Below are positions 1-64,000 of a stretch of 64,000 nucleotides of DNA, in pieces. The notes under the pieces are model-generated. The model ran no database searches, was not told the origin of the DNA, and saw only the letters and a program-made list of their open reading frames with translations. Each line of letters begins with the position of its first letter. Positions within the stretch are counted from its first letter, which is position 1. The position numbers and the translations under genes were made by a program. The stretch covers positions 448,001-512,000 of the forward strand of contig RDOB01000002.1 of assembly GCA_011364965.1 (NCBI GenBank), given 5' to 3'. Origin of the DNA: Candidatus Heimdallarchaeota archaeon (GTDB taxonomy: Archaea; Asgardarchaeota; Heimdallarchaeia; Hodarchaeales; Hodarchaeaceae).

Positions 1-2013
1 ATAGCTGAATCTGAAAAAACCGCTTTAGCTGCTGTTGAAAAAATAGAAGTAGATTATGAAGAGCTTCCTTTTGTGCTGGATCCTGTGGATTCGATTGCGG
101 AAGGGGCCCCCCTAATTCATGAGAAAAATGGAGAATACAAACATTTACCCACTTTTACCCCTGTTCCAAATTCAAATATCTTTTTTGGATATAATTTAAA
201 GAAAGGAAATTATGATAGAGTTTTTGATGGAGCAGACATTTATGTGGAAGGAGAATTTGAGTATCCCCTTGTAAATCATGTTGCTATGGAACCTCATGGA
301 GCTATTGCTCATTGGGATCTCGCTGGTAATCTTCATCTATGGAGTAGCACTCAGGCGCCTTTTGTTGTACGGGAGGTACTTGCGGGATATTTAAATTTGA
401 CTATGAACAAGATAAACATTCATGTACCTAGTGGTGGCCTTGGAGGCGGATTTGGAGGAAAATCTGATTACAATATTGAACCATTGGTCGCTTTGTGTGC
501 TCGCTTTGTGCCGAATTATTATCTTAAATTTCAACTCACCAGAGAAGAAGTTTTTATCGGTACAGTGTTGGGACGAGGTTTGAAAGGGTATATGAAGATC
601 GGAGCGAAGAAAAATGGGGCGTTTGTTGGGATTGAATGCTCTCAATATTATGCAGACGGAGCATACGCGGACACGAGCTGCAATGTAGTATTAGCTGGCG
701 GACATAATTGCACAGGACCTTATTTTTTTCCAAATTGTAATTTAAAATCGTTTGGAGTTTATACAAATACTGTTCCTGTAGGTGCAATGCGAGGCTATGG
801 TCATCCTGAAGGGCAGTTCATGGTGGAGCGACTGATTGAAAATTTGGCTCTTAAATTGGGAATTGATTCACGAAAGCTCCGAATGAAGAATTTTTTAAAA
901 CCAGGTGACACAAATTCTCTAAATCAACCTATATTTGAGCATAACGGAAATGTTAGGGAGTGCTTCCAAAGGGTAGTTGATTCATTAAACGAAACACCAT
1001 TACCTGGGTCTAATGCAACTCATTACTATGGACGAGGATTTGCTGCTTTAGTTAAATCTCCAGTTCAAACTGCAAATGCTTCTTCTAATGTGTTTTTAAA
1101 AGTTAACGAGGATTTAACAGTATCCATAAGCATTGGAGGGGTCGAAATGGGACAAGGAGCATTAACTGTATTAGCGCAACTCGCTGCAGAAAAATTACAA
1201 TTCTCATTGGATAAAATAAGAATTAATCCAGAGATTAACACACAAATCACTCCTTGGGAATGGCAAACAGTAGCAAGTATGACAACTATGCGTGTTGGAA
1301 ATGCGATCTTAATTGCCTGTGAAAGGGCTATTGAGCAATTTAAAGTTAATGCATCTTTTCATTTTCAATGTGATATTTCACAACTTAATTATAATGGAAA
1401 AGCTATCAATTATAAAGATAAGGAATTTCCACTTGAGAAATTAGTGTTAGGTTATCAATATCCAGATGGACATACTGAAGGGAATCCAATTCAGGCTGTG
1501 GGATCATCTGTTGTCCGTAATGTGACATTGCCCGATTCTAGAACAGGGCAGTATCACCCCTATGAATGGACTTTCGGTGCTCAAGGGTGCGATGTAAGTA
1601 TAGAAAAATCTACTGGAATAATCAAAGTCTTACATTTTGTAACTGCTTTAGATGTTGGAAAAGTAATTAATCCAGCAACTGCGAAAGGGCAAATATACGG
1701 GGGAGTAATGATGGGATTGGGTCACACGTTGATGGAGAAAATAGAATATGATACCAAAGGAAGGATGAAAACTGTAAATTTACGTAGATATCGAATACCT
1801 AAATTAAGTGATATGCCTGAAAAGTTTTCATGCATTTTTGTGGAAACTCCTCAGCCAGATGGACCATATGGAGCTCGACCAATCGCTGAACATTCAGCTG
1901 TTGCTCCACCTGCTGCAATTTTAAATGCTATTCAAAATGCAACAGGGATATCATTTACAAAAATACCTATTACCTCAAGTGTGATGGTTGAGGCCTTATC
2001 AAGGAGAAAATAG
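1..2013 (+). CDS. Xanthine dehydrogenase/aldehyde oxidoreductase family molybdopterin-binding large subunit (5'-truncated by the window)
   Basis: Frame is open from base 1 (IAESEKTALAAVEKIEVDYEELP). Motifs: HVAMEPHGAIA, SSTQAP, GGGFGGK, GAMRGYG, EMGQG, DVGKVINP, GQIYGG, GPYGA. Confidence 0.92.
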   Translation: MAESEKTALAAVEKIEVDYEELPFVLDPVDSIAEGAPLIHEKNGEYKHLPTFTPVPNSNIFFGYNLKKGNYDRVFDGADIYVEGEFEYPLVNHVAMEPHGAIAHWDLAGNLHLWSSTQAPFVVREVLAGYLNLTMNKINIHVPSGGLGGGFGGKSDYNIEPLVALCARFVPNYYLKFQLTREEVFIGTVLGRGLKGYMKIGAKKNGAFVGIECSQYYADGAYADTSCNVVLAGGHNCTGPYFFPNCNLKSFGVYTNTVPVGAMRGYGHPEGQFMVERLIENLALKLGIDSRKLRMKNFLKPGDTNSLNQPIFEHNGNVRECFQRVVDSLNETPLPGSNATHYYGRGFAALVKSPVQTANASSNVFLKVNEDLTVSISIGGVEMGQGALTVLAQLAAEKLQFSLDKIRINPEINTQITPWEWQTVASMTTMRVGNAILIACERAIEQFKVNASFHFQCDISQLNYNGKAINYKDKEFPLEKLVLGYQYPDGHTEGNPIQAVGSSVVRNVTLPDSRTGQYHPYEWTFGAQGCDVSIEKSTGIIKVLHFVTALDVGKVINPATAKGQIYGGVMMGLGHTLMEKIEYDTKGRMKTVNLRRYRIPKLSDMPEKFSCIFVETPQPDGPYGARPIAEHSAVAPPAAILNAIQNATGISFTKIPITSSVMVEALSRRK

Positions 2014-2014
2014 A

Positions 2015-2491
2015 ATGGAACTAAAATTTAAAGTCAATGGACAAGAAATATTTCTTCAAGTTAATCCTAATGACTCTCTTCTCTACATCCTCCGAGATCG
2101 TTTACATTTAACAGGAACAAAAAATGGATGTAGCGCAGGTCATTGCGGAGCATGTGTTGTCATTATGAACGAGGAGGCTGTAAAATCTTGTTTACAAAAA
2201 GCGAAGCGACTTAATAATGCAGAAATTATTACGATTGAGGGTCTTACTCCTAAAGAACCGAGTGGGGAATTACATCCAATTCAACAGGCATTCATCGATG
2301 CAACAGCAATCCAGTGTGGATTCTGTACTCCTGGATACATTATGGAATTATATGGTTTATTTCTAAGAAATCCAGAAGCTTCCCTAGATGAAATCAAAGT
2401 AGCTTTAGAAGGACATCTGTGTCGTTGTACAGGGTTCAAACCTATTCTTGAGGCAGCAGTATTAGCTCAACAATATCTAAATAAGAAATAG
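2015..2491 (+). CDS. (2Fe-2S)-binding small subunit, CoxS/XdhC family
   Basis: GTKNGCSAGHCGAC, QCGFCTPG and HLCRCTG motifs. The ATG at 2015 directly follows the large-subunit stop. Confidence 0.93.
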   Translation: MELKFKVNGQEIFLQVNPNDSLLYILRDRLHLTGTKNGCSAGHCGACVVIMNEEAVKSCLQKAKRLNNAEIITIEGLTPKEPSGELHPIQQAFIDATAIQCGFCTPGYIMELYGLFLRNPEASLDEIKVALEGHLCRCTGFKPILEAAVLAQQYLNKK

Positions 2492-2609
2492 GTTACAGAA
2501 AAGTAATCAAAAACTAAATATCAGCTTCTGAGGTTTATTTCATTTGCTTCTATGCAATCTTAACTTAAATTGATACGTTTCTATAGAATGTTGAAATATA
2601 GCCTCATTA

Positions 2610-3286
2610 TTGGAAACTGATTTACTTGGAGCTATAGTACTTTTACTAGTCGGAATAATAGTTTTTGTGCTCATTTTATTGCTCTTTAGAGAGTATATGA
2701 CGACAAAGAAACCTTATCATATGATATGGTATATTAGTTTTTTTTGTCTGTTTTATTTGTCTCTGGTGTGTTAATTATACTCTTTGGTTAGGGAGACACC
2801 TTCGGGAATCCTCTCGTCTCTCCAATCGCAGCCTTAATACATGCTGGAATAGCAATAGGTCTTGTATATGCTGTTAGGCCTGATATGAAATACGGGTTAT
2901 TCTATGCTGTTTATTGCATTGTTTTAATCGGATTATTAGCTGTTATGAAATATAATATCTTATTGTCTAGAATGACCTCAGTTACACTAATGACAGTGCA
3001 TATTCCATCGGGATTAATTATCTCATTTCTTCCCCTATATACAGCATTCTTAACAAAAGAAACAGAATGAATAAAAGCTTTTTTCAGAATTGGAGAATTA
3101 CTAATATCTTTCAGTGGTGTTTAATTAGCTATTACTATTGTTGTGACTAGAAATGTGGATCCTCTATTATTTATTTTTGATATTCTCCCCTACCTACTTT
3201 TAGTGGTTGGAATGCCATTCGTTTTGAGATTAGGGTTACCATCTAAATGGAAAATCGGTATACCAGTAATTAGCGGGCTATTTTAA
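2610..3286 (+). pseudogene. Degraded multi-pass membrane protein gene
   Basis: Hydrophobic reading runs from LETDLLGAIVLLLVG to PSKWKIGIPVISGLF*. It is broken by a frame change near the T run at about 2738-2746 and by in-frame stops TAG 2789, TGA 3068 and TAA 3122. Confidence 0.75.
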
Positions 3287-3429
3287 CCCCACTACTTTTT
3301 TTGTAAGCTTTTCAATTATAGAATTATATACGCTCTTTTAAAATAATACGTGTAAACGAAAATTTCACCTAATCAGATGTTAACTGAAATCTTAAGGGAG
3401 TAATAATTTTAACAGTGACACTTTACCAT

Positions 3430-3915
3430 TTATTTTGAATTATAATGCCATTGAAATAATTCACGTGCTTTATCCAAATCGATCATAGCTACACTATTAT
3501 GAATACAGCTGAAGGAACGACATTTTTTCTGTTCAATTCCTCCCCATTTAATACCCCATCCCTTTAACACGGCAAATATAACACTAAAATCCTCGCCCTT
3601 TTTGGTTAATGTGTATTGAACGCGAACAGGGATTTTATCACTTAATACTTCTCGTTTGACAATTTCATTCTCTTCTAATAAAGAAAGACCTTCCGAAAGA
3701 ACACGTGCTGAGATTTTTTCTCCTTGTATACCTAAAATTTCAGACTGAAAGTCTGAAAAAAACATTTTAGTGTTTAATAATAACCCACATATGATATAAG
3801 CAATCCATTTTTTACCTAAAAGCTTCATTGGAAGCATTGCAGCACATTCATCTACCTCTTGGTCTATTGTTTCATCTCTCAAATCATTTTCGTTCATTAT
3901 TACGAGATCCTTCAT
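3430..3915 (-). CDS. HxlR/DUF24 family winged-helix transcriptional regulator
   Basis: LLGKKW...FSDF...ISARVLSEGLSLLEENEIVKR...PVRVQYTLTKKG signature. Has an N-terminal Cys and a C-terminal CRSFSC. Confidence 0.88.
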   Translation of the reverse strand: MKDLVIMNENDLRDETIDQEVDECAAMLPMKLLGKKWIAYIICGLLLNTKMFFSDFQSEILGIQGEKISARVLSEGLSLLEENEIVKREVLSDKIPVRVQYTLTKKGEDFSVIFAVLKGWGIKWGGIEQKKCRSFSCIHNSVAMIDLDKARELFQWHYNSK

Positions 3916-4029
3916 TACTTCATGAATAAATGTTCACATTTGAATACATCTATTTGAATATTTGAAATTAAGAAAGATCTAGCTGTTACTTAATAAATAT
4001 TACTAGGTAATAAAAACCCCACTTTTTTG

Positions 4030-4045
4030 GTTACTTTTGAGTAAC
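4030..4045. promoter_or_regulatory. Inverted repeat GTTAC-N6-GTAAC, candidate operator (copy 1)
   Basis: GTTACTTTTGAGTAAC lies in the divergent HxlR/cytochrome intergenic region. Confidence 0.6.
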
Positions 4046-4102
4046 GTGCGAACATGTTTCTCACTTAAAAATACTTAAGGTATCGCATAGGGTCAATTGT
4101 GC

Positions 4103-4122
4103 CAGTTACGATACTGTAACTG
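4103..4122. promoter_or_regulatory. Inverted repeat CAGTTAC-N6-GTAACTG, candidate operator (copy 2)
   Basis: CAGTTACGATACTGTAACTG has the same core and spacing as copy 1, offset by 75 bp. Confidence 0.6.
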
Positions 4123-4155
4123 AATGATATAGTTCCCTTTTATGGCGGTTTATTT

Positions 4156-5754
4156 ATGAATAATAATGAAGAAGAAATATTAATGCGCCAGAGTAAGTGG
4201 AGCGGTCGTAGAGTCATATTACTCTACTGGTTAGCAATTGTTTTCGTTGGGACAAGCACTGCTGCAGGTCTTGGTGTAACAATTCTCAAGCCGACATATA
4301 AAATAGCAGCAGAAGATCCTCATGCCGGAATTACAGAACCCTGGTATCCAGAAGATTGCATTGCTTGCCACCCTGACGAAGTTGCAGGCTGGAACACCAC
4401 TTGGCACGCGCAAATAGTCGGAGAATATGATCCGTTAGATCCGTTATTGAACGGAAGTAAGGTATCATTTAATAGTACACATTATTGGCGAACTCCAAAT
4501 ACATTACCACCACCATCAACCATTACATATTGGACTTACAATCAGCTATTCAACGCCTCTGGACAACAGTGCTGTATGACAACACGATGGTACAATGTTA
4601 CTCTTATAAACGCGACCACTGGAGAAGTCTTATATTTCAATACTACTCTATCTGCTGAACTTGGAGGCTATACAAGCAACATTTGGGACATTGGCGTTTC
4701 TTGTGCAGCATGTCATCCGAACCCTGGAGAAATCAGTCTGAGTCATACCTATTGTGCAAGTTGTCACTTAGCTGGTGGAAATCAAGGGTTACACTATACG
4801 CGAAGTGGTCACTATAACGCTCTAAACGACCTATTGGCGAGTACTGATCTCACGACACAAGTATTATTGCATTATACTGGATACTGGTATTATATTGGTC
4901 AGAGTACTTACATGCAAGTTAGCGATCTTGAAACAGGTGAATATTATCGCATTACTTGCGTTACTTGTCATGATCCACACGATTCAACAGTTAATGCAGG
5001 TGATGTGTCAAATAAAATGAGTCCATGGACAAACCCTTATACAGGAGAAACCTTTGGACCAGGTGGAAGCCAACTACGAGCAGCTACTGTCAATGAACTC
5101 TGTGGTATTTGTCATCATATCAATCTCAATACTAGTACAGGAGCATTCCTAGATCCAAGCAATCATACTGCATTAAGCTGTACTAATTGTCACGGTTACT
5201 CGTACACTCCAGCTACCAATACGACTGGTGCACTAGTTCACAGTTGGGTATTTGGTGGACCCGAACCCGGAGATGCTTGTGGTGTATGCCATTATGAAAA
5301 TGCTTCCACTGTTTATGCTCAGATGCTTGCATATCTAGACCAATTTGGTGATGTTGCCACTTTGAGAGCTGAATATGAAACTAAGTTAGCAGCTGCCGAA
5401 TTAGCATACAACACAGCTAATACAACAGAAGGAGCTGATGCTGCGAAGCTAGCTAACGCTTATGCTTTGATTGAAGAAGCTAAAGAATTAGCTGAACGTT
5501 CTGCTCTAACTTTCCACAATCCTGAATTAGGTACAGCTGTTGAGGAATCGCAGTTATCGCTAGCATTAACAAAACTAGATGAAGCAACAACAGAAGCTTT
5601 GGAAGCTCTTCCAACTACGACCACAACTACGACCACAACTACAACTGCTGCAACCACCACCACCACTACTACTGCTGCAACATCCGCAATTGGTTTAGTT
5701 GCTGTAATGAGCATCTTAAGTGTTGTAATAGTATTCCGAAGGAAACGACGTTAG
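4156..5754 (+). CDS. Surface-anchored multiheme cytochrome c (7 CxxCH)
   Basis: CIACH, CAACH, CASCH, CVTCH, CGICH, CTNCH, CGVCH. Also an N-terminal hydrophobic signal, a helical stalk, a poly-Thr linker and a C-terminal TM followed by RRKRR. Confidence 0.93.
   Translation: MNNNEEEILMRQSKWSGRRVILLYWLAIVFVGTSTAAGLGVTILKPTYKIAAEDPHAGITEPWYPEDCIACHPDEVAGWNTTWHAQIVGEYDPLDPLLNGSKVSFNSTHYWRTPNTLPPPSTITYWTYNQLFNASGQQCCMTTRWYNVTLINATTGEVLYFNTTLSAELGGYTSNIWDIGVSCAACHPNPGEISLSHTYCASCHLAGGNQGLHYTRSGHYNALNDLLASTDLTTQVLLHYTGYWYYIGQSTYMQVSDLETGEYYRITCVTCHDPHDSTVNAGDVSNKMSPWTNPYTGETFGPGGSQLRAATVNELCGICHHINLNTSTGAFLDPSNHTALSCTNCHGYSYTPATNTTGALVHSWVFGGPEPGDACGVCHYENASTVYAQMLAYLDQFGDVATLRAEYETKLAAAELAYNTANTTEGADAAKLANAYALIEEAKELAERSALTFHNPELGTAVEESQLSLALTKLDEATTEALEALPTTTTTTTTTTTAATTTTTTTAATSAIGLVAVMSILSVVIVFRRKRR
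5614..5682 (+). repeat. ACN-codon low-complexity repeat encoding a poly-Thr linker
   Basis: actacgaccacaactacgaccacaact... encodes TTTTTTTTTTTAATTTTTTTAAT. Confidence 0.7.
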
Positions 5755-5785
5755 CTAGATTGGCGTATATCAAATCGATATCCTT

Positions 5786-5826
5786 AAGCAAGAACAGCAG
5801 ATCTCTGCTGTTCTATTGCTTTTTTT
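5786..5826 (+). terminator. Hairpin plus T tract after the cytochrome gene
   Basis: AGAACAGCAG-atct-CTGCTGTTCT forms a perfect 10-bp stem, followed by TTGCTTTTTTT. Confidence 0.65.
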
Positions 5827-6037
5827 ATCTGTCGTGATCAAAATTTATCTTGGTTCGGTATTTGCTTTTTGAAGAACCAATAATGATGTCAGTTAAGTCA
5901 CTCATATTATTTTTTTCCCAATAAATTCCAATAAATTAATTAATATCACCGTTTAAAACAAATATGGTTAATAAACAATATAATAAGTTCCATATTATTG
6001 CAGGTGAGTAGTATTCAATAAAGAGATGGATTGAATC

Positions 6038-8242
6038 ATGATTCACACTATCGTAAAACATTTAGAAGTTAAAAGACCTATAAAATATTCCTTTCTTGCG
6101 TTAATATTAATCACTTTTTTTTTAGTAAATAATGCACATATTTTACCACAGCAATTTCTAAATGAAAATCTACCTAACCAGAAAAATTATAAGATAAACG
6201 TTGAAACAGAGCAAAAAAATTTTGAAGATCTTTGTTTAAGTAGACTAACTCGAGCAAGTGATTCTGATGTAATTTTTCCTACCTTTCTTTATCTCTCGAT
6301 CGAAATTGCAAATCTTCTTATTGAGAATTTATATGATAATGTATCGAATGGATTCTATTTTTCTATTGATGAAGAATGGCGAGAGGTTACTATTAATTCT
6401 GAAAAACGAACCTATGATAATGCTCAAGCAATATTAGGGTTGTTAAAACTTGCTGAAGCTGTTATTAATCAGACTGAAAGTGATTTTGCGCTAAATATTG
6501 CGGAAAGTACAGCTAATGGCTTACTTAATAATTTATGGGATCCAGATTTTGACGGTTTCTTTATTAGTCCATCAGATAGATATAAAAAGCCAGGGATTCA
6601 TGGAAAAGCCATTCAAGCTTTTTTAGCATTATATGAGGAAACAGGAATCTCTTCTTATCGTGAAACAGCAATTGATACATTGAATTTTATTGATAGAGTA
6701 GCTTGGAATGACTCTGAAGGTTATTATATTTATGTGACATCACACACTGGGTTACCTCTGATCGTGAATCCATATCAAGGGGATCCATATGAACCCCAAT
6801 CTCTCCGAGTAGATCATAATTCAATCATGGGAATTGCATTGCTCGATTTTTATCGTATAGATACCAATTCAACATATTTAACAAAAGCCTGCCGGATCTA
6901 TGATATTATTAATGAAACATGTAGGAATAGCACTACGAATTTATTTTATACAGGTGTGGATAGTCACCATGAAATAGTTTATCCAGAGGCGTCAGACCTC
7001 TTCATTAATTCTCTTGTTCTGGAATTTCTAGCTCAACTCTACAATGTAACAGAGGATCAGAAGTATTATGAGGACTTTTTTATTTTATTGAATACTGTAT
7101 TACTCAATTTCTGGGATAATGATTATGGAGGTTTCATATCTACACGTTCTTCGGGTAATTTTAGCTCCGATGATAGAACTAAATTTACAGAAAGGCAATT
7201 TTACGGAATTGAAGCACTTGATAAAGCTTATAAGCTCACAAATAACGATCTATATTATAATCTTATTTTAGATACGATCGAAATTCTCAATACAAATCTT
7301 TATGACCAAATTAATGGTGGATACTACCAATTAGCAAATCCAGACGGATCCCAAAGCGGTGATGCAACGTGGAAAATGAAAGTAACTGTTACTCAATCAT
7401 TAGGTATTTATACATTAGCAAATATCTGGTTGTATAGCAAACCAAGTGCCCTAAATGTTATTTGGTCACCAACTACTCCACGTCCCCAAGATAAAGTTTC
7501 TCTATTAATTGCAGCTTTTGATCCAGTAGGTATTTCAACAGTCTTTCTGAATTACTCTATTGATGGAAGTAATTTTAAATTATTAGAAATGGTTCCACAT
7601 CTCGTTAAAAACATGTTTATATGTAATATTGACCCTCCATATAAAGATGGAACATCTATAAACTTTAATATTATTATTACCAACGCCAATGATGAACAAG
7701 TTATTAGAGGTGATTACTCCTTCCTCTGGCAATTTGATAGATGGCCTCCTGAGGTTCAAGTGCTTGGATTTTTACCTGGAATAGAAATACCAGTAAACGA
7801 AGAATTTACAATTATTGTTACTGCAAATGATATCCCCTCTCAAGGAAGTGTTAGATATGTTCGTATCCATTATTATCTTACTGAACGCGACGTTAAAAAC
7901 GTACTTCTTAACCAATTTGACGTACATTTATGGAAAATAACCTTTCCTGAGGGGCTTCCTATACCCGGAACTTATACCTATTATTTCGAGTCATCAGATT
8001 TAGAATGGAACCCTAGTTTTAGCCATGTAGATACCTTTACTATTTTAGGAAGCTTAGAGGTTCCGTTCCCTCTATCACAAGTTGTATTTTTCTTACTTTT
8101 TATCGGTGTATTTGTCCCTACTGGATTGTATTCCTATGTTGAATATAAGAAAAAGAGTGCACGGAAGAAATTAAAGGTTATACGTGAAGTTCGTAACAAG
8201 AAAATGAGAAGATTGAATAAGCGTGGTACGAAAAGAACTTAA
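6038..8242 (+). CDS. Membrane-anchored extracellular (alpha/alpha)6-barrel protein (AGE/GH76/YyaL-like) with C-terminal Ig-like domains
   Basis: Repeated LYD/LWD..xGGF/Y units, EKRTYDNAQAILGLL, N-terminal signal, C-terminal TM and basic tail. Confidence 0.65.
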   Translation: MIHTIVKHLEVKRPIKYSFLALILITFFLVNNAHILPQQFLNENLPNQKNYKINVETEQKNFEDLCLSRLTRASDSDVIFPTFLYLSIEIANLLIENLYDNVSNGFYFSIDEEWREVTINSEKRTYDNAQAILGLLKLAEAVINQTESDFALNIAESTANGLLNNLWDPDFDGFFISPSDRYKKPGIHGKAIQAFLALYEETGISSYRETAIDTLNFIDRVAWNDSEGYYIYVTSHTGLPLIVNPYQGDPYEPQSLRVDHNSIMGIALLDFYRIDTNSTYLTKACRIYDIINETCRNSTTNLFYTGVDSHHEIVYPEASDLFINSLVLEFLAQLYNVTEDQKYYEDFFILLNTVLLNFWDNDYGGFISTRSSGNFSSDDRTKFTERQFYGIEALDKAYKLTNNDLYYNLILDTIEILNTNLYDQINGGYYQLANPDGSQSGDATWKMKVTVTQSLGIYTLANIWLYSKPSALNVIWSPTTPRPQDKVSLLIAAFDPVGISTVFLNYSIDGSNFKLLEMVPHLVKNMFICNIDPPYKDGTSINFNIIITNANDEQVIRGDYSFLWQFDRWPPEVQVLGFLPGIEIPVNEEFTIIVTANDIPSQGSVRYVRIHYYLTERDVKNVLLNQFDVHLWKITFPEGLPIPGTYTYYFESSDLEWNPSFSHVDTFTILGSLEVPFPLSQVVFFLLFIGVFVPTGLYSYVEYKKKSARKKLKVIREVRNKKMRRLNKRGTKRT

Positions 8243-8261
8243 GTAATAAGGAGATAATGAC

Positions 8262-10472
8262 GTGTTTTACATTGGTTTTGGAATAGATTTAGGAGCAATT
8301 ATTCTTATTGTAGCATTTCTAGCTTTATTATTGGATGCATTTTTTGTATTAGCCGGGAAATACCTAGAGAAGTGGGAGATTTATTCGGAAATTAGTCTGT
8401 TGATAGGAGCTTCAGCACTCCTCATTTCTTTTTTCTATTTTGCTTTTTTAATTGTAACCACAGATTTCAATTTTTATTTTGTAAGCGAATATGTGAATAG
8501 CAGAATGGATTTTTTCCTCCGATTGTCAACAATTTGGAGTAGTCAACCTGGGAGTTATTTCTTTTGGGCATTTTTAATTTCTATTATCTATTTCAGCTTT
8601 CGAATACTCTTTAGACAATTCGCACATGAAGCCATTTTTTGGCGTAGCTTCGTCTTAGCTGCCCTCCACTTAGCTTTACTTGTTTTTTTAACAATAATTA
8701 ATGATCCTTTTAAATTAAATAAGGAAGTACCTTTAGATGGACTTGGATTGAATCCTTTATTGATGAATATCTGGAATGTAATTCATCCACCAATTATTTT
8801 CATAAGTTATGCTCTTTGTTTGCTCCCTATGGTTATTGCGATCGCTAGGCTTTCCGTTCTTGAAGATGGTAAAGTACCAGAATTTGAAGGTAAAGAAAAA
8901 CTTGATGGATTCTTTGATTTCACAGTCTCGTTAGCTTGGCTTGCTTTGAGTATAGGTATTATTCTTGGGGCCTATTGGGCCTATATCACTCTTGGTTGGG
9001 GAGGATTCTGGGCTTGGGATCCTGTTGAGACTGCTTCATTAATACCTTGGCTTTTCATAACTTTTTATTTCCATGGCAAACCATTTTTCCGGAAAAAAGA
9101 TTTTCTAAGCAATTATTTAGTAAGTATGGGTTATATTGGAACCTTATTTACTACCTACTTAACACGAAGTGGTGTGGTATCAAGTGTCCATGCTTTTGTA
9201 CCTAGTGGTACTCTAGAAAAGATTCTATCTATGTTTATTCCTAAAGATTTCTTCTTAATGAGTATTATTCTCAGAATCATCCCAGACGAAAAGGTACTTT
9301 TCATCTTTGGAGGTGTAATGATAACGTTCCTTCTTCCTCTTATTCTAGGAATTAAAAATAGAGAAATTTTTAGAATCCCAATTGAGTTGAGTAAAGAGGA
9401 CTTTACAGCTTCCCGTCATCAGACAACCGCATTAAAAATATCTTTTATATCAGGTTTAATAGGTACTTATATAATCCTATTAGGATTAATAGCACCAGTG
9501 ATTTATGACCTTTTAGGTTATATAATTACTTTGAGTTCGAAGGGAATCTCTCCAAGCATTACTATAAGCCAACCTTTCTACAATACTGTAATCACCATTT
9601 TTGGCGGGGTTATGTTAATTGCTCAGTTTTTCTGTACATTTTATCCAAAGATCGCTATTAGACGAAAGTTTCAATTATTAATAGGTGGAGTTGTTGCAGG
9701 GATTTTATTTGCAATTAGTGGCATTCTATATCATAATGGTGTTCTTGCGTCAATGTTAGGGGGAAATAATCCAATTATTACCATTTTAGGTGAATTTTGG
9801 ACAACTAGTATCAAAGCTAATTTAGTATTACCTCTCATGTTTCTAGGGATAGTAGGATTAATTATAGAATTTATAAATATAATATTAAAAGATGAAAAAA
9901 ACCTTCTTCGAAAATCATCTCAAACAATGTTGCATTTATCTTTCTTAATAATTCTTGTTGGCGCATTAGTTGCTGCCAACACATCTTTTACAACAAATAT
10001 AACAGTTCAAAATGGTACAGATATGGAAATATCTGGGACAACATTGAGGATCGAAGTTATAAATCTTAGAAAAACAGTACCAGAGTCTGGTTTACATGCC
10101 ATAGATTATGATACAGAGTTCATTATCTCTTCAGGAGGTCGTGTATTGGGATATGGTATTAGTAGACTCTATGTGGATCATTTTAATCGTGTAGGGCATC
10201 AAGTGACAATAATTAGTAGTTTTCTTAGTGACATTTACATCATAACAATGAATGTTGCAGAGAATCCCATATATGGGACGTTCGATTTTTCTGCTCTTCA
10301 GATAAAAATTATTCCATATGTAAATTTACTTTGGATTGGGTGTTTCTTGCTTATCTTTGCGATTTTTCCTTTAACAATTGGCAAGTTTCTTTCCCTGAAG
10401 GAGATTTTCAAAATTGAGGAAGAAATAACCGATGAGACTTTAAATAAAGGTGATAAGGATGATCAAAACTAG
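8262..10472 (+). CDS. ccmF: Cytochrome c biogenesis heme lyase CcmF
   Basis: GLNPLL, IHPP, WGGFWAWDPVETASLIPW, LTRSG.VSSVHAF, and LHLSF. Confidence 0.95.
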   Translation: MFYIGFGIDLGAIILIVAFLALLLDAFFVLAGKYLEKWEIYSEISLLIGASALLISFFYFAFLIVTTDFNFYFVSEYVNSRMDFFLRLSTIWSSQPGSYFFWAFLISIIYFSFRILFRQFAHEAIFWRSFVLAALHLALLVFLTIINDPFKLNKEVPLDGLGLNPLLMNIWNVIHPPIIFISYALCLLPMVIAIARLSVLEDGKVPEFEGKEKLDGFFDFTVSLAWLALSIGIILGAYWAYITLGWGGFWAWDPVETASLIPWLFITFYFHGKPFFRKKDFLSNYLVSMGYIGTLFTTYLTRSGVVSSVHAFVPSGTLEKILSMFIPKDFFLMSIILRIIPDEKVLFIFGGVMITFLLPLILGIKNREIFRIPIELSKEDFTASRHQTTALKISFISGLIGTYIILLGLIAPVIYDLLGYIITLSSKGISPSITISQPFYNTVITIFGGVMLIAQFFCTFYPKIAIRRKFQLLIGGVVAGILFAISGILYHNGVLASMLGGNNPIITILGEFWTTSIKANLVLPLMFLGIVGLIIEFINIILKDEKNLLRKSSQTMLHLSFLIILVGALVAANTSFTTNITVQNGTDMEISGTTLRIEVINLRKTVPESGLHAIDYDTEFIISSGGRVLGYGISRLYVDHFNRVGHQVTIISSFLSDIYIITMNVAENPIYGTFDFSALQIKIIPYVNLLWIGCFLLIFAIFPLTIGKFLSLKEIFKIEEEITDETLNKGDKDDQN

Positions 10473-10881
10473 AAATTTGCTTATCTCTGGATTGATTATT
10501 TCTGTATGTGTATTCGCATTATTTTTTCTGTTATTCAATACTTCTATCCCAATATTTACTGTGAAAGAGTTAATAGACCATCCTAGACCTGAATCATTAT
10601 TAAATCATAAAATTCAATTAATAGGTATTGTGGGAACAATAGATACTTCAGGATTTTTACTATACGATCCTGAAGATCAAACTAATGCAACTTTGATTAT
10701 TTACATTGAAGCTATAAATGTTACTAAACCCGGAGGATTCGTGATCGGAAAAACCATTCTTGTTGAAGGACAACTAACATCTATTTCTGGGGTATGGACT
10801 TTAAAGGCCTCTATGATCAGTACTAAATGTCCCTCAAAATATGATGGAGGAGCTGAAATAGGAGAAGAAATTGATGGCTAG
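10459..10881 (+). CDS. ccmE: Heme chaperone CcmE, CxxxY type
   Basis: N-terminal TM, OB-fold-like core and TKCPSKY motif; located in the ccm cluster. Confidence 0.88.
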   Translation: MIKTRNLLISGLIISVCVFALFFLLFNTSIPIFTVKELIDHPRPESLLNHKIQLIGIVGTIDTSGFLLYDPEDQTNATLIIYIEAINVTKPGGFVIGKTILVEGQLTSISGVWTLKASMISTKCPSKYDGGAEIGEEIDG

Positions 10882-11554
10882 TAGATTAAAAGAAAATCCA
10901 TTTTGGATATTTTTGCTTTTTCTATCGTGTTTAATGATTATAAACTTCTTTTTAGTATATATCTCGATAAAATCATTTCAAGGATTTACTGTATCAGGAC
11001 GTCCAATCTTTTACATGGTTTCTTTTGCTTTTTCTACATATGTTTGTTTTGGAATTGTATTATTAAGTAGCATTCTTTATTTGTGGAAAAAAAGTTTTCT
11101 TTTTGATCTTTTAGTTGTTGCTGGAGCACAAGTGGGTGTAGTTACGGGAGCTATAACAATTTTAGTAGGAATGATTTGGTCATATGTCGAATGGGGGTAC
11201 TTCTGGCAATGGGAGCCAAGACAAACAACAACGTTAATAATGTGGATGGCTTATATAGGATTACTTATATTTCGTGAGATGCTTGATGAAAATTATCCTG
11301 AAAAACGAGGGACATTAACATCAATATTTGGAATTGTAAGCTTTCCATCTGTACCTTTATCAAACTACGTGGTTGGTGCTTTACACCCTCCTCCACAACA
11401 AACAACATTAGAAGAAGGATTAGGAATGCTTTTAATGTTGAATTTTCTTTTAATTGGTGCAATTTGCGTATTACTGGTATATCTAACCTATAGGACAAAT
11501 GAAATAGACTTTAAACTTAAAAAAATTCGAAAAATAAAAATGGAGGCGTTTTAA
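10874..11554 (+). CDS. ccmC: Heme exporter CcmC
   Basis: WWD-type motif GMIWSYVEWGYFWQWEPRQT and LHP; about 6 TMs. Confidence 0.92.
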   Translation: MASRLKENPFWIFLLFLSCLMIINFFLVYISIKSFQGFTVSGRPIFYMVSFAFSTYVCFGIVLLSSILYLWKKSFLFDLLVVAGAQVGVVTGAITILVGMIWSYVEWGYFWQWEPRQTTTLIMWMAYIGLLIFREMLDENYPEKRGTLTSIFGIVSFPSVPLSNYVVGALHPPPQQTTLEEGLGMLLMLNFLLIGAICVLLVYLTYRTNEIDFKLKKIRKIKMEAF

Positions 11555-11586
11555 TAATTTTTTTTAAATAGCAAGGAGTTGTTATT

Positions 11587-11742
11587 ATGGCAAATTTCAT
11601 TGATGAACTATTAGGATCTGAATTAAACTTGATGTTTTTTATCTCAATAACTGTTTGGATAATATTATTTTTATATCTATATTATATACACAATAAGTTA
11701 GGATCACTGAAAAAAGAATTAAGCAGTTTGAAAGATGATTGA
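11587..11742 (+). CDS. ccmD: CcmD-like small membrane protein (51 aa, not in the ORF track)
   Basis: MANFIDELLGSELNLMFFISITVWIILFLYLYYIHNKLGSLKKELSSLKDD: a single TM plus charged tail, AAGGAG upstream, directly after ccmC. Confidence 0.75.
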   Translation: MANFIDELLGSELNLMFFISITVWIILFLYLYYIHNKLGSLKKELSSLKDD

Positions 11743-11823
11743 TAGAGGAATTTTAAGTTATTTATTAACATATAGTATTTAATTAACTATTTACTGAGAA
11801 CACAGAGGAGATGATTATAAACT

Positions 11824-12525
11824 TTGAATACTCCTCCCAGACCTGTCGTTAGACTCACTAATATTTCGAAAACATATGGTTTCGTTCAAGCCTTGAAAAA
11901 TATAAACTTAGATATCAATCAAGGGGAAATTGTAGGTTTGGTGGGAAATAATGGAGCTGGGAAGAGCACACTTCTGAAAATAATTGCTCTACTAGTAAAA
12001 CCCGCAGAAGGAATAATTGAGCTTTTTAATAGGCAAGTTGATGACGAGATTCACTCTTTCAAGAAGAATTTAGGGATCCTGTTAAATTCTCCTTTTTTTT
12101 ATGAGGATTTAACTGGTCGTGAAAATTTTCATTTTTTCCTGCGAATGAAAAAACAAGTAAAGCATCCCCAAAAAGTAGTTCAGGATATTATTGATCAATA
12201 TGGATTGAAATTATTCATAGACCGTCCTTATTACGAGTTATCAACTGGGATGATGAAAAAATTGGAGATTTTAAGAACTATATCCCCAGATTTTCCTTTA
12301 CTACTTCTTTTAGATGAACCCTTTAGCGGATTAGATACTGAAAATAAGAAATTCCTCTCAAATTTAATTACCAATAAAGGATCAAAAAATACTGTGATTC
12401 TTTGTTCACATGATTTTAACATCGTAAATAACCTTTGTAGTAAAATTGTATTACTTGAAAGAGGGAAAATTAAGAAAATTTTCATGCCAACAGAATATAA
12501 TCACCTTCTAGCTCATTTTACTTAA
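11824..12525 (+). CDS. ccmA: ABC ATPase CcmA
   Basis: GNNGAGKST Walker A, LSTGM signature, LLLDEPFSGLD; lies between ccmD and ccmB. Confidence 0.85.
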   Translation: MNTPPRPVVRLTNISKTYGFVQALKNINLDINQGEIVGLVGNNGAGKSTLLKIIALLVKPAEGIIELFNRQVDDEIHSFKKNLGILLNSPFFYEDLTGRENFHFFLRMKKQVKHPQKVVQDIIDQYGLKLFIDRPYYELSTGMMKKLEILRTISPDFPLLLLLDEPFSGLDTENKKFLSNLITNKGSKNTVILCSHDFNIVNNLCSKIVLLERGKIKKIFMPTEYNHLLAHFT

Positions 12526-12546
12526 TTTTGAGAGGGAAAAACGAAT

Positions 12547-13227
12547 ATGATAAGTGATATATTGATTTTAGTCCGAAAAGATGTGTTATTAGAATTTAGA
12601 AAAAGAGAAACCATTTATTCGATGGGTTTATTTACCTTTTCTTCAATCCTAATTTTTTCTGCTTTATTAAATTTTATAGATGCTCCTTTAGAAACAAAAA
12701 ATGGAATATCCATTACTTGTCTATTATTTATTATAACTTTCTCTGTGATGCTTGGACTTACTTCAATATTCTCTCGCGAAATTAAGAATAATTCGATTTA
12801 TCGTCTCCTTTCATTATCTATTAAACCTCAAGTAATATTTTTGTCGAAATTTGTATATTTATTTTTAATGACAGGTTTTATTGAGATCTTTGCTTTTATT
12901 TTAGCAATTATATTTTTAAAAATAGACTTTCAAGTTAATATTTTAGTATATTTCATTTTTCTGACGATAGGTACCTTAGATCTAACTATTGCAGGATGTA
13001 TTGTAGCTTTTTTGACATTATATGCTAAATCAAAATCATTAGCTGTTCCTATCTTATTCTTTCCTTTGGTCCTTCCATCAGTTCTTATTGAAACACAGGT
13101 TTCGTTGAATATGGTTTTAATGAATGATATAAATTATATGATAACAAATTTATTGATTCTTTTTTTTCATGGAGTAATAATACTTGCTTTCGTATTACTG
13201 GTAGCTGAAGAGCTTATTCAAGACTAA
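12547..13227 (+). CDS. ccmB: Heme exporter permease CcmB
   Basis: RKDVLLEFRKRE N-terminus, FSRE, PILFFPLVLP; 6 TMs. Confidence 0.9.
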   Translation: MISDILILVRKDVLLEFRKRETIYSMGLFTFSSILIFSALLNFIDAPLETKNGISITCLLFIITFSVMLGLTSIFSREIKNNSIYRLLSLSIKPQVIFLSKFVYLFLMTGFIEIFAFILAIIFLKIDFQVNILVYFIFLTIGTLDLTIAGCIVAFLTLYAKSKSLAVPILFFPLVLPSVLIETQVSLNMVLMNDINYMITNLLILFFHGVIILAFVLLVAEELIQD

Positions 13228-13318
13228 ATATATCTAAATTACTAAATAAGTATTTATTATTTCAATTGATACTATATTAATGGAAAAAAGGAAAAAAGAA
13301 AATTAGGAGAGTTCTGAA

Positions 13319-14260
13319 TTACTTTCTAAGGTTAGATCTTTGATTTTTACGTAGTCGTTTTTGGTAGAGACATAACGTTATAGTTAACGTTATCAGAAAA
13401 GTCGATAATAAAAATCCAGGTGTTCGACGGGCAGGAGGAGAAGAAGTGGTGGTTGTACTGGTCGGCGCAATACTAACTTCGCTAGAATTTGAAGTGGCCG
13501 TAAACCTATAGAAAACATTAGCCCAGGATCCAGCGTCATTTTCAGCGTAGAGTCTTAGATCATGGATCGAATCATCAGCAGGAAGAGTGATATCATAGGG
13601 AGCATCAAGAGTCTCATTAACTAGTGCATTATCCCAATTATACAATACTTGAGATATAAGTGCATTAGGATCTTCAATTGAGAAATCGATTGTCGATCCA
13701 CCGAGGATGATTGAATTATTTGTAGGATAATTAAGTGTGACAATAGGTGGTGGGATACCTACTCTAAAGATAAATACTCCTGAAACCCAATTGTTTGAAT
13801 AATCTTCTGCATAAAGGTATAAAGTATGTAAACCATTAGTTTCTGGTAATGTAAATTCATAGATATCGATCTCACTTTTCAGGTCGTGGACTTCAAGACT
13901 GCTGTTAGACGAGGCTGTATCCCATGAATAAAGAATTTGTAACATTTCATACATAAAATTGTCATCAGTAATCTTTATGGAGATAATTGTTCCTCCAAGA
14001 TTAATTGAGTATTGTTCAGGGGAGATTAGTGTTAATAGAGGAGGGGTAGAATCCGTATGATCGCAACAAGCATCTTCAACTCTATATTCATATAGAATTA
14101 TTACTTCTGAATTGTGAATATTATTCATATTCTCTTTTGCATCATTATGATTCGCTTTCAGTAATAAAGTTGTATTTGTTAAAAATATGCTACCAACCAA
14201 AAATATGGAAAAAAGAATTATTGAGATTAAAAGAGATGTTCGGGTAATTTTTTGTAACAA
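13319..14260 (-). CDS. Surface protein with two Ig-like repeats and a PGF-CTERM-type anchor
   Basis: Signal peptide; two ~85 aa repeats (PPxxTLxxP...GG.I..I.D...LY.WD...TLP...H.L.LYAE...W); TTTT linker, TPGF, TM and basic tail. Confidence 0.75.
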   Translation of the reverse strand: MLQKITRTSLLISIILFSIFLVGSIFLTNTTLLLKANHNDAKENMNNIHNSEVIILYEYRVEDACCDHTDSTPPLLTLISPEQYSINLGGTIISIKITDDNFMYEMLQILYSWDTASSNSSLEVHDLKSEIDIYEFTLPETNGLHTLYLYAEDYSNNWVSGVFIFRVGIPPPIVTLNYPTNNSIILGGSTIDFSIEDPNALISQVLYNWDNALVNETLDAPYDITLPADDSIHDLRLYAENDAGSWANVFYRFTATSNSSEVSIAPTSTTTTSSPPARRTPGFLLSTFLITLTITLCLYQKRLRKNQRSNLRK

Positions 14261-14756
14261 ATCTTGCTCACCTTTTTCGGAATTCTTAGAATAGATAGTA
14301 AAATTCTATTGAATTGAAAAATATTCTTTATATATACATTTGGGTGTCCAAGAATAGAGTAAGAATTTTAATAGCAAGTAATAAAAAAGTAAGGATTTTT
14401 TGTTTAGCAATTAATAGGATATTTTTTTATTAAATACAAAAATACTGGCGTATAACTATCATTAGGAAAAAACTATAACATAAGGAGATTTAGTCTCCTT
14501 AGAGCCTAGATAAGCATAATTGATCTAAGTTTTAAAGGTAAGATATATTTTTAATTCTTCTTCTATTACCTTACTTTTTAGTTAGTTGCTTCCTAAATAG
14601 ATATTTAACTCCAGATCAACCAAATATATATAAAACATTCATACCTGATGTTGTAGCATTCTTCTTAGAAAAAATTTACGAAATTAATATTAAATAAACG
14701 AGTAAAAAAGAAACCTGAGCTTTTTGATATATAATATAACTAAAGGATGGTTTAGT

Positions 14757-15488
14757 ATGAATTTCATAGGTGGATTTAAAAAAAGTAAGATCAGTATAAA
14801 AATTCTATATATTTTAATCGGTGCTGCTATAGCAATTGGTATTGTAAGCGGAATTGGAAGTACCTGTACTACATTCGATCCTATTTGGTGGAGAAATCCA
14901 TCATTTTCAATTATTGGAGATTTACAAATTATCTTCATTATAGCTTATATTGCCACTTGGTTTACAGCAATTTTATGGATAGTTTTAATTTGGGCTTTAT
15001 CAGGTGGGAAAGATTGGTTTTACAAGATAGCTCTCTCAAATAGCGTTATTGGAATCTTGGGCGGCGCAATTCCTGTGGGAATCCTATTATACGAATATTG
15101 GGCAAGTTATGGCAATTCTGGCATGAGATTTACTCCTTCATGGTTTCGAACTATAATAAATTTGGTTTTATTTATTGTCCTTGTGATTCCAAAAATACGA
15201 ACTGAAATCCAAAATACCATCAAAAGTAATAGTTCAGCTATAGGAGGTTCTTCAGATTTAGGAACAGGATTAGCCCAATTGGCGTTTATTTTATTTGGTT
15301 TTGGAGTTGTTATGATACTACAGCCATTCATCATGCCTGCAACACATATCATTGATGGAGTAAACGTAGGATATGACTTTGAAGCGCTTCAATTCTATTG
15401 TGGTTTATTTTCTATTGTCCTTGGATTAATAACCCGGATCTCAGAACGCATTTATTCAAAAATTCAGTCTAGCAGAGTTATCTACTAA
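14757..15488 (+). CDS. Hypothetical multi-pass membrane protein
   Basis: About 6 hydrophobic segments; first gene of an apparent operon with 15504 and ctaB. Confidence 0.7.
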   Translation: MNFIGGFKKSKISIKILYILIGAAIAIGIVSGIGSTCTTFDPIWWRNPSFSIIGDLQIIFIIAYIATWFTAILWIVLIWALSGGKDWFYKIALSNSVIGILGGAIPVGILLYEYWASYGNSGMRFTPSWFRTIINLVLFIVLVIPKIRTEIQNTIKSNSSAIGGSSDLGTGLAQLAFILFGFGVVMILQPFIMPATHIIDGVNVGYDFEALQFYCGLFSIVLGLITRISERIYSKIQSSRVIY

Positions 15489-15503
15489 ATAAGAGGTATA
15501 ATT

Positions 15504-17138
15504 ATGAATTCAATCGAGATGAATGTAACTAAAGATGGTAAATGGAATTGGTTGAAATATAAGCTATTCTATGGCGGAACTTTCAAAGGAATGATCACCT
15601 TCACTATTGTATATTTATTTGTGATCACCCTCTTTCTTTCAACTTTTTCTAAACCAGTCGTGGACCTTCTTGGAGCACCATTACTACCATTTTACTTTAG
15701 TGGCTCTACTGAAGATTTAATGGCGTTTTCTGCCCGTGTTGTGCTATTGTATCATGCAATAACGGTGCCTTTCCTTGCAATTTGTACATACTTTGTATTA
15801 GAGTACTGCGATGTCCGAGAAAAATTAAAATCCCGAATTAAATGGCCATTATTTTTCGGAAGTCTTTTAGCATCAGGAGCTGGAATGTTATATGCTTACT
15901 TTTTCACTGAAGCTTGGATAATACACGGTTTATACCTAGTAGGATTATCACTCTGTTTTTATGCAGGTGTTATCCTCCTTATTGCTGTCTTTCCGTCCAA
16001 AAATTTTCCTAAGAATTGGACTAAACAAGAAAATAAAAATAATATTTTATTTGAGCAATTAGCTTTAGTAACGATAACTATTTGTATCTTAGTGACAGTA
16101 TTTCTTGGAGCAGCAATCGGAGCTTATTTTGGCGTTGATGAGATGTCTGCATTCTTAGCAGAATATTTCCTTCGAGATCCTATAACAGAGCTTCCTTATC
16201 CCTATTTGGTCGCAGATCTCTTTGTAGATGGGATTAAAGGCCACTTACATGCAATGTTGGGTCAAATCGATGTTGTCATCCTCCTTGTGGTATTCAGATA
16301 TACAATGGGTGATATGCCTAAAGGAAAATGGCATCTGCTAGCTATGATTCTAGCGATTCCTGGGGCTTTTTTTATGTCATTGGGTTGTTGGTTTGTTACC
16401 TTCAAATCTGTCGTTCCAATAGTCACATTTGGAATTTTACAGGAATGGCCATTTGATATGCACTACTTAATCTATGTCGGAGCAGCAATTCTCGTCACTG
16501 TAGGCGCGATGTTGGCCCTTATGGGTTGGAATAAAATCGCTAGGAAAGAACTGGGTGATGCTTATGAATCAGCTACTTGGGGTACCCGTATAAAAGTAAT
16601 ATTCAAAGATCCTGTTAAATTTACTCTCTATTTCCTATTCTTATGGGTAAATATCGTGATGACATTTAGTGGTATCTTCCTAGCATTAAGTCTATATGAT
16701 GAATCTGTGCTAGCTAGAGTTCTTCCATTTTTGTCGTTCCGATCGGGTCCTCTTGCAGTTGAAACTACTGTTGCTCGTGGTCACTGGCACATTTTAGGAG
16801 CTTTATCAGCTGTTATATTATTCTTACTCTTCGTTGATATTCTTCGTATAGAAGGTAAGACACGTAAGGTAATGGGATGGCTAATGCTGGCAGGAAGTAT
16901 TTTCGCTTTCCTTTCTGGAATGCTTTATCTCTATGTTCCCCACCTTGATCAGAATTGGGCAAATAATCACGAGTTGTACGTTGACGTGCAGGAATTCTGG
17001 CAAGTGAATGCTCCATGGCTACCCCTCCTTTTAGATTTTGGAATACTTCTTATTGGCATAGCACTTGTCATCTTCTGCTTCTATGAATTGATTCAAATCA
17101 TCAACGGAAGACGAGATATCCATGCATTTCCCGAATGA
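15504..17138 (+). CDS. His-rich polytopic membrane protein, possible divergent heme-copper-oxidase-fold heme protein
   Basis: About 13 TMs with intramembrane His motifs LYHAIT, IIHGLY, GHLHAM, DMHY and GHWHIL; stop overlaps the ctaB start. Confidence 0.55.
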   Translation: MNSIEMNVTKDGKWNWLKYKLFYGGTFKGMITFTIVYLFVITLFLSTFSKPVVDLLGAPLLPFYFSGSTEDLMAFSARVVLLYHAITVPFLAICTYFVLEYCDVREKLKSRIKWPLFFGSLLASGAGMLYAYFFTEAWIIHGLYLVGLSLCFYAGVILLIAVFPSKNFPKNWTKQENKNNILFEQLALVTITICILVTVFLGAAIGAYFGVDEMSAFLAEYFLRDPITELPYPYLVADLFVDGIKGHLHAMLGQIDVVILLVVFRYTMGDMPKGKWHLLAMILAIPGAFFMSLGCWFVTFKSVVPIVTFGILQEWPFDMHYLIYVGAAILVTVGAMLALMGWNKIARKELGDAYESATWGTRIKVIFKDPVKFTLYFLFLWVNIVMTFSGIFLALSLYDESVLARVLPFLSFRSGPLAVETTVARGHWHILGALSAVILFLLFVDILRIEGKTRKVMGWLMLAGSIFAFLSGMLYLYVPHLDQNWANNHELYVDVQEFWQVNAPWLPLLLDFGILLIGIALVIFCFYELIQIINGRRDIHAFPE

Positions 17139-18100
17139 TTAATAAAATCGTAAAGGATGCCGAAATGACAACAATTAATGGGGATAATGCAAATAACAAA
17201 AGATCCCCTTTTCTTTTTTTATCTTTTCAAATGTATTTGCATTTGATAAAGGCTAAACAAACAATTTTATTAGTCTATACAACAGTTTTTGCATATCTGA
17301 TAACTGCTTTACAATTCACATTCGATATTTTTACATTTTTATGGGTTTTTATCTCCGTTACATTAGCTGTATCGGGGAGTACCTTGTTTAATATGTATAT
17401 TGATCGTGATATTGATGCTATTATGGAAAGAACACAAAATCGACCTCTTCCCAGTGGAAAAATTGCTCCATCCACAGTTCTAAAGCATGGTTTCTTTTTT
17501 ATTGGAGCAGGTCTTATATTCTCTTTGTTGTATCTTAATATTTTGACAACATTTGTGATTTTTCTAGGATTTTTTTTTGATGTTATTATCTATTCCCTAA
17601 TTCTCAAAAGAAGAACCAAATATTCCATAATATTTGGAGGTATTGCTGGAGGTTTACCTGCGTTAGCTGGAAGGACAGCTGTTATAAATAGTGTTGATTT
17701 AATTGGTATTTTGCTCGGGTTATTTGTAGTAGCATGGATTCCATTACACATTCTCACTTTAGCTCTTCTACCAATAAATTTGAGAGATTATACAAAAGCA
17801 AAAATACCAATGTGGCCTGTTGCAAGTGGTGAAAGACAAACAATCCGAATAATTACTTTATCAGCAATCATTTCAGCCATTTTAACCATTATTACTGGAT
17901 TTTTATTAGAGATTGAATTAATATGGTTAATTCCATTACTTTTTTTTGGTTCATATATTCTAGCTATTGCTCTAAGAAATCTTTCATCGCCTACTACTCC
18001 TAGAACATTTAAACTCTTTAAAGCAGCATCAATTTATATGGCTCTTACGTTTGTCTTATTATTTATTGGCTTACTAATAACCATTGCTCCATATAGATAA
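17135..18100 (+). CDS. ctaB: Protoheme IX farnesyltransferase (heme O synthase)
   Basis: NMYIDRDIDAIMERTQNRPLPSG, LKRRT, GGIAGGLP, WIPLH, DY.KAKIPM. Confidence 0.95.
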   Translation: MINKIVKDAEMTTINGDNANNKRSPFLFLSFQMYLHLIKAKQTILLVYTTVFAYLITALQFTFDIFTFLWVFISVTLAVSGSTLFNMYIDRDIDAIMERTQNRPLPSGKIAPSTVLKHGFFFIGAGLIFSLLYLNILTTFVIFLGFFFDVIIYSLILKRRTKYSIIFGGIAGGLPALAGRTAVINSVDLIGILLGLFVVAWIPLHILTLALLPINLRDYTKAKIPMWPVASGERQTIRIITLSAIISAILTIITGFLLEIELIWLIPLLFFGSYILAIALRNLSSPTTPRTFKLFKAASIYMALTFVLLFIGLLITIAPYR

Positions 18101-18226
18101 CTACCAATTTAAATTTACATATTATAATATTAGATAATATTAATTGGATAAGCGATTGGAAAAGCATATCCTACAATATATTTTTCGTTTTTCCACGAAA
18201 GAGAATGACATTAGAGACCAAAAAGG

Positions 18227-18739
18227 TCAAGATATGACAATAAATCTTACGTCATATTTTCTTTCTTCAATTGTTAGAAGAACTATCGTATTCTCTTTAG
18301 AAAATTTTTTATCAGTAGGAGATCCAGGATTGATTATTTGAATTTTTTGTTTTTCTCCAACACGAAATGCCTCTGGTTTATGAGTATGTCCACAGATTAT
18401 AATATCTAGATTCTTAAAATTTTTAAAGATGTTTAATATTCTATCATAGAATCCCTCTGGACCTCCATAACCGTGAGTAATCCCAATTGTTAATTCTTCA
18501 ACACGAAGAGTATCAATTGCGGGATATTTAGAGCGAACATCTGAATTACACATATTTCCATGTACAGCTCTGACTGGCGCGATTTCCTGCAGGTCATTGA
18601 TAAAAGATAAATCCTCAAAATCCCCTGCATGTATAATCAATGAAACATGTGCATCTTTGAATGTTGAAATAACTTCGGATGGCAATAAGCTTCCTGTTCT
18701 AGGAATGTGTGTATCTGATAATATACCAATGGTTTGCAT
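18227..18739 (-). CDS. YfcE/MJ0936/Vps29 family metallophosphoesterase
   Basis: SDTH, HAGD, GNM, THG, GHTH and NPGS motifs. Confidence 0.92.
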   Translation of the reverse strand: MQTIGILSDTHIPRTGSLLPSEVISTFKDAHVSLIIHAGDFEDLSFINDLQEIAPVRAVHGNMCNSDVRSKYPAIDTLRVEELTIGITHGYGGPEGFYDRILNIFKNFKNLDIIICGHTHKPEAFRVGEKQKIQIINPGSPTDKKFSKENTIVLLTIEERKYDVRFIVIS

Positions 18740-18758
18740 TTGATAGAATCCTCGTTTT

Positions 18759-20210
18759 TTATCCGAATACAAGCGATTTTATAACAACTGGAAAAACTCG
18801 ATCTTCTACAATTGGTTCCCCAATATCGATAAAATCTCCTTCTTTAAGCGAGATTTCATCAATTGATATAACATTATTTGTAATTCCTGTTTCTCTTATC
18901 AAAACATTTCCAACACTATTACCACAATCTGTATCGAACACTAATATTATTGTTTTATTCTTAGCAATGGTTTTTGGTAAAGCGGATACAATACCTTTGC
19001 CAAAGATCGCTAATTTATCATAAACCGTCCGTACTGGATCATGGAATGCTAATGCAATAGTTTCATCGCCCTCAGTTATATCTAATCTTTGTAGACTGCT
19101 GATAATTTGTGTCTTAACATACTCAATTGATAAAGCTTCTCTATCGATTTGTGGGGTTACAATAGGCAGATTCCTGATGGGAAAAATTGATCTAGGTATC
19201 TTTTTTGACATAAAGGTAGTAGATCCTGAAACCTGCAAGGTATACTCACTTGCACCAATTACAGTTGCGCGGATTTTTTCTGGAGCTTCGATCAATGAGT
19301 AATTAGATTCAAACATTAAGGTCCTTATTGTTTGTCCAAGGTTTAAACCAATATCTTGATAATCCACTTTCGTCTTTTGATATATGTATTCTGCTACACC
19401 TCCAGAAAAACTCCAGTTATGATTTTTTTGTATATGTTCTTTTGGTATTAGAGGAGTCATCATTAATTTTTGTGTTATTTCAGAGATGTTCTTGTCACTT
19501 ATTACTTCTAATAATGAATCCGCTAATTTTCTGGCAATAATAGATTTCTGTTCCTCATTAATTGATTTACCTAATCCTGAATTAATGTTACATTCTTTTA
19601 AAATCATTTCACCAGCAGGTTCGAGGCGGGTTATAATATTATTATCATCAAAGGCAATTAAACGACCCCCAACATTTATACATGCTGTGGATAGAATTTG
19701 TCCATCGTTAATTACTGCAATATTGGATGTTCCCCCTCCAACATCAGTATGAATAACAAAACATTGATTTTCTTTTGAGTAGTTTACTGCGCCAGACCCA
19801 TATGCTGAAATTATTGCTTCAAAATTTGGTCCAGCAGTGCTTGCAACAAATTTTCCAGCTTCTTTAGCTAATTTGTTCACAATTTTCTCTGCATTTTCCT
19901 TTTTTGCTGACTCACCAGTTATTATACAGGCACCTGTATCAACATCTGTTACTTTAACTCCTGCATTTTCATATTCTTGTAAAAACTGTTGAATTAATCT
20001 GTCCACATCAATTTCGTTATTTAATCCCTTAAGTGGTGTAAAGAATATTGTACCACGATATTTAATTGTTCTTTCTGAGACAAAATATTTCTCTGTACGC
20101 GAGTTAGGATCCTTCCTCAATGTTAACTCTGAGAATATAAGATGGGAAGTACTTGTTCCAATATCTATTCCAACACTGGAGATTTTTTTCTCTATTGCTG
20201 CGAATCCCAT
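18759..20210 (-). CDS. eutA: EutA family reactivating factor
   Basis: SVGIDIGTSTSHLIFSEL, IITGESAKKENA, FVASTAGPNFE, DVGGGT, NVGGRL, IRATVIGA, PVVIKSLVF. Confidence 0.93.
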   Translation of the reverse strand: MGFAAIEKKISSVGIDIGTSTSHLIFSELTLRKDPNSRTEKYFVSERTIKYRGTIFFTPLKGLNNEIDVDRLIQQFLQEYENAGVKVTDVDTGACIITGESAKKENAEKIVNKLAKEAGKFVASTAGPNFEAIISAYGSGAVNYSKENQCFVIHTDVGGGTSNIAVINDGQILSTACINVGGRLIAFDDNNIITRLEPAGEMILKECNINSGLGKSINEEQKSIIARKLADSLLEVISDKNISEITQKLMMTPLIPKEHIQKNHNWSFSGGVAEYIYQKTKVDYQDIGLNLGQTIRTLMFESNYSLIEAPEKIRATVIGASEYTLQVSGSTTFMSKKIPRSIFPIRNLPIVTPQIDREALSIEYVKTQIISSLQRLDITEGDETIALAFHDPVRTVYDKLAIFGKGIVSALPKTIAKNKTIILVFDTDCGNSVGNVLIRETGITNNVISIDEISLKEGDFIDIGEPIVEDRVFPVVIKSLVFG

Positions 20211-20317
20211 TAAGATAAACTTCCAGAATAAGTTTTATCTAAGGAAATTGTAAAAAAATTTCAAAAGTGCTTCTGGGATTACCCAGAAAAAGGATTTTGA
20301 GGGATAAGGCATTCCTA

Positions 20318-22573
20318 TCAAATTAATTTATTAGAAGGAATTTTACCGCATATAGCACAAATAGTCGTTTTTACATATTTTTCTGTTTTTTTATTTGAAT
20401 TAATATAGTTAAATACACGTCGATTGCATTTAGGGCATTTTTTCTTTAAAAGATATAATCTTCCTTTCTTTGGAAGGAAATATGAGGTCTTACAGGTAGG
20501 ATAGTTTGTACAACCTACAATTTTGTATATCTTTACTTTCTTAAGAATTAAGTTTCCATTGCATTTGGGACAAGGTCCTACAATATCATTTAATATAGTA
20601 ACTTCCTTTGGGACACTCGTATTTAGAGACTTAGTCCATTTACATTCGGGGAACCGATTACATCCATAGAATATTTCACCTGTCTTTGAATTTCTCCTCT
20701 CAACAACGATTCCGCTTCCACAAGCAGGACAGATGTTAGCTTGGTTAATAGATGAGGAGTTCAATTTAGGATTAGTTAATACTGCTTTTAGTTCTGGGAT
20801 ATGAGCTATAAGTCTTTCATGTAATTGAATATATTCTTTCCGTATTGATTCCAACATATCCTCATAGCTAGCTTGATGAGAAGCTACTTCATCCATCTTC
20901 TGTTCAACCATACGTGTAAAATTTGGGGTTACTAGGTCTGGCCAAATAGTCTCAAGAACTTGAATTATCGAAACACCTAACTGGGTACTCTCAAGAGAGG
21001 TTTTGTCTCGATGTATATATCCTCTAACTTCCAATTTTTTAATAATATCAGGACGAGACGATTTGGTACCGATTTTCAATAGCTCCAATCTTTTGAGGAG
21101 TGCAGCATCAGACCATCTAGGAGGTGGAGAGGTTTTAAATTTTAATTTCCTTAAATTTCCTATTTGAACAATTTGATCAATAAGAAATCCAAATTTAGAG
21201 GTTTCTTTTGGTTTTCTCCAATAAATTGATTCCACCCATCCTTTATTAGTAGTTTGTTGGTATTCTTGTCCAAAACGTTCCTCTTTAATTAAAATTAATA
21301 CCTGACCTCGTTCTTGTATTAGGTCTGGCATAAACATACCTATATAATAGCGTGAGATATAATCCCATGATTTAATGTGCAGCTCGGTTATCTTTTGGGA
21401 GTTTTTTGGAATATTTCCAGTTGGATGAATCGGATCATGATCTTCAACTCCGATTTTTCTCCCATTAACGCGTACCTGAGTAGGGTTATCTATTTTTAGG
21501 AGAAAATCCTTGAATGGTGAATGTTTTGAGAGTTTTTCTAATATGGGAACGTGGGGGAAATTATCTTTGAATCGTCTATTCTCTGTTCTAGGATAGGAAA
21601 TAAATCCTTCTTCATACAAATCTGTTAGAAGATTCAAAGCAGATTCTGCTTTGACTTTTAATTCCTTAGTGAGAATTCCAAGAGCATCAGTAGTGTTAAG
21701 AGGCCGTGGAGGTGGGATTTTGGTTACTCTAGTAGAAAAGTCCTTAACTAGACCAGTTCTAGATCCTTCAATCCTTATTAATATTTTATTTAATTCTTTA
21801 ATATCGCTAAAAGGAGATCCTAAATGTTTTACACTTAAAATGACCTTGTTTCTGGAATCATCTAATATATCAGCAAAAAGATTATGCTTATCAGTATATT
21901 GAAATTCAATTCTTTCTCTATCACGATCTATTATAAGTTTCAAAGTTGGCAATTGTACTCGTCCGACTGAGAGTACTCCTTTTCCTTTCTGGAGCTGTAT
22001 TTGCCTAGCAGCTTTGGTTACTTCCCGCGTTCCAGCAAAACCCACCCATGCGTCTACGAACCTCCTTCCTTCCACAGCTATAGCTAGAGCTTGGTCCCAT
22101 TTTTTTAGATCGTTAAACGCACGCAAAATTTCTGTTTGGGTTAATGAGGAATTCCAAATGCGACTAGTATTTTTCTTAAGCGAAGGATTTACACGAGTGG
22201 CAATTCTGTATGCTTCAAGGGCGATATTGTCCCCCTCAGAGTCAGGATCAGTTGCTAACCATAGTTCTGAAGCTATTTTTGCCTTTTGACTTATTAATTT
22301 CTGGAAAACCTCATTTTCATTAATAATCAATGATTTATTGCTTTTTACAATCTCTAGAGGTTCACATTTTCCCCAATTATATTCAGATGTTGTATCAATT
22401 GATGTGATATGGCCAACTAGTGGGAGTAACTCCAACTTCTTACCATTAAGTACTCCTTTTCGGATATAGATGTAATCAGCTGATTTTTCCAGAGAACTGG
22501 TTGAAAAAATTGCTTGGGCAATGGTTTTTACTTGGGATGGTTTTTCACCAATTACCAGAACCTTAGAATTCAT
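20318..22573 (-). CDS. topA: DNA topoisomerase IA with C-terminal Zn ribbons
   Basis: IGEKPS, ATDPDSEGD, SVGRVQLPTL, ISYPRT (catalytic Tyr), IGT.SSR, and three C4 zinc ribbons. Confidence 0.95.
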   Translation of the reverse strand: MNSKVLVIGEKPSQVKTIAQAIFSTSSLEKSADYIYIRKGVLNGKKLELLPLVGHITSIDTTSEYNWGKCEPLEIVKSNKSLIINENEVFQKLISQKAKIASELWLATDPDSEGDNIALEAYRIATRVNPSLKKNTSRIWNSSLTQTEILRAFNDLKKWDQALAIAVEGRRFVDAWVGFAGTREVTKAARQIQLQKGKGVLSVGRVQLPTLKLIIDRDRERIEFQYTDKHNLFADILDDSRNKVILSVKHLGSPFSDIKELNKILIRIEGSRTGLVKDFSTRVTKIPPPRPLNTTDALGILTKELKVKAESALNLLTDLYEEGFISYPRTENRRFKDNFPHVPILEKLSKHSPFKDFLLKIDNPTQVRVNGRKIGVEDHDPIHPTGNIPKNSQKITELHIKSWDYISRYYIGMFMPDLIQERGQVLILIKEERFGQEYQQTTNKGWVESIYWRKPKETSKFGFLIDQIVQIGNLRKLKFKTSPPPRWSDAALLKRLELLKIGTKSSRPDIIKKLEVRGYIHRDKTSLESTQLGVSIIQVLETIWPDLVTPNFTRMVEQKMDEVASHQASYEDMLESIRKEYIQLHERLIAHIPELKAVLTNPKLNSSSINQANICPACGSGIVVERRNSKTGEIFYGCNRFPECKWTKSLNTSVPKEVTILNDIVGPCPKCNGNLILKKVKIYKIVGCTNYPTCKTSYFLPKKGRLYLLKKKCPKCNRRVFNYINSNKKTEKYVKTTICAICGKIPSNKLI

Positions 22574-22707
22574 GTAATTCAACCAAAAAAAGAAATAAAT
22601 TAGTTTAATGAAAAGCTTTAGACTAATTAAATTCAATGATAATACTTATGCTTTATTTCTTTTTTTGCTATAAATAAGATAAATAGAAAATGTGTAAGGG
22701 ATAAACC

Positions 22708-23508
22708 ATGAACTTTCGAATGTTTGACTTAACACAGCGTTTAAGTATACATACACCTCCTTGGCCAAGTTACATGCCATTGCAAGTACAATACTTCAAA
22801 AGAATTGCCGGAGCTCATATGGGACAAGGTGCAAATGGGCAAATCATAAAAACAAGCAATCATGTGGGTACACACATAGATGGAGAAATCCATTTCTTTG
22901 CAGCGGGTCGTACGATTGGGGAAATGGCATTAGAAGAATTTTGTGGGCCAGGGGTCGTTGTTGATCTTTCTAATGATGTAGATGATTATGATTTATATTC
23001 CCCTGAGATGCTAATGGAACGAGCGGATATTAGAAAGGGTGATATATTGCTAATTAAGACTGGATTTCAGCGATATGCGTGGGATCAACCAGAATCGGAT
23101 GAAGTAAGGTACTTTGTGAAACATCCTGGTCCAAATGCAGATTTTCCGCAATGGGCAATTGATATGGAATTTAAATGGATTGGTGTTGACTGCGGAAGTG
23201 CAGATCATCCAATGAATACAATAATACGTGATTGGCATCCTAAGAAATTTCTCGAAGCCGAACGTAAATTGATTACTAAGTATGGGGTCAAATCTTGGGA
23301 TGAGATGTTTCCCCCAGAGAAGTTTTATCAAATTATGCATCTAGATCTATTCCCTAAAGGTGTTATTCATGCAGAAAATCTCTGGATTCCAGATGATCCT
23401 CTTCTGAAAAACAAACGTACATGGATAGGTTGTTTTCCGATAAAAGGGATAGAACTTGAATCCTCATTTGCTCGAATTGTCGCTTTTCCTGATGTTCCTC
23501 TAGAATAG
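22708..23508 (+). CDS. Cyclase/kynurenine formamidase family metal-dependent hydrolase
   Basis: HVGTHID motif, GVD..SAD, HAENL. Confidence 0.88.
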   Translation: MNFRMFDLTQRLSIHTPPWPSYMPLQVQYFKRIAGAHMGQGANGQIIKTSNHVGTHIDGEIHFFAAGRTIGEMALEEFCGPGVVVDLSNDVDDYDLYSPEMLMERADIRKGDILLIKTGFQRYAWDQPESDEVRYFVKHPGPNADFPQWAIDMEFKWIGVDCGSADHPMNTIIRDWHPKKFLEAERKLITKYGVKSWDEMFPPEKFYQIMHLDLFPKGVIHAENLWIPDDPLLKNKRTWIGCFPIKGIELESSFARIVAFPDVPLE

Positions 23509-24005
23509 TTTCCCAATAAATTTTCACGTGCAAATTTCCCCTTTTTTAGGCAAAAATCTAAAATGCAAACTTTTTTATTCCCACTCTCTCCATTTTTTCT
23601 TAATTCCTTAATATTAAGGAAGGATAATTCTATGTTAGAAGATACTTCAGACCAAGAAGCAGGTGATTCTTTATTATTCACTCTAAAAGGATTTAAAAAA
23701 TCTAGTTTGTTTACGTTTACCGTTTTAATAATTTCATTTCTTTTTTTATAGGGAGGTGGATTCATGATATTTGAGTTTGAGTATGGGAACTATGTATTAT
23801 AGATCTGAAATCAACGAATATAATGTAAATAGTCTCCGTTCATACATAAAACCAGTGAACAGCCAAATTGAATGTCAACTCAAAAATTACCCGATTAAAA
23901 TAAGCACTAGTAAAATCCTTTTTTCAGTTCCACCAGAAATAAAAAAAGGAAATGAGAATTGATAATAAGCTAGAATCAATTAGAATTAAGAATGGAGACC
24001 TTCAA

Positions 24006-24482
24006 ATGAATAAAGATGAAAGAGTTAATTTTTATAAAAAGCAAATAGAGTTAGAAAAAAAGATTGTTGAAGCAGCAGAAGCAGCTGTTGTGGATATGAA
24101 AAATATTACTGTGCGTGAATTGATACTAGGAATTGCAAAAGACAGTACGAAACATGCTTCGTTATTGGACGCTTTAATAGCATTGAATATTGGAACAACC
24201 CCCCTTCTTAGAGAGGAAATAACTGATCAATTGAAATTTAATCTTGAAGAACACATCCGTCTCGAAGAACAAGCTATTGATTCTTATAAAGATATTTGGG
24301 AACAGTTAGAAGATGAGCGAGAGAAAGCAGTCATTAAAGCCATCTTGAATGATGAAATCCGCCATCATGCTCTATTGAAAAGAATACACAGAATGATTGT
24401 AGAAAAAGAAACTTTAACCGAGCAGGATGTTTGGGATTGGACTTGGAAAGATTCCATTTCCCATGGATCACCAGGTGGATAG
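24006..24482 (+). CDS. Ferritin-like/rubrerythrin family protein
   Basis: Paired four-helix-bundle motifs DSTKH, EHIRLE and DEIRHH; GGAG upstream of ATG 24006. Confidence 0.8.
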   Translation: MNKDERVNFYKKQIELEKKIVEAAEAAVVDMKNITVRELILGIAKDSTKHASLLDALIALNIGTTPLLREEITDQLKFNLEEHIRLEEQAIDSYKDIWEQLEDEREKAVIKAILNDEIRHHALLKRIHRMIVEKETLTEQDVWDWTWKDSISHGSPGG

Positions 24483-24810
24483 GTTAAAGAGTCTTTAGGT
24501 AGCTCAATTGTATAATCAAAAGAATTCAATACCTTTTGAAAGTATAGAACTACAGTAACTGAAGAATTGAAATTATTAATGGCATAAATCGACCTCCGCT
24601 ACTCAGGTTCCCAATCAATTTGGTTAATAAATAGCAAGAACTATAAATTAATTCAAACTCTCCTTTGAATAGTTTATATTGAAATCTCTTTTTCCTTTAC
24701 TCAAGTTGAGGCAGTTTTGACTATGAGGAATAGTTAAGAAATTATAATTAGAGAATTAGTATACAAATTCTATTATTGGATAAAAAGGAAATATAAGGAA
24801 TTTAAGGATT

Positions 24811-26868
24811 ATGATCACCAAAAAACGCGTAATTTTTGCCTTATTCTTGTTTATCGCATTAAATCTAATAATATTTTTTAAATCTGAAATAATTTTAGCT
24901 GACACTTCTAAGAATTTGGCTCAAAATCCAGTAGAATGGACTCCTAGCACTCCAGATATTGGAGATATGATAACGATTACATATGATCCATCCGCTGCAG
25001 ATACTGCATTCTCTAGTACACCTACCCGAGTTTATATGATTTGGGGTATGCATGTAAAAGGGAATCAAAACTTAACAGGGAAAGAATTTGGAGCAGTCCC
25101 TCCTTCCATGGAAATGTGGCCAGTTGGTACAGTTTTACATGATATTACAGCAGATCGTTTTGTCAAAACTCCCATGAATGATGTCGGGGGTATTTGGACA
25201 ATTTCAATTATTTTGAATGAAAGGCCAGATTTTTTAGTGGTGTATTTTGAAAATCAAAATGGCGACCGAGATAATAATAACGGTAATTATTGGCTTATTA
25301 ACTCGTTACTAAAAACAGAACGCATCCGAATTATTACGCCATCTTTTGCTGAACCTCTTATCACATTGAATGGATCTGAAATTATGATAAAGGTTGATGC
25401 CCCCGTTATTTCCACTGAGTGGTATATAACATTAGAAAACGTAGATGATCTCTTCGAACCAGCATTAACAACAAATTATGATGTTACTAACGCGATCTGG
25501 GCTCTCACGTTCTCCGCTCCTGCGAAATTAGGACTTTATGATACGAATATTTCATGCAAAGTTAACGGAAATGAAAGATTTGATTGGGAACCAAATTCTA
25601 TCAAGTTAATAGAGGAATTTAAAGCTGAATATAAATTCATCATATTGGCCGATCCGCAAATCCATCGTGATGGATCAGCTGGATATGCTTATCGAAATGA
25701 AGAGAGCGGAATTGGGAATCTTACAGACGTTCTGAAAGAAGTTAATCTACTTAATCCAGAATTTATTCTTGTTGCAGGAGATTTGACTGAATGGACTGAT
25801 GAGATAGCCTTGTTAAATTTCAGAAAATGGTGTAATCTCTATTTAGAAAACGCTCCTGTTGTTTTAACAATGGGAAATCATGGAGATTTTGAAGGTACGG
25901 CGTCCTCTGGAAATTATGAGTGGGGATGTGGAAAAGGCACTTGGTTAAATATAATCGGGTCAACGAGGGGAATATTTTACTATGGAAGTCATGCTATTGT
26001 AAGAGGTGATAGCCATTCGTTACAGTTTAACGATGAAAAAGATGATGGTATAGCTAATTATGAATTTGTCATGGACGCTTTAGATGAAGTAGCTTCAGCA
26101 GACTTGAAATTCCTAATGTTTCACCATCCTTTATCGACATATGGGGTACCTGGTGAAGAAGTTATTCAAGGGGATGCAGAAAGAAATGCAATAATATCCA
26201 AACTGCAATCTATTGGTGCAGCAGCACATTTTCATGGACATTTACATTTTGATAAATACGATAAGACTGGAGACCTTCATCACATAGGTACTACAGAAGC
26301 TGTGGGCGATAATCCCGGATTCCGGATTGTAAACATTGCTAATAATGAAATGATTAATTTTAGTTATGTACCCGCAAATCTCACTGCTTATTATGCCCCC
26401 TCGAATCCTATAGGAGGAGTAAAAGAATACTTCCAAGTTGAAAATGATGGAACTCAGACATCTCAAGCTGCAGCTATTCGGAATTGCTTCAATCAGGACT
26501 TTAAGAATGCCCACTTGCGATTTTACATGCAAAATGGGCCTTCATACCAATTATCGGGCGGAATTCTCTACAATTCATATATACAGGATGGAATACAAGT
26601 TCTCGATGTAGTATATAACCTGAAGAGGAATTCGACACGATTTCTCTCTGTTTATACTGAGACTCCGATAGAATTTACAGACTCGATACCAGTATGCCCT
26701 CCAATAACTGTTCCACCTCCACAAGTTCCCCAACCTCCTTTCACTTCCACTACTACTACTACTACAACAACAACTGGAACAGCAAGTGGATTCTTCTTGA
26801 TTGAGTTACTTTTAGGTTTAGGAATGATTCCACTAATTCATCGATCAACATCTAAAAAGAAGAAATAG
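24811..26868 (+). CDS. Surface-anchored calcineurin-like metallophosphoesterase with an N-terminal CBM-like domain
   Basis: Signal peptide; DNNNGNYW (starch-binding-CBM-like); DPQIH, AGDLTE, GNHGD, FHHP and GHLH; poly-Thr, ASGF, TM and KKKK. Confidence 0.82.
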   Translation: MITKKRVIFALFLFIALNLIIFFKSEIILADTSKNLAQNPVEWTPSTPDIGDMITITYDPSAADTAFSSTPTRVYMIWGMHVKGNQNLTGKEFGAVPPSMEMWPVGTVLHDITADRFVKTPMNDVGGIWTISIILNERPDFLVVYFENQNGDRDNNNGNYWLINSLLKTERIRIITPSFAEPLITLNGSEIMIKVDAPVISTEWYITLENVDDLFEPALTTNYDVTNAIWALTFSAPAKLGLYDTNISCKVNGNERFDWEPNSIKLIEEFKAEYKFIILADPQIHRDGSAGYAYRNEESGIGNLTDVLKEVNLLNPEFILVAGDLTEWTDEIALLNFRKWCNLYLENAPVVLTMGNHGDFEGTASSGNYEWGCGKGTWLNIIGSTRGIFYYGSHAIVRGDSHSLQFNDEKDDGIANYEFVMDALDEVASADLKFLMFHHPLSTYGVPGEEVIQGDAERNAIISKLQSIGAAAHFHGHLHFDKYDKTGDLHHIGTTEAVGDNPGFRIVNIANNEMINFSYVPANLTAYYAPSNPIGGVKEYFQVENDGTQTSQAAAIRNCFNQDFKNAHLRFYMQNGPSYQLSGGILYNSYIQDGIQVLDVVYNLKRNSTRFLSVYTETPIEFTDSIPVCPPITVPPPQVPQPPFTSTTTTTTTTTGTASGFFLIELLLGLGMIPLIHRSTSKKKK

Positions 26869-26890
26869 GATTTCTTCTTCTCCTTTTTTC
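26857..26890 (+). terminator. Hairpin plus T tract overlapping the stop of the phosphoesterase gene
   Basis: AAGAAGAAAT-agg-ATTTCTTCTT followed by CTCCTTTTTT. Confidence 0.5.
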
Positions 26891-26916
26891 TAAATAATTA
26901 AAAAATTATAACCAAG

Positions 26917-27408
26917 ATGGGAGTATTAAGATTGACTAATAATAAGGAGCAATCAAAACTCATTAGAGATCAAAAAGGCAATATAAAAGCTTTAAATGTT
27001 ACCAAAGAAGAGTTTCTGAAGCTTAGACCTGTAATTAGCCCTAATGTGAAGATTTTGAAACGTACGGATGTTGAGATGCTTTTAGAGATTGATATTCAAG
27101 AGATTAAGAAGAAATCTCTAATCAAACGATTATTTCCTACGCCTAATACACGGAAAATTATGCTAGATAGACTAGGAATGGATGTATTTAAACGATGTGA
27201 TGGTAACCATCGAATTAAAGATATATTTCAAGAATTTCAAGATGAATTCAAGCTTACTCCCACAGAAGTTGAAGTATCGGTCCAACAGTATATTTTAAGT
27301 CTAACAGAACGGCACATCATCGGTTTCTTAATACCAAAGGAAATTGTAGGAAAAGAAAAGCTGAAAGATGGAGCGATTGATAAAATACTCATCGATCCCA
27401 ATAGATAA
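26917..27408 (+). CDS. PqqD/RRE-like winged-helix protein
   Basis: LDRLGMDVFKRCDGNHRIKDI...F...EVEVSVQQYILSLTERHII matches the PqqD-family pattern. Confidence 0.75.
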   Translation: MGVLRLTNNKEQSKLIRDQKGNIKALNVTKEEFLKLRPVISPNVKILKRTDVEMLLEIDIQEIKKKSLIKRLFPTPNTRKIMLDRLGMDVFKRCDGNHRIKDIFQEFQDEFKLTPTEVEVSVQQYILSLTERHIIGFLIPKEIVGKEKLKDGAIDKILIDPNR

Positions 27409-27412
27409 AGGA

Positions 27413-28354
27413 TTAATTGAAGTTAATTGCATATTTAATAATTTCTTCAATTTGAGTATGCAAATCTGATTCAGGTTGTTTATCTAAGCGAAAAATAATA
27501 CAGTAGATATCATTTTTCTCCTGATTAAGCCATAAATAAGTCTCAAAGTATCCTTTCCGCGTTTTTAAAGGCATTTTTGAATCAGAACATTGAATTAATT
27601 TTTTTACTTCAATTTTTTTCTTGTAAACTAAATTAGAAAAATCAGGTGTTGGTTTATAATTCGAGGGAATATTGGGTAAATTATTTTTTGCATATTCAGG
27701 AAACCATTCAGGTAATTTATTTGAATCATCAATTTTTTGATTGGCCAATCCAATACGATATGCATAAACCTCCAAGTCTGCTTTACTCAATTCTAAAAAA
27801 GTTAATCCGATCAAAAATTTCCGATTCAATAAATTCATCTCAAATGCAGGCGTATAAACATTTAGATTCGGAGCAGACCATAATAAATATTTTTCCTCTG
27901 AATGACAAATTAAACCTGTCATGATTTCCGTTATTAAGGGTTTAAATACATCTTTTTCCTTGTTTTGATATTGACTGGCACATATTATAACACGTTGAGT
28001 TTTATGACAAACCCAGCTGAGGAGGTAACCCTGTGAATCGCCTTTCTCTAGATCCCAATAAATATAGTAACCATTATGAGCATTAACTTTTTTCTCCCCT
28101 TCGTTTCTAATTTTGATGCCTTTATTATCTTTTTTTAATGTTTTAAAGAGATCCCCTAAAACTTTTTTGGGTTCAGGAGGTTTTTTCTTGATTATGGCCC
28201 AACTGATTTCTAGTCTTTTAGTTGAAGAATCTCTAAATCCAATAAACCCTGTTTCAATTTTTTTCTTTGCAGGAGGTTTCTTATCAAATATAAGACTCCA
28301 ATCAGTTGGAACACTGACAATTAAATGATCCCATCCTAGTTTCTGATATTTCAT
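27413..28354 (-). CDS. Hypothetical soluble protein (possibly two PsbP/DcrB-like domains)
   Basis: 313 aa ORF with GW..L.VSVPTDW and a second W....VYTP half; alpha/beta pattern. Confidence 0.6.
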   Translation of the reverse strand: MKYQKLGWDHLIVSVPTDWSLIFDKKPPAKKKIETGFIGFRDSSTKRLEISWAIIKKKPPEPKKVLGDLFKTLKKDNKGIKIRNEGEKKVNAHNGYYIYWDLEKGDSQGYLLSWVCHKTQRVIICASQYQNKEKDVFKPLITEIMTGLICHSEEKYLLWSAPNLNVYTPAFEMNLLNRKFLIGLTFLELSKADLEVYAYRIGLANQKIDDSNKLPEWFPEYAKNNLPNIPSNYKPTPDFSNLVYKKKIEVKKLIQCSDSKMPLKTRKGYFETYLWLNQEKNDIYCIIFRLDKQPESDLHTQIEEIIKYAINFN

Positions 28355-28724
28355 TTTCTTAATCTTAGGGAATTTAAAGACGTTTATAATTTTACTGACA
28401 AAAGATCAAAAGCCTGAGGTTTGAAAGTTATGAATGATTGTATTGTATCTTTTGAGAATTTCGTTTTGGTCGATTATTGAAAGCAGCAGATCATGCTAAA
28501 TATATTATCCTTCTCATTATTCTATATATAGTCCAATTCAATAGGAATTCGCTTCTCCTTTACTTAACCCATATAGGAAATACATATTTTATTGACCTTT
28601 ATGACAAATAACTTTTAAACAACATAGGGAGGTAAATACTATCTTGTTTTAAACAGATTGATTCATTTCTAGGCTTCAAGACCGAATCTATTAAGGAGCT
28701 GAAGCTAAACATAAGGCGGTAAGT

Positions 28725-29090
28725 ATGTCTGAAACTGCTGTTCAGTGTCCATGTGGATATACAATTGAAGATTACAGAAATTATCTTCTACTCTATCTGA
28801 AAAAAGAAATGGAAGAAATAGATATTCTCTGTCCTAATGAATATTGCTATTTGCGAGAATTGGGATTTTTGAAGTTTAATGTAACAGAAACGGGTGAAAT
28901 TAAGTTCAAAAAGGGGAGGTTTTATGCTCCTTTTGTAACTTGGAATGCAACTCGTATGTCTAGTGAAATGACAGTGAAAATTCTAAAACAACATTTAATC
29001 GATATTACAGAAAAATCAGTTCGATGGGATAAGGTAAAGAGAGGCGCTATTTCGAAGAAACCAGAATCACAGAAGGAGGTTCTCAGTTGA
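28725..29090 (+). CDS. Small putative Zn-binding protein
   Basis: CPCG...CPNEYC; stop overlaps the start of the permease gene. Confidence 0.7.
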   Translation: MSETAVQCPCGYTIEDYRNYLLLYLKKEMEEIDILCPNEYCYLRELGFLKFNVTETGEIKFKKGRFYAPFVTWNATRMSSEMTVKILKQHLIDITEKSVRWDKVKRGAISKKPESQKEVLS

Positions 29091-29689
29091 GTTTAGATTT
29101 ACCTGAACCTCATTTTCCACTCTCTGATGTATTATATCTGTCATTTTCAAATATAAGACGAAGGTTCTTTCGTTCAGTTATTACCGCTTTGGGAATAATC
29201 CTTGGAATTGCCTTCATGTCGGCATTATTAACTAATTCACTTACTTTAGGTCTCATGCGGGCGGAAACAGGTGTCGAAGCATATCAATATTGGTTAGTCG
29301 GGATTTCATTAATTGTTTGTTTCGGAGGTATTACCAATTCTATGTTAATGGCAGTAAATGAGAGAGTAAAGGAGATTGGCGTATATAAATGTATTGGAGG
29401 ATTAGATTCTCATATTGTAAGGCTGTTTATTGCTGAGGCATTAATGCTAGGGATTCTAGGAGGTACCTTAGGCTCTTTCATTGGTATTTCTATGGGTATA
29501 GCTATTAATTTGAATCGATTTAGCTTTGAAGACCTTTATCCAGTATTAATGGAGAATTTATCTGTTTTAATACTTCTATTTGGATTTTGCTTAGTTATCT
29601 CTGTTGCATTAACTGCATTAGCAACATTCATTCCTGCGAAACGTGCAGCAAATCTATCTCCAGCAGAAGCCCTTCGATATGAAAATTAG
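29087..29689 (+). CDS. Minimal FtsX/MacB-type ABC permease (no extracellular domain)
   Basis: RRFFRSVITALGIILGIA, NSMLMAVNERVKEIGVYKCIG, PAKRAANLSPAEALRYE. Confidence 0.9.
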   Translation: MSLDLPEPHFPLSDVLYLSFSNIRRRFFRSVITALGIILGIAFMSALLTNSLTLGLMRAETGVEAYQYWLVGISLIVCFGGITNSMLMAVNERVKEIGVYKCIGGLDSHIVRLFIAEALMLGILGGTLGSFIGISMGIAINLNRFSFEDLYPVLMENLSVLILLFGFCLVISVALTALATFIPAKRAANLSPAEALRYEN

Positions 29690-29703
29690 GAGCTGTTCCC
29701 AGC

Positions 29704-30426
29704 GTGAGCTTAACTGAATATGTAGTCGAAATATCTGATGTCTATAAAACCTATATGATGGGCAAAATAGAAATCCACGCGCTTCAAGGGATCACGTTCA
29801 AGATAAAACGTGGAGAATATGTTAGTATAATGGGACCGAGTGGTTCAGGAAAGAGTACTATTTTTAATGCTGTCGGAGGTCTTGATATTGTTGACAGTGG
29901 CGAAATTTTCATAGATCAAGTTGATATAGCTGAATTAGATGCTTATGAATTGGCTTGGTTACGTAATCGTAAAATTGGATATATTTTTCAAACTTTTAAC
30001 CTGCTTTTGGCATTCTCTGCACAAGAAAACGTTGAAACACCCATGGTATTCGCAGGACTTCCTCGTGAAGAAAGAAGAAAGAAATCTAAAGAGCTTTTAA
30101 GGATAGTAGGTCTTGAACATCGAATGAAAAATAAACCTGGACAATTAAGTGGTGGCCAACAGCAAAGAGTTGCAATTGCGAGGGCATTAGCGAATGATCC
30201 TGCAATTGTGCTAGCTGATGAACCGACAGCAAATTTAGATCTTGCAACAGGTCTTGAGGTTATTGACTTATTAAAAAAATTGAATTTGGAACAGGGAACC
30301 ACGATAATCACGGCAACACACGATTTAAAAATGATTAATATTAGTGATAGAATTATTTGGGTTCGTGATGGACGAGTAGACCGTATTGAAGATCGTGCTG
30401 ATGTTCAAATTAGCGCAATATCATAA
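29704..30426 (+). CDS. ABC ATPase, LolD/MacB type (copy 1)
   Basis: [48 protein letters not shown]. Confidence 0.95.
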   Translation: MSLTEYVVEISDVYKTYMMGKIEIHALQGITFKIKRGEYVSIMGPSGSGKSTIFNAVGGLDIVDSGEIFIDQVDIAELDAYELAWLRNRKIGYIFQTFNLLLAFSAQENVETPMVFAGLPREERRKKSKELLRIVGLEHRMKNKPGQLSGGQQQRVAIARALANDPAIVLADEPTANLDLATGLEVIDLLKKLNLEQGTTIITATHDLKMINISDRIIWVRDGRVDRIEDRADVQISAIS

Positions 30427-30436
30427 GGTGAGTAGG

Positions 30437-31168
30437 ATGACTGAAGAGATTACAATTCGGATGGAAAATGTTAAAAAAATTTTCATGATGGGGACAGAGG
30501 AAGTTCAAGCTCTCCGAGGCATAAACCTACAAATTCCCCGCGGTGAATTTCATGTTATTATGGGTCCATCCGGCTCTGGAAAAACGACTTTTTTGAACAT
30601 GGTTGGAGCTCTGGATGTACCTACAGAGGGAGAGGTTTACTTTGAAGATGTTCCATTATCAAGTTTGAATAAGAAACAGCTCGCTTCTTTAAGATCATAT
30701 AAGATTGGGTTCATTTTCCAGACTTTCAATCTTGTTCCTGTAATAACTGCTTTAGAAAATGTCTCTCTTCCTTTAGTATTCCAAAATTACTCTCGTGAAG
30801 AGCGGAAAAGACGAGCTGAAAGCATTTTAAAGCGCGTGGGGTTGGGGGATAGATTAAATCATACTCCAGATGAATTATCAGGGGGACAGCAGCAACGAGT
30901 AGCTATTGCGCGCGCTTTAGCTGGTGAACCTAGTTTAATATTAGCTGATGAACCTACAGGTAATCTTGACCTTGCTACTGGATTTCAAATTGTAGAATTA
31001 TTACGCGAATTATGTCAAGAGACTGGAGTGACTGTTATTAATTCTACTCATGATTTAAAGCTTATAGATATTGCAGATCGCATTTCATGGTTACGAGATG
31101 GAGAAATTACACGTACCCAAGAGAAATTGGATGTCTCAATAACTGCTGCAGATGTTAGAATAAATTAG
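30437..31168 (+). CDS. ABC ATPase, LolD/MacB type (copy 2)
   Basis: [48 protein letters not shown]. Confidence 0.95.
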
Positions 31169-31252
31169 TATAGAAGAAAATCAAAAGCGGAAGAAAAAAA
31201 AGAGAGAAAAACTGGTTAAAACTAATAATTAACAAAATGGATGTGAGAAAAA

Positions 31253-31459
31253 TTGGCTGATGTTGGAAGAATAATTTCAAGGTACGGAGACTATATTGCA
31301 ATAGTATGTATAGTATTAGCTGTGGTGATGGCTATTCTCAGTGCGGATCTAAAGACTATATTCGGAGAGCTTTTGCTCTTTATTATTGAAATAGCTTTAT
31401 TTATTATTATTATTGCAACAGCAATACTAGGTCAGAGGATATCAAAACCAACAGGATAA
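31253..31459 (+). CDS. Small two-TM membrane protein
   Basis: 68 aa with two hydrophobic helices, co-oriented after the ATPases. Confidence 0.6.
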   Translation: MADVGRIISRYGDYIAIVCIVLAVVMAILSADLKTIFGELLLFIIEIALFIIIIATAILGQRISKPTG

Positions 31460-31485
31460 TTTATGAGATCCATTTAGAGGTTAAA

Positions 31486-33921
31486 TTAAATAAATTTAAC
31501 CTCTAGATAGAGTACATCATTTTCATTCAAATCTAGCAAAAATGAGTTATTTTCAAGAATTCTATACTTCTCAAGTTCTTGAAGGAAATCATTTTTCCTG
31601 ATTCTTTTTATTTTAACGCTTTTTGTTTCCCCACACTTCTGATTAAATGTAATTTTGACTTCTTTATTGTGTGGGATTGGATTATAAATCAAAAAGGAAA
31701 TTTCTTTTTGTGGGAACTCATTCAAATCTATGAAATTAAATAGATCTAGATTTAGGACCAATATCTCTGGATCATTACACTTTGCTATAGCCTCAAACAT
31801 AAGATAAAGCCAGATTACTTCTCCTGCGCCATAAATTTCACGTCCGAGTATACCTGTTCTTTTTCCTTTTGGAATGAAACTCTGAGTCGAGGAAAAATGA
31901 GGTGCGGTTTCTAGCATTTCAAGATCTTCAAAAGGTATGAATTTACATGGGCTCTCGATACGGGGAGGATAAATAAATTCTTTTTCTAAAACTTCTGAAA
32001 AATAATAAAAACTGTTTATTCTTATTAAATTAAAGAATTTAAGAAGACCCAAAGGAAAATCGTTTCCCTTTTCGATCTTAGTTTTAAGAAGTTTAAGCAA
32101 TGGAAATATTGATTCTACGTTCTCTTTCATAGCAGGATAACGGATCCCCACACAAGCCATGACTAAACCCAAATTACTTCTCTTATTTTTCCAGTTGAAA
32201 GCTTCTGTGTTATCTTCATACCAATAGAACATTCGAGTTTCATTTAATGCAGTTAAATTAGCAAAATCAAGATACTTATCCTCTCCTGTAAGGTTATATA
32301 ATTCAGTTAAGCCAGCAACTCCATAAGCAAGTTCTAAAGGTTCCCAAAATAATTCATCAGGAGAGAAACTGATAAATTTATCTGCAGCCTTTCGTGCTTC
32401 AGTTAAATATACTGAATCAGAGAATAAAGAATATGCTTGGATCATAATATAGATGTGAATTCCTAAGCAGGCATAATTCTTAGCAATAAGTGTCCAATCC
32501 ATGTTCTGTTTTCCTCGATGATCTATATAGGATCTTAATCTTCCTTCGTCCTTTTCAAGGGCAATTTTAAGAGGTTGAAGCGAAAAAGGATCGTAAAAAG
32601 CTGTGATCTCATAACCATGCTTTTCTACGAATTCAATTGATTTATTAGCCATATTTCTAAAGGTTTCGATGTAAGTATTTTTCTCACCTAAAATGAGGGA
32701 TTGTAGCCGAATTAACCATGCGAAACGTAAAATAGGTTCGAAAAAGTACCAAGAATCCCCTATTGATATGCGAGAAGGTTTTATAATTTTAATTTGCATA
32801 TTCTCCTGATCAATGATTAGACCGTTATACAAGTAATTCTCTTTCTCATCAATGAAGTCCTTTACAGCAGAGATTGTGCGTCTTATGTGATTTTCCTGTT
32901 GTTTGTTACTATGCAATTTTAAGAAGAGAATCCAAGGAGGAAGAATGTCCAACATAGTCATAGTTTCTGCTGCAAATTGGGATTTTTTTATCCCCTTTCG
33001 ACGTTGCTTTTCAGATTCATCTTGTACATATGCGAAGTATTTGGGAGCCTGCGGGTCAACCCAGCAATATTTCTCTTTTAATAAGTCGTTGATGCATTGT
33101 TGGCTAAAGTAAGTCCATGTCAAGTCTTTTTGGGGAAGATTTTGAGGAAAAGGAATAAAGCTAGGTAGTAATTCAAAACTGCGAGTAACCAGATTACGAA
33201 CAGCTTCCCATTGATTGGAAATATTTTCATGATATTCTTGTGAAATAAGAAAATTATAGTTTAAACGATTTTGAGGAGGAATTTTTACTTGTTTTGGTAA
33301 TTGAACCCGATTAAGCAATCCAAATACACCTTCAGGACGAAAGGCACATTCATAAATTGAGAAACGCTCAATCGTCTCTGGATTCATCCATTGCATTTCA
33401 GAAAAATCTACAAAAAAGTAAGTGGATAATGATGAGTTAGTATTCCATAAGTAACAAGCAGGCATATCATTGGATTTCCATTCATCTGTGTGAGGTGTAT
33501 GGCGCGTAGGTTGGTTAACAAAAATATGGTTTTTATCCTGTCTGGAAGAAGTGGAGGTCATTAAAGTAACTTCAGGAGCAAATTTATCGATCATTATTTC
33601 TTTCTTGGTAATAAGAGTAATTTTAAAATAAAACCAGAGTGTCTCTTTTAGAAATTTTTCAACACTTAATTCAATAATGTATCGATTATCGGTAAGAGAG
33701 GAAATAATTATATCAATTTTTTCTAAAGATGAATTATTTTCTATAATTTTTAGTTTAGTTTTTCCAAATTGCTTTACAAACGAACTTATATTCCAATTAA
33801 AATTATTTATCCACACTCTATTATGTAATAGCTGCAATGAAATATTGTACTCCTCTTCCATTTTAATAAGTTGGATTTTATGACTTTGAGTCATAATTTC
33901 TGATATGATTTGCGTTCGCAT
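31486..33921 (-). CDS. Cytoplasmic putative (alpha/alpha)6-barrel glycoside-hydrolase-like protein; paralog of 48768-50717
   Basis: No signal peptide; YL.EA..AA and LYNLTGEDKYLDFA helical repeats; motif blocks shared with 48768-50717. Confidence 0.65.
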   Translation of the reverse strand: MRTQIISEIMTQSHKIQLIKMEEEYNISLQLLHNRVWINNFNWNISSFVKQFGKTKLKIIENNSSLEKIDIIISSLTDNRYIIELSVEKFLKETLWFYFKITLITKKEIMIDKFAPEVTLMTSTSSRQDKNHIFVNQPTRHTPHTDEWKSNDMPACYLWNTNSSLSTYFFVDFSEMQWMNPETIERFSIYECAFRPEGVFGLLNRVQLPKQVKIPPQNRLNYNFLISQEYHENISNQWEAVRNLVTRSFELLPSFIPFPQNLPQKDLTWTYFSQQCINDLLKEKYCWVDPQAPKYFAYVQDESEKQRRKGIKKSQFAAETMTMLDILPPWILFLKLHSNKQQENHIRRTISAVKDFIDEKENYLYNGLIIDQENMQIKIIKPSRISIGDSWYFFEPILRFAWLIRLQSLILGEKNTYIETFRNMANKSIEFVEKHGYEITAFYDPFSLQPLKIALEKDEGRLRSYIDHRGKQNMDWTLIAKNYACLGIHIYIMIQAYSLFSDSVYLTEARKAADKFISFSPDELFWEPLELAYGVAGLTELYNLTGEDKYLDFANLTALNETRMFYWYEDNTEAFNWKNKRSNLGLVMACVGIRYPAMKENVESIFPLLKLLKTKIEKGNDFPLGLLKFFNLIRINSFYYFSEVLEKEFIYPPRIESPCKFIPFEDLEMLETAPHFSSTQSFIPKGKRTGILGREIYGAGEVIWLYLMFEAIAKCNDPEILVLNLDLFNFIDLNEFPQKEISFLIYNPIPHNKEVKITFNQKCGETKSVKIKRIRKNDFLQELEKYRILENNSFLLDLNENDVLYLEVKFI

Positions 33922-34198
33922 ACAAGTTACTTCCGATTGGAACCTTTACAGTCTTAATAACCTACATTTTATTAATAAAATTTAATATTATCTGTTAAGA
34001 TCGAACATACTTTAAAATAAATATATTGCGTGTTTCTCTCGAGAGAATTACAGCAAAAACATTGAAATTATTTCAGTCCCTCACCCAGATATCAGATATG
34101 GGTAAGTAAAATTGCATAAAATTTAATAAATAAACTTGAAAGTAAGTTATAACTCGTTAAATGATAGAATATTATCTGCTCAAGTGCCTGTGATTCCT

Positions 34199-36388
34199 AT
34201 GAGTTTAGAAAGTAATGTTAAAGATTCTTCTGTAGATCCTGAATACGAATCAAGCGAATCTTATGAAGAATATATGAAACCTGAGACTGGATTAACCAAA
34301 AGATCTTTGATTATTGCATTAGCTACCCTCTTGATTTGGGGATTAATAAATATCTTTGCAGGGAATTTTGGAGATGCCCCTACGATATTGATTGAAGAAA
34401 TGTCAATCCTTTTTCCATTTTTCTTACTAATTTTTGGTTTACAAGCCCTTGAAAGAATTCGATTACGCGGTATGAAATTAACACGACAGGAATTATCCTT
34501 TATATGGGCAATGTTGATCGTAGGAATACCTATTACTAGTTCTGGATTTTTAGCTGGTCGTTTATTATTAAATGCAATGTTCACTCACCAAGATGAGGCT
34601 CTTTCCCCTCCAAGCGGTTGGGGTCCCTTTTTCTGGGCACCATCGCTGGAAGAAATCAATCGTGCATATGAGGGTGGCGCATTTCCTAATTATGCAGAGT
34701 GGGTTCTTCCACTTGCATTTTGGGCCGTTACTTGTATTGCTTGGGCATTTATGTGCTTGTTTTTAATACAGATTTTTCGAAAACCATGGGTAGATGTTGA
34801 ACGTCTAGCGTTTCCCCTTGCTCAGCCAGTACAAGAGCTACTTGAAGCTCCCTATGCTCCCTTGAAAGAGAAAAATAAGAGATATTTCTGGTTTGCCATA
34901 GGAGCGTTATTAGGTGTCATATACGCTTCATTTGAATTTTTAAGATCTGTGTTTCAAATTGATTTATTTGAAAATATAGATATTTTTGGATTTGTACCTG
35001 GTAGAGCCTGGATGATAGATATTGACCTAGGGAGCGAGTTTGGATTGAGTCAATTTTTACCAAATGCTTACTTAGAAGCTCGGCCTGAACCTATAATGAT
35101 TGCTGCTTTTCTTCTAGTTTCACTTAATGTTCTTCTATCAGGGTTGATTTTCTATTTATTGTTCTGGGTTCTCATTCCAGTTTTTGAGACAGAATTCGGA
35201 ATTATTGATCCCCCTACGATAGCTGCGTCTCCTCCTGATATTGATCTCGGATTTGCACGTTTAGGAGGAATCTCTCTATTTGCTTTCGGAGAATTTGGTA
35301 TGTTCTTTGGAATAGCTATTTGGGCAATAATTCTCCAAAGAAAGTATCTTGCTCGTAGTATTCGTGCAATTTGGGATCATTCAGTTATTGACGAATCAGG
35401 GGAACCAATTTCCTACAGAACTGCTTATTTAGGTTTGATTATTTGTACACTGGTATTCTTTCTCGCTCTAATATTAAGCGGGTCCCCCATCAATGGTGCT
35501 ATTTACACTGTTCTTTTTCTAATAATTGGCTATATTGCTGGGGCGCGGGTTCGGGCAGAAACTGCAGGAGCTGGAATAGGTCATCCTGGATACATACATT
35601 TACATGGTATGCATTCTGTTAGAGTGATTATAGGGACTGAAAACGCGCAAACCCCCGGTTTCTATGTTACTTCTATGTGGATGCAATTTTTCCAAAGAGA
35701 TGCTGCTCCTACAAGTCCAGCAATCTCCGCTTTGGAGGCATATAACGTTGCTCGTGTAACAAATACACGCACGAGGGATATTTTCGTAGCCCAAAGTGTC
35801 GGAATTATCTCAATTATCCTTTTATGTATCGTTGCATGGCCGATTCTTGCATATGCTTATGGATTAGCAAATGAATGGTCAGCTGAGGCAGGACATAATC
35901 TGGATTATAGTGAGTCATCACTTGAGCTAGCCACTGGAGGATTCTGGGATCATAGATCATATGGAATAGAAATTTGGGGTCAAGCGATTTTAGGAATGAT
36001 ATTTGCCATTGGATTGAATGTCCTTCGATTAAGTCGTCCTTGGTTACCTTTAAACCCCATTGTTGCTCCTATTCTACTTAGTATGCGTGGTCCATATTGG
36101 TGGCTTCCAATGTTGATTGCTTACTTAATCAAATTTACAACAGTAAGAATTGGAGGAACCCGTGCTTATACTACATATCTACTTCCTGCAGCAGTAGGGT
36201 ACTTGGTAGGTACTGCTGGTATCTGGGGATATTCACTCGTTTCTGTTATGATTCCAACTATATTCCCATTCTTGTTATTCAATCCATTGATTGAAACACT
36301 CTATTATAATGTACTTGTACTCGGGATTTGGGCTTTAGCTATCATTACAATAATAGGCTTCTTAGTATATAGATTGACACGAAGATAG
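34199..36388 (+). CDS. OPT-superfamily-like polytopic membrane protein A (DUF6785-like, from recall)
   Basis: About 16-18 TMs; GLT.RSL, LTRQEL, FRKPWVDVERLAFPLAQ, RVRAETAG, WLPLNP, RIGG.RAY. Confidence 0.72.
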   Translation: MSLESNVKDSSVDPEYESSESYEEYMKPETGLTKRSLIIALATLLIWGLINIFAGNFGDAPTILIEEMSILFPFFLLIFGLQALERIRLRGMKLTRQELSFIWAMLIVGIPITSSGFLAGRLLLNAMFTHQDEALSPPSGWGPFFWAPSLEEINRAYEGGAFPNYAEWVLPLAFWAVTCIAWAFMCLFLIQIFRKPWVDVERLAFPLAQPVQELLEAPYAPLKEKNKRYFWFAIGALLGVIYASFEFLRSVFQIDLFENIDIFGFVPGRAWMIDIDLGSEFGLSQFLPNAYLEARPEPIMIAAFLLVSLNVLLSGLIFYLLFWVLIPVFETEFGIIDPPTIAASPPDIDLGFARLGGISLFAFGEFGMFFGIAIWAIILQRKYLARSIRAIWDHSVIDESGEPISYRTAYLGLIICTLVFFLALILSGSPINGAIYTVLFLIIGYIAGARVRAETAGAGIGHPGYIHLHGMHSVRVIIGTENAQTPGFYVTSMWMQFFQRDAAPTSPAISALEAYNVARVTNTRTRDIFVAQSVGIISIILLCIVAWPILAYAYGLANEWSAEAGHNLDYSESSLELATGGFWDHRSYGIEIWGQAILGMIFAIGLNVLRLSRPWLPLNPIVAPILLSMRGPYWWLPMLIAYLIKFTTVRIGGTRAYTTYLLPAAVGYLVGTAGIWGYSLVSVMIPTIFPFLLFNPLIETLYYNVLVLGIWALAIITIIGFLVYRLTRR

Positions 36389-36405
36389 GAATTAGTGAGT
36401 AGAAA

Positions 36406-39400
36406 ATGGTAAAATTTCAATCTCTCCCAACCTTTTTTTTTTAGCTTTCATTTTATCGGGTATAATATTTATCAATATTGTAACCATTGAATTAAATTCA
36501 AGTAATAAGTCTGTCAGCAGAAATGCGCAGTATTCGCAACAAACTTCTGTAAATTTTTCAGATTTAGCTGATAACATAAATTCAACATATATTAAGAATA
36601 TTGAATCTCATATTTCAAATTTCACCAATTTTGGGAGTCGTTATACTGGATATCCTGGTTATCAGGATGCTGCTACTTATATTCAGAATTTCTTCCTTCA
36701 AGAAGGATTGTCTGACGTCGAAACCCTAACTTATCCCTTAATTTCTCCTATAGATTTTGGATCTGCAATTGAAATGAACGGAGCGAATTATACTGCCTAT
36801 ACGCTTGCTCCAAATTCTGTTCATACTTGTCAGACTCCCAAAGGAGGTATCAGGGGAATTCTTATAGATGGAGGTTCAGGTGAATATGCTGAACTTGATG
36901 GAAAGGAAATTAAAGATTCTATAGTATTATTAGAATTTAATTCGGGGAATAATTGGATAAATGTTGCAAGTTTGGGAGCTAAAAGTGTGATATTTCTTCC
37001 CCCCAAAGATACAAACAGATTCGAAGCAGCTGTAAAAACAATTGAAATCCCATTGAATTTTCCTCGACTATATATCGATAATCAAACGACTGCCTTATCT
37101 CTCAAGACTCTTGCTTTAACGCAAGAAAATGAGGTAATAATTCATTCTAACATGAGATTTGCGTCAATAGAAGCAGTAAATATTGTTGGTATCCTTCCTG
37201 GTAGTTCTACTGATCAAATAATTATATCCTCATATTTCGACTCAAACTCAATAGTTCCATCATTATCTCCAGGTGCTGATGAGTCATGTGGAATATCCAC
37301 ACTACTTGAATTAATTCGAATTTTTAATGATTATAACATTACACCAGAGAAAACAATTGTTTTTTTGGCTTTTTCTGGCCATAATCAAGCCGCAGCAGGT
37401 GCGAGAGAATTTGTTTACCAAAATTATGACAAATTAAATGTCGACTCAGGTATTAAGTTGTTCTTGTCGCTTGATTTTTCTGCTTCGAACAATAAAATAG
37501 GTATAAATCCGTATGGCTATCTCTATAGCTTTAAATTGCAATTTACTACTTCAAATAACCTTGAGGGGAGACTAAAAGACGTCGGAGAAGATTATCTTAT
37601 TAATTATGCTTCTGAAATCCGCAGTCAAACTGGATATACATTTGAGGTCAAATCCTTTATAAATAAACAACGATTTGAAGATATTGCTCCAATTATTTTT
37701 GTGGGTGATCAAGAACCATTTATCGCGAGTAATGTTCTGGGATTATCCTTCTTCACAATGGAATCTTATCGAATGCGCTATAACACGCCTTTTGATATTC
37801 CCTCCCAATTAAATATTGATTTATTAAAAGCTCAAGTAATCTATTCAGTATGTGCTATCACAGAACTTGTCAATGAGGTTAATCTAGATAGTATATTAGA
37901 TTTACAACATAAAGAATTTTCTTTAAAGCACACCACGCATGTTGGATTTGGTAATGTTGAGGGTTATTGTAAAGAGTATAATGAGAGTACTGCATGGCTT
38001 TCAAATGTCCCTAATGCTTTAATTCGTGTGACAACTCTCAATGAAGCCACACGTCAAAAAGGAATTTATGCTTATTACACTAAAACAGATGAAACTGGTC
38101 ATTTTCAAGTAAGGGGAGTATCATCATCTCAACCAGATTACCCCCTGAATTTTATAGCTGAAGGATATGTTTTTGATGCTGAAGGTATGTTGATTAAAGG
38201 TATCAATCTTGGAACACATGGCAAAACATTCAAGAATTCAAATAAATTAACGAATAAGAACACGTTTATCTACCCTACAGTGTTTAAATGTGGTACTCTA
38301 TCATTATTTGGAGTAATTCACCCATACAACCAAATTGAGGTTGCTGATCTTCTTTCATATCATATCTTAGATCCAGAAACAAGAACACTCTTTTTTTCCT
38401 ATGGTTATATAGGAACTAAAACTGTAAGTCTTGTCTTTATAAGTCCTGAAAAACCTTCAATCCTTGTTGGTAAGCTTCCTGATGGAGTTCTAGGAATTTA
38501 TATCACAAATTCTTCTTCGGATAATTTGCGAGGAAATGGTTTATCTGTATCATATGGGGAATTTCGCAATATTGGTCTACATGCTTTTCAATCGTCTCGC
38601 GATCTTCAAGCAATGACGCAAACTTATGTAAACCTTTATTCATCATATAATATCTATGATTCACTGGTTGACGATACATCGCAAAGAGCTGCAAATCTTA
38701 TTCAAGCCGCGAATACATTCTATTCCAATTTAGAATATTCCAAAGCCATAGTGACAATTAAACAAGTTCAAACATGGTCATATGATGCTTTCCAAGGCTC
38801 AAGACGGGTAATCGAGGATGGAACCTCCACAACAATCTTTTTTGCCATCCTACTTCTTCCATTTGCTTTTGTTATGGCTTCTTTGTTATTTGAATTTAAC
38901 TCTGGTGCAAAGAAAGTAGTTGTGACTAGCGGGATTTATGGGTTAACATTATTATTCTTTTACTTCATTCATCCCGGATTGCATTTGTCTTCAAACATTT
39001 TTATGATTATTATTGGGATAATTGCGATCATTTTCGTTTTTCCTGCCCTTTACATGATTTACCAAGAGGGATTTGACTTTCTTCGCAGTTTACGAGTCAA
39101 GCTTATTGGAGCTCATTTTGCGGATACGAGCCGTACATCCACAATACTTATAGCGATGAGTACAGGTATTTCTAGAATGAAGAAAAGAAAAGGTCGTACA
39201 ATTATAGCGCTATCAGGAATTGTACTAATAACTTTTTCTTTAACCTTATTTACTTCAGCTAGTACGCAAGTTTCAGTATTTGCTCGTGCAGAAAATCTCT
39301 CTACACCCTATAATGGAGTATATTTGAGAACTAAAGACTGGACTACTCCTTTATCGGAACAGCTTTTATCCACATTGGAAGTTCAGTACGGAAATGAATC

Positions 39401-40835
39401 TAGGATTTCAACAAGATGGTGGTTTTATCCTCCTAGCCAACAAGCAAACGGATTTGTCAATATTTCAACTCTCTCTGGAGATGCTAGTTGGGAGGGTGAA
39501 GCGATATTAGGTCTTACTGCTATAGAACCCCTATTCCAACCTGTTTTAACTGCTTTGTCCTCTGGAAATTGGTTTACTAATTCATCTGCCCATGAGTGTA
39601 TTTTATCTGATTACTCTGCCGAAATTTTGGGTATTAATATAAACGACACAGTTCTTTGGGCTGGTAGTGAATTTAATGTCGTGGGGGTGGTTGATGGACT
39701 AATTTTTGATGGATTTAGGGATTTTGATAATGAAGCATTACCTCCCAAAAACAGGCGTGCTCCCTCTCCTAATGTTCATATCAAAACCAATCAAACCTTT
39801 TTGTTACCTTCGGAAACAGCTCGTCTATTTGGTGCATCTCTCTACTCAATTTCAATTCTTGCGGAATCTGATCAAGCACTTGAGATTGCAGAAACTTCAT
39901 CTGCAACTTATGGACGTTATTTGGAGATTAGATCGGGTTTTAATGGTCAAGTTACAATACATAAAAGGGTAATACAGAATTTGGGACAAGGACTAGCAGA
40001 AATGGGGATTCCTTTGGCTATAGCTATTTTACTTATGATAAACACATCAGTTAGTACCGTTTATGAATCAAAAAAAGAAATCGCCATATTTACATCTCTT
40101 GGTTTAGCTCCATTCCACATCGCAGGACTATTTCTTGCTGAATTTCTAGTTTATGCTGTAATTGGTGCTGTGATAGGTTACTTAGGAGGTATTACCTCTG
40201 CTGTAACTTTATCTCTACTTGGATTATTTCCTGAATCATTAGCCATCAACTACAGTTCAGGGTCTGTAATCAATGCATTAATGTTTGGAATCTTCGGTAT
40301 CTTGATTAGTACAATATATCCTCTTAGAATATCTGCAAAAATGTCCGTTCCTTCTGTTAAACGTGCGTGGGAGCTTGAAACATCTCCAGAAGAAGATGGA
40401 AAGACATGGATTATTCCTCTTCCCTTTGTAGCTGCAACAGAAGAAGAAGCTGAGGGTATAATTGAATTCTTACGAGAGTTTTTCTATATTTATGAATCTG
40501 AGAGTGTTGGAGGAGCTTTTTTTGCACAAGAAATACAATCTAGAATCACAACAACTCCAAGAGTTGAGAAACATCTTCGAGCTATTGTAACATTAGCTCC
40601 ATTTGATATGGGATTGAAGCAAAAAGTAGATCTCTATACATATCTGGACGAAATTAACTTTAGATACGTATTTATCATCAATTTAGAAAGAATGGAAGGC
40701 ATTCTATCAGCTTGGGAAACATCTGTACGACGATTTGTCGATGCAATACGGAAACAGCTCTTAATTTGGAGAAGTTTACCTCAAGAAGAGAAAATTAGAA
40801 AATCAACAGATTTTCGAAAACACATTACAAAATAA
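36406..40835 (+). CDS. M28/PA-domain pseudopeptidase fused to an FtsX/MacB-type ABC permease (start separated by a T10 tract; main frame 36399-40835)
   Basis: The main frame upstream of the TTG at 36708 encodes a signal TM and FGSRYTGYPGY. M28-like SYFDS, PGADE and LDF; FtsX motifs RKGRTIIALSGI, VYESKKEIAIFTSLGLAP and YPLRISAKMSVPS. Confidence 0.85.
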
Positions 40836-40850
40836 TTAAGAGGGTATAGA

Positions 40851-42737
40851 ATGACGGCAAGTATTGAAACCATTGAAGCAAATAGTACAAAAGAAACCTA
40901 TCAAAGCGGATTGACTTGGAGGGTTGGCCTAGCAGTTATCTATTCAGCTTTAATTATCCAACCAGCAGCAATTTACTTGTATTTCGTAACTAATAATTGG
41001 TTTATAGGAGCAGTTTTAAACACTACAATAGTGCTTTTTGCTGTTCTAGCGAAAATGGCTGACAATCCATTAACCAAGCAAGAAGTGTTTATAATGATTA
41101 ACGTCACTTCTACTGCTTTAGGTATGGAAATGATTGTTCAATTGGTCTTTAATTACTATTTGAAAAATCACCCGATAACCATATCTACCCTTATAGATGG
41201 AGTCTCCCTTAGTACCTTAATTCCTAATTGGTATGCACCAGAATGGTTTGGCCCAGTTAGAACCATGTTTAATCCAGTTTTTATCTTCCCCCTTATATTA
41301 TTAATGTTTATAGGTATAATCTCTAAGGCTACAGATATTTCTCTAGGCATAATTTTCAATTATCTTTATACTAAAGTTGAAGTCCTTCCTTTTCCAACTG
41401 CAGAAGTCGAAGCTGAGCGTTCAAAATCATTAACTTGGGAGGATAAAAGAAAATTACAAATTTTTTCGATGAGTGCAATTATTGCAAGTGTAGTGGGAAT
41501 AATTTTGTATGCTTTCCCGTTAGTAATGGGTTTAACCATTATACCTATACCATGGTTTGATTTTAATTCAGCAATTGAAGGAATTATACCTGGAGCTTCG
41601 TTTGGTATTGCTACAGACATAATTACCTTCGCTACAGCTTTTATTTTACCTTTCAACGTTGTACTCAGTATATTAATTGCTTCAGTTTTTGTGAATATTA
41701 TTATGAATCCTGTATTAGTTTCAATGGGACTACTTCCTCGTTGGGAACGAGGAATGAGTCTATTAGACACATTTAATAATTCTCAATTAGATTTCTGGCT
41801 TCCTTGGACTGTAGGACTTTTGATAAGCGCTGCGCTGATTCCTGTTCTGAGAAATCCTAAAATATTCTTTACCACAATAAGGGATCTGCGGAAATTGAGT
41901 CGAGGAAAGGGAGAGGGAGTAGAGAATCCTCCAAGGCTGAGTATTTTGATATTCTTTTTTCTTCTCGGAACGGTAGGATCCGTTGCCATAGCAATGTTTT
42001 TAATTCCAAATTTATCTGTCCAGCTGATAATAATATTGCTTATATTAACAGTGGGGTGGAGTTTCATTTCAACGTTAACCATGGCTTATGCTTTTGGAAT
42101 CACAGCAAATCTACCTGTTATACCATATATCAAGGAATCAGTTTTTGTGGCTGCAGATGTTCCACTTGGAGGAGAAATTTGGTTTGTCCCTTTGATAATT
42201 ACTCAAGGTGGGGCTGGATGGGTTGCAACTTTCAAAACTGCAGATTTAACCTATACCAAACGAGGGAGTTTGATAATTGCGTCGTATTTTGCTACTTTGG
42301 TTGCTTGGACTGCTGGTCTTTTTTGGGTATCTGCATTGTTGTCAATCTCTGAAGTTCCCTCTGTGATTTTTCCAGTACCATTTTGGCCATTGGAGGTTGG
42401 CCGGTCGGTAACGTTTGTTAGTAATCCAACAGTCGTAATAAATCCTTTAATTCTTGGAATGACTTTTATTATAGCATTAATTCTATATATAATTGAATGG
42501 CAAGCGATTTTACCAATATCAGTCATATCTATTGCTGTTGGAACTACCACTGCAATCCCCTCTGCTATCACATTATTTCTAGGTGCATTATTAGGTCATG
42601 TTTTGAAGGGTCGAATGAAGAAATGGGATTCTGACCGTGCAATAGTTGTTGCTGGTCTTGGTGCTGGATTGGGGATAGTTATCTCTCTTGCAACCTTCTT
42701 ATCTTTAATACTAAACACAATAGCTTTACCTTTTTGA
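40851..42737 (+). CDS. OPT-superfamily-like polytopic membrane protein B
   Basis: About 16 TMs; SGLTWR, LTKQEV and VEVLPFPTAEV are shared with 34199-36388; IPSV.FP-like loop. Confidence 0.75.
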   Translation: MTASIETIEANSTKETYQSGLTWRVGLAVIYSALIIQPAAIYLYFVTNNWFIGAVLNTTIVLFAVLAKMADNPLTKQEVFIMINVTSTALGMEMIVQLVFNYYLKNHPITISTLIDGVSLSTLIPNWYAPEWFGPVRTMFNPVFIFPLILLMFIGIISKATDISLGIIFNYLYTKVEVLPFPTAEVEAERSKSLTWEDKRKLQIFSMSAIIASVVGIILYAFPLVMGLTIIPIPWFDFNSAIEGIIPGASFGIATDIITFATAFILPFNVVLSILIASVFVNIIMNPVLVSMGLLPRWERGMSLLDTFNNSQLDFWLPWTVGLLISAALIPVLRNPKIFFTTIRDLRKLSRGKGEGVENPPRLSILIFFFLLGTVGSVAIAMFLIPNLSVQLIIILLILTVGWSFISTLTMAYAFGITANLPVIPYIKESVFVAADVPLGGEIWFVPLIITQGGAGWVATFKTADLTYTKRGSLIIASYFATLVAWTAGLFWVSALLSISEVPSVIFPVPFWPLEVGRSVTFVSNPTVVINPLILGMTFIIALILYIIEWQAILPISVISIAVGTTTAIPSAITLFLGALLGHVLKGRMKKWDSDRAIVVAGLGAGLGIVISLATFLSLILNTIALPF

Positions 42738-42754
42738 GAATAGAATCGACAATA

Positions 42755-43438
42755 TTAGATTCTACTCTCAATCATTTTTGTGACCTTTTCTAAATGGGTC
42801 GTTGTGATTTCCAACGCTTGAATGATTGAATCAATAGTCATTACGAATCTCTTTTTTCTTACGATTCCTTCAAGGTATTTCTCAAGTGTGATATTCCAAA
42901 TAATTGATGAAGGAGATTTGAAGTATTTCTTGAATTCTAATAGATATTGTTCGGGATCTTTCGTATTTATCAGTGGAGAATAAAGCTGAATATTCAAACT
43001 TTCTGGTTTAATATTCTTCAAGTGCGTCTGAAGGTCAATATCCTGCGTTAACAGTTCAGAAAGTGCATCAGAGATCATTAAATTCGGTATTTCTTGTTTT
43101 AAGTATGTTAAGCTAGAAGAACTTGTGAAATAGTAATATTTCTTTATAACTCCTCTTTGCTTTAATTCACACTCCACTCCTTTTAGACCTTGAAATAAAA
43201 ATTTATCTTGATTGGTAAACTCTTCTTCAGAAACGAGAGTTTTTGAAGCTATAAATTGCCATGATTTATCAGCAGAATATGAAAGACGTTTAGGTCTTAA
43301 AAGTATTGAATCAAACGAAGATCTATCAAATGGAATTAGTACACTCCCTCCAATATTTGAAATTTGTAATTCGCCATATTTACCCAGATATTTCGCAAAT
43401 GGGACAAGTAAGATATCGGAATAGGAATCTGTCATCAT
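42755..43438 (-). CDS. Hypothetical protein
   Basis: 227 aa ORF filling the gap; no motif recognised. Confidence 0.6.
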   Translation of the reverse strand: MMTDSYSDILLVPFAKYLGKYGELQISNIGGSVLIPFDRSSFDSILLRPKRLSYSADKSWQFIASKTLVSEEEFTNQDKFLFQGLKGVECELKQRGVIKKYYYFTSSSSLTYLKQEIPNLMISDALSELLTQDIDLQTHLKNIKPESLNIQLYSPLINTKDPEQYLLEFKKYFKSPSSIIWNITLEKYLEGIVRKKRFVMTIDSIIQALEITTTHLEKVTKMIESRI

Positions 43439-43613
43439 TCTAACCGTTCATTTTTGATTATTATCCTAAGGTCACTCTAGAAGGTATTAGGTATTTACTT
43501 TTGATGTAGCTTATACCCATATCAATTACCCATTTACCGCTATAGAGAGAAATAATTTTAAATTTAGCAAAAATTACTTTGTGAATTATTGAAATCTGTA
43601 ATGGAGGATTAAA

Positions 43614-45836
43614 ATGAGAAATATCAGGTCTGGAATCGTAATTCTTATTTTTTTAAGCTTAATCTCACTTCAAGTATATAATGTCAGTAATAATTTGAGA
43701 GATGACCAAGGTCTTAATTCCCCCCTTCCTTCTCTCAGTACAAAACAAGCTGATATATTAAAGATAGATATTCAAGTAACTGCCCCAAATGGTTATTCAA
43801 TGCAAGGAAATACTCCAATCATATTGAAACTTTCAACTATAGCTGCACAATTACCTGGAGGATACGATGCATTTGGTGATACAACACCTGCAGACTCCAC
43901 TGACAACATAAAATGGACAGGATCTTATGTAACTTATGAAAATGATATTATTCCAAGTCAAGTTGATGATATTGATAGTACGATCGGATATTCTGCTGAT
44001 GATGAATTTTTGTTTCAGCTTCCGAGCGATGTTTCTTTAGCATCAGGTGAATCGACTGATTTCGCACTTTATATTGGTACAGAAGAATTAAATTTACCAG
44101 AGCCGATTTTCCCTGAAACATGTCCTATCTATGACTATCCGGAATTGAAAGAAGTACAACAAAGATTCCCAGATATGCTTGGAACAGTTTACAATCTTGA
44201 TAACGGAAAGATAAGGGTTAGCGCTCTTGTTGATGCTGCTTGGAGTTCTGGCGGTATGTATCATCTTGCTTTAACCGATGAATTAGGTGAAAACACTTGG
44301 GATGCTATTAAACAAGGTTTTCTTGAAGACTGGGAAGCTTGGAAATGGGCTCGTTTTGCTACAGTCGAGCAATTTATAGAACTAAACGATGCTGCAGGTT
44401 CTAATCCCTTTTATTTACCAGATCCAAGTAGAACATCATTGATAAGTGGGCCTGTGAGATGTCGGATACAAATGCGCTCAACTCCTCCTTATGGTAAAGC
44501 TGCTTCATCTTGGGGAACCATTCCAAATCTCTATGGACTTGTTACATATAATCTTTTTGCCAACTTACCGTATGTAGACTATATATTAGATACAACAGGA
44601 TCAGCTAAAGATGAACATCCAACACTAATTATAGAGCTTCAAAACCGGGAATTTAATCCTGGAGGATACGGAAGTCCTTATAAGGGGTTATATTTTCCAG
44701 GATATGGCTGGCAGGATCGTTCACCTGATGATTTGGACACACATATAGCCACATCTTCCGATTTTACTGACCCTTGGTATATTGAAAAATTACCGCCAGG
44801 TGAGATAATGAATCCTGACTGGGCAGATTCTGACAAGCTAGGTGTTGGAATTATTTTTAATGATGCTGGTCTATCTAATATCACATGGAAACGAGGCTCT
44901 GAAAGCGTAAATCTTGTTTATGATGCAGCAGAGATTCCTTTGCATGCGAGATATCTTCCCTATGACGTTACTGTTACAGATGATGCAATATCGTATATGG
45001 AGGCAGCATATGAGGAATGGCTACGACCTGATCCAGATTTCTCCTTTTCTGTTTCTACTGTAAATGAATTACCTTTTGAAGCCATCTTCGTGAGTAGACC
45101 TGATGTTTATTATGACAATAACACTAACCTCATCCAAATTGAGAATATTACGGCTATTTCGACACAACTTGGGGTTATTAATAATACCATTTCTTCCACT
45201 CATACCTATGAGGTGGTAACTGCTCGTCAAAAGACCTCTACGGGACTAACCGGAGATCTTATTTGGAATTCGACAACTTCTTCTTGGGAAGTAACAAATG
45301 TGGATGTTTCTTCATTAGATCTTGAAATAGCCTATACGGTTTTCGCTACATTCCAAATAGGCGAAATCATTGGTAAAAGTCCGTATTCAAAATCCTTTCC
45401 AGAGATTCCTGATATTTATGCACCCACTATTACGAGCGTCATCCAATCACCTATGGCTACCGCAATTATCCGGCACACAGATGAGGTGAACGTCTCTGCT
45501 CTTGTTACAGATGATGATTCAGGAGTTGAGAAAGTCATTTTATCCTATAATAACGGTGAATGGTTCAATATAACAATGTCCTTAATTTCAGGGCTTTATG
45601 TTGGAACAATCCCTCCTCAAGATGAAGGATTAACAATCTGGTACAAAATCATTGCATACGATTATGAAGGAAACTGGAATGATACAGATCTATTTTCCTA
45701 TACAATAGCGATTGAATATCGGCCAGGGCAAGGATTACTTCCATTGCTTGGAATTTCTGCAATTATTATAATTGCAGTAGTAGTTGCCTTGAGAACAATG
45801 GGAATGCATCGCATTAAATACGATCAGGTTGAATAG
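43614..45836 (+). CDS. Secreted, C-terminally anchored surface protein; paralog of 46126-47583, with an extra Ig-like domain
   Basis: GGAGG RBS, signal peptide, PSQVDD...DEFLFQLP...GES..F.LY, GPVR, C-terminal TM. Confidence 0.75.
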   Translation: MRNIRSGIVILIFLSLISLQVYNVSNNLRDDQGLNSPLPSLSTKQADILKIDIQVTAPNGYSMQGNTPIILKLSTIAAQLPGGYDAFGDTTPADSTDNIKWTGSYVTYENDIIPSQVDDIDSTIGYSADDEFLFQLPSDVSLASGESTDFALYIGTEELNLPEPIFPETCPIYDYPELKEVQQRFPDMLGTVYNLDNGKIRVSALVDAAWSSGGMYHLALTDELGENTWDAIKQGFLEDWEAWKWARFATVEQFIELNDAAGSNPFYLPDPSRTSLISGPVRCRIQMRSTPPYGKAASSWGTIPNLYGLVTYNLFANLPYVDYILDTTGSAKDEHPTLIIELQNREFNPGGYGSPYKGLYFPGYGWQDRSPDDLDTHIATSSDFTDPWYIEKLPPGEIMNPDWADSDKLGVGIIFNDAGLSNITWKRGSESVNLVYDAAEIPLHARYLPYDVTVTDDAISYMEAAYEEWLRPDPDFSFSVSTVNELPFEAIFVSRPDVYYDNNTNLIQIENITAISTQLGVINNTISSTHTYEVVTARQKTSTGLTGDLIWNSTTSSWEVTNVDVSSLDLEIAYTVFATFQIGEIIGKSPYSKSFPEIPDIYAPTITSVIQSPMATAIIRHTDEVNVSALVTDDDSGVEKVILSYNNGEWFNITMSLISGLYVGTIPPQDEGLTIWYKIIAYDYEGNWNDTDLFSYTIAIEYRPGQGLLPLLGISAIIIIAVVVALRTMGMHRIKYDQVE

Positions 45837-46125
45837 ATAACTGAGAATCTTTAATAAGCAGAAAGTTAAGATTCTCAACCTTTTTCTATTTTTTTTTGAA
45901 TTCAATATTGATAGAGAAGTGTCTATCTTTTCCATTATTAAGGTAAACTCGAATTAGCTTAATCTCTTACTTCACCCATATAATTGATACGGCTTAAAAT
46001 CCAATCTAATCTGGAAAATCTATCGTTAAACTTAAATAAGAATATACGTATCAGTTCCCGTTGTTAGAGAAGATAATCCTAACAATGAATTGAGATAAAA
46101 CTCGTCTTGAAAAGAGGAGAATCTA

Positions 46126-47583
46126 ATGCGAAAGAATAAATTAGCTTTTTCATTCTTGTTTGCTGCGATCTTTTTGTCACTCTTTGTTGTACCCACAATC
46201 GTTAGTGCTGCAGAGGGTAAAAAAGTAGCTGTGTTCAAAGTGACCGCAGGAACAGATGATATAGTAGCAAAAACCCCCATCGTTATCAAAGTTGAGGATT
46301 TACCAGAAGGGGTTACTGCATTAGCAACTGCAGTTGTATATGATGGAAGTGATGCTTTACCCACTCAAGCAGATAATTTGTACGGTGATAGTGCCATTGA
46401 TGAAATAGTATTCCAATTACCCGAAACGATTGCTGCAGGTGAATCTGCATCTTTTACACTCTATGTGGACGAAGAAGCATCTAATAATGGACAAAATGCT
46501 AGCGCTACCATTGATCTTGCACATGAGGATCATTATAATGAAACTTATGAGAATTGGCTACCTGCTGCTTATGTAGCAGGTTATAAGAATGCTTCTGGTT
46601 ATGCACCAGCAGTCGATGAAGTTGGTGAAGTGATTTGGGTTGAAACTGACTGGGCTATTCTATGTTTATATGTATCTGCTGGTTGGCGTCAGGGAACATG
46701 GAAGCATGCTTACATTAAAAACTCCAATCATGATGCATTAATGGCAAATTATGATCCTTGGACTGATTGGCGTTGGCAATGGCTTCGTTTTGGATACGAA
46801 TCCGATTATGGTTGGCATAACGGAGATTACCCAGATGAGGTTATGATTGCTAAAGTAGGACCTGTAAGAGCTGTAGTACAGACAAAAACTGGAGTTGGTT
46901 ATGTTGGACCCACAGGAAACGTTGATAATCTAAAATTACTCCGAACCTATACAATTTATAGTGGTTTCCAAGGTTTGAGGCAAAATATCCGTATGACTGG
47001 TTCGGATGCTGCTCAAGCTGCCACTGATTTTACTGCCCTGTATAATGGAGAAAACCTCACATTCGTTAGTAAATGGATGGACTTCGGTGTAGAAAGCACA
47101 GATGATCCTTGGGTTTATGTAGCCACTGGAAATAAATACGATCGAGTATATTCTCCAGGAACACCTAATGCTGGAGGAAATTCAAACCGTCAGAATGGTG
47201 ATAACCAGTATCTTGAACTAGCTGAGATGGAAGATTCGTATTTTGCTATGTACAGTAGTACTACCAATAATGGATATGTTATCAACTTCGGACTCAATTT
47301 TACCTGGATCATGGATTACGTTGTTGGTATTGATTGGTCGGATGGAGAAATTGTCGTTAAGCAAGAATACGATAAATTCCCATTAACTGGTGTTGAGCGA
47401 GTTTTCATTCCGTTTGGCGGATCTACCACTGATGTTGAGGCAAAAATTGATGGTTTGAATGCTATGTGGACTGCTGACTTTTCCTATGAAGTTACCAAAC
47501 CTGCTCCCGCTCCTGGATTCGAGCTTTTCGTTGGATTGTTTGCCTTCGCTGCTATAGCAATCTTTTATAAAAAGAGGAGATAA
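46126..47583 (+). CDS. Surface protein with a PGF-CTERM-type anchor; Trp/Tyr-rich, possibly carbohydrate-binding
   Basis: Signal peptide, PTQADN...DEIVFQLP...GES.SF.LY, GPVR, PAPGFE followed by TM and KKRR. Confidence 0.78.
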   Translation: MRKNKLAFSFLFAAIFLSLFVVPTIVSAAEGKKVAVFKVTAGTDDIVAKTPIVIKVEDLPEGVTALATAVVYDGSDALPTQADNLYGDSAIDEIVFQLPETIAAGESASFTLYVDEEASNNGQNASATIDLAHEDHYNETYENWLPAAYVAGYKNASGYAPAVDEVGEVIWVETDWAILCLYVSAGWRQGTWKHAYIKNSNHDALMANYDPWTDWRWQWLRFGYESDYGWHNGDYPDEVMIAKVGPVRAVVQTKTGVGYVGPTGNVDNLKLLRTYTIYSGFQGLRQNIRMTGSDAAQAATDFTALYNGENLTFVSKWMDFGVESTDDPWVYVATGNKYDRVYSPGTPNAGGNSNRQNGDNQYLELAEMEDSYFAMYSSTTNNGYVINFGLNFTWIMDYVVGIDWSDGEIVVKQEYDKFPLTGVERVFIPFGGSTTDVEAKIDGLNAMWTADFSYEVTKPAPAPGFELFVGLFAFAAIAIFYKKRR

Positions 47584-47612
47584 ATCCTCTCCTTCCCCCT
47601 TTTTTTATAATT

Positions 47613-47834
47613 TTAGGTTAAAATTACCCATGTTTCTTTATCTTTGGTTAATTCTTTCACAATTTCTTTCTCTTTTAGTAGTTCTAGTGCTTTCAAGAAG
47701 TATATATTTGCTAGTTTAGTCTGTTTCTTCAACTCCAACATTGAAAGTTTTTTTTTATTATGTTCTAATGTTTCAAGAATTGTACCTTGACTCATTCCAA
47801 GAATTCGAGAAGGAATTACATTTGCAGACATCAT
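47613..47834 (-). CDS. Small winged-helix protein
   Basis: ILETL...LSMLELKKQTKL....KALELLKEKEIV pattern; last gene of the GH130 operon. Confidence 0.6.
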   Translation of the reverse strand: MMSANVIPSRILGMSQGTILETLEHNKKKLSMLELKKQTKLANIYFLKALELLKEKEIVKELTKDKETWVILT

Positions 47835-47846
47835 TAAAACCTTATT

Positions 47847-48743
47847 CTAAAGAGCTTGCAGGAGTTTTGTTTTGTCAATGAAAGCGACTGCTATACATTT
47901 ATCAGCAGCTCCATAATAAACCAAAAATTTCTTATCTTTCTCGACCACTCCACAAGTAAAACAAACATTTGGTACGTCTCCTTCCTTTTCGTAATCTAAT
48001 TCAGGCTTTAAAATCGGATCCTCGATAATACTAATAATCTTCGTGGGATCCTTCAGATCAAGAAGCATTACTCCTAAACTATAATGTAATTCCTTACTTA
48101 CACCATGATAGAAATTCACCCATCCTTCATCTGTTTTAATTGGGGGTGCTCCTGCACCTACTTTGAAATCTTGCCAAGAGTTTTTGATAGGAGAGAAGAA
48201 TTTTTTATGATCCGTCCAATTTTTCAGATCTTTTGAGTATGCAATCCACATATCAGGTTCTGGTGCTCGATGCATTAGTGCATAACGTCCATTTATTTTC
48301 TCTGGAAATAATACTCCATCTTTATCACGATACTCATTAATTACTGTTCCATATTTTTTGAATGTTTTGAAGTCAGAGGTTGAAGCAATTCCTATATGGA
48401 AATCCACATCCCCTGCGGGAACAGGTGTTCGAACTGCGGTATAACAGATGTAATATTTTCCTTCCAACCATGTTATGCGGGGATCCTCGACTCCATACTT
48501 TTCAAATGGTTCCTCTGGTACCATTACGGGTTCTGGTCGTGCTTTAAAATTATAACCATCATCACTCTCTGCCAAACCTAAAGTGGAAATATACGTTTCA
48601 TAATTTCCAATTGCACGATATAATAAAATTATTTTTTCTTTGAATAGCGTTGCTCCGCAGTTAAAAACTGCACCTTGTTGCCATTCATAATTAGGATTCG
48701 GTTTCAATACTGGATTTTTCTTATAACGCTCTAAATATACCAT
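47847..48743 (-). CDS. GH130 family glycosidase / beta-mannoside phosphorylase-like
   Basis: AVFNCGA, LLYRA, GVEDPRIT, DKDGVLFPEKINGRYALMHR, KVGAGAPPIKT, GDVPNVCF, YYGAAD. Confidence 0.93.
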   Translation of the reverse strand: MVYLERYKKNPVLKPNPNYEWQQGAVFNCGATLFKEKIILLYRAIGNYETYISTLGLAESDDGYNFKARPEPVMVPEEPFEKYGVEDPRITWLEGKYYICYTAVRTPVPAGDVDFHIGIASTSDFKTFKKYGTVINEYRDKDGVLFPEKINGRYALMHRAPEPDMWIAYSKDLKNWTDHKKFFSPIKNSWQDFKVGAGAPPIKTDEGWVNFYHGVSKELHYSLGVMLLDLKDPTKIISIIEDPILKPELDYEKEGDVPNVCFTCGVVEKDKKFLVYYGAADKCIAVAFIDKTKLLQAL

Positions 48744-48767
48744 TTTATTTTCATTCCTTTCAATATT

Positions 48768-50717
48768 TCATTTTTTTGGTTGTAATATCTTTACAAAGAA
48801 TATTGTAAGTACAATTAAAGATCCTATTAGAAAGATTATGATTGGCACTGATTCTTCAAGCGAAGGATAATGACTTTGGGGAGTTGTTGTTGCAGTTGTA
48901 GTACTTGTTTCTGTTAATATTGCGCTTGATGTAGCAGTTGTTAACCAATTGGTTTCCTTTGGAGTATATTCGAAAGAAATCATATTATCGGAATTAATTG
49001 TCAAATAAGATGATCCTAAACTAGGAAGAGTTATATTAAATGCCTCTCCTGGTTGGATGTTCTCTAATAAAAGAGACCCATTCGCATAAATATTATAAGG
49101 GGCATTCATTTGCTTTAAAGTGAATTCTAAGGTCTTTGATTCGGTATATGGATTAAAAACAATAAATTGTCGTCGATTTGGAGTGGTTGGATAGCCACGA
49201 TCAAATATATTAAGATTTAGAATCATTGCATTCCTATCAGATGATTCAGCAAGGGCTTCAAATAGTAACATCAGCCAAAAAGTTTCCCCAGCACCATAGA
49301 TCTCTTTACCATTGTAGCCAGTTAAATAACGATAACTTTCTGGTTCATATTCTCTCACGGCATAATAATCGATATCCTCATATGGGATATACTGCAGACT
49401 TGTAGGTCCAAAAGGTCTTTCCTGTTCATCAGGGATATTCGGAGAGAAAAAGTAGAAATGATTGATCCTATTAAGATTGAAGATTTTTAGTGGTTCAATG
49501 GCTTTAAAATTTGGGATTTTATATAAGAATTTGAATAAATCTACCCAAAAAATTATACTTTCGATATTTTCTTTTGCAGCAGGTGCATTAATTCCCCCAG
49601 TTTCTTTAGGATTATAATAAGGTGAATAAAGGCCGTCCCGCCACGTTAAAGGAAGCCAATCACTTGATTGAGGATAAAAATTTTCTAATCCAGTTGAGCC
49701 ATGGTTATAGTACATTGCTTGCTGTTCTGCATAAAAGAATTCTAAAGCTAATTGAACAAAGTCTCTAGGAGTATCGATAATGTCATCAATTAAATCATAT
49801 TGAATTAATTTCGCAGATGCCGCAACTGCAGCTGCTAACTCTTGTGGTTCATATAATAGCATATAAGGTGGTTGAACCAAACGCATTGTAGCTAAAATTT
49901 TATCTGCTTCCTCTAATAAAGTGATATTTCCTGTTAGTTCATATGCAGTTATCAAACTATATGCTAATAAACCTCCAGTACAGTAGTTTACAGTATTATA
50001 TCCACTTGCAGCATATTTAGTTATGGGGTCAACAAATTGAGGAAAGAGATAATTAAAATTATGTGCCATATCTATGGCTGACTGTAAGCTCCCAAAATAG
50101 GGTTCACCTAATACAGTTTCATTAGAAATCGAATAAAGATGTCCCCATTTTAGTACCGAGTTTTCCATGAAATACCAACTATCATGCTTTCCCTCATTTG
50201 GACGATTAGTCGATTGTTTAGTAATAGGATTATAATAATCGGGTAAATCATTTATCATGTCCTCTAATATATTCATACGAGATGTATTTGATGGAAATAA
50301 ACGCAAATATTGATATAACGGCCAGATTACATCCATTGTACTCATTAATTCAACAATTTCACGTATTCTATCAGCACCTCCCCATCCGTCTGTACCTTTA
50401 ACATAGGGCCTGAATCCCTTGATATTAGTAATAGGTTCAATTATCCAGCTAAGATCAAAGATCATTAAATCTTCTATACTCTTCTCCGCATAATCTGTCC
50501 ATGATGTTGCATTTTCTGGAAAATTACTATAACTTGGCAAAGTTTCTAAATCCGTCTTCTTTTGAGAAATCATTGCTTCCCAAGTGGTTTGAAAAGTGTC
50601 AGAGCTTTGATCAATTTGAAAAAAATTAGAACTCGGAGTAATAAACGGAAGAATAAAAATACAAAGGAATCCTCCGGTAATAAATATTGTAGTTGTTTTT
50701 CTATTCACGTTAATCAT
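48768..50717 (-). CDS. Secreted, membrane-anchored putative (alpha/alpha)6-barrel glycoside-hydrolase-like protein; paralog of 31486-33921
   Basis: Signal peptide, AYELTGNITLLEEA, Thr-rich linker and C-terminal TM; shared DSWYF, KEN.ESI and G.EIYGAGE motifs. Confidence 0.7.
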   Translation of the reverse strand: MINVNRKTTTIFITGGFLCIFILPFITPSSNFFQIDQSSDTFQTTWEAMISQKKTDLETLPSYSNFPENATSWTDYAEKSIEDLMIFDLSWIIEPITNIKGFRPYVKGTDGWGGADRIREIVELMSTMDVIWPLYQYLRLFPSNTSRMNILEDMINDLPDYYNPITKQSTNRPNEGKHDSWYFMENSVLKWGHLYSISNETVLGEPYFGSLQSAIDMAHNFNYLFPQFVDPITKYAASGYNTVNYCTGGLLAYSLITAYELTGNITLLEEADKILATMRLVQPPYMLLYEPQELAAAVAASAKLIQYDLIDDIIDTPRDFVQLALEFFYAEQQAMYYNHGSTGLENFYPQSSDWLPLTWRDGLYSPYYNPKETGGINAPAAKENIESIIFWVDLFKFLYKIPNFKAIEPLKIFNLNRINHFYFFSPNIPDEQERPFGPTSLQYIPYEDIDYYAVREYEPESYRYLTGYNGKEIYGAGETFWLMLLFEALAESSDRNAMILNLNIFDRGYPTTPNRRQFIVFNPYTESKTLEFTLKQMNAPYNIYANGSLLLENIQPGEAFNITLPSLGSSYLTINSDNMISFEYTPKETNWLTTATSSAILTETSTTTATTTPQSHYPSLEESVPIIIFLIGSLIVLTIFFVKILQPKK

Positions 50718-50913
50718 CCAATGTCTAACTCCTTGGGAAATCCTACGGAGTTTATATGAACATAAAGTTGATTTCCAAGATTAAGCAAATTATTCTAGGT
50801 CTTCATGCTTGATTAAATAAGTTTGATGCTCATTAATCTCTTAATAACTGTATTTATTATATGGGTTGACGCAATTTGTAACTAAAAGGATTTATTTTTC
50901 ACTGAAAGCGATT

Positions 50914-53900
50914 CTAATGAAATGAAAACCAGTAATTCGGAAAGTTAAGAACATCAATTACATCAAGTTTCATGTGGCAAACTGGACAATTCTTTTTCAA
51001 TTTTAAGCTTTCAAGAAGGTGTTTACGGTGGAAAAAACTTCCACATTGAGGACATCTTACGATTTCCTCTTTATTCTGGAGTTTTACTACAGATGTTCGA
51101 CATACAACACACGTAAGACGTTGAGAGCAAAAACCACAGTTTTTTTGGTCTTCTAAAATTGGATTTTCACATTGAGGACATTTACTTTGGTTTAGTTTTT
51201 TGATCTCTACAGCGGGTTTTTCCTCGGAATAAACGTCTTTCAAACCAGCGTTCCAAATTTGTTCCAGAGCTTCTCCTGATTGGATATTAAAGCGCGAGGC
51301 AAAAATATCTAGAGCCTGTTTATATACACTTAGATGAATTTGTTTTTCAGGTAAATTCATCAGGAGTTTAAGATTCTTCCAAGAATAATATCTTCCCAAT
51401 AAGGGAATTAGCATATGCTGGATGTCCTTTCGATCTTTAGATTTCTGATATAACTCATAAAAGTACTTATCTGGCGTGTCAGGTGGATTATCGAGATAGT
51501 ATTGAGTTAATATATCCAGAATGTCATTTTCTATTGGTAACATATCTAAGTTGAACAATATTTTCTCTATTGTTGTATTGGGAACGTTTACAAAAAATGA
51601 GATCAGAAATTTGGCGCGAACTAGTTTAAATTTAATAAGCAAATTGTATATTGATAAATCATTTTGTGTTGTTCTTCCAGTGACTTTTTCAAGGAAAATT
51701 TTGATCAATTTGGATCCTGGTTCTGGGAAATCAGTCGAGGATTCATAAATCTGGAATATTTCAGTCATTACTTTAGTAGAGAGCGAAGGATTTCTTACTA
51801 ACCCTATAAGTTGTTCTGTTAGTGTGAATATTAAAAGATCAGTTTTAAGTTGCGGAAGTAGATTCGTAATTAGCTGAAGACTATCATTTTGGGAAAGAGA
51901 CTGGATATACCCTTTAGTTTCTTGTATTAACGTACTCAATTGATTTTTATCAATAATTCTCAGGACATCTAATTCATAGTGTGTGAAAAATGAATTTAAT
52001 AGGGTAAGTGCAAAAGATTGGCTTTCTGGTATAATGATAATTTTAGATATTCTAATAATGACTAATTGAAGAAATTTTTCTCTATTTAGCTTTGTGAATT
52101 CTAATAAAAAGCGTTCTCTAATAGAATCCTTGACTGGATATCTATCTGTGAAGGAAAAAGCAGAATAAATTATGCGAGGACCAGCTCCTACAAATTTGGG
52201 GATAATAGATTCCATTAAAAACTCTAAATGAGTCTCTGGTATTCCTTGGAGAATCTCTGTTACATTCGGTATACTCATATTAAACGCTTGATTTATGAGA
52301 ACTGAGAAAGTTGATAATGAATTTAAATTTGATTTACGAAAAATACGCCAAAATTCATCCAATTCAATTTGCAGTATTTCTGGAAAGAATCCTTCTATTA
52401 ATTGCTTAGAACGCGAAGATGCTTTCTCGCTGCTATAATTTCTCACAATAGGCCAAATAACATCCTTAGAGCTCAAAAGTAGTAAGGATCTCCATTTTTC
52501 AAGGAACTCTGTTGTAGTGAAACACCGATTTACAAGAATAGAGTAATGTTCTGAAGAAAGATTTGAGGCCAAATCTTCTGTTTGAAAAGCAAATTTATTT
52601 CCCTTTGATAAAATCTCCTCGAAATTTGAATCTAGATGAATCTTAAGATAGGGATTTAAAATGGTGCGTTCTCGTACGGTTAAAGAACGAGGAGAATACA
52701 AAATCGGTCTAAAAATATCGAAATCATTGAATAACCCCTGTAATTCGAAGGTCCACTCCCTATCTAAGATATAATTACCAATTTTCTCTTTTATGGCTCG
52801 TGTACTTAAAGAAAAGAGAGTAGACAAAACAGAAGCAGATAATAATTCCATATTTTTGTATATTACTTGGCAATAATCTTCCCAATAGTTTGAGGCATTC
52901 TCCAATACTATTGGTTTCAATAATTTTTGAGATTTACCTTTTGATTTTAAATAAAATGATAAAAGTATTACTGGATCATCTTTTGCATAGATTGAAATTT
53001 CTTCTTCTAGAAAATTTGACAATTTTAAATTTGAAAGTATATTCTCTTCATTCAATAGATCTAATAAAATTTTTACAACGGAGGTTTGTTTTATTTTATT
53101 CAGTTGATCAAATAAATCATGTATGATCACTAATTCTTCATATTGAACTAAAGTATAAAATATTATCTGAATATTTCCGCTATCTTCTTTTATTTTCATA
53201 TTTACATATTCTATAATAAATATATTAATATTAGAGTCTTTTTGTCCTTTGTGAATCTCTAATAATGTCTCTAAGGAAACTTCTCTTTCTTTAAACCATT
53301 TTAACAAAGTCTTCATATAAGGCTTTCTTGTGACTTTCTGAATTCCTGTTATAAATGAAAGTTCTTGCTTTGAGGTTCCTGATAGATCAAGAAATCTAGT
53401 GAATCGTTTTATAGAAAGGATTATGACATCTTCTACATTTTTGAATATTTGAATGCGTTCGATTAATTTTAATTCATAAAAAAAGGTTTTCACTATATGA
53501 AATGGATCTTCTAAATAAGCTTTTAAAAGCTCTGAATGGATTTCTGGTGAAGAGGAACCCCATAATCTAAATAGAAGAACAATTTGTGACGGATTTAGAT
53601 TAGATATTGAATTTTTTACTTTTTCATAAACTTGCTTTGAAAGGTCAGGATTGATACTTGTGAGAATTTTTGAAATAATATCTTTATTTGTCATTACTAG
53701 TTCTAGATGGGAGATGATTAAATTTAGAATGGCATGTTGAGACTCAATTTTCGCTTTTTTGATAAAAATAAGGAATTCTGGGGTAGATAGGAGTTCAAAA
53801 ATTAAGCTAACATTCTCTCTCGAACACAAAGGAATTGAATTGGTAATTAGGTCAAAACTAGAAGGAAGGAGCTGAATTAATCCGAATTTGTTCCATTTAT

Positions 53901-54048
53901 ATCTTTCGCCTTTGAGATATTCATTATAGAAATAATGCAAAGCATATTCAGGGTTTTCTTTAATGAAGGTGCGAACTTTCCTCTTCCATAGTAATGGAAG
54001 GTGATCCTTCCAAGAAATATCCAAACCAAGATTACCTTGGGAGTTCAT
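50914..54048 (-). CDS. Long alpha-solenoid protein with a C-terminal Zn ribbon plus RING-type domain (putative E3 ligase/scaffold)
   Basis: About 950 aa Leu/Ile-rich helical region, then CPQC..CGFC and CVVC...CPQC...HRKH...CPVC. Confidence 0.78.
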   Translation of the reverse strand: MNSQGNLGLDISWKDHLPLLWKRKVRTFIKENPEYALHYFYNEYLKGERYKWNKFGLIQLLPSSFDLITNSIPLCSRENVSLIFELLSTPEFLIFIKKAKIESQHAILNLIISHLELVMTNKDIISKILTSINPDLSKQVYEKVKNSISNLNPSQIVLLFRLWGSSSPEIHSELLKAYLEDPFHIVKTFFYELKLIERIQIFKNVEDVIILSIKRFTRFLDLSGTSKQELSFITGIQKVTRKPYMKTLLKWFKEREVSLETLLEIHKGQKDSNINIFIIEYVNMKIKEDSGNIQIIFYTLVQYEELVIIHDLFDQLNKIKQTSVVKILLDLLNEENILSNLKLSNFLEEEISIYAKDDPVILLSFYLKSKGKSQKLLKPIVLENASNYWEDYCQVIYKNMELLSASVLSTLFSLSTRAIKEKIGNYILDREWTFELQGLFNDFDIFRPILYSPRSLTVRERTILNPYLKIHLDSNFEEILSKGNKFAFQTEDLASNLSSEHYSILVNRCFTTTEFLEKWRSLLLLSSKDVIWPIVRNYSSEKASSRSKQLIEGFFPEILQIELDEFWRIFRKSNLNSLSTFSVLINQAFNMSIPNVTEILQGIPETHLEFLMESIIPKFVGAGPRIIYSAFSFTDRYPVKDSIRERFLLEFTKLNREKFLQLVIIRISKIIIIPESQSFALTLLNSFFTHYELDVLRIIDKNQLSTLIQETKGYIQSLSQNDSLQLITNLLPQLKTDLLIFTLTEQLIGLVRNPSLSTKVMTEIFQIYESSTDFPEPGSKLIKIFLEKVTGRTTQNDLSIYNLLIKFKLVRAKFLISFFVNVPNTTIEKILFNLDMLPIENDILDILTQYYLDNPPDTPDKYFYELYQKSKDRKDIQHMLIPLLGRYYSWKNLKLLMNLPEKQIHLSVYKQALDIFASRFNIQSGEALEQIWNAGLKDVYSEEKPAVEIKKLNQSKCPQCENPILEDQKNCGFCSQRLTCVVCRTSVVKLQNKEEIVRCPQCGSFFHRKHLLESLKLKKNCPVCHMKLDVIDVLNFPNYWFSFH

Positions 54049-54185
54049 AAGAGAAAACTGTCCTTCTAGTTCTTATATAAGTAAGACATAGAATATTTTT
54101 CAAATAGTTATCCATATAGGGAGTTTAAAAAATGATATAACTGGTTTTTTTTAACTATTTTGTTGAATAAAAGGGTAGAAGGCTT

Positions 54186-55376
54186 TTAAGTTGCTAAAGA
54201 GACTTCTTTTCCGGAAATAAAGACCTTTTCGACTTTAGAGTAAAATTCAAAGGGATGTCCTGACCAAATCACAACATCAGCGTCTTTCCCAGCCTCTAGT
54301 GATCCGATTTTATTCGATATGTTTAAAATTTCGGCAGGATTTATGGTTACACACTTTAATGCTTCTTCAGGAGTTAATCCTTCCTTAATAGCGTACATTG
54401 GTAGCAAATGGAAATGATTCATTGGAGTTAACGAATCAGTTTGTAGAGCTACTTTTACCCCCGCTTTCACCAAATCAACAACTGTTTTAAATCCTCTGTC
54501 ACGAGTTTCCGGCTTACTCACCCAATAAAGAGTTGGACCAATAACAGCAGGGTATCCTTTTTCTACTATATAATTCGTTATTTTATTCCCCTCTGTACAA
54601 TGGATGAGTACTAGATCTACACTAAATTCCTCCGCAATACGAATTATAGTTGCGATATCATCTGCACGATGGGCGTGTGCATGGAGCGGAATTTCCCTTT
54701 GGAGAACTTTAACTACCGTATCTAACATTAAATTCCGTTTAGGAGGTGCTGGAGGATCCTTTCCTTTTTCCATGGCATTCCTTACCTTTGTTTGGTATGT
54801 TTCCTTCTCATCAATATAGTTCAGAGCCTCAGTAAAGGTTTTGCGAATTAAAGCTGCTATCCCCATACGTGTAGATGGCATACGCTTGTTAAGTTGTCCA
54901 TGTGTTCTTTTTGGATTCTCTCCTAAAGCTATTTTCAAACCTGAAGGTGCACGTAAAATCATATCGTCAACTATAGGACTTTCTATGACTTTCACCGTAA
55001 ATGTTTCTCCTGAAACTACATTACCTGACCCTGGACCAGTATTAATACAGGTAACTCCCCCCCTTACTACTTCTTTCAGAGAAGGCTCGAAAGGATTAAA
55101 GGAATCAATTCCACGGACATGAGGTGTAATTGGGTCAGTCATCTCATTACCATCCATACCAGCCCAACCAATACTTCCGTCAAAGAGACCTTGATGTGTA
55201 TGTGCGTCAATAAATCCAGGTACAATATATTTCCCAGTAACGTCAAAAATCTCCGCCCCCTCTAAAGAAAGATTTGTACCAATCTCTTTAATCTTCTCAT
55301 TTTCGATTAAAACAGTTGCATTCTCAATTTTTCCTTGAATAGGACAAAATAATGTTCCATTTACTAGTGCAATCAT
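54186..55376 (-). CDS. Amidohydrolase (imidazolonepropionase-like)
   Basis: PGFIDAHTH, KIALGENPKR, HAHRADDI, HCTEG, TINPAEIL, GSLEAGKDADVVIW. Confidence 0.92.
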   Translation of the reverse strand: MIALVNGTLFCPIQGKIENATVLIENEKIKEIGTNLSLEGAEIFDVTGKYIVPGFIDAHTHQGLFDGSIGWAGMDGNEMTDPITPHVRGIDSFNPFEPSLKEVVRGGVTCINTGPGSGNVVSGETFTVKVIESPIVDDMILRAPSGLKIALGENPKRTHGQLNKRMPSTRMGIAALIRKTFTEALNYIDEKETYQTKVRNAMEKGKDPPAPPKRNLMLDTVVKVLQREIPLHAHAHRADDIATIIRIAEEFSVDLVLIHCTEGNKITNYIVEKGYPAVIGPTLYWVSKPETRDRGFKTVVDLVKAGVKVALQTDSLTPMNHFHLLPMYAIKEGLTPEEALKCVTINPAEILNISNKIGSLEAGKDADVVIWSGHPFEFYSKVEKVFISGKEVSLAT

Positions 55377-55560
55377 TGGATTTCCCATCATTGCATCTGT
55401 ATGCACAAGCATAAAATTGTTATGAGCGATTAACCGTTCTTGTTATACTCTGGAGATTCTCAATCGACAAGTCAGAGGTGACTGATTTTGCGTCAGGTCT
55501 ATATGGAGGAGTCAGAACTCGCTGATTAGTAAGAGATCTTTTTCTGTTTCAGAAAAGAGA

Positions 55561-56904
55561 TTAAAGGTAATTTGGTTTTCCAATACCAACATAGAAGAAT
55601 CCTTTTTCTTCCACAAATTCTCGATTATATACATTCCTTCCATCTATAATTATTTTAGTCCTCATCAGCTGCTTCAACTGATCGAAATCTAGATTGAAAT
55701 ATTTTTCATGTTTGGTGACAATTATTGCACAGTCTGATCCTTCTAGTGCCAAATTTATATCATTAATAACCGGCCAGTCTTCAAATAAACTTGAATTAAC
55801 AAAGTAATCATGTACTTTGACATTTGCTTCATAAGAATCAAGATATTTTATAAGTGGAAGTGCTGGGGTATTTCTTGTATCATCTGAATCCTCTAAATAT
55901 GCTATACCTAATACCGTTATTGTTGCATCCTTTAACATAATTTCATGTTTTTCTAAGGCAGCTTTTGCCAATCCTCCAAGATGAATTGGCATATAATTAT
56001 TAATTTTTCTTCCAAGGGTGATAAATTCAGGTTCGATAGCTCCTAATCCATATGTTTGTACTCCATAGCGTAATAGCCAAGGATCTTTCGGTAAACAATG
56101 TCCTCCCACTCCTGCTCCAGGATAATGCATATGCCGATCATGCCTAGCATTAATGAGTTCGATGATTTCATAAATATTTACATGCATACTTTCGCAAACA
56201 AGAGCCATTTCATTTGCAAAAGCTATATTAATATCTCGATATGAATTCTCAATAGTCTTTGCCAGTTCTGCAGACAAACAGCTCGTAACTGATATTTCTT
56301 TTGAGACTACATGCTTATATAGCCACACTGCTTTGTTCGTAGATTCTGGAGTAATACCTCCTACAACGCGCGGCATATTTACAATGTAATCAAGCAATTT
56401 ACCTGGCATAACTCTTTCATACGAAAATGCGAGATAAAAATCTCTCCCGGCAACTAGTCCTGATTTTTTTTCCAATATGGGTTTGACTACATTTTCAGTT
56501 GTACCTGGAGCTACAGTTGATTCGATAATTACTGTAACCCCTTTCTTTAAATAAGCTCCTACTTGAGAACTAACTGATTTGAGTGATTCATATTGTGGAA
56601 CATGGGTTTCATCTGTTGGGGTTTGCACATCGATGAGGATAAAGTCTGCATTTTTTGCAATTGATGGGTCATCTGTGACTTGGAATGATCCTTTCTTAAC
56701 AACACGTGAAATCAAATCATCAAGACCAGGTTCTTTTCCTTTGAAGGGTGATTCTCCCCGATTTAAGACAGTTATTTTCCATCCAGATCGCTTGGAACGT
56801 CTTTGAACCCCTGTAACCCGAAATCCATTTACATCTGCTAGAAGGGCTGCGATAGGAATTCCTACATAGCCCATTCCAAAAACAACACAATGAATATTAG
56901 TCAT
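55561..56904 (-). CDS. Nucleotide-sugar dehydrogenase (UDP-ManNAc/GlcNAc dehydrogenase, WecC-like)
   Basis: GMGYVG, VQTP, ESTVAPGTT, ERVMPG, KTIENSYRDINIAFANE, GVGGHCLPKDP. Confidence 0.93.
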   Translation of the reverse strand: MTNIHCVVFGMGYVGIPIAALLADVNGFRVTGVQRRSKRSGWKITVLNRGESPFKGKEPGLDDLISRVVKKGSFQVTDDPSIAKNADFILIDVQTPTDETHVPQYESLKSVSSQVGAYLKKGVTVIIESTVAPGTTENVVKPILEKKSGLVAGRDFYLAFSYERVMPGKLLDYIVNMPRVVGGITPESTNKAVWLYKHVVSKEISVTSCLSAELAKTIENSYRDINIAFANEMALVCESMHVNIYEIIELINARHDRHMHYPGAGVGGHCLPKDPWLLRYGVQTYGLGAIEPEFITLGRKINNYMPIHLGGLAKAALEKHEIMLKDATITVLGIAYLEDSDDTRNTPALPLIKYLDSYEANVKVHDYFVNSSLFEDWPVINDINLALEGSDCAIIVTKHEKYFNLDFDQLKQLMRTKIIIDGRNVYNREFVEEKGFFYVGIGKPNYL

Positions 56905-57348
56905 ATTTATTTCCACATAAATTCAAATAAATAGGTAATCATTTGAAGTTAATCATTCAAATATCTAGTTGAAATATCTATCTCCGGCGAATTCAAGACT
57001 TCTTTTGTATATTGTTGTATGAGACAAGGTAACCACTAAGATGAAAGCGATGATCAATTTTATTCTAGAAAAATAAGATCACTTATAAATGAATTTAGGG
57101 AACTTTATATCATTTAAAAGGAGTTTAAGTTATTTAATTGAAATTATCTAGGAGAAAAGCCTATTTTCTGTTATTAATAAGGAAATAAGAGAAGAGACAA
57201 TCGATATATCCTGTTGTGTTGTACTTAAAATGTCGCACTTAATTCTTATAAAGAAATTAGTGAGAAGAGGTACCTTAATCTCAAAATATTTTTGTACAAG
57301 ATATTGGCTGATTTTTTGATTCTTTGAGAAATTAGAAGGTGTGAATAT

Positions 57349-58620
57349 ATGAAAACTCAACTATTAGCAGATGAGATACTCAATACCATGAATTTAAGGA
57401 AACGTTATGGTATATTCAATAATAATATGATGTTTCTACTGAATGATGATGATAAAGCATTAGCATCAGAATTACAAGAAACATGTATTGAATTTGATGA
57501 AAAAATAGGTGGCATTTCAGGTCATAATAATATGAATCTGTACGACCATTTTTCGTGGGCTGGAAAACATGGACTAATTAATCGTACAAACGACTATCCT
57601 CATCGTGATGATTTACATATTGGAATGAAAGCAGAAATTATACGTCAGTGGACAATGGACATCTTAAATCCTCAATTGAGCCTTGCACTGGGCGCCTCTG
57701 TACTAGCAATAAATCCCATTGCTCATCATAATGAAGGCAGGGAAAATTTAAGGAAAGACTTAGTGGATCTTCTAGATGGAAATAAAATTGGCTGTATATG
57801 TATAACGGAACCCGAACGGGGATCCGATGCTGTAAATATGACTGTAAAGGCAGAAAAAGCTGATGATGGGTTCATTATTAATGGGATAAAATGCTATAAT
57901 ACTAACTCGCCAGCAGCTGATATTGCTGTTGTTTATGCTGTATATAATACTGAAGATCCAAGAGGTACCATGGTTCAAGGTGTAAGTCATAAAGCATGGG
58001 ATAAAGGGTTTAGAGCTGAAAGAATAGGGATTCCTTCGGTTCCTCATATTCAAATTGGAAAAACCATCTTTAACGATGCACACATCCCCGCCGATTATGT
58101 TACTGGCGATGATGGAAAGGGATATGAAATATTGTTTGAAGGTCTTGTCCCAGAACGAATTGGAATTGCTGCACTAAACGTGGGACAGATGTGGGGAGCT
58201 TTTACTATTGCCTCGATATATTCAACCCTCCGTAAACAATTTGGAGAGAAAATTCTTCTTCACCAAGCAGTAGGAATGAGTGTCTTAGCAAAATATCACT
58301 CTCGTTTAATGGCAGCTACAATGGCATTGTTGAAGCTCGCTGAAACATACGATGAGAAAAAAGACGAATTGGCTGGATTGCCACCAACGATGAATCCTCT
58401 TGTTGCATTCGCATCACAAATGAAAGAATTTACATCTTACTTATATCATGATCTAACTTATGAATTAATGCATGCAATGGGTGGCACGGGCGTGACTGAT
58501 CAGACATTGATGCCTTATTATCAGGGTGTTTCCGAAATAGCTGAAGTTGTGGGTGGTACTCGTAATGTTCAGTTATTAATTGGCAGTCGAACCATTAATA
58601 CCATGGTAAAAATGAGTTAG
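57349..58620 (+). CDS. Acyl-CoA dehydrogenase family protein
   Basis: CITEPERGSDA, INGIKCYNTN, ERIGIAA, RKQFG, MGGTG, GGTRNVQ. Confidence 0.9.
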   Translation: MKTQLLADEILNTMNLRKRYGIFNNNMMFLLNDDDKALASELQETCIEFDEKIGGISGHNNMNLYDHFSWAGKHGLINRTNDYPHRDDLHIGMKAEIIRQWTMDILNPQLSLALGASVLAINPIAHHNEGRENLRKDLVDLLDGNKIGCICITEPERGSDAVNMTVKAEKADDGFIINGIKCYNTNSPAADIAVVYAVYNTEDPRGTMVQGVSHKAWDKGFRAERIGIPSVPHIQIGKTIFNDAHIPADYVTGDDGKGYEILFEGLVPERIGIAALNVGQMWGAFTIASIYSTLRKQFGEKILLHQAVGMSVLAKYHSRLMAATMALLKLAETYDEKKDELAGLPPTMNPLVAFASQMKEFTSYLYHDLTYELMHAMGGTGVTDQTLMPYYQGVSEIAEVVGGTRNVQLLIGSRTINTMVKMS

Positions 58621-58819
58621 ACATAACTCTTCCTCATTTTTTTTTTCATTTTTTAATTTTAATACCTTTATTTTTTGATTTCTATTATTTATTGAAATAA
58701 AATCCGTATGAATTGCGGATAAGTTATTTAGGTGTGCTTTTTTAAAAACCAGCCCTAATTCTATATAGCAAACGAGTATTCTAGAAAAAATCCTGCAAAG
58801 TGGTAACGGAGAATTACTT

Positions 58820-59713
58820 ATGCCCTTGCTTTGTGTCAAGATTTACAACAAAAACTATGATGAAATCCAATCAACAGTTAATCCTCCTCCCATATCCCTT
58901 TCCAAACAGTTTCTATTTCATTTGGGGCAGATTTCTAATGGTAACCTTTCCTATGTAGTACAAGCAATTCTGAATCATGATCAAATATTTGCTTTTACGA
59001 GTAAAAATGAATATTTTATTTTAGCAATAGCTACCAATAATACTCCCTATGATAAACTAAGACAATTTCTTCTCCTTCTCTCTGATGCGTTAACGTCAGA
59101 TATTCTTCTACCTTGTCAAGAGTCATATCAAATGTTTCAGGATCTATGTGATTCTTCTATAAAAACAGTAGACTCAGCTCCTGAGTTAACTGTTGCTTTA
59201 CTAGGTTTAGAGCGATCTGGTAAGACCACTTTCGCTAATTACTTTTCTAATCGCAGTCTTGCAGCATTTGATACCTATTCTCCAACTCATCTCTTGAACA
59301 TTATTCGAATAAATCAACATATGAGGATTCCTGCATTAAAATTGTTTGATTTAGGAATGAACTTCAAAAGTCAATGGTGGAAGTTTAGAAAGGAATCTGA
59401 TGCCTTTATTTTTTTTGTTGATAGTGCAGATGTCAGGATGAATGAATCTCGTGACCTTTTTAACGAGATTCGTAGTTTCTGGGATCTTCCATATGTAATT
59501 GCAGCGAATAAGCGCGATACATCAAAAATCGTAAATATCAGAAAGTACCTATCTCGTAAGTTTTGTGTTCCTATTAGAAATATCTTCGAAATTGAAACTT
59601 ATACAGGTACGGGTGTTTATAGCCTTTTAGCAGAACTTATAACTAGAATCCAAGATCAAGATGTAACATTATCTTTGATTGGAAAAATTCCCAAACAGGG
59701 AAGAGGTTTATAA
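58820..59713 (+). CDS. Arf-like small GTPase with an N-terminal longin-like domain
   Basis: G1 GLERSGKTT, G2 YSPT, G3 LFDLG, FFVDS, G4 NKRD; about 120 aa N-terminal extension. Confidence 0.8.
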   Translation: MPLLCVKIYNKNYDEIQSTVNPPPISLSKQFLFHLGQISNGNLSYVVQAILNHDQIFAFTSKNEYFILAIATNNTPYDKLRQFLLLLSDALTSDILLPCQESYQMFQDLCDSSIKTVDSAPELTVALLGLERSGKTTFANYFSNRSLAAFDTYSPTHLLNIIRINQHMRIPALKLFDLGMNFKSQWWKFRKESDAFIFFVDSADVRMNESRDLFNEIRSFWDLPYVIAANKRDTSKIVNIRKYLSRKFCVPIRNIFEIETYTGTGVYSLLAELITRIQDQDVTLSLIGKIPKQGRGL

Positions 59714-59782
59714 GGTTAAATTTATCAGTAAGGTGTGGAATTTATCAATATTTACTTACATTCAGGAAATTAACCGTTAACA

Positions 59783-61084
59783 ATGAAATTACAAAATAAT
59801 AAAGAATCTAATATGACAAGTCAAACCAAGAGGCAACTAGACGCATTCGTTTCTGTTACAAAAGCCTTCCTACAGTACGATTTCCAAGGTATGATCGATG
59901 AAGTTTTAAGGACAATTATCAAAATGGTGGAAGGCGAATTTGGAGGAATATTCTTAGCTCGAGAAAAAAGTGTTGAATTAATCTCTAGTACCGATGATGT
60001 GCCAGAGGGGCTATTGAAAACTGTAAAGCATCAAAATTTACCAAATACAGATGAATCGGAATACTTGATGGAATCTGAGATTCTTGGATTAGCTACACAG
60101 ACAGTTAAGGAAGCAAAAACTAAAATATGGTCTGGAGAGAGCGTATCCAATTTGATGATTTCCTCTGCAGCTCAAGAAGTGGTGAATAATTTAGGGATTA
60201 CTGATATATTGTCTGTACCAATAATGTATAAGAAATCTCCCTTAGGTGTTATTCAGCTAGCTCGAATTGGGAATAATGAGTTTACAACACAAGAAATTTC
60301 ACTTATTGAGAGTTTTGCGAGAGAATTGGGTCTGGTTATTACTGTGAGAGAGACTCGTGAAACGATCGTTGAAGTAAGTAAGGAATTAGAGTTTTATGTT
60401 GACCTCCTTACACATGATGTATCAAGTCAAGCTATGATTGCCTATAGTTGTTTGGAAGAGTTAAAAACCAAAGAAGGTGAAGACGAAAATTACTATTTCT
60501 TTGTAAATACAGCCTTAGAAAGCCTGATTAGGGTTCAAACTGTAATTGATCAGGTTAGAATTCTGTCTCATGTACGGAGCATTAAAGATCAAGATTTGAC
60601 ACCTATTTGCCTCCGAAAATGCATTGAAAGGTCGATAAAGACTATAAAAGCGATGTTTCCATCAGAATCAATACAAGTAACTATTAAATCCCCTCAAGAA
60701 GATATCTATACCTTTGGAACTCCAATTTTGGATAATGTTTTTACCAATCTTCTTCAAAATGCAGTTTTTGCAACAGAAAAACCCAAGAAACAAATAAACA
60801 TATCAATCCAAGAATTGAAAAGATTAGGTTTATGGAAAATCGAGATTGAAGATTTTGGATGCGGAGTTCCTGACAATCTGAAGGAAAAAATTTTTGAGCG
60901 ATTTTTTGGTACGCGAACTGGGAAGGGGCAAAAGAAAGGATCAGGATTGGGTCTTCACATCGTATCAACAATCCTCAATCGAATGGGAGGAGAAATAAGT
61001 GTTCAAGATCGCGTCGAAAATGATTATAGTCAAGGCGCGAGATTTATACTCCATTTTCAAAAATACTGTGAATCGGTTTCTTAA
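59783..61084 (+). CDS. GAF-domain sensor histidine kinase
   Basis: GAF (LSVPIM...LGVIQL...FT..EI.L...FA), H-box LTHD, NLLQNA, DFGCGVPD, IFERF, GSGLGL. Confidence 0.92.
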   Translation: MKLQNNKESNMTSQTKRQLDAFVSVTKAFLQYDFQGMIDEVLRTIIKMVEGEFGGIFLAREKSVELISSTDDVPEGLLKTVKHQNLPNTDESEYLMESEILGLATQTVKEAKTKIWSGESVSNLMISSAAQEVVNNLGITDILSVPIMYKKSPLGVIQLARIGNNEFTTQEISLIESFARELGLVITVRETRETIVEVSKELEFYVDLLTHDVSSQAMIAYSCLEELKTKEGEDENYYFFVNTALESLIRVQTVIDQVRILSHVRSIKDQDLTPICLRKCIERSIKTIKAMFPSESIQVTIKSPQEDIYTFGTPILDNVFTNLLQNAVFATEKPKKQINISIQELKRLGLWKIEIEDFGCGVPDNLKEKIFERFFGTRTGKGQKKGSGLGLHIVSTILNRMGGEISVQDRVENDYSQGARFILHFQKYCESVS

Positions 61085-61209
61085 TCTATATAATATTTTA
61101 TCTAGCCATTTTCATCTTTAAGTTTTTTATTCATTAGTTTTGGTTGACATATTAATTATAAGTTGTATCTCAGGAATTTCAAAACAGCAAAATTAAGAAG
61201 ACCAGAAAA

Positions 61210-61746
61210 TTGATATTAAATGGAACAAAGACGATGATTAGACGAAATAAAGAGCTTATTTTGGGTAAACTATCTCATTCCAGTCAATTTAAAATAAATT
61301 TTGTCTGTTCTGGCAATATTATTCGTAGTCCTTATGCTCAACTCCTCTTCACATATATTATAAAAAATTCCGAATTAGAAAATAGAATTACAGTCGAATC
61401 CAGCGGAGTGAAATATCGAAATTGCCAAATCTCATGTGAAAGTTACCAGATGTTACTTACAGAAGGAATTCCTGAAGAAAAAATCCTAAAATTTACTCCA
61501 AGATTCTTTATAGATTATCCACACATATATGAGGATGTTGATTTAATCTTAGTTATGGAAAAAAACCATATAAAGTATATACCAGAACAGTTTAGAGAGA
61601 AAGCTTTTCTCCTCCTTGAATTTACACAAGGGGATGCAATTGACGTTCCAGATCCTTATTTCGACCCTCCATATGAGAGAGTATTTTCAATGATCAAACA
61701 ATCATTGTTAATATTAAAGGATCAAATGCTGAAAAGTATTCAATAA
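61210..61746 (+). CDS. Low-molecular-weight protein tyrosine/arginine phosphatase
   Basis: FVCSGNIIRSP P-loop, DLILVME, DVPDPY. Confidence 0.9.
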   Translation: MILNGTKTMIRRNKELILGKLSHSSQFKINFVCSGNIIRSPYAQLLFTYIIKNSELENRITVESSGVKYRNCQISCESYQMLLTEGIPEEKILKFTPRFFIDYPHIYEDVDLILVMEKNHIKYIPEQFREKAFLLLEFTQGDAIDVPDPYFDPPYERVFSMIKQSLLILKDQMLKSIQ

Positions 61747-61768
61747 AGAAGAACCAGAATTTCTAGGC

Positions 61769-63163
61769 TTGGAATTAAATTTGAATTTAACCATACAAAG
61801 AAGGTTAAGAGGAAAACAGCTTATCAAGAAAGTATTCAACCATGAGAAATTAGACGAAATTCCGTGGGTTCCGTTTGCAGGAGTACATGCTGGAGCATTA
61901 ATGGGCTATAGTGCCACTGAAATACTAACAGATGGTAATAAACTACTTGAAGCACTCCTCAAAGTGAACAAATCCTATCACCCTGATGGTCAACCTATTA
62001 CTTTTGATCTGCAAATAGAAGCTGAAATATTGGGGTGTGAATTGAAATGGTCAGAGAAAGCACCCCCCATGGTTTCCTCTCACCCTCTTTCTGAGGATGA
62101 GAATATCCCTAATTACATTCCTAAAAAGACAGATGGCCGGCTTCCCTTAATCCTAGATGTAATGAAACGATTTCAGGAAATTGTTGGTGATGATACTGCG
62201 CTTTTCGGACTGGTTTGCGGCCCTTTAACACTTGCATCCCATCTTCGAGGGATTAATTTATATCTAGATTTAATTTCAAACAAGTTTTATGCTCATAAGT
62301 TACTTAAATACACCACGAATATAGCAATTCAAATAGCAAAATATTATATTAATGCTGGGATGGACATTATAGCTATCGTGGATCCTGTGGTATCCCAAAT
62401 TTCCCCAAAAACCTTCGATGAATTTTTAACTTCTCAATTAAAAGAGATTTTTCAGTATATTCATTCAGAGAATTGTTTGTCATCTTTTTTTGTCTGTGGA
62501 GATGCAACTAAGAATTTGGAGCCTATGTGTAAGACTGGCCCTCAATCTATTTTTATTGATGAAAACATCAACATGGTAGATGCTTATAAAATCATTTCTT
62601 CTTATCACATAATCCTAGGGGGTAATATTCCTTTAACAACAGTCATGCTATTTGGAACTCAACAAGATACTATGCTTTATGTTGTTGATTTGTTAGAAAA
62701 ACTAGGGTCAAATAGTGGTATAATAATTGCTCCAGGGTGCGACATGCCTTATGATGTCCCTCCTGAGAATGTTATTGGAGCAGTTCAAGCAATTCATGAA
62801 CCTGAACTAATTAGGAAATCCTTGATGGAATATAAAAATACTTCTTTTGATTTAGAAATAAAATTACCCGATTATGATCAATTGGAGTCTCCTTTAATTG
62901 AGGTTTTTACAATAGATTCAGCTGTATGCGCAGCGTGTGGGTATACCTTGGAAATGGCCAAAGAAGCGAAGAAATACTTTGGAAACCAAATAGAATTAAA
63001 GGAGTACAAGCTTACTGAGAAGGAAAACATTGTAAGAGCAAGAAAACTTGAAATAGCGAATGTACCCTGTATTTTAATTAATGGGAAAGTAAAATATTCG
63101 TCATTAATTCCCTCTAAGGATGAATTAATTAGGGAAGTGGAAAGGAATTTCCCCTGTTCTTAA
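61769..63163 (+). CDS. UroD/MtaA-CmuA family protein with a C-terminal thioredoxin-like domain
   Basis: EAEILGC, GPLTLASHLRG, FVCGD, GGNIP, APGCDMP; C-terminal CAAC...VPCILING. Confidence 0.85.
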   Translation: MELNLNLTIQRRLRGKQLIKKVFNHEKLDEIPWVPFAGVHAGALMGYSATEILTDGNKLLEALLKVNKSYHPDGQPITFDLQIEAEILGCELKWSEKAPPMVSSHPLSEDENIPNYIPKKTDGRLPLILDVMKRFQEIVGDDTALFGLVCGPLTLASHLRGINLYLDLISNKFYAHKLLKYTTNIAIQIAKYYINAGMDIIAIVDPVVSQISPKTFDEFLTSQLKEIFQYIHSENCLSSFFVCGDATKNLEPMCKTGPQSIFIDENINMVDAYKIISSYHIILGGNIPLTTVMLFGTQQDTMLYVVDLLEKLGSNSGIIIAPGCDMPYDVPPENVIGAVQAIHEPELIRKSLMEYKNTSFDLEIKLPDYDQLESPLIEVFTIDSAVCAACGYTLEMAKEAKKYFGNQIELKEYKLTEKENIVRARKLEIANVPCILINGKVKYSSLIPSKDELIREVERNFPCS

Positions 63164-63262
63164 TTAAAGTTGTTTGATGAATATTACAATGATGGAATTT
63201 TCGAAGGATTATGATTTTGAATCTTTAATTTTCATACGTAATTATAATCTGGGTGACAGCAA

Positions 63263-63751
63263 GTGTCTGATGAAGAGAAATTATCAAGGATTGAATGGCA
63301 TAGAAAGATGGCAGTTCAATTCTTTAATCAAACCTGGGATATATTGGATAAAAAAGAGCGAACTGAAGACGACAATAATCGGATGATCCATTTAACTCAT
63401 GGATCAGCCTTACATTGGAATATCGTTGTTGAATCAGGTAAGTACTCTGATTGTGGTCCTCTTAATCTAGAGCGAGGAGAATGGCAAATATCACGAGTTT
63501 ATTCTGTAGTAGGAAATCTTGAATCGGCTTTATATCATGCTCAGCGGTGTCTAAAGATTTGTAAAGCTAATAAAATTGAGGATTTCGATATAGCGTTTGC
63601 ATATGAAGCAATGGCTCGTGTTTTTTCTCTTTCGGGGAATACTAGTGAAACAGAAAAATATATAAAACTCGCACAAGAGGCAGGAACCGCTATTAAGGAT
63701 GAAAAAGACAAGGAGTACTTTTTCAATGAATTGAGTAGTATATTAGTATAA
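63263..63751 (+). CDS. Hypothetical helical (TPR-like) protein
   Basis: HRKMAVQFFNQTW, RGEWQISRVYS, AFAYEAMAR. Confidence 0.75.
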   Translation: MSDEEKLSRIEWHRKMAVQFFNQTWDILDKKERTEDDNNRMIHLTHGSALHWNIVVESGKYSDCGPLNLERGEWQISRVYSVVGNLESALYHAQRCLKICKANKIEDFDIAFAYEAMARVFSLSGNTSETEKYIKLAQEAGTAIKDEKDKEYFFNELSSILV

Positions 63752-63865
63752 TAGATTATAATAAATGAAATTTTTATTCAGATATTTATTTACTACCGTA
63801 ATATAAACCATTTTTTAGATTCCTTTTTCTCCTTCCCCTAAAAATTTCTCAAAGGATGTCCTTCA

Positions 63866-64000
63866 TTGCCTCTAATAGAACTGATACAAAGTGTGTTTCT
63901 TGCATTTTTCACTGTTTTTTTAATGGAAATTGGTGATAAAACTCAACTAACCGCGTTTACCTTAGGTTTAAAATATCGTAGCCCTTGGAAGGTTTTTTTT
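63866..64000 (+). CDS. TMEM165/GDT1 (UPF0016) family transporter, 3'-truncated by the window
   Basis: Reads LPLIELIQSVFLAFFTVFLMEIGDKTQLTAFTLG; EIGDKT is the family motif. Not in the ORF track. Confidence 0.85.
   Translation, partial: MPLIELIQSVFLAFFTVFLMEIGDKTQLTAFTLGLKYRSPWKVFF

Follow-up and report, generated by a model that had tools for sequence, protein, structure and literature searches.

In which protein might an archaeon use haem O when no oxidase can be recognized in its genome? To our knowledge, haem O occurs only in haem-copper oxidases (HCO) or as the precursor of haem A. Haem A is also present in some archaeal quinol-oxidising complexes (PMC12808453), and haem o biosynthesis, listed under O2-dependent enzymes, has been reported in all Heimdallarchaeia lineages (preprint 10.1101/2024.07.04.601786). 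The question is raised by positions 14757–18100 of the stretch of 64,000 nucleotides analyzed here (hereafter, the window), where a haem O synthase gene follows that of a histidine-rich membrane protein, which we call HCOL.

A haem O synthase gene in a three-gene unit

On the forward strand, the genes for P2, HCOL, and the haem O synthase (HOS) are arranged as one co-directional unit. P2 (14757–15488) encodes a membrane protein of 243 aa, and its start is backed by an identical database protein matching 14757–15485. HCOL (15504–17138 on the open reading frame (ORF) map) is a membrane protein of 544 aa with 12 transmembrane (TM) helices, and HOS (17135–18100) is a CtaB/CyoE-type UbiA prenyltransferase of 321 aa. 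A gap of only 15 nt with an AAGAGG-like site separates P2 from HCOL, and the HCOL stop codon TGA (17136–17138) overlaps the ctaB start codon ATG (17135–17137) as ATGA; the run of three genes described in the first-pass annotation, with the 544-aa protein running into the ctaB start, can be read directly in the sequence. The unit is bounded on its 3′ side, since the next gene (18227–18772, minus strand) is convergent. On the 5′ side, the ORF map shows 496 nt (14261–14756) between P2 and a divergent gene encoding a 313-aa Ig-like protein. This is presumed to be the promoter region of the unit; the GTTAC-N6-GTAAC box, a reported HxlR operator, was not found in it at up to one mismatch.

The product of 17135–18100 is, judging from its profile matches, a haem O synthase: it scored 224.7 bits with TIGR01473 (cyoE_ctaB), above the curated cut-off of 210.3, as compared with 55 bits or less for other UbiA subfamily models, and matched PF01040 at 1.2e-45. 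It was the only strong HOS match, and the sole HOS-type gene, of an assembly of 2.97 Mb that is 87% complete. We found no COX1, COX2, COX3, CtaA, or cytochrome bd in this whole assembly; PF00116 and PF00510 were absent from the genome, and PF02628 (CtaA/Cox15) matched neither HCOL nor anything else in it. The lack of subunits II and III and of ctaA that had been noticed near the unit extends, therefore, to the entire assembly. HCOL and HOS without COX1 also occur in ten relatives, among them two single-contig genomes and one that is 99% complete. COX1 is likewise missing from a closed genome of Anaerolineaceae and from one of Spirochaetota, and in each of these the linked HOS is the only one.

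We examined public HCOL loci (19 from Asgard archaea and 61 from other organisms), 60 of which had enough downstream sequence to count HOS genes. An HOS-like gene adjoined HCOL in 57 of these 60, which represent Asgard archaea and roughly ten phyla of bacteria, and was on the same strand within 1.4 kb in 56; HOS also adjoined the HCOL gene in at least 20 related genomes. The linkage to ctaB, proposed as a check in the earlier annotation, is thus well conserved across homologs. The best model for the bacterial HCOL-linked synthases was TIGR01473 too (204–236 bits). In a phylogenetic tree, HCOL-linked HOS (this gene included) and COX1-linked HOS split on one branch (support 79/92), and genomes with a real COX1 have a separate HOS beside it. 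Some HCOL members (L040, L041, L045, L066, L004, and L006) lack an adjacent HOS; the gene neighbourhoods of L045 and L066 were uninformative.

Predicted fold and conserved histidines of HCOL

No Pfam or NCBIfam model matched HCOL, PF00115 (COX1) did not match it at E-values up to 1, and whole-length hhalign comparison with Asgard COX1 gave nothing (probability 0.2%). A Pfam match to PycTM (E 0.86) was dismissed as noise and one to an Mrp antiporter subunit in a profile search of PDB sequences (E 0.0036) as chance-level. The AlphaFold2 model of HCOL (pLDDT 87.6, pTM 0.90) has 12 TM helices. When aligned with VIA-align against 48,161 chains, its ten best matches were all HCO or nitric oxide reductase (NOR) subunits I (Z 18.8–13.1, over about 400–430 aligned residues), namely, among others, cNOR NorB (18.8), cbb3 CcoN (18.6), ba3 (17.0), bo3 (15.9), and qNOR (15.2), with the best-scoring unrelated fold at Z 11. 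Foldseek also retrieved HCO proteins as best matches (E 7.6e-3, TM about 0.5), and structure matches in the ESM Atlas agreed with this fold. The idea of a divergent HCO-fold protein, for which AlphaFold plus Foldseek had been proposed as a check, gained support in this way, and HCOL is predicted, from a model and not from a solved structure, to have the 12-helix subunit-I fold of HCO and NOR. As no sequence model recognizes HCOL as COX1, their homology rests on this predicted fold and on one weak repeat alignment (see below). An ESM-Atlas feature search returned unnamed clusters (0.88–0.90), one of them auto-named 'cytochrome oxidase subunit I profile domain', which we regard as a lead. Our literature searches found no description of the HCOL family.

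In HCO proteins, one histidine of TM2 and an HxH motif of TM10 ligate the two haems, whereas one histidine of TM6 and the HH pair of TM7 are the CuB/FeB ligands. We looked for equivalent residues in an alignment of 101 HCOL relatives, assigning histidines to pockets at the level of helices only. H84 (TM2, within predicted helix 69–101), H247 (TM6), and H427 and H429 (TM10, within helix 417–446) were invariant (101/101), so that the histidines pointed out in the first-pass annotation proved to be conserved across homologs; the three segments that it had listed (VLLYHAIT, IKGHLHAM, and ARGHWHIL) are all present in the translation. Fold, histidine conservation, and ctaB linkage were the three points on which that annotation said its idea could fail, and on none of them was it refuted. 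H249 and H320 were each found in 98 of the 101 sequences and were lost together; no synthase was seen near the genes of the two most divergent members, which lack both, although these genes lie on short contigs. H141 was kept in 95. These histidines lie at the start of TM4 (H141), in TM6 (H247-L-H249), at the start of TM8 (H320), and in TM10 (H427-W-H429), making, with H84 of TM2, seven membrane-buried histidines conserved across two domains of life. Other conserved residues were R78, Y83, Y132, E220, N383, R413, and E420. The positive-inside rule, applied to the sequence, places the haem-ligand positions towards the outer face.

The metal site of classical oxidases is, in contrast, not evident. 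As claimed before, the HxH motif occurs twice in HCOL (247/249 and 427/429) and an adjacent HH pair nowhere; neither were there two adjacent His-rich columns in the alignment, and the sole TM7 histidine (H277, 62%) is located at the inner end. The HPxxY motif is also absent from HCOL, whose TM6 reads GHLHAM, and no conserved inner-side proton-channel residues were evident in it. TM6, the helix that provides one CuB/FeB ligand in HCO, carries H247 (101/101) and H249 (98/101), which cannot chelate one metal without distortion because they are two residues apart on the helix. H247/H249, H320, and H141 could nonetheless hold a metal although the canonical TM7 ligands are missing, and the retention of H249, H320, and H141 in 95–98% of the members suggests a further site.

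HCO subunits I derive their pseudo-symmetry from three four-helix repeats, and a threefold internal repeat had been proposed for HCOL. Two of its three repeat pairs aligned with hhalign scores of 43.8 and 44.1, well above the 10.7–21.8 obtained for 32 pairs of unrelated TM segments, but the R1–R2 pair scored 17.4, at background level, though aligned in the same register; the proposal holds, accordingly, for two pairs and not for the third. None of the three pairs was detectable by sequence in an Asgard COX1 alignment used as control. The best of all cross-family pairs was R3 of HCOL with the matching COX1 repeat (28.5, E 7.6e-4), in which hhalign put the HCOL GHWH onto the GHFH of TM10 in Asgard COX1 of related genomes, giving a shared GH[FW]H motif.

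These data make it very improbable that HCOL is a cofactor-free transporter or scaffold with a fold resembling that of oxidases, next to which the synthase gene would be conserved but functionally unrelated. All-helical membrane folds can indeed converge, HCOL matches no sequence family, and one source labels an HCOL relative as an MFS permease. However, the ten best structural matches are exclusively HCO subunits I and stand well above background, the seven buried histidines are conserved in two domains, and the synteny with the synthase is kept in nearly all loci of about ten phyla. On the same grounds we rejected a plain transporter.

Companion proteins and genomic context

P2 is predicted to have about six helices (AlphaFold2 pLDDT 87.8). 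Its alignment contains one invariant cysteine (C37, at the end of TM1) and one invariant histidine (H197, in a hairpin after TM5), both placed on the outer side by the positive-inside rule. A fold search retrieved nothing beyond generic helical bundles, with Z no higher than 9.5, and no fold was assigned. P2 was present at 12 of the 19 Asgard and 19 of the 61 other loci, and homologues of it, retrieved by blastp from a small local database (1e-7 to 1e-10), are the last genes of bacterial operons. The protein starting at 14757, suggested earlier as a partner of HCOL, is a partner in the sense of a recurrent companion gene in both domains. A complex prediction with HCOL, P2, and two haems scored 0.00, which gives no answer either way on binding.

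The module includes another small membrane protein, U200 (6–7 TM helices, one invariant histidine), of a family that adjoins HCOL at 10/19 Asgard and 40/61 other loci. In the window it lies apart from the unit, at 2595–3283 on the forward strand, where ten Asgard U200 proteins aligned by tblastn to two collinear segments, one in frame 1 and the other in frame 3, with identities of up to 65–68% and the reading frame broken near 2750. Either the gene has decayed to a pseudogene or the assembly is in error here; a programmed frameshift is less likely. A 15/16 copy of the GTTAC-N6-GTAAC box is found near it, at 2492–2507.

A third companion, an FGE-fold protein (PF03781), is an operon partner of HCOL in bacteria only and is absent from the window. 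In the fusion protein P0116, the FGE-sulfatase domain scored 99.9 bits. Export of the partner is indicated by a lipoprotein signal and, in the fusion, by a 13th helix. True formylglycine-generating enzyme needs two active-site cysteines that hold copper (10.1101/2021.05.21.445229); these were not both present in the partners, and among 49 aligned sequences only one cysteine, in a GFRC motif, was conserved at 93% or more. Among the members of PF03781 are uncharacterised proteins, NirV for instance, for which a part in nitrite reduction has been suggested (10.1101/2021.05.21.445229). The bacterial partner resembles such NirV/PvdO-type proteins in its FGE-sulfatase domain, without the two defining copper cysteines.

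These companions might be helpers (P2 and U200 each have a single invariant histidine, as assembly factors often do) of an HCOL that handles or modifies haem O, as an O2-independent analogue of haem A synthase, a haem O chaperone or store, or an enzyme producing a new haem derivative. CtaA/Cox15 (PF02628) is a His-rich polytopic protein that binds haem O and is often encoded beside haem O synthase. HCOL shares its His-rich polytopic nature and this gene neighbour, its coupling with the synthase is tight, ccm genes are close by in Asgard archaea, and no downstream consumer of haem O is recognizable in these genomes. Nevertheless, HCOL does not match an eight-helix bundle: its predicted fold is that of subunit I, without a PF02628 match or any CtaA among the fold matches, which led us to reject a haem A synthase analogue. 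Moreover, these genomes encode no haem-A-dependent enzyme that could use the product, the haem-ligand histidines occupy positions at which oxidases retain their cofactors permanently, and the two catalytic cysteines are missing from the FGE-fold partner. A haem-handling function appears, on the whole, improbable.

The genomic context differs between the two domains. In the window, and at Heimdall, Thor, and Odin loci, HCOL shares an island with a multihaem cytochrome gene and a complete set of ccm genes, whereas the operons of bacteria, from which most of the family comes, keep the synthase but lack multihaem cytochrome and ccm genes. Compact operons of five to seven genes occur among them. 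Carriers of HCOL and HOS are strict or near-strict anaerobes, often without an ordinary oxidase. Crp/Fnr-type regulators were found at 25/61 bacterial loci and HxlR regulators directly upstream in Thor and Odin. One Anaerolineae copy of HCOL is located among genes for hemerythrin, ferredoxin, AhpC, and hybrid-cluster protein.

Possible role of HCOL

The oxidase-like predicted fold, the retention of the haem-ligating histidines, and the coupling with the synthase, repeated in anaerobic bacteria, suggest that HCOL is probably an undescribed haem-O-dependent membrane redox enzyme. Our preferred explanation, to which we give as a whole a probability of roughly 55%, is that HCOL constitutes an undescribed and very divergent family of the HCO structural superfamily, a synthase-coupled redox enzyme that uses haem O and whose active site has been rebuilt. 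A low-spin haem would be bound by H84 and H429 and a second haem by H427, at least one of the two being haem O made by the coupled synthase. Facing the second haem, H247/H249 of TM6 and H320 at the start of TM8, possibly with H141, would form a site replacing the classical three-His copper site. HCOL would work together with P2 and U200 and, in bacteria, also with the FGE-fold lipoprotein of the outer face. Its most likely role, although this is the least certain step, would be that of a non-pumping membrane reductase which, with menaquinol or an outer-face donor as its electron source, reduces a small oxidant (e.g., O2 or NO) at low concentration; scavenging of O2 or NO, which would shield otherwise anaerobic cells, is favoured by contextual evidence (regulators and neighbouring genes), some of it from single loci. 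No subunit II-type electron-entry protein was found for HCOL, and a quinol donor is possible because MenA is present in the genome.

The four invariant histidines fit equally well two six-coordinate haems without a catalytic site. HCOL might then be a non-catalytic di-haem cytochrome with the HCO fold and two bis-His haems (H84 + H429 and H427 + H247), acting as a quinol dehydrogenase or as a lateral conduit along the outer face that would feed, in Asgard archaea, the neighbouring surface seven-haem cytochrome. This is consistent with the invariance of exactly these four residues while the others can be lost, the missing canonical CuB ligands, the MenA gene, and the island with multihaem cytochrome and ccm genes. 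We nonetheless consider it rather unlikely, as most members of the family are bacterial and have the synthase without ccm genes or a multihaem cytochrome, a farnesyl tail is not known to be required by bis-His haems that transfer electrons, and the widespread retention of H249, H320, and H141 argues for one more site.

HCOL can also be compared with known enzymes. The catalytic subunits CcoN of cbb3 oxidase (PDB 3mk7_A) and NorB of cNOR (PDB 4xyd_A), which gave the highest scores (Z 18.6 and 18.8 over 413 and 404 aligned residues), are minimal 12-TM proteins and HCOL likewise has no extra helices. All have the TM2 histidine, the TM10 HxH, and a TM6 histidine, with ligands towards the outer face. 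However, HCOL is only 8–11% identical to them and not detected by PF00115, it has a second HxH on TM6 and histidines at the starts of TM4 and TM8 instead of the TM7 HH, and no cytochrome c or cupredoxin subunit accompanies it. The active site of CcoN and NorB contains haem B, and neither needs a haem O synthase, unlike the HCOL family, which is tied to one. A/B-family oxygen reductases (bo3 CyoB, PDB 1fft_A/6wti_A, and ba3, PDB 3eh3_A/1ehk_A; fold Z 15.9–17.0) use farnesylated haem made by CtaB/CyoE, as HCOL would. The bo3 oxidase shows that electrons can come from quinol when there is no CuA subunit. HCOL differs from this family by the lack of HPxxY or HH copper ligands, of COX2 and COX3 in the genome, and by the separate lineage of its synthase. 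That strict or nearly strict anaerobes, many of them lacking an ordinary oxidase, couple a dedicated synthase to a protein of oxidase fold in which the classical copper ligands are missing points to an unknown class of haem-O enzymes.

A more tentative, and less probable, version of the redox reading is that HCOL represents an ancient sister lineage of haem-copper oxidases, which never had the canonical copper site or lost it early, still bears a sequence trace of the four-helix triplication, and employs haem O in chemistry under anaerobic or micro-oxic conditions, perhaps with H141 and one TM6 histidine forming a third cofactor site in the normally empty TM3–TM6 pore; the pore assignments come from reasoning on helix order and pseudo-symmetry and not from measurement. 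If this were true, the oxidase fold and haem O would not be markers of aerobic respiration, and their presence in Asgard archaea would say little on O2 use by the archaeal ancestor of eukaryotes. With its threefold symmetry, detectable by sequence for two of the three repeat pairs, and its alternative set of histidines, HCOL may also bear on the origin of the oxidase fold. As for 'haem O biosynthesis' in Asgard genomes, the only visible client of the synthase in this genome and ten relatives is HCOL and not COX.

The gene unit and predicted fold of HCOL

On the forward strand of the window (GC ~34%; best protein matches labelled Heimdall/Hodarchaeales), three genes encode a 243-aa membrane protein (P2, 14757–15488), a 544-aa protein with 12 transmembrane helices (HCOL, 15504–17138) and a 321-aa haem O synthase (HOS, 17135–18100) matching TIGR01473 with 224.7 bits (cut-off 210.3). 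P2 and HCOL lie 15 nt apart, an ATGA overlap joins the HCOL stop to the HOS ATG, and the unit ends at a convergent gene downstream and is set off upstream by 496 nt from a divergent gene. Neither HCOL nor P2 matched any Pfam or NCBIfam model, and a literature search found no paper describing the HCOL family. Directly downstream of HOS and convergent with it (18227–20210, minus strand) are two overlapping genes, for a EutA-family protein (452 bits) and a Metallophos_2 phosphoesterase. The minus-strand gene at 13319–14260 encodes a 313-aa protein that is internally duplicated and weakly matches Big_7 (Ig-like), and with which a 197-aa Heimdall paralogue aligns twice; it neighbours the unit in L001 (Heimdall) and L007 (Odin), was seen in only 3 of 19 scanned Asgard loci, and has three larger paralogues in the genome.

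The first-pass annotation had interpreted HCOL as a divergent protein of the haem-copper oxidoreductase (HCO) fold. An AlphaFold2 model based on an alignment of 51 homologues (pLDDT 87.6, pTM 0.90, 12 long helices) agreed with this proposal. In an exhaustive structural comparison against 48,161 PDB representatives, ranks 1–10 were exclusively catalytic subunits of HCOs and nitric oxide reductases (NORs), with Z scores of 18.8 for cNOR NorB, 18.6 for cbb3 CcoN, 17.0 for ba3, 15.9 for bo3 and 15.2 for qNOR, each top match aligning ~400–430 residues at 8–12% identity; unrelated chains began at Z 11. Foldseek (E 7.6e-3, TM ~0.5) concurred, as did a search by shape in the ESM-Atlas, which matched subunit I of cytochrome o oxidase (TM 0.65). 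Given these matches to HCO/NOR catalytic subunits, we rejected an identity of HCOL as CtaA. A profile search of PDB sequences with HCOL found no relationship. Whole-length profile-profile comparison with Asgard oxidase subunit I (COX1) also found nothing and, therefore, the relationship between HCOL and the HCOs is structural and very distant.

A threefold internal repeat had also been suggested. We split the 51-sequence alignment into three four-helix repeats (R1–R3) and compared them by hhalign, using as controls 32 pairs of unrelated transmembrane segments (COX1 thirds, P2, HOS and U200, a second small membrane protein of the module). The repeat was recovered between R1 and R3 (score 43.8, E 1.7e-6) and between R2 and R3 (44.1, E 2.5e-6) and not between R1 and R2, whose score of 17.4 fell within the control range (10.7–21.8); the thirds of COX1 did not detect one another in the same test. 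The repeat alignments bring YH84, H247-L-H249 and H427-W-H429 into register and also match H141 to H320. Across families, the top score (28.5, E 7.6e-4) paired R3 with the third repeat of true COX1, GHWH falling exactly over the GHFH haem-ligand motif; weak as this match is, both its repeat and its register are the correct ones.

Linkage to haem O synthase and distribution

Among 41 related genomes, HCOL occurs in 26 and COX1 in only 16, and a HOS-type gene directly adjoins HCOL in at least 20. Ten relatives have HCOL and HOS and no COX1 (two are single-contig genomes, one 99% complete); genomes that possess COX1 carry a second HOS beside it. Scanning species-representative genomes revealed at least 584 HCOL relatives, distributed over Asgard archaea (Heimdall, Hod, Hermod, Thor, Odin) and bacteria (Chloroflexota, Aminicenantes, Bacillota including Symbiobacteriaceae and others, Ignavibacteriota, Calditrichota, Marinimicrobia, Bacteroidota, Chlorobiota and Spirochaetota). 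We scanned 80 fetched loci with our own profile HMMs and counted linkage on the 60 whose downstream sequence reached 2.2 kb or more. The ctaB linkage noticed in this window recurred, in Asgard archaea and bacteria, as a HOS-like gene in 57/60 loci, on the same strand and within 1.4 kb in 56; the linked bacterial genes likewise have TIGR01473 as best match (204–236 bits). COX1 is absent from a closed Anaerolineaceae chromosome and from one Spirochaetota genome, each of which has just one HOS, the HCOL-linked copy. In a maximum-likelihood tree, one branch with moderate support (79/92; 76% of bootstrap trees) can divide HCOL-linked from COX1-linked HOS.

The absence of subunit II, subunit III and ctaA near the unit, as remarked earlier, extends to the entire source assembly (87% complete), where we detected no COX1, COX2, COX3, CtaA or cytochrome bd, which leaves HCOL as the one client visible for HOS. 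Some related Heimdall-type genomes contain extra HOS paralogues of the HCOL-linked lineage, with two more ~20 kb upstream of HCOL in G010 (C1:1572142-1597093) and a tandem pair immediately 3' of HCOL in G018 (C13:26838-30473). A contig binned as Methanosarcinales (L072) carries a full bacterial-type operon whose HOS nests among Anaerolineae sequences in the tree, suggesting gene transfer or a binning error.

Haem o biosynthesis, placed under O2-dependent enzymes, has been reported in all Heimdallarchaeia lineages (preprint 10.1101/2024.07.04.601786). Cultured Hodarchaeales have been described without a discernible donor for Cox, with uncharacterised proteins as possible gap fillers (preprint 10.1101/2025.02.26.640444).

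Histidines and putative mode of action

We carried out a census on 101 sequences aligned to the family model, comprising the 80 public loci and the most distant full-length matches from a search of 1.8 billion proteins. H84 (TM2), H247 (TM6), H427 and H429 (both TM10) were present in all 101, H249 (TM6) and H320 (TM8 start) in 98, and H141 (TM4 start) in 95. The three histidine motifs, two of them HxH, and the lack of an HH pair had been read correctly from the HCOL sequence; no conserved HH pair exists across the 101-sequence alignment, and TM7 has a single, partly conserved His at its inner end. H249 and H320 were lost jointly, in the same three divergent sequences (P0255, P0263 and P0153), which suggests that they form one site. 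The contigs of P0255 and P0153 are short and bear no synthase.

In the HCO superfamily, the low-spin haem is ligated by the His of TM2 together with the second His of the TM10 HxH motif, whose first His binds the active-site haem; CuB or FeB is held by the HH pair of TM7 and a single His of TM6. Judged by these positions on the predicted model, HCOL has the three haem ligands matched at helix level and a TM6 His present, with the TM7 pair absent. Of the sequence features that define the superfamily, HCOL lacks two, a match to PF00115 and the HH pair of TM7; it also has no subunit II. It is predicted to share its fold and, by likeness, its mode of working with the minimal 12-TM subunits CcoN and NorB, which, unlike HCOL, are not tied to haem O. 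We regard HCOL as a novel and widely distributed variant in the oxidase superfamily. The first-pass observation stands, and its interpretation finds partial support: the fold prediction, the histidine conservation and the gene linkage are shown, whereas binding of a prenylated haem, also part of the original interpretation, is inferred.

HCOL would bind two haems, as oxidases do, at least one of them haem O made by the coupled HOS. By analogy with bo3 and aa3, whose active-site haem is the farnesylated one, haem O would most probably sit on H427. The classical copper site would be replaced. Since helix residues two apart face opposite sides, H247 and H249 almost certainly belong to separate pockets, like H427 and H429. 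Between TM3 and TM6 lies a pore, empty in oxidases, that H141 and the remaining TM6 His could line. All the conserved charged residues (R78, E220, R413 and E420) are found in outer-face loops, and no conserved inner-side channel residues were seen in the family; we therefore favour a non-pumping enzyme drawing protons from outside, like cNOR. The genome encodes MenA and two NuoH-type proteins, so menaquinol is a possible electron donor. As alternatives, HCOL may be a purely electron-transferring di-haem protein or a haem-O-handling protein. The best single guess, at roughly one chance in three, is that HCOL scavenges O2 or NO, because Crp/Fnr and HxlR regulators occur near HCOL loci, one locus has genes for hemerythrin, AhpC and hybrid-cluster protein around it, and the host lineages are anaerobes.

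Companion proteins and genomic surroundings

P2 had been proposed as a partner of HCOL, and its homologues indeed recur, in 12/19 Asgard and 19/61 other loci, closing the bacterial operons (blastp 1e-7 to 1e-10; small local database). P2 has roughly six helices; an invariant Cys closes TM1 and an invariant His follows TM5, both of which the positive-inside rule would place on the outer side. U200 (6–7 helices, one invariant His) recurs in 10/19 Asgard and 40/61 other loci; in the window it lies at ~2595–3283, 12 kb upstream of the unit, with a frameshift near 2750 dividing it between frames 1 and 3. Ahead of it is a 15/16 copy of the palindrome GTTAC-N6-GTAAC (2492–2507), with perfect copies at 4030–4045 and 4105–4120 between the hxlR and multihaem cytochrome genes (4 matches in the window; 0.95 expected).

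The usual bacterial order is a Crp/Fnr or TetR regulator, small membrane proteins, HCOL, a protein with the fold of formylglycine-generating enzyme (FGE)-sulfatase proteins, HOS, U200 and P2. The FGE-fold partner, found in 53/61 non-Asgard loci, has a lipoprotein signal and, in P0116 and L048, is joined to HCOL in one protein by a 13th helix, which puts it on the outer face; the two cysteines that bind copper in true FGE are missing from it. In some divergent members, a PD40/Tricorn-type beta-propeller replaces it, fused to or preceding HCOL (P0196, 777 aa; P0255 contig).

The Asgard unit sits in an island with an HxlR regulator, a multihaem cytochrome, a glycosidase-fold surface protein and ccmFECAB genes. 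In the window (4156–5754 and 6038–13227), a multihaem c-type cytochrome (Cytochrome_C7, MtrC/MtrF-like and C552 matches) is followed by a 734-aa GlcNAc-2-epimerase/GH76-like protein at the head of a ccmF-E-C-A-B set, an arrangement shared by L001, L002 and L007, loci from Heimdall, Thor and Odin. Just upstream of the island, 73–2491 encodes the molybdopterin-binding (MoCoBD_1/2) and [2Fe-2S] subunits of a xanthine-dehydrogenase-type enzyme.

Follow-up and report, generated by a model that had tools for sequence, protein, structure and literature searches.

The characterised type VII ABC systems closest to the one described here, among them MacB, LolCDE, FtsEX, BceAB and HrtBA, act outward, and we know of no type VII ABC importer: those that have been characterised extrude, extract or activate on the outer side. 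Known OPTs, for their part, are stand-alone proton symporters, and in ArsAB an ATPase is already known to drive a protein with a secondary-carrier fold. To our knowledge, none of FtsEX, MacAB-TolC, BceAB, HrtBA and YtrEF has a known partner of secondary-transporter fold, and none carries an M28/PA pseudo-peptidase ectodomain. The mannoside-degrading gene cluster of an uncultured Asgard archaeon, contained in a 64-kb window (the whole stretch of DNA analysed), hosts a complete copy of a system in which an ABC motor is combined with OPT-fold permeases. This system is of a widespread and so far unstudied type. A first-pass annotation had allowed that the set might prove to be an already characterised transporter, but neither characterised transporters nor the literature provided a match to the gene set, and no paper describing it was found. 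Pfam and the ORF list indicate that the genes listed at that stage are all real, apart from the start and frame of one of them.

That gene, a 1478-codon frame (36399-40835, forward strand) with Pfam matches to M28, MacB_PCD and FtsX, encodes a giant permease composed of a transmembrane (TM) anchor, an M28/PA ectodomain, three extra TM segments, MacB TM1, a periplasmic core domain and TM2-4, with a conserved C-terminal domain of 170 aa that topology places in the cytoplasm. Profile searches against the PDB matched 2ek8 (1e-19) and MacB (5lil, 5e-8), and structure comparison gave a VIA Z of 10.6 to YtrEF/MacB. Judging from its sequence, the M28/PA ectodomain is a dead, catalytically degenerate peptidase that has lost its di-zinc site; Glu and His are invariant where the metal ligand and the base once stood, which may point to an altered site rather than an empty one. 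The domains of the M28/PA-FtsX fusion of ~1470 aa annotated earlier are thus confirmed by Pfam, but no single frame spans the interval 36406-40835. The frame is 36399-40835, from which the ATG at 36406 is displaced by one base, and between this ATG and the long frame lies a T10 tract (36433-36442, forward strand) that is identical in three Logan assemblies. Since the full-length frame lacks an in-frame canonical start, the first being at 36708, expression of this copy is uncertain.

On either side of the giant permease lie OPT-fold permease A, of 750 aa (34136-36388, forward strand; Pfam DUF6785 and DUF6784, 1.6e-37), and OPT-fold permease B, a divergent OPT/YSL protein of 628 aa (40851-42737, forward strand; family match to PF03169), the gene for which starts 15 nt past the giant permease stop. 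OPT-B of the window itself has no Pfam match and, by sequence, no PDB match; 9 of its 17 homologs match Pfam OPT (PF03169; best 5.7e-18). The two OPT-like proteins had been annotated as paralogs and are indeed so, if distantly: despite the lack of similarity by BLASTP (E 0.15), an hhalign alignment of the two family profiles covers 578 columns with 99.8% probability (E 5.7e-28). In bacteria, DUF6785 proteins are also found without an FtsX gene alongside, and some of these genes sit beside GH172 and GH39.

The motor genes (28725-31459) belong to one transcription unit and the permease trio (34136-42737) to another, with an oppositely oriented gene between them. Pfam confirms the minimal FtsX and the two LolD/MacB ATPases proposed for this region, as well as a PqqD-like and a GH130 gene. 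The mini-FtsX permease of 200 aa (29087-29689, forward strand; PF02687, 2.6e-17, alignment and co-occurrence) has four TM segments and no ectodomain according to topology, and its coupling-helix motif reads ER.KEIG..KC.G; both FtsX subunits retain a coupling-helix motif. ABC ATPase 1 (29704-30426, forward strand; PF00005) is the ortholog of the single bacterial ATPase, with 61% identity to that of Armatimonadota, whereas ABC ATPase 2 (30386-31168, forward strand), 52% identical to ATPase 1, is a duplicate specific to Asgard; both are of the LolD/MacB/FtsE type by best NCBIfam match and intact in every motif. The true start of ATPase 2 is likely ATG 30437; its ortholog in locus L018 has 242 aa. 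Upstream, overlapping the mini-FtsX start, a protein of 121 aa (28725-29090, forward strand; ORF list) had been taken to bind zinc; the gene is real and four Cys were counted in its product, orthologs of which occur only in Asgard loci (L025 and L028). Downstream of the ATPases, the small 2-TM protein of the first-pass annotation is borne out as a peptide of 68 aa (31253-31459, forward strand) with a 75-aa counterpart in L018.

Three further proteins are cytoplasmic. The PqqD/RRE-like protein of 163 aa (26917-27408, forward strand) matches PF05402 with 28.7 bits, above the cut-off of 23.4, and its gene directly adjoins the mini-FtsX gene in bacteria. An accessory protein of 313 aa (27413-28354, reverse strand), also encoded in bacterial operons, is predicted to adopt a tandem PsbP/Mog1/DcrB-like fold (AF2 model, pLDDT 86; Foldseek match to PsbP, 4.8e-6, prob 1.0), and Cys115 and His150 are invariant in its alignment. 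The third, a 227-aa protein of unknown family (42755-43438, reverse strand), has matches in L025, L028, L044 and L050 and recurs next to the module in archaea, a 226-aa protein taking the same position in L021.

The gene order DUF6785, giant permease, OPT-B is repeated, at ~30% identity, in Nitrososphaerota and Thermoproteota, and also in other Asgard genomes. Of the 46 loci whose flanks both extend to 2.5 kb or more, 41 have an OPT-like gene next to the giant permease, spanning Asgard, Thermoproteota, Armatimonadota, Latescibacterota and others, and OPT-B itself adjoins it in 38; 25 of 42 co-directional giant permease/OPT-B pairs are spaced by 30 nt or less. The giant permease is fused to OPT-B in L055 and to DUF6785 in L094 and L102, in each case as a single frame free of stops and N, such fusions having arisen in two independent lineages. 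In Armatimonadota a single operon comprises the giant permease, OPT-B, the 313-aa protein, PqqD, mini-FtsX and the ATPase. The system is present in 64 of the 81 Armatimonadota sampled, and mini-FtsX occurs in 63 of the 64 genomes with a giant permease versus 0 of 17 without; of 41 Heimdall-class genomes, DUF6785, OPT-B and mini-FtsX share one and the same set of 12, in which mini-FtsX and the giant permease co-occur too. Neighbourhood analysis therefore bears out the expectation that the components co-occur in other archaea and in bacteria as well, and linkage, fusions and co-occurrence show that they are not side by side by chance but form a conserved functional set. Domain make-up, paralogy, linkage, fusions and co-occurrence are all direct observations. 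The everything-in-pairs layout noted earlier holds in Asgard but not in bacteria, where there is one ATPase gene, often a single OPT-like gene, and mostly one copy of the system. When the motor genes do not adjoin the module, the genome has one mini-FtsX/ATPase pair at another site, and small archaeal genomes with 5-8 giant permeases have only one such pair, suggesting that several giant permeases share a motor.

The glycan-related context is uneven. GH130 (47847-48743, reverse strand; PF04041, 7e-67, 226 bits) has beta-1,2-mannoside phosphorylases as closest relatives (9fj8, 3.7e-76; 7fip, 1e-75). It lacks a signal peptide, as does a putative glycan enzyme of 811 aa (31486-33921, reverse strand) without TM segments; both are cytoplasmic. 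The 811-aa protein and its surface-anchored paralog of 649 aa (48768-50717, reverse strand) had been described as (alpha/alpha)6 barrels; their paralogy is clear (27% identity, BLASTP E 5e-34), and the fold is suggested solely by an Atlas lead to GH127/GH76-like clusters. Topology predicts three more surface-anchored proteins: a calcineurin-like phosphoesterase of 685 aa (24811-26868, forward strand) with a signal peptide and a C-terminal TM anchor by hydropathy, earlier labelled CBM-like, in which Pfam supports the Metallophos domain (2.9e-10); a 740-aa protein with a DUF4861-like N-terminal part (43614-45836, forward strand; Pfam); and a DUF4861 protein of 485 aa (46126-47583, forward strand; PF16153, 1.9e-10), the last two being paralogous (E 2e-11), as anticipated. 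GH130 adjoins the module again in L021, L023 and L048, and some Thermoproteota loci combine the module with GH130, GH3 and GFO/IDH/MocA. In the census of archaeal flanks the sugar signal is no more than mild. Outside Asgard, conservation of the module does not extend to the surface enzymes, and no CAZyme signal was found among 130 genes flanking bacterial modules, the neighbours being housekeeping genes. The proposed resemblance to a polysaccharide utilisation locus thus applies here and in some Thermoproteota, but not in bacteria.

Our preferred reading, in which belief and doubt are about evenly matched, is that the locus encodes one multi-subunit system, coupled by ATP to the OPT pair, that imports oligomers for glycan use; assembly, coupling, inward direction and cargo are what we infer. 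As membrane subunits of the type VII ABC kind, the giant permease and mini-FtsX would pair asymmetrically in the manner of LolCE, with one ATPase docked on each (here an ABC1/ABC2 heterodimer). ATP coupling is favoured by the coupling-helix motif in both FtsX subunits and by the intact motifs of both ATPases, and the M28/PA ectodomain with the MacB-type core domain would be a ligand receptor moved by ATP. The giant subunit would associate physically with the two OPT-fold permeases (DUF6785 type and OPT-B), which would provide the transmembrane path by analogy with HvYS1, a homodimeric elevator-type carrier with scaffold and core domains (PMC9691689); dimerisation and elevator-like transport in HvYS1 make a pair of two paralogs plausible. 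The PqqD-like, tandem PsbP-like and 227-aa proteins would work from the cytoplasmic face. The surface-anchored enzymes would free the oligomers (beta-mannoside oligosaccharides or else glycopeptides), which the cytoplasmic GH130 phosphorylase and 811-aa enzyme would then receive. Import of a glycan product is suggested by the cytoplasmic location of GH130 and the 811-aa protein opposite four surface-anchored proteins, by the nearest relatives of GH130, by its recurrence beside the module in L021, L023 and L048, and by a Pfam/profile survey that found no other transporter in the locus or the remainder of the window. Since OPT, M28/PA and PqqD are peptide-handling families, sugars are no more plausible a cargo than peptides. 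Also counting against this reading are the outward action of the known type VII ABC systems, the housekeeping neighbours in bacteria, the mild archaeal sugar signal and the bacterial DUF6785 proteins that have no FtsX gene alongside. For the heteromeric complex claimed earlier, the sole evidence of physical assembly is a complex prediction that weakly supports pairing of giant FtsX (residues 900-1478) with mini-FtsX: the score of 0.32 (best control, 0.00) passes a mark that 58 of 80 solved complexes attain, as do 2 of 110 mismatched pairs, in a range (passes at or below 0.60) that holds just 7 of the 80 solved complexes and both mismatched pairs. Runs agreed in at least 67% of contacts with partner pLDDT of at least 70, and the pass possibly reflects memory, because LolCDE-like complexes have already been solved.

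The same assembly might instead work outward, exporting, flipping or assembling some part of the envelope, for instance a peptide or glyco-conjugate, with the OPT-fold proteins as conduit and the ectodomain as an outer-face chaperone or assembly platform, LolCDE- or FtsEX-like. We consider this unlikely, yet the strongest of the alternatives: every characterised type VII ABC system acts in this direction, and the single-copy, near-universal state in Armatimonadota among housekeeping neighbours better fits a general envelope role than a glycan-specific one. Moreover, PqqD/RRE-like and tandem PsbP/EagT6-like folds elsewhere hold peptides or hydrophobic segments before hand-over, and PqqD adjoins mini-FtsX in bacteria. 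Against it, 5-8 copies in small archaeal genomes are usual for nutrient uptake families, cytoplasmic catabolic enzymes adjoin the module here and in L021, L023 and L048, Pfam revealed no precursor peptide or biosynthetic enzyme in the locus, and the OPT/YSL proteins characterised so far work as importers (PMC9691689 and general background on the family).

It is more doubtful still that the motor and dead-peptidase ectodomain act as an FtsEX-like regulator that binds and activates surface hydrolases while the OPT-fold proteins import alone, driven by protons. Control of extracytoplasmic hydrolases by a type VII ABC system has a precedent in FtsEX-EnvC/PcsB/CwlO, the locus has four surface-anchored enzymes or binding proteins, and some bacterial DUF6785 genes stand apart from FtsX, beside GH172 and GH39; however, fusions and tight translational coupling of giant permease and OPT-fold genes suggest direct physical coupling, and the surface enzymes are not kept with the module beyond Asgard. 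Finally, it is highly improbable that the genes are merely neighbours, a MacB-type exporter of the usual kind having come by chance to share a glycan locus with two secondary transporters that work independently. The separate transcription units are consistent with this reading, but synteny across domains, the gene fusions and a phyletic co-occurrence that is nearly perfect largely refute it.

Compared with known systems, the preferred importer resembles LolCDE in its proposed combination of two LolD-type ATPases with FtsX-type permeases of two different kinds; the FtsX fold of four TM segments, with the periplasmic core domain inserted after TM1 and before TM2, is shared, the TM2-4 model of the giant permease aligns with LolC at Z 9.6, and LolD/MacB models are the best NCBIfam matches of the ATPase. 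Nevertheless, all scores fall under the cut-offs of the LolC, LolE and LolD families, mini-FtsX lacks any ectodomain, the giant permease adds a 780-aa dead-peptidase ectodomain, three TM helices and a cytoplasmic C-terminal domain, and OPT-fold partners are obligate for the system, which also includes PqqD-like and PsbP-like proteins in the cytoplasm. Its presence in archaea and monoderms rules out a role in outer-membrane lipoprotein sorting. FtsEX, MacAB-TolC, BceAB, HrtBA and YtrEF share the FtsX fold (VIA Z 9.4-10.6) and the coupling-helix motif, and mechanotransmission from ATPase to ectodomain, as in these systems, is expected here. Like the OPT/YSL family (TCDB 2.A.67), OPT-B members match Pfam OPT, and DUF6785 is homologous over its full length, but the OPT-fold permeases here are highly divergent and are encoded beside, or sometimes fused to, an ABC-type permease. 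One motor set per genome serving several substrate-side modules recalls ECF group II, in which EcfAA'T serves many S-components; with ECF and ArsAB there is no sequence or fold relation, only analogy. Bacteroidota SusC/SusD loci likewise unite surface-anchored enzymes and binding proteins, a dedicated membrane transporter and glycoside phosphorylases of the cytoplasm or periplasm, with transporter paralogs expanded in some genomes; SusC/SusD, a TonB-dependent step and an outer membrane are absent here, and the CAZyme link is not general for the system. The ectodomain shares its M28 plus PA architecture with transferrin receptor, nicalin, nicastrin and GCPII, and loss of the di-zinc site with transferrin receptor and nicalin; unlike in these proteins, M28/PA is here fused to an ABC-type permease.

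We assign this locus to the type VII ABC systems, its membrane partner being of the OPT fold, and its components very probably form one system. The source is a 2.97-Mb metagenome-assembled genome, 87% complete (GC content, ~34%), whose close homologs bear the names Hodarchaeales, Heimdallarchaeota, or Promethearchaeota and so place it among the Asgard archaea. The ORF listing together with Pfam searches bore out the gene inventory of the first-pass annotation. Besides a surface-anchored Metallophos protein, it comprises a PqqD-like protein (26917-27408, +), a 313-aa protein (27413-28354, -) and a 121-aa protein, both without family, a 200-aa FtsX permease (mini-FtsX; 29087-29689, +), and two ABC ATPases (ABC1, 29704-30426; ABC2, 30386-31168; both +) that are 52% identical to each other and have Walker A, Walker B, signature and H-loop motifs all intact. 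A 68-aa peptide with 2 TM helices and an 811-aa protein (31486-33921, -) complete this half. Then come a 750-aa DUF6785/DUF6784 protein (OPT-A; 34136-36388, +), a frame of 1478 codons combining M28, MacB_PCD and FtsX domains (the giant permease; 36399-40835, +), a 628-aa polytopic protein (OPT-B; 40851-42737, +), a 227-aa protein, two DUF4861-related surface proteins (mutual similarity, 2e-11), a GH130 protein (47847-48743, -), and a 649-aa paralog of the 811-aa protein (48768-50717, -; 27% identity, BLASTP E-value 5e-34). By hydropathy, the Metallophos, 740-aa, 485-aa, and 649-aa proteins carry a signal peptide and a C-terminal anchor, and the GH130, 811-aa, PqqD-like, 313-aa, 121-aa, and 227-aa proteins are cytoplasmic. 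No other transporter was found in the locus or in the remainder of the window.

Several neighboring genes deserve mention in their own right. Directly downstream of the locus, a 1044-aa helical protein (50914-54048, -) ends in zinc-ribbon and RING-like motifs, with weak Pfam matches to DZR, zf-RING_2, and Prok-RING_1. A further (alpha/alpha)6-type protein is encoded 17 kb upstream (6038-8242, +) and weakly matches GlcNAc 2-epimerase, GH88, and GH76. In this Asgard genome, a multi-haem cytochrome c (MtrC/c7/c552-like) adjoins cytochrome c maturation genes for CcmF/ResB-like and CcmC-like proteins, the CcmA ATPase, and CcmB (4156-5754 and 8262-13227), and a protein of 297 aa that has a small GTPase domain of the Arf family (58820-59713, +; 3.4e-11) is followed by a GAF-histidine kinase.

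The first reading pointed to similar gene sets in other archaea and some bacteria, and synteny, operons, fusions, and phyletic pattern all corroborate this. A complete Heimdall-type genome has an identical gene order throughout. At ~30% identity, Nitrososphaerota and other Thermoproteota also have the core trio, which in two cases adjoins a GH130 gene. Scanning one genome per GTDB species with two peptide patterns, we identified 225 giant-permease relatives among the species representatives, in Asgard archaea, Bathyarchaeia, Brockarchaeota, Thermoprotei, and Nitrososphaerota as well as in Armatimonadota, Latescibacterota, Brocadiaceae, Omnitrophota, and others; the family amounts to 1,252 clusters at 50% identity (E <=1e-30), mostly of 1,450-1,650 aa. 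When ORFs from all six frames of the 80 retained loci were scored against a profile of each window protein, an OPT-like neighbor was present in 41 of the 46 giant-permease loci having both flanks, and the giant permease and OPT-B genes lay within 30 nt of each other in 25 of 42 pairs. Eleven Armatimonadota loci encode, co-directionally, the giant permease, OPT-B, the 313-aa protein, PqqD, mini-FtsX, and an ATPase; in bacteria the PqqD and mini-FtsX genes abut. The giant permease is even fused in an uninterrupted frame to OPT-B in one Armatimonadaceae genome and to DUF6785 in two Latescibacterota genomes; these two genomes are 87% identical to one another and hence represent one event, giving two independent fusions in all.

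In five genomes where the motor (mini-FtsX with its ATPase or ATPases) is not adjacent, one mini-FtsX is encoded elsewhere, beside the ATPase in four of the five, and the giant permeases of these genomes number 1, >=6, >=6, 5, and 8. Among 41 Heimdall-class genomes, DUF6785, OPT-B, and mini-FtsX (>=70% identity) occur in the same 12, always on a shared contig, and a thirteenth has mini-FtsX on a contig fragment. The giant permease is present in 64 of 81 sampled Armatimonadota genomes (about four fifths), and a short mini-FtsX-type match was obtained in 63 of these 64 versus none of the 17 genomes without it, 5 of which gave weak matches only, inside ordinary FtsX permeases of 400-510 codons. 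Related genomes do not count as independent, but the phyletic pattern holds consistently across two domains.

Variants of the set were also encountered. Two genomes of the same genus hold a second, diverged full set (G008:C49:157302-170175 and G004:C104:549-13553), with a mini-FtsX of 45-46% identity, a DUF6785 match, and an OPT-B of 31-32% identity, indicating that duplication or transfer of the whole system occurs within the genus. A 13-kb contig of GCA_012974705.1 (L016:5167-12721) carries a 46%-identical DUF6785 protein that has a 568-aa protein upstream of it and is followed after 3 kb by a PqqD-like gene; the contig, which lacks a giant permease, may represent a reduced or rearranged form. 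At a bacterial locus that has no FtsX gene within 10 kb (L013:4215-17353), two DUF6785 copies lie beside GH172, GH39, an ammonium transporter, and P-II.

The assignment to type VII ABC systems draws on both permeases and both ATPases. PF02687 is found in the giant permease and in mini-FtsX, and the 4-TM FtsX fold of this class (TM1, ectodomain, TM2-4) is present, mini-FtsX being devoid of an ectodomain. The model of TM2-4 of the giant permease (pLDDT 88) superimposes on YtrEF and MacB with Z 10.6 and an rmsd of 2.3-2.4 over 125-126 residues (VIA-align), within a range of Z 9.4-10.6 for YtrEF, MacB, BceAB, FtsEX, LolCDE, and HrtBA. The putative MacB-type periplasmic core domain between TM1 and TM2 of the giant permease scores 22.4 bits against PF12704, below the cut-off of 27; the matches in orthologs bear no such below-cut-off mark. 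The motif of the cytoplasmic coupling helix between TM2 and TM3, ER.(K/R)EI...G, is nearly invariant in the giant-permease and mini-FtsX families alike, which argues that each permease would still dock an ATPase. The ATPases are of the LolD/MacB type: their top NCBIfam models are LolD, MacB, DevA, and FtsE, each under its own cut-off, and ABC1 is 61% identical to an Armatimonadota ATPase. A predicted complex of giant-permease residues 900-1478 with mini-FtsX scored 0.32 (best control, 0.00) and lends weak support to their pairing: of 80 solved complexes 58 attain this mark, as do 2 of 110 mismatches, and both of these mismatches but no more than 7 of the solved complexes do so at 0.60 or below. 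Contact agreement between runs was at least 67% and partner pLDDT at least 70; given that LolCDE-like complexes have been solved, memory may contribute to the score.

Although the giant permease had been annotated as an open frame at 36406-40835, the long frame runs from stop to stop at 36399-40835. This frame misses the ATG at 36406 by one base, a T10 tract (36433-36442) separates that ATG from the remainder, and the earliest in-frame ATG, GTG, or TTG is at 36708. With T11 instead of T10, translation from the ATG at 36406 would produce a normal signal anchor. In one ortholog an in-frame ATG stands immediately 5' of its own T10, and a second ortholog combines T11 with an in-frame GTG. An assembly error at the tract is unsupported, as the exact T10 recurs in Logan contigs of three runs, each from a different study, so that the frame break is probably no assembly slip. 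Translation could start at a near-cognate codon or involve slippage on the tract, or the copy could be damaged.

Aligning five giant-permease orthologs, from Asgard archaea to Nitrososphaerota (27-67% identity), and predicting the topology revealed, in this order, an N-terminal anchor, a ~780-aa ectodomain, three extra TM helices (residues 813-885), an amphipathic helix and TM1, a putative periplasmic core domain, TM2-4, and a conserved ~170-aa cytoplasmic domain. The C-terminal part aligned by profile with MacB 272-655; its Foldseek search gave no match at E <=0.001, and the ~170-aa domain had middling matches only (KA1, Bet v1, Aha1, and DcrB-like; Z 8-9, VIA-align). Permease forms of 2,451-3,053 aa (P0123, P0165, P0167, and P0177) have far larger ectodomains, with the conserved C-terminal module still last. 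Profile searches of the PDB matched the ectodomain to the PA-M28 aminopeptidase 2ek8 (1e-19), transferrin receptor, and nicalin, and the M28 fold is kept (PF04389, 9.6e-14). The di-zinc site of M28 (AAP numbering: ligands His97, Asp117, Glu152, Asp179, and His256; base Glu151), checked by aligning the five orthologs to 1amp, is not: H97 is replaced by Tyr (His in one of five), D117 by an invariant Glu, E151 by an invariant His, E152 by Asn, Gly, or His, and H256 by Asn, Gly, or Tyr, D179 being probably kept in four of five. With the fold kept and this site lost, the ectodomain is either a pseudo-peptidase or one whose site has been altered.

The two OPT-like proteins had been called paralogous, and this relation, revealed by profile comparison alone, proved to be a distant one. 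BLASTP between OPT-A and OPT-B is not significant (E 0.15). The alignment of the two family profiles spans 578 columns at a probability of 99.8% (E 5.7e-28). Nine of 17 OPT-B family members match PF03169 (best, 5.7e-18); OPT-B of the window has no Pfam match at E up to 1. Judged from these comparisons, the pair are true but distant paralogs, probably within the OPT superfamily. An OPT-B profile search of PDB sequences returned nothing relevant, even though one relative has been solved, barley HvYS1, which forms a homodimer, is divided into scaffold and core domains, and works in an elevator-like manner (PMC9691689). By analogy with this homodimer, pairing of OPT-A with OPT-B is plausible.

Among the accessory proteins, the 313-aa protein is modeled (pLDDT 86) as a tandem PsbP/Mog1/DcrB/EagT6-like fold with invariant Cys115 and His150 in the alignment, and the unnamed clusters that neighbor it in the Atlas come from Bathyarchaeota, Thermoproteota, and Armatimonadota, which is the range of the system. 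The PqqD-like protein has the PqqD fold (PF05402, 28.7 bits; cut-off, 23.4), its NCBIfam matches to PqqD and ScmD both being under cut-off. Neither a RiPP partner (radical SAM, YcaO, or lasso cyclase) nor a precursor peptide was found among the locus genes or the bacterial operons. By BLASTP, the small four-Cys protein (121 aa) showed no relation to the PqqD-like protein.

As to cargo, OPTs are importers, and several features favor import of glycan products here: the lack of another transporter, the cytoplasmic location of GH130, and the paralogous 811-aa (cytoplasmic) and 649-aa (surface) proteins, an unclassified putative glycan enzyme, which bracket the locus. The GH130 domain (PF04041, 226 bits) is closest in solved structure to 1,2-beta-oligomannan phosphorylase (9fj8, 3.7e-76) and beta-1,2-mannobiose phosphorylase (7fip, 1e-75). 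We do not generalize glycan import. The 140 genes flanking archaeal copies give a mild sugar signal only (Pfam: AP_endonuc_2 in 5, GH3 in 3, GFO/IDH/MocA in 3), along with methyltransferases and URO-D, and the 130 genes flanking bacterial copies, which are single and nearly universal in Armatimonadota, belong to housekeeping families without CAZyme enrichment (Lgt and LspA, twice each, are too few to weigh). Moreover, no type VII ABC system is known to import, and the OPT, M28/PA, and PqqD families all handle peptides. On balance, import of a glycan or glycopeptide is somewhat less likely than not.

Collectively, the locus may encode an ATP-driven receptor or loader coupled to an OPT-fold carrier pair that would take up oligomers, here mannoside-containing ones, a reading to which we give overall about an even chance. 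A more far-reaching version is rather unlikely: a type VII mechanotransducer (giant receptor, mini subunit, and two ATPases) would load or gate an elevator-type OPT pair, with one motor shared, as a major uptake route. If true, the MacB/FtsX superfamily would gain its first importer, and the system would be a major route of oligosaccharide or (glyco)peptide uptake in Asgard archaea, Thermoproteota, Armatimonadota, Latescibacterota, and related uncultured heterotrophs.

Literature searches on DUF6785, FtsX with PqqD, FtsX with M28 and OPT, and FtsX/OPT family/GH130 found no description of the system, whose family is large and reaches as many as 8 copies per genome in small archaeal genomes. It joins two transporter superfamilies thought to work separately, the type VII ABC mechanotransducers and the OPT/YSL elevator carriers. 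Should the coupling prove real, our view of what MacB/FtsX-type systems can do would change, and the system could explain the uptake of complex organic matter by many uncultured heterotrophs, including Hodarchaeales. The six-gene operon should occur in cultured Armatimonadota, making the question directly testable. The likeness to Sus-like polysaccharide utilization loci is one of layout only, there being no Pfam families of a SusC/SusD pair in the locus. The bolder view, in which one motor module would serve many receptor-carrier modules of differing specificity, likens the system to ECF transporters, where a single motor serves several modules.
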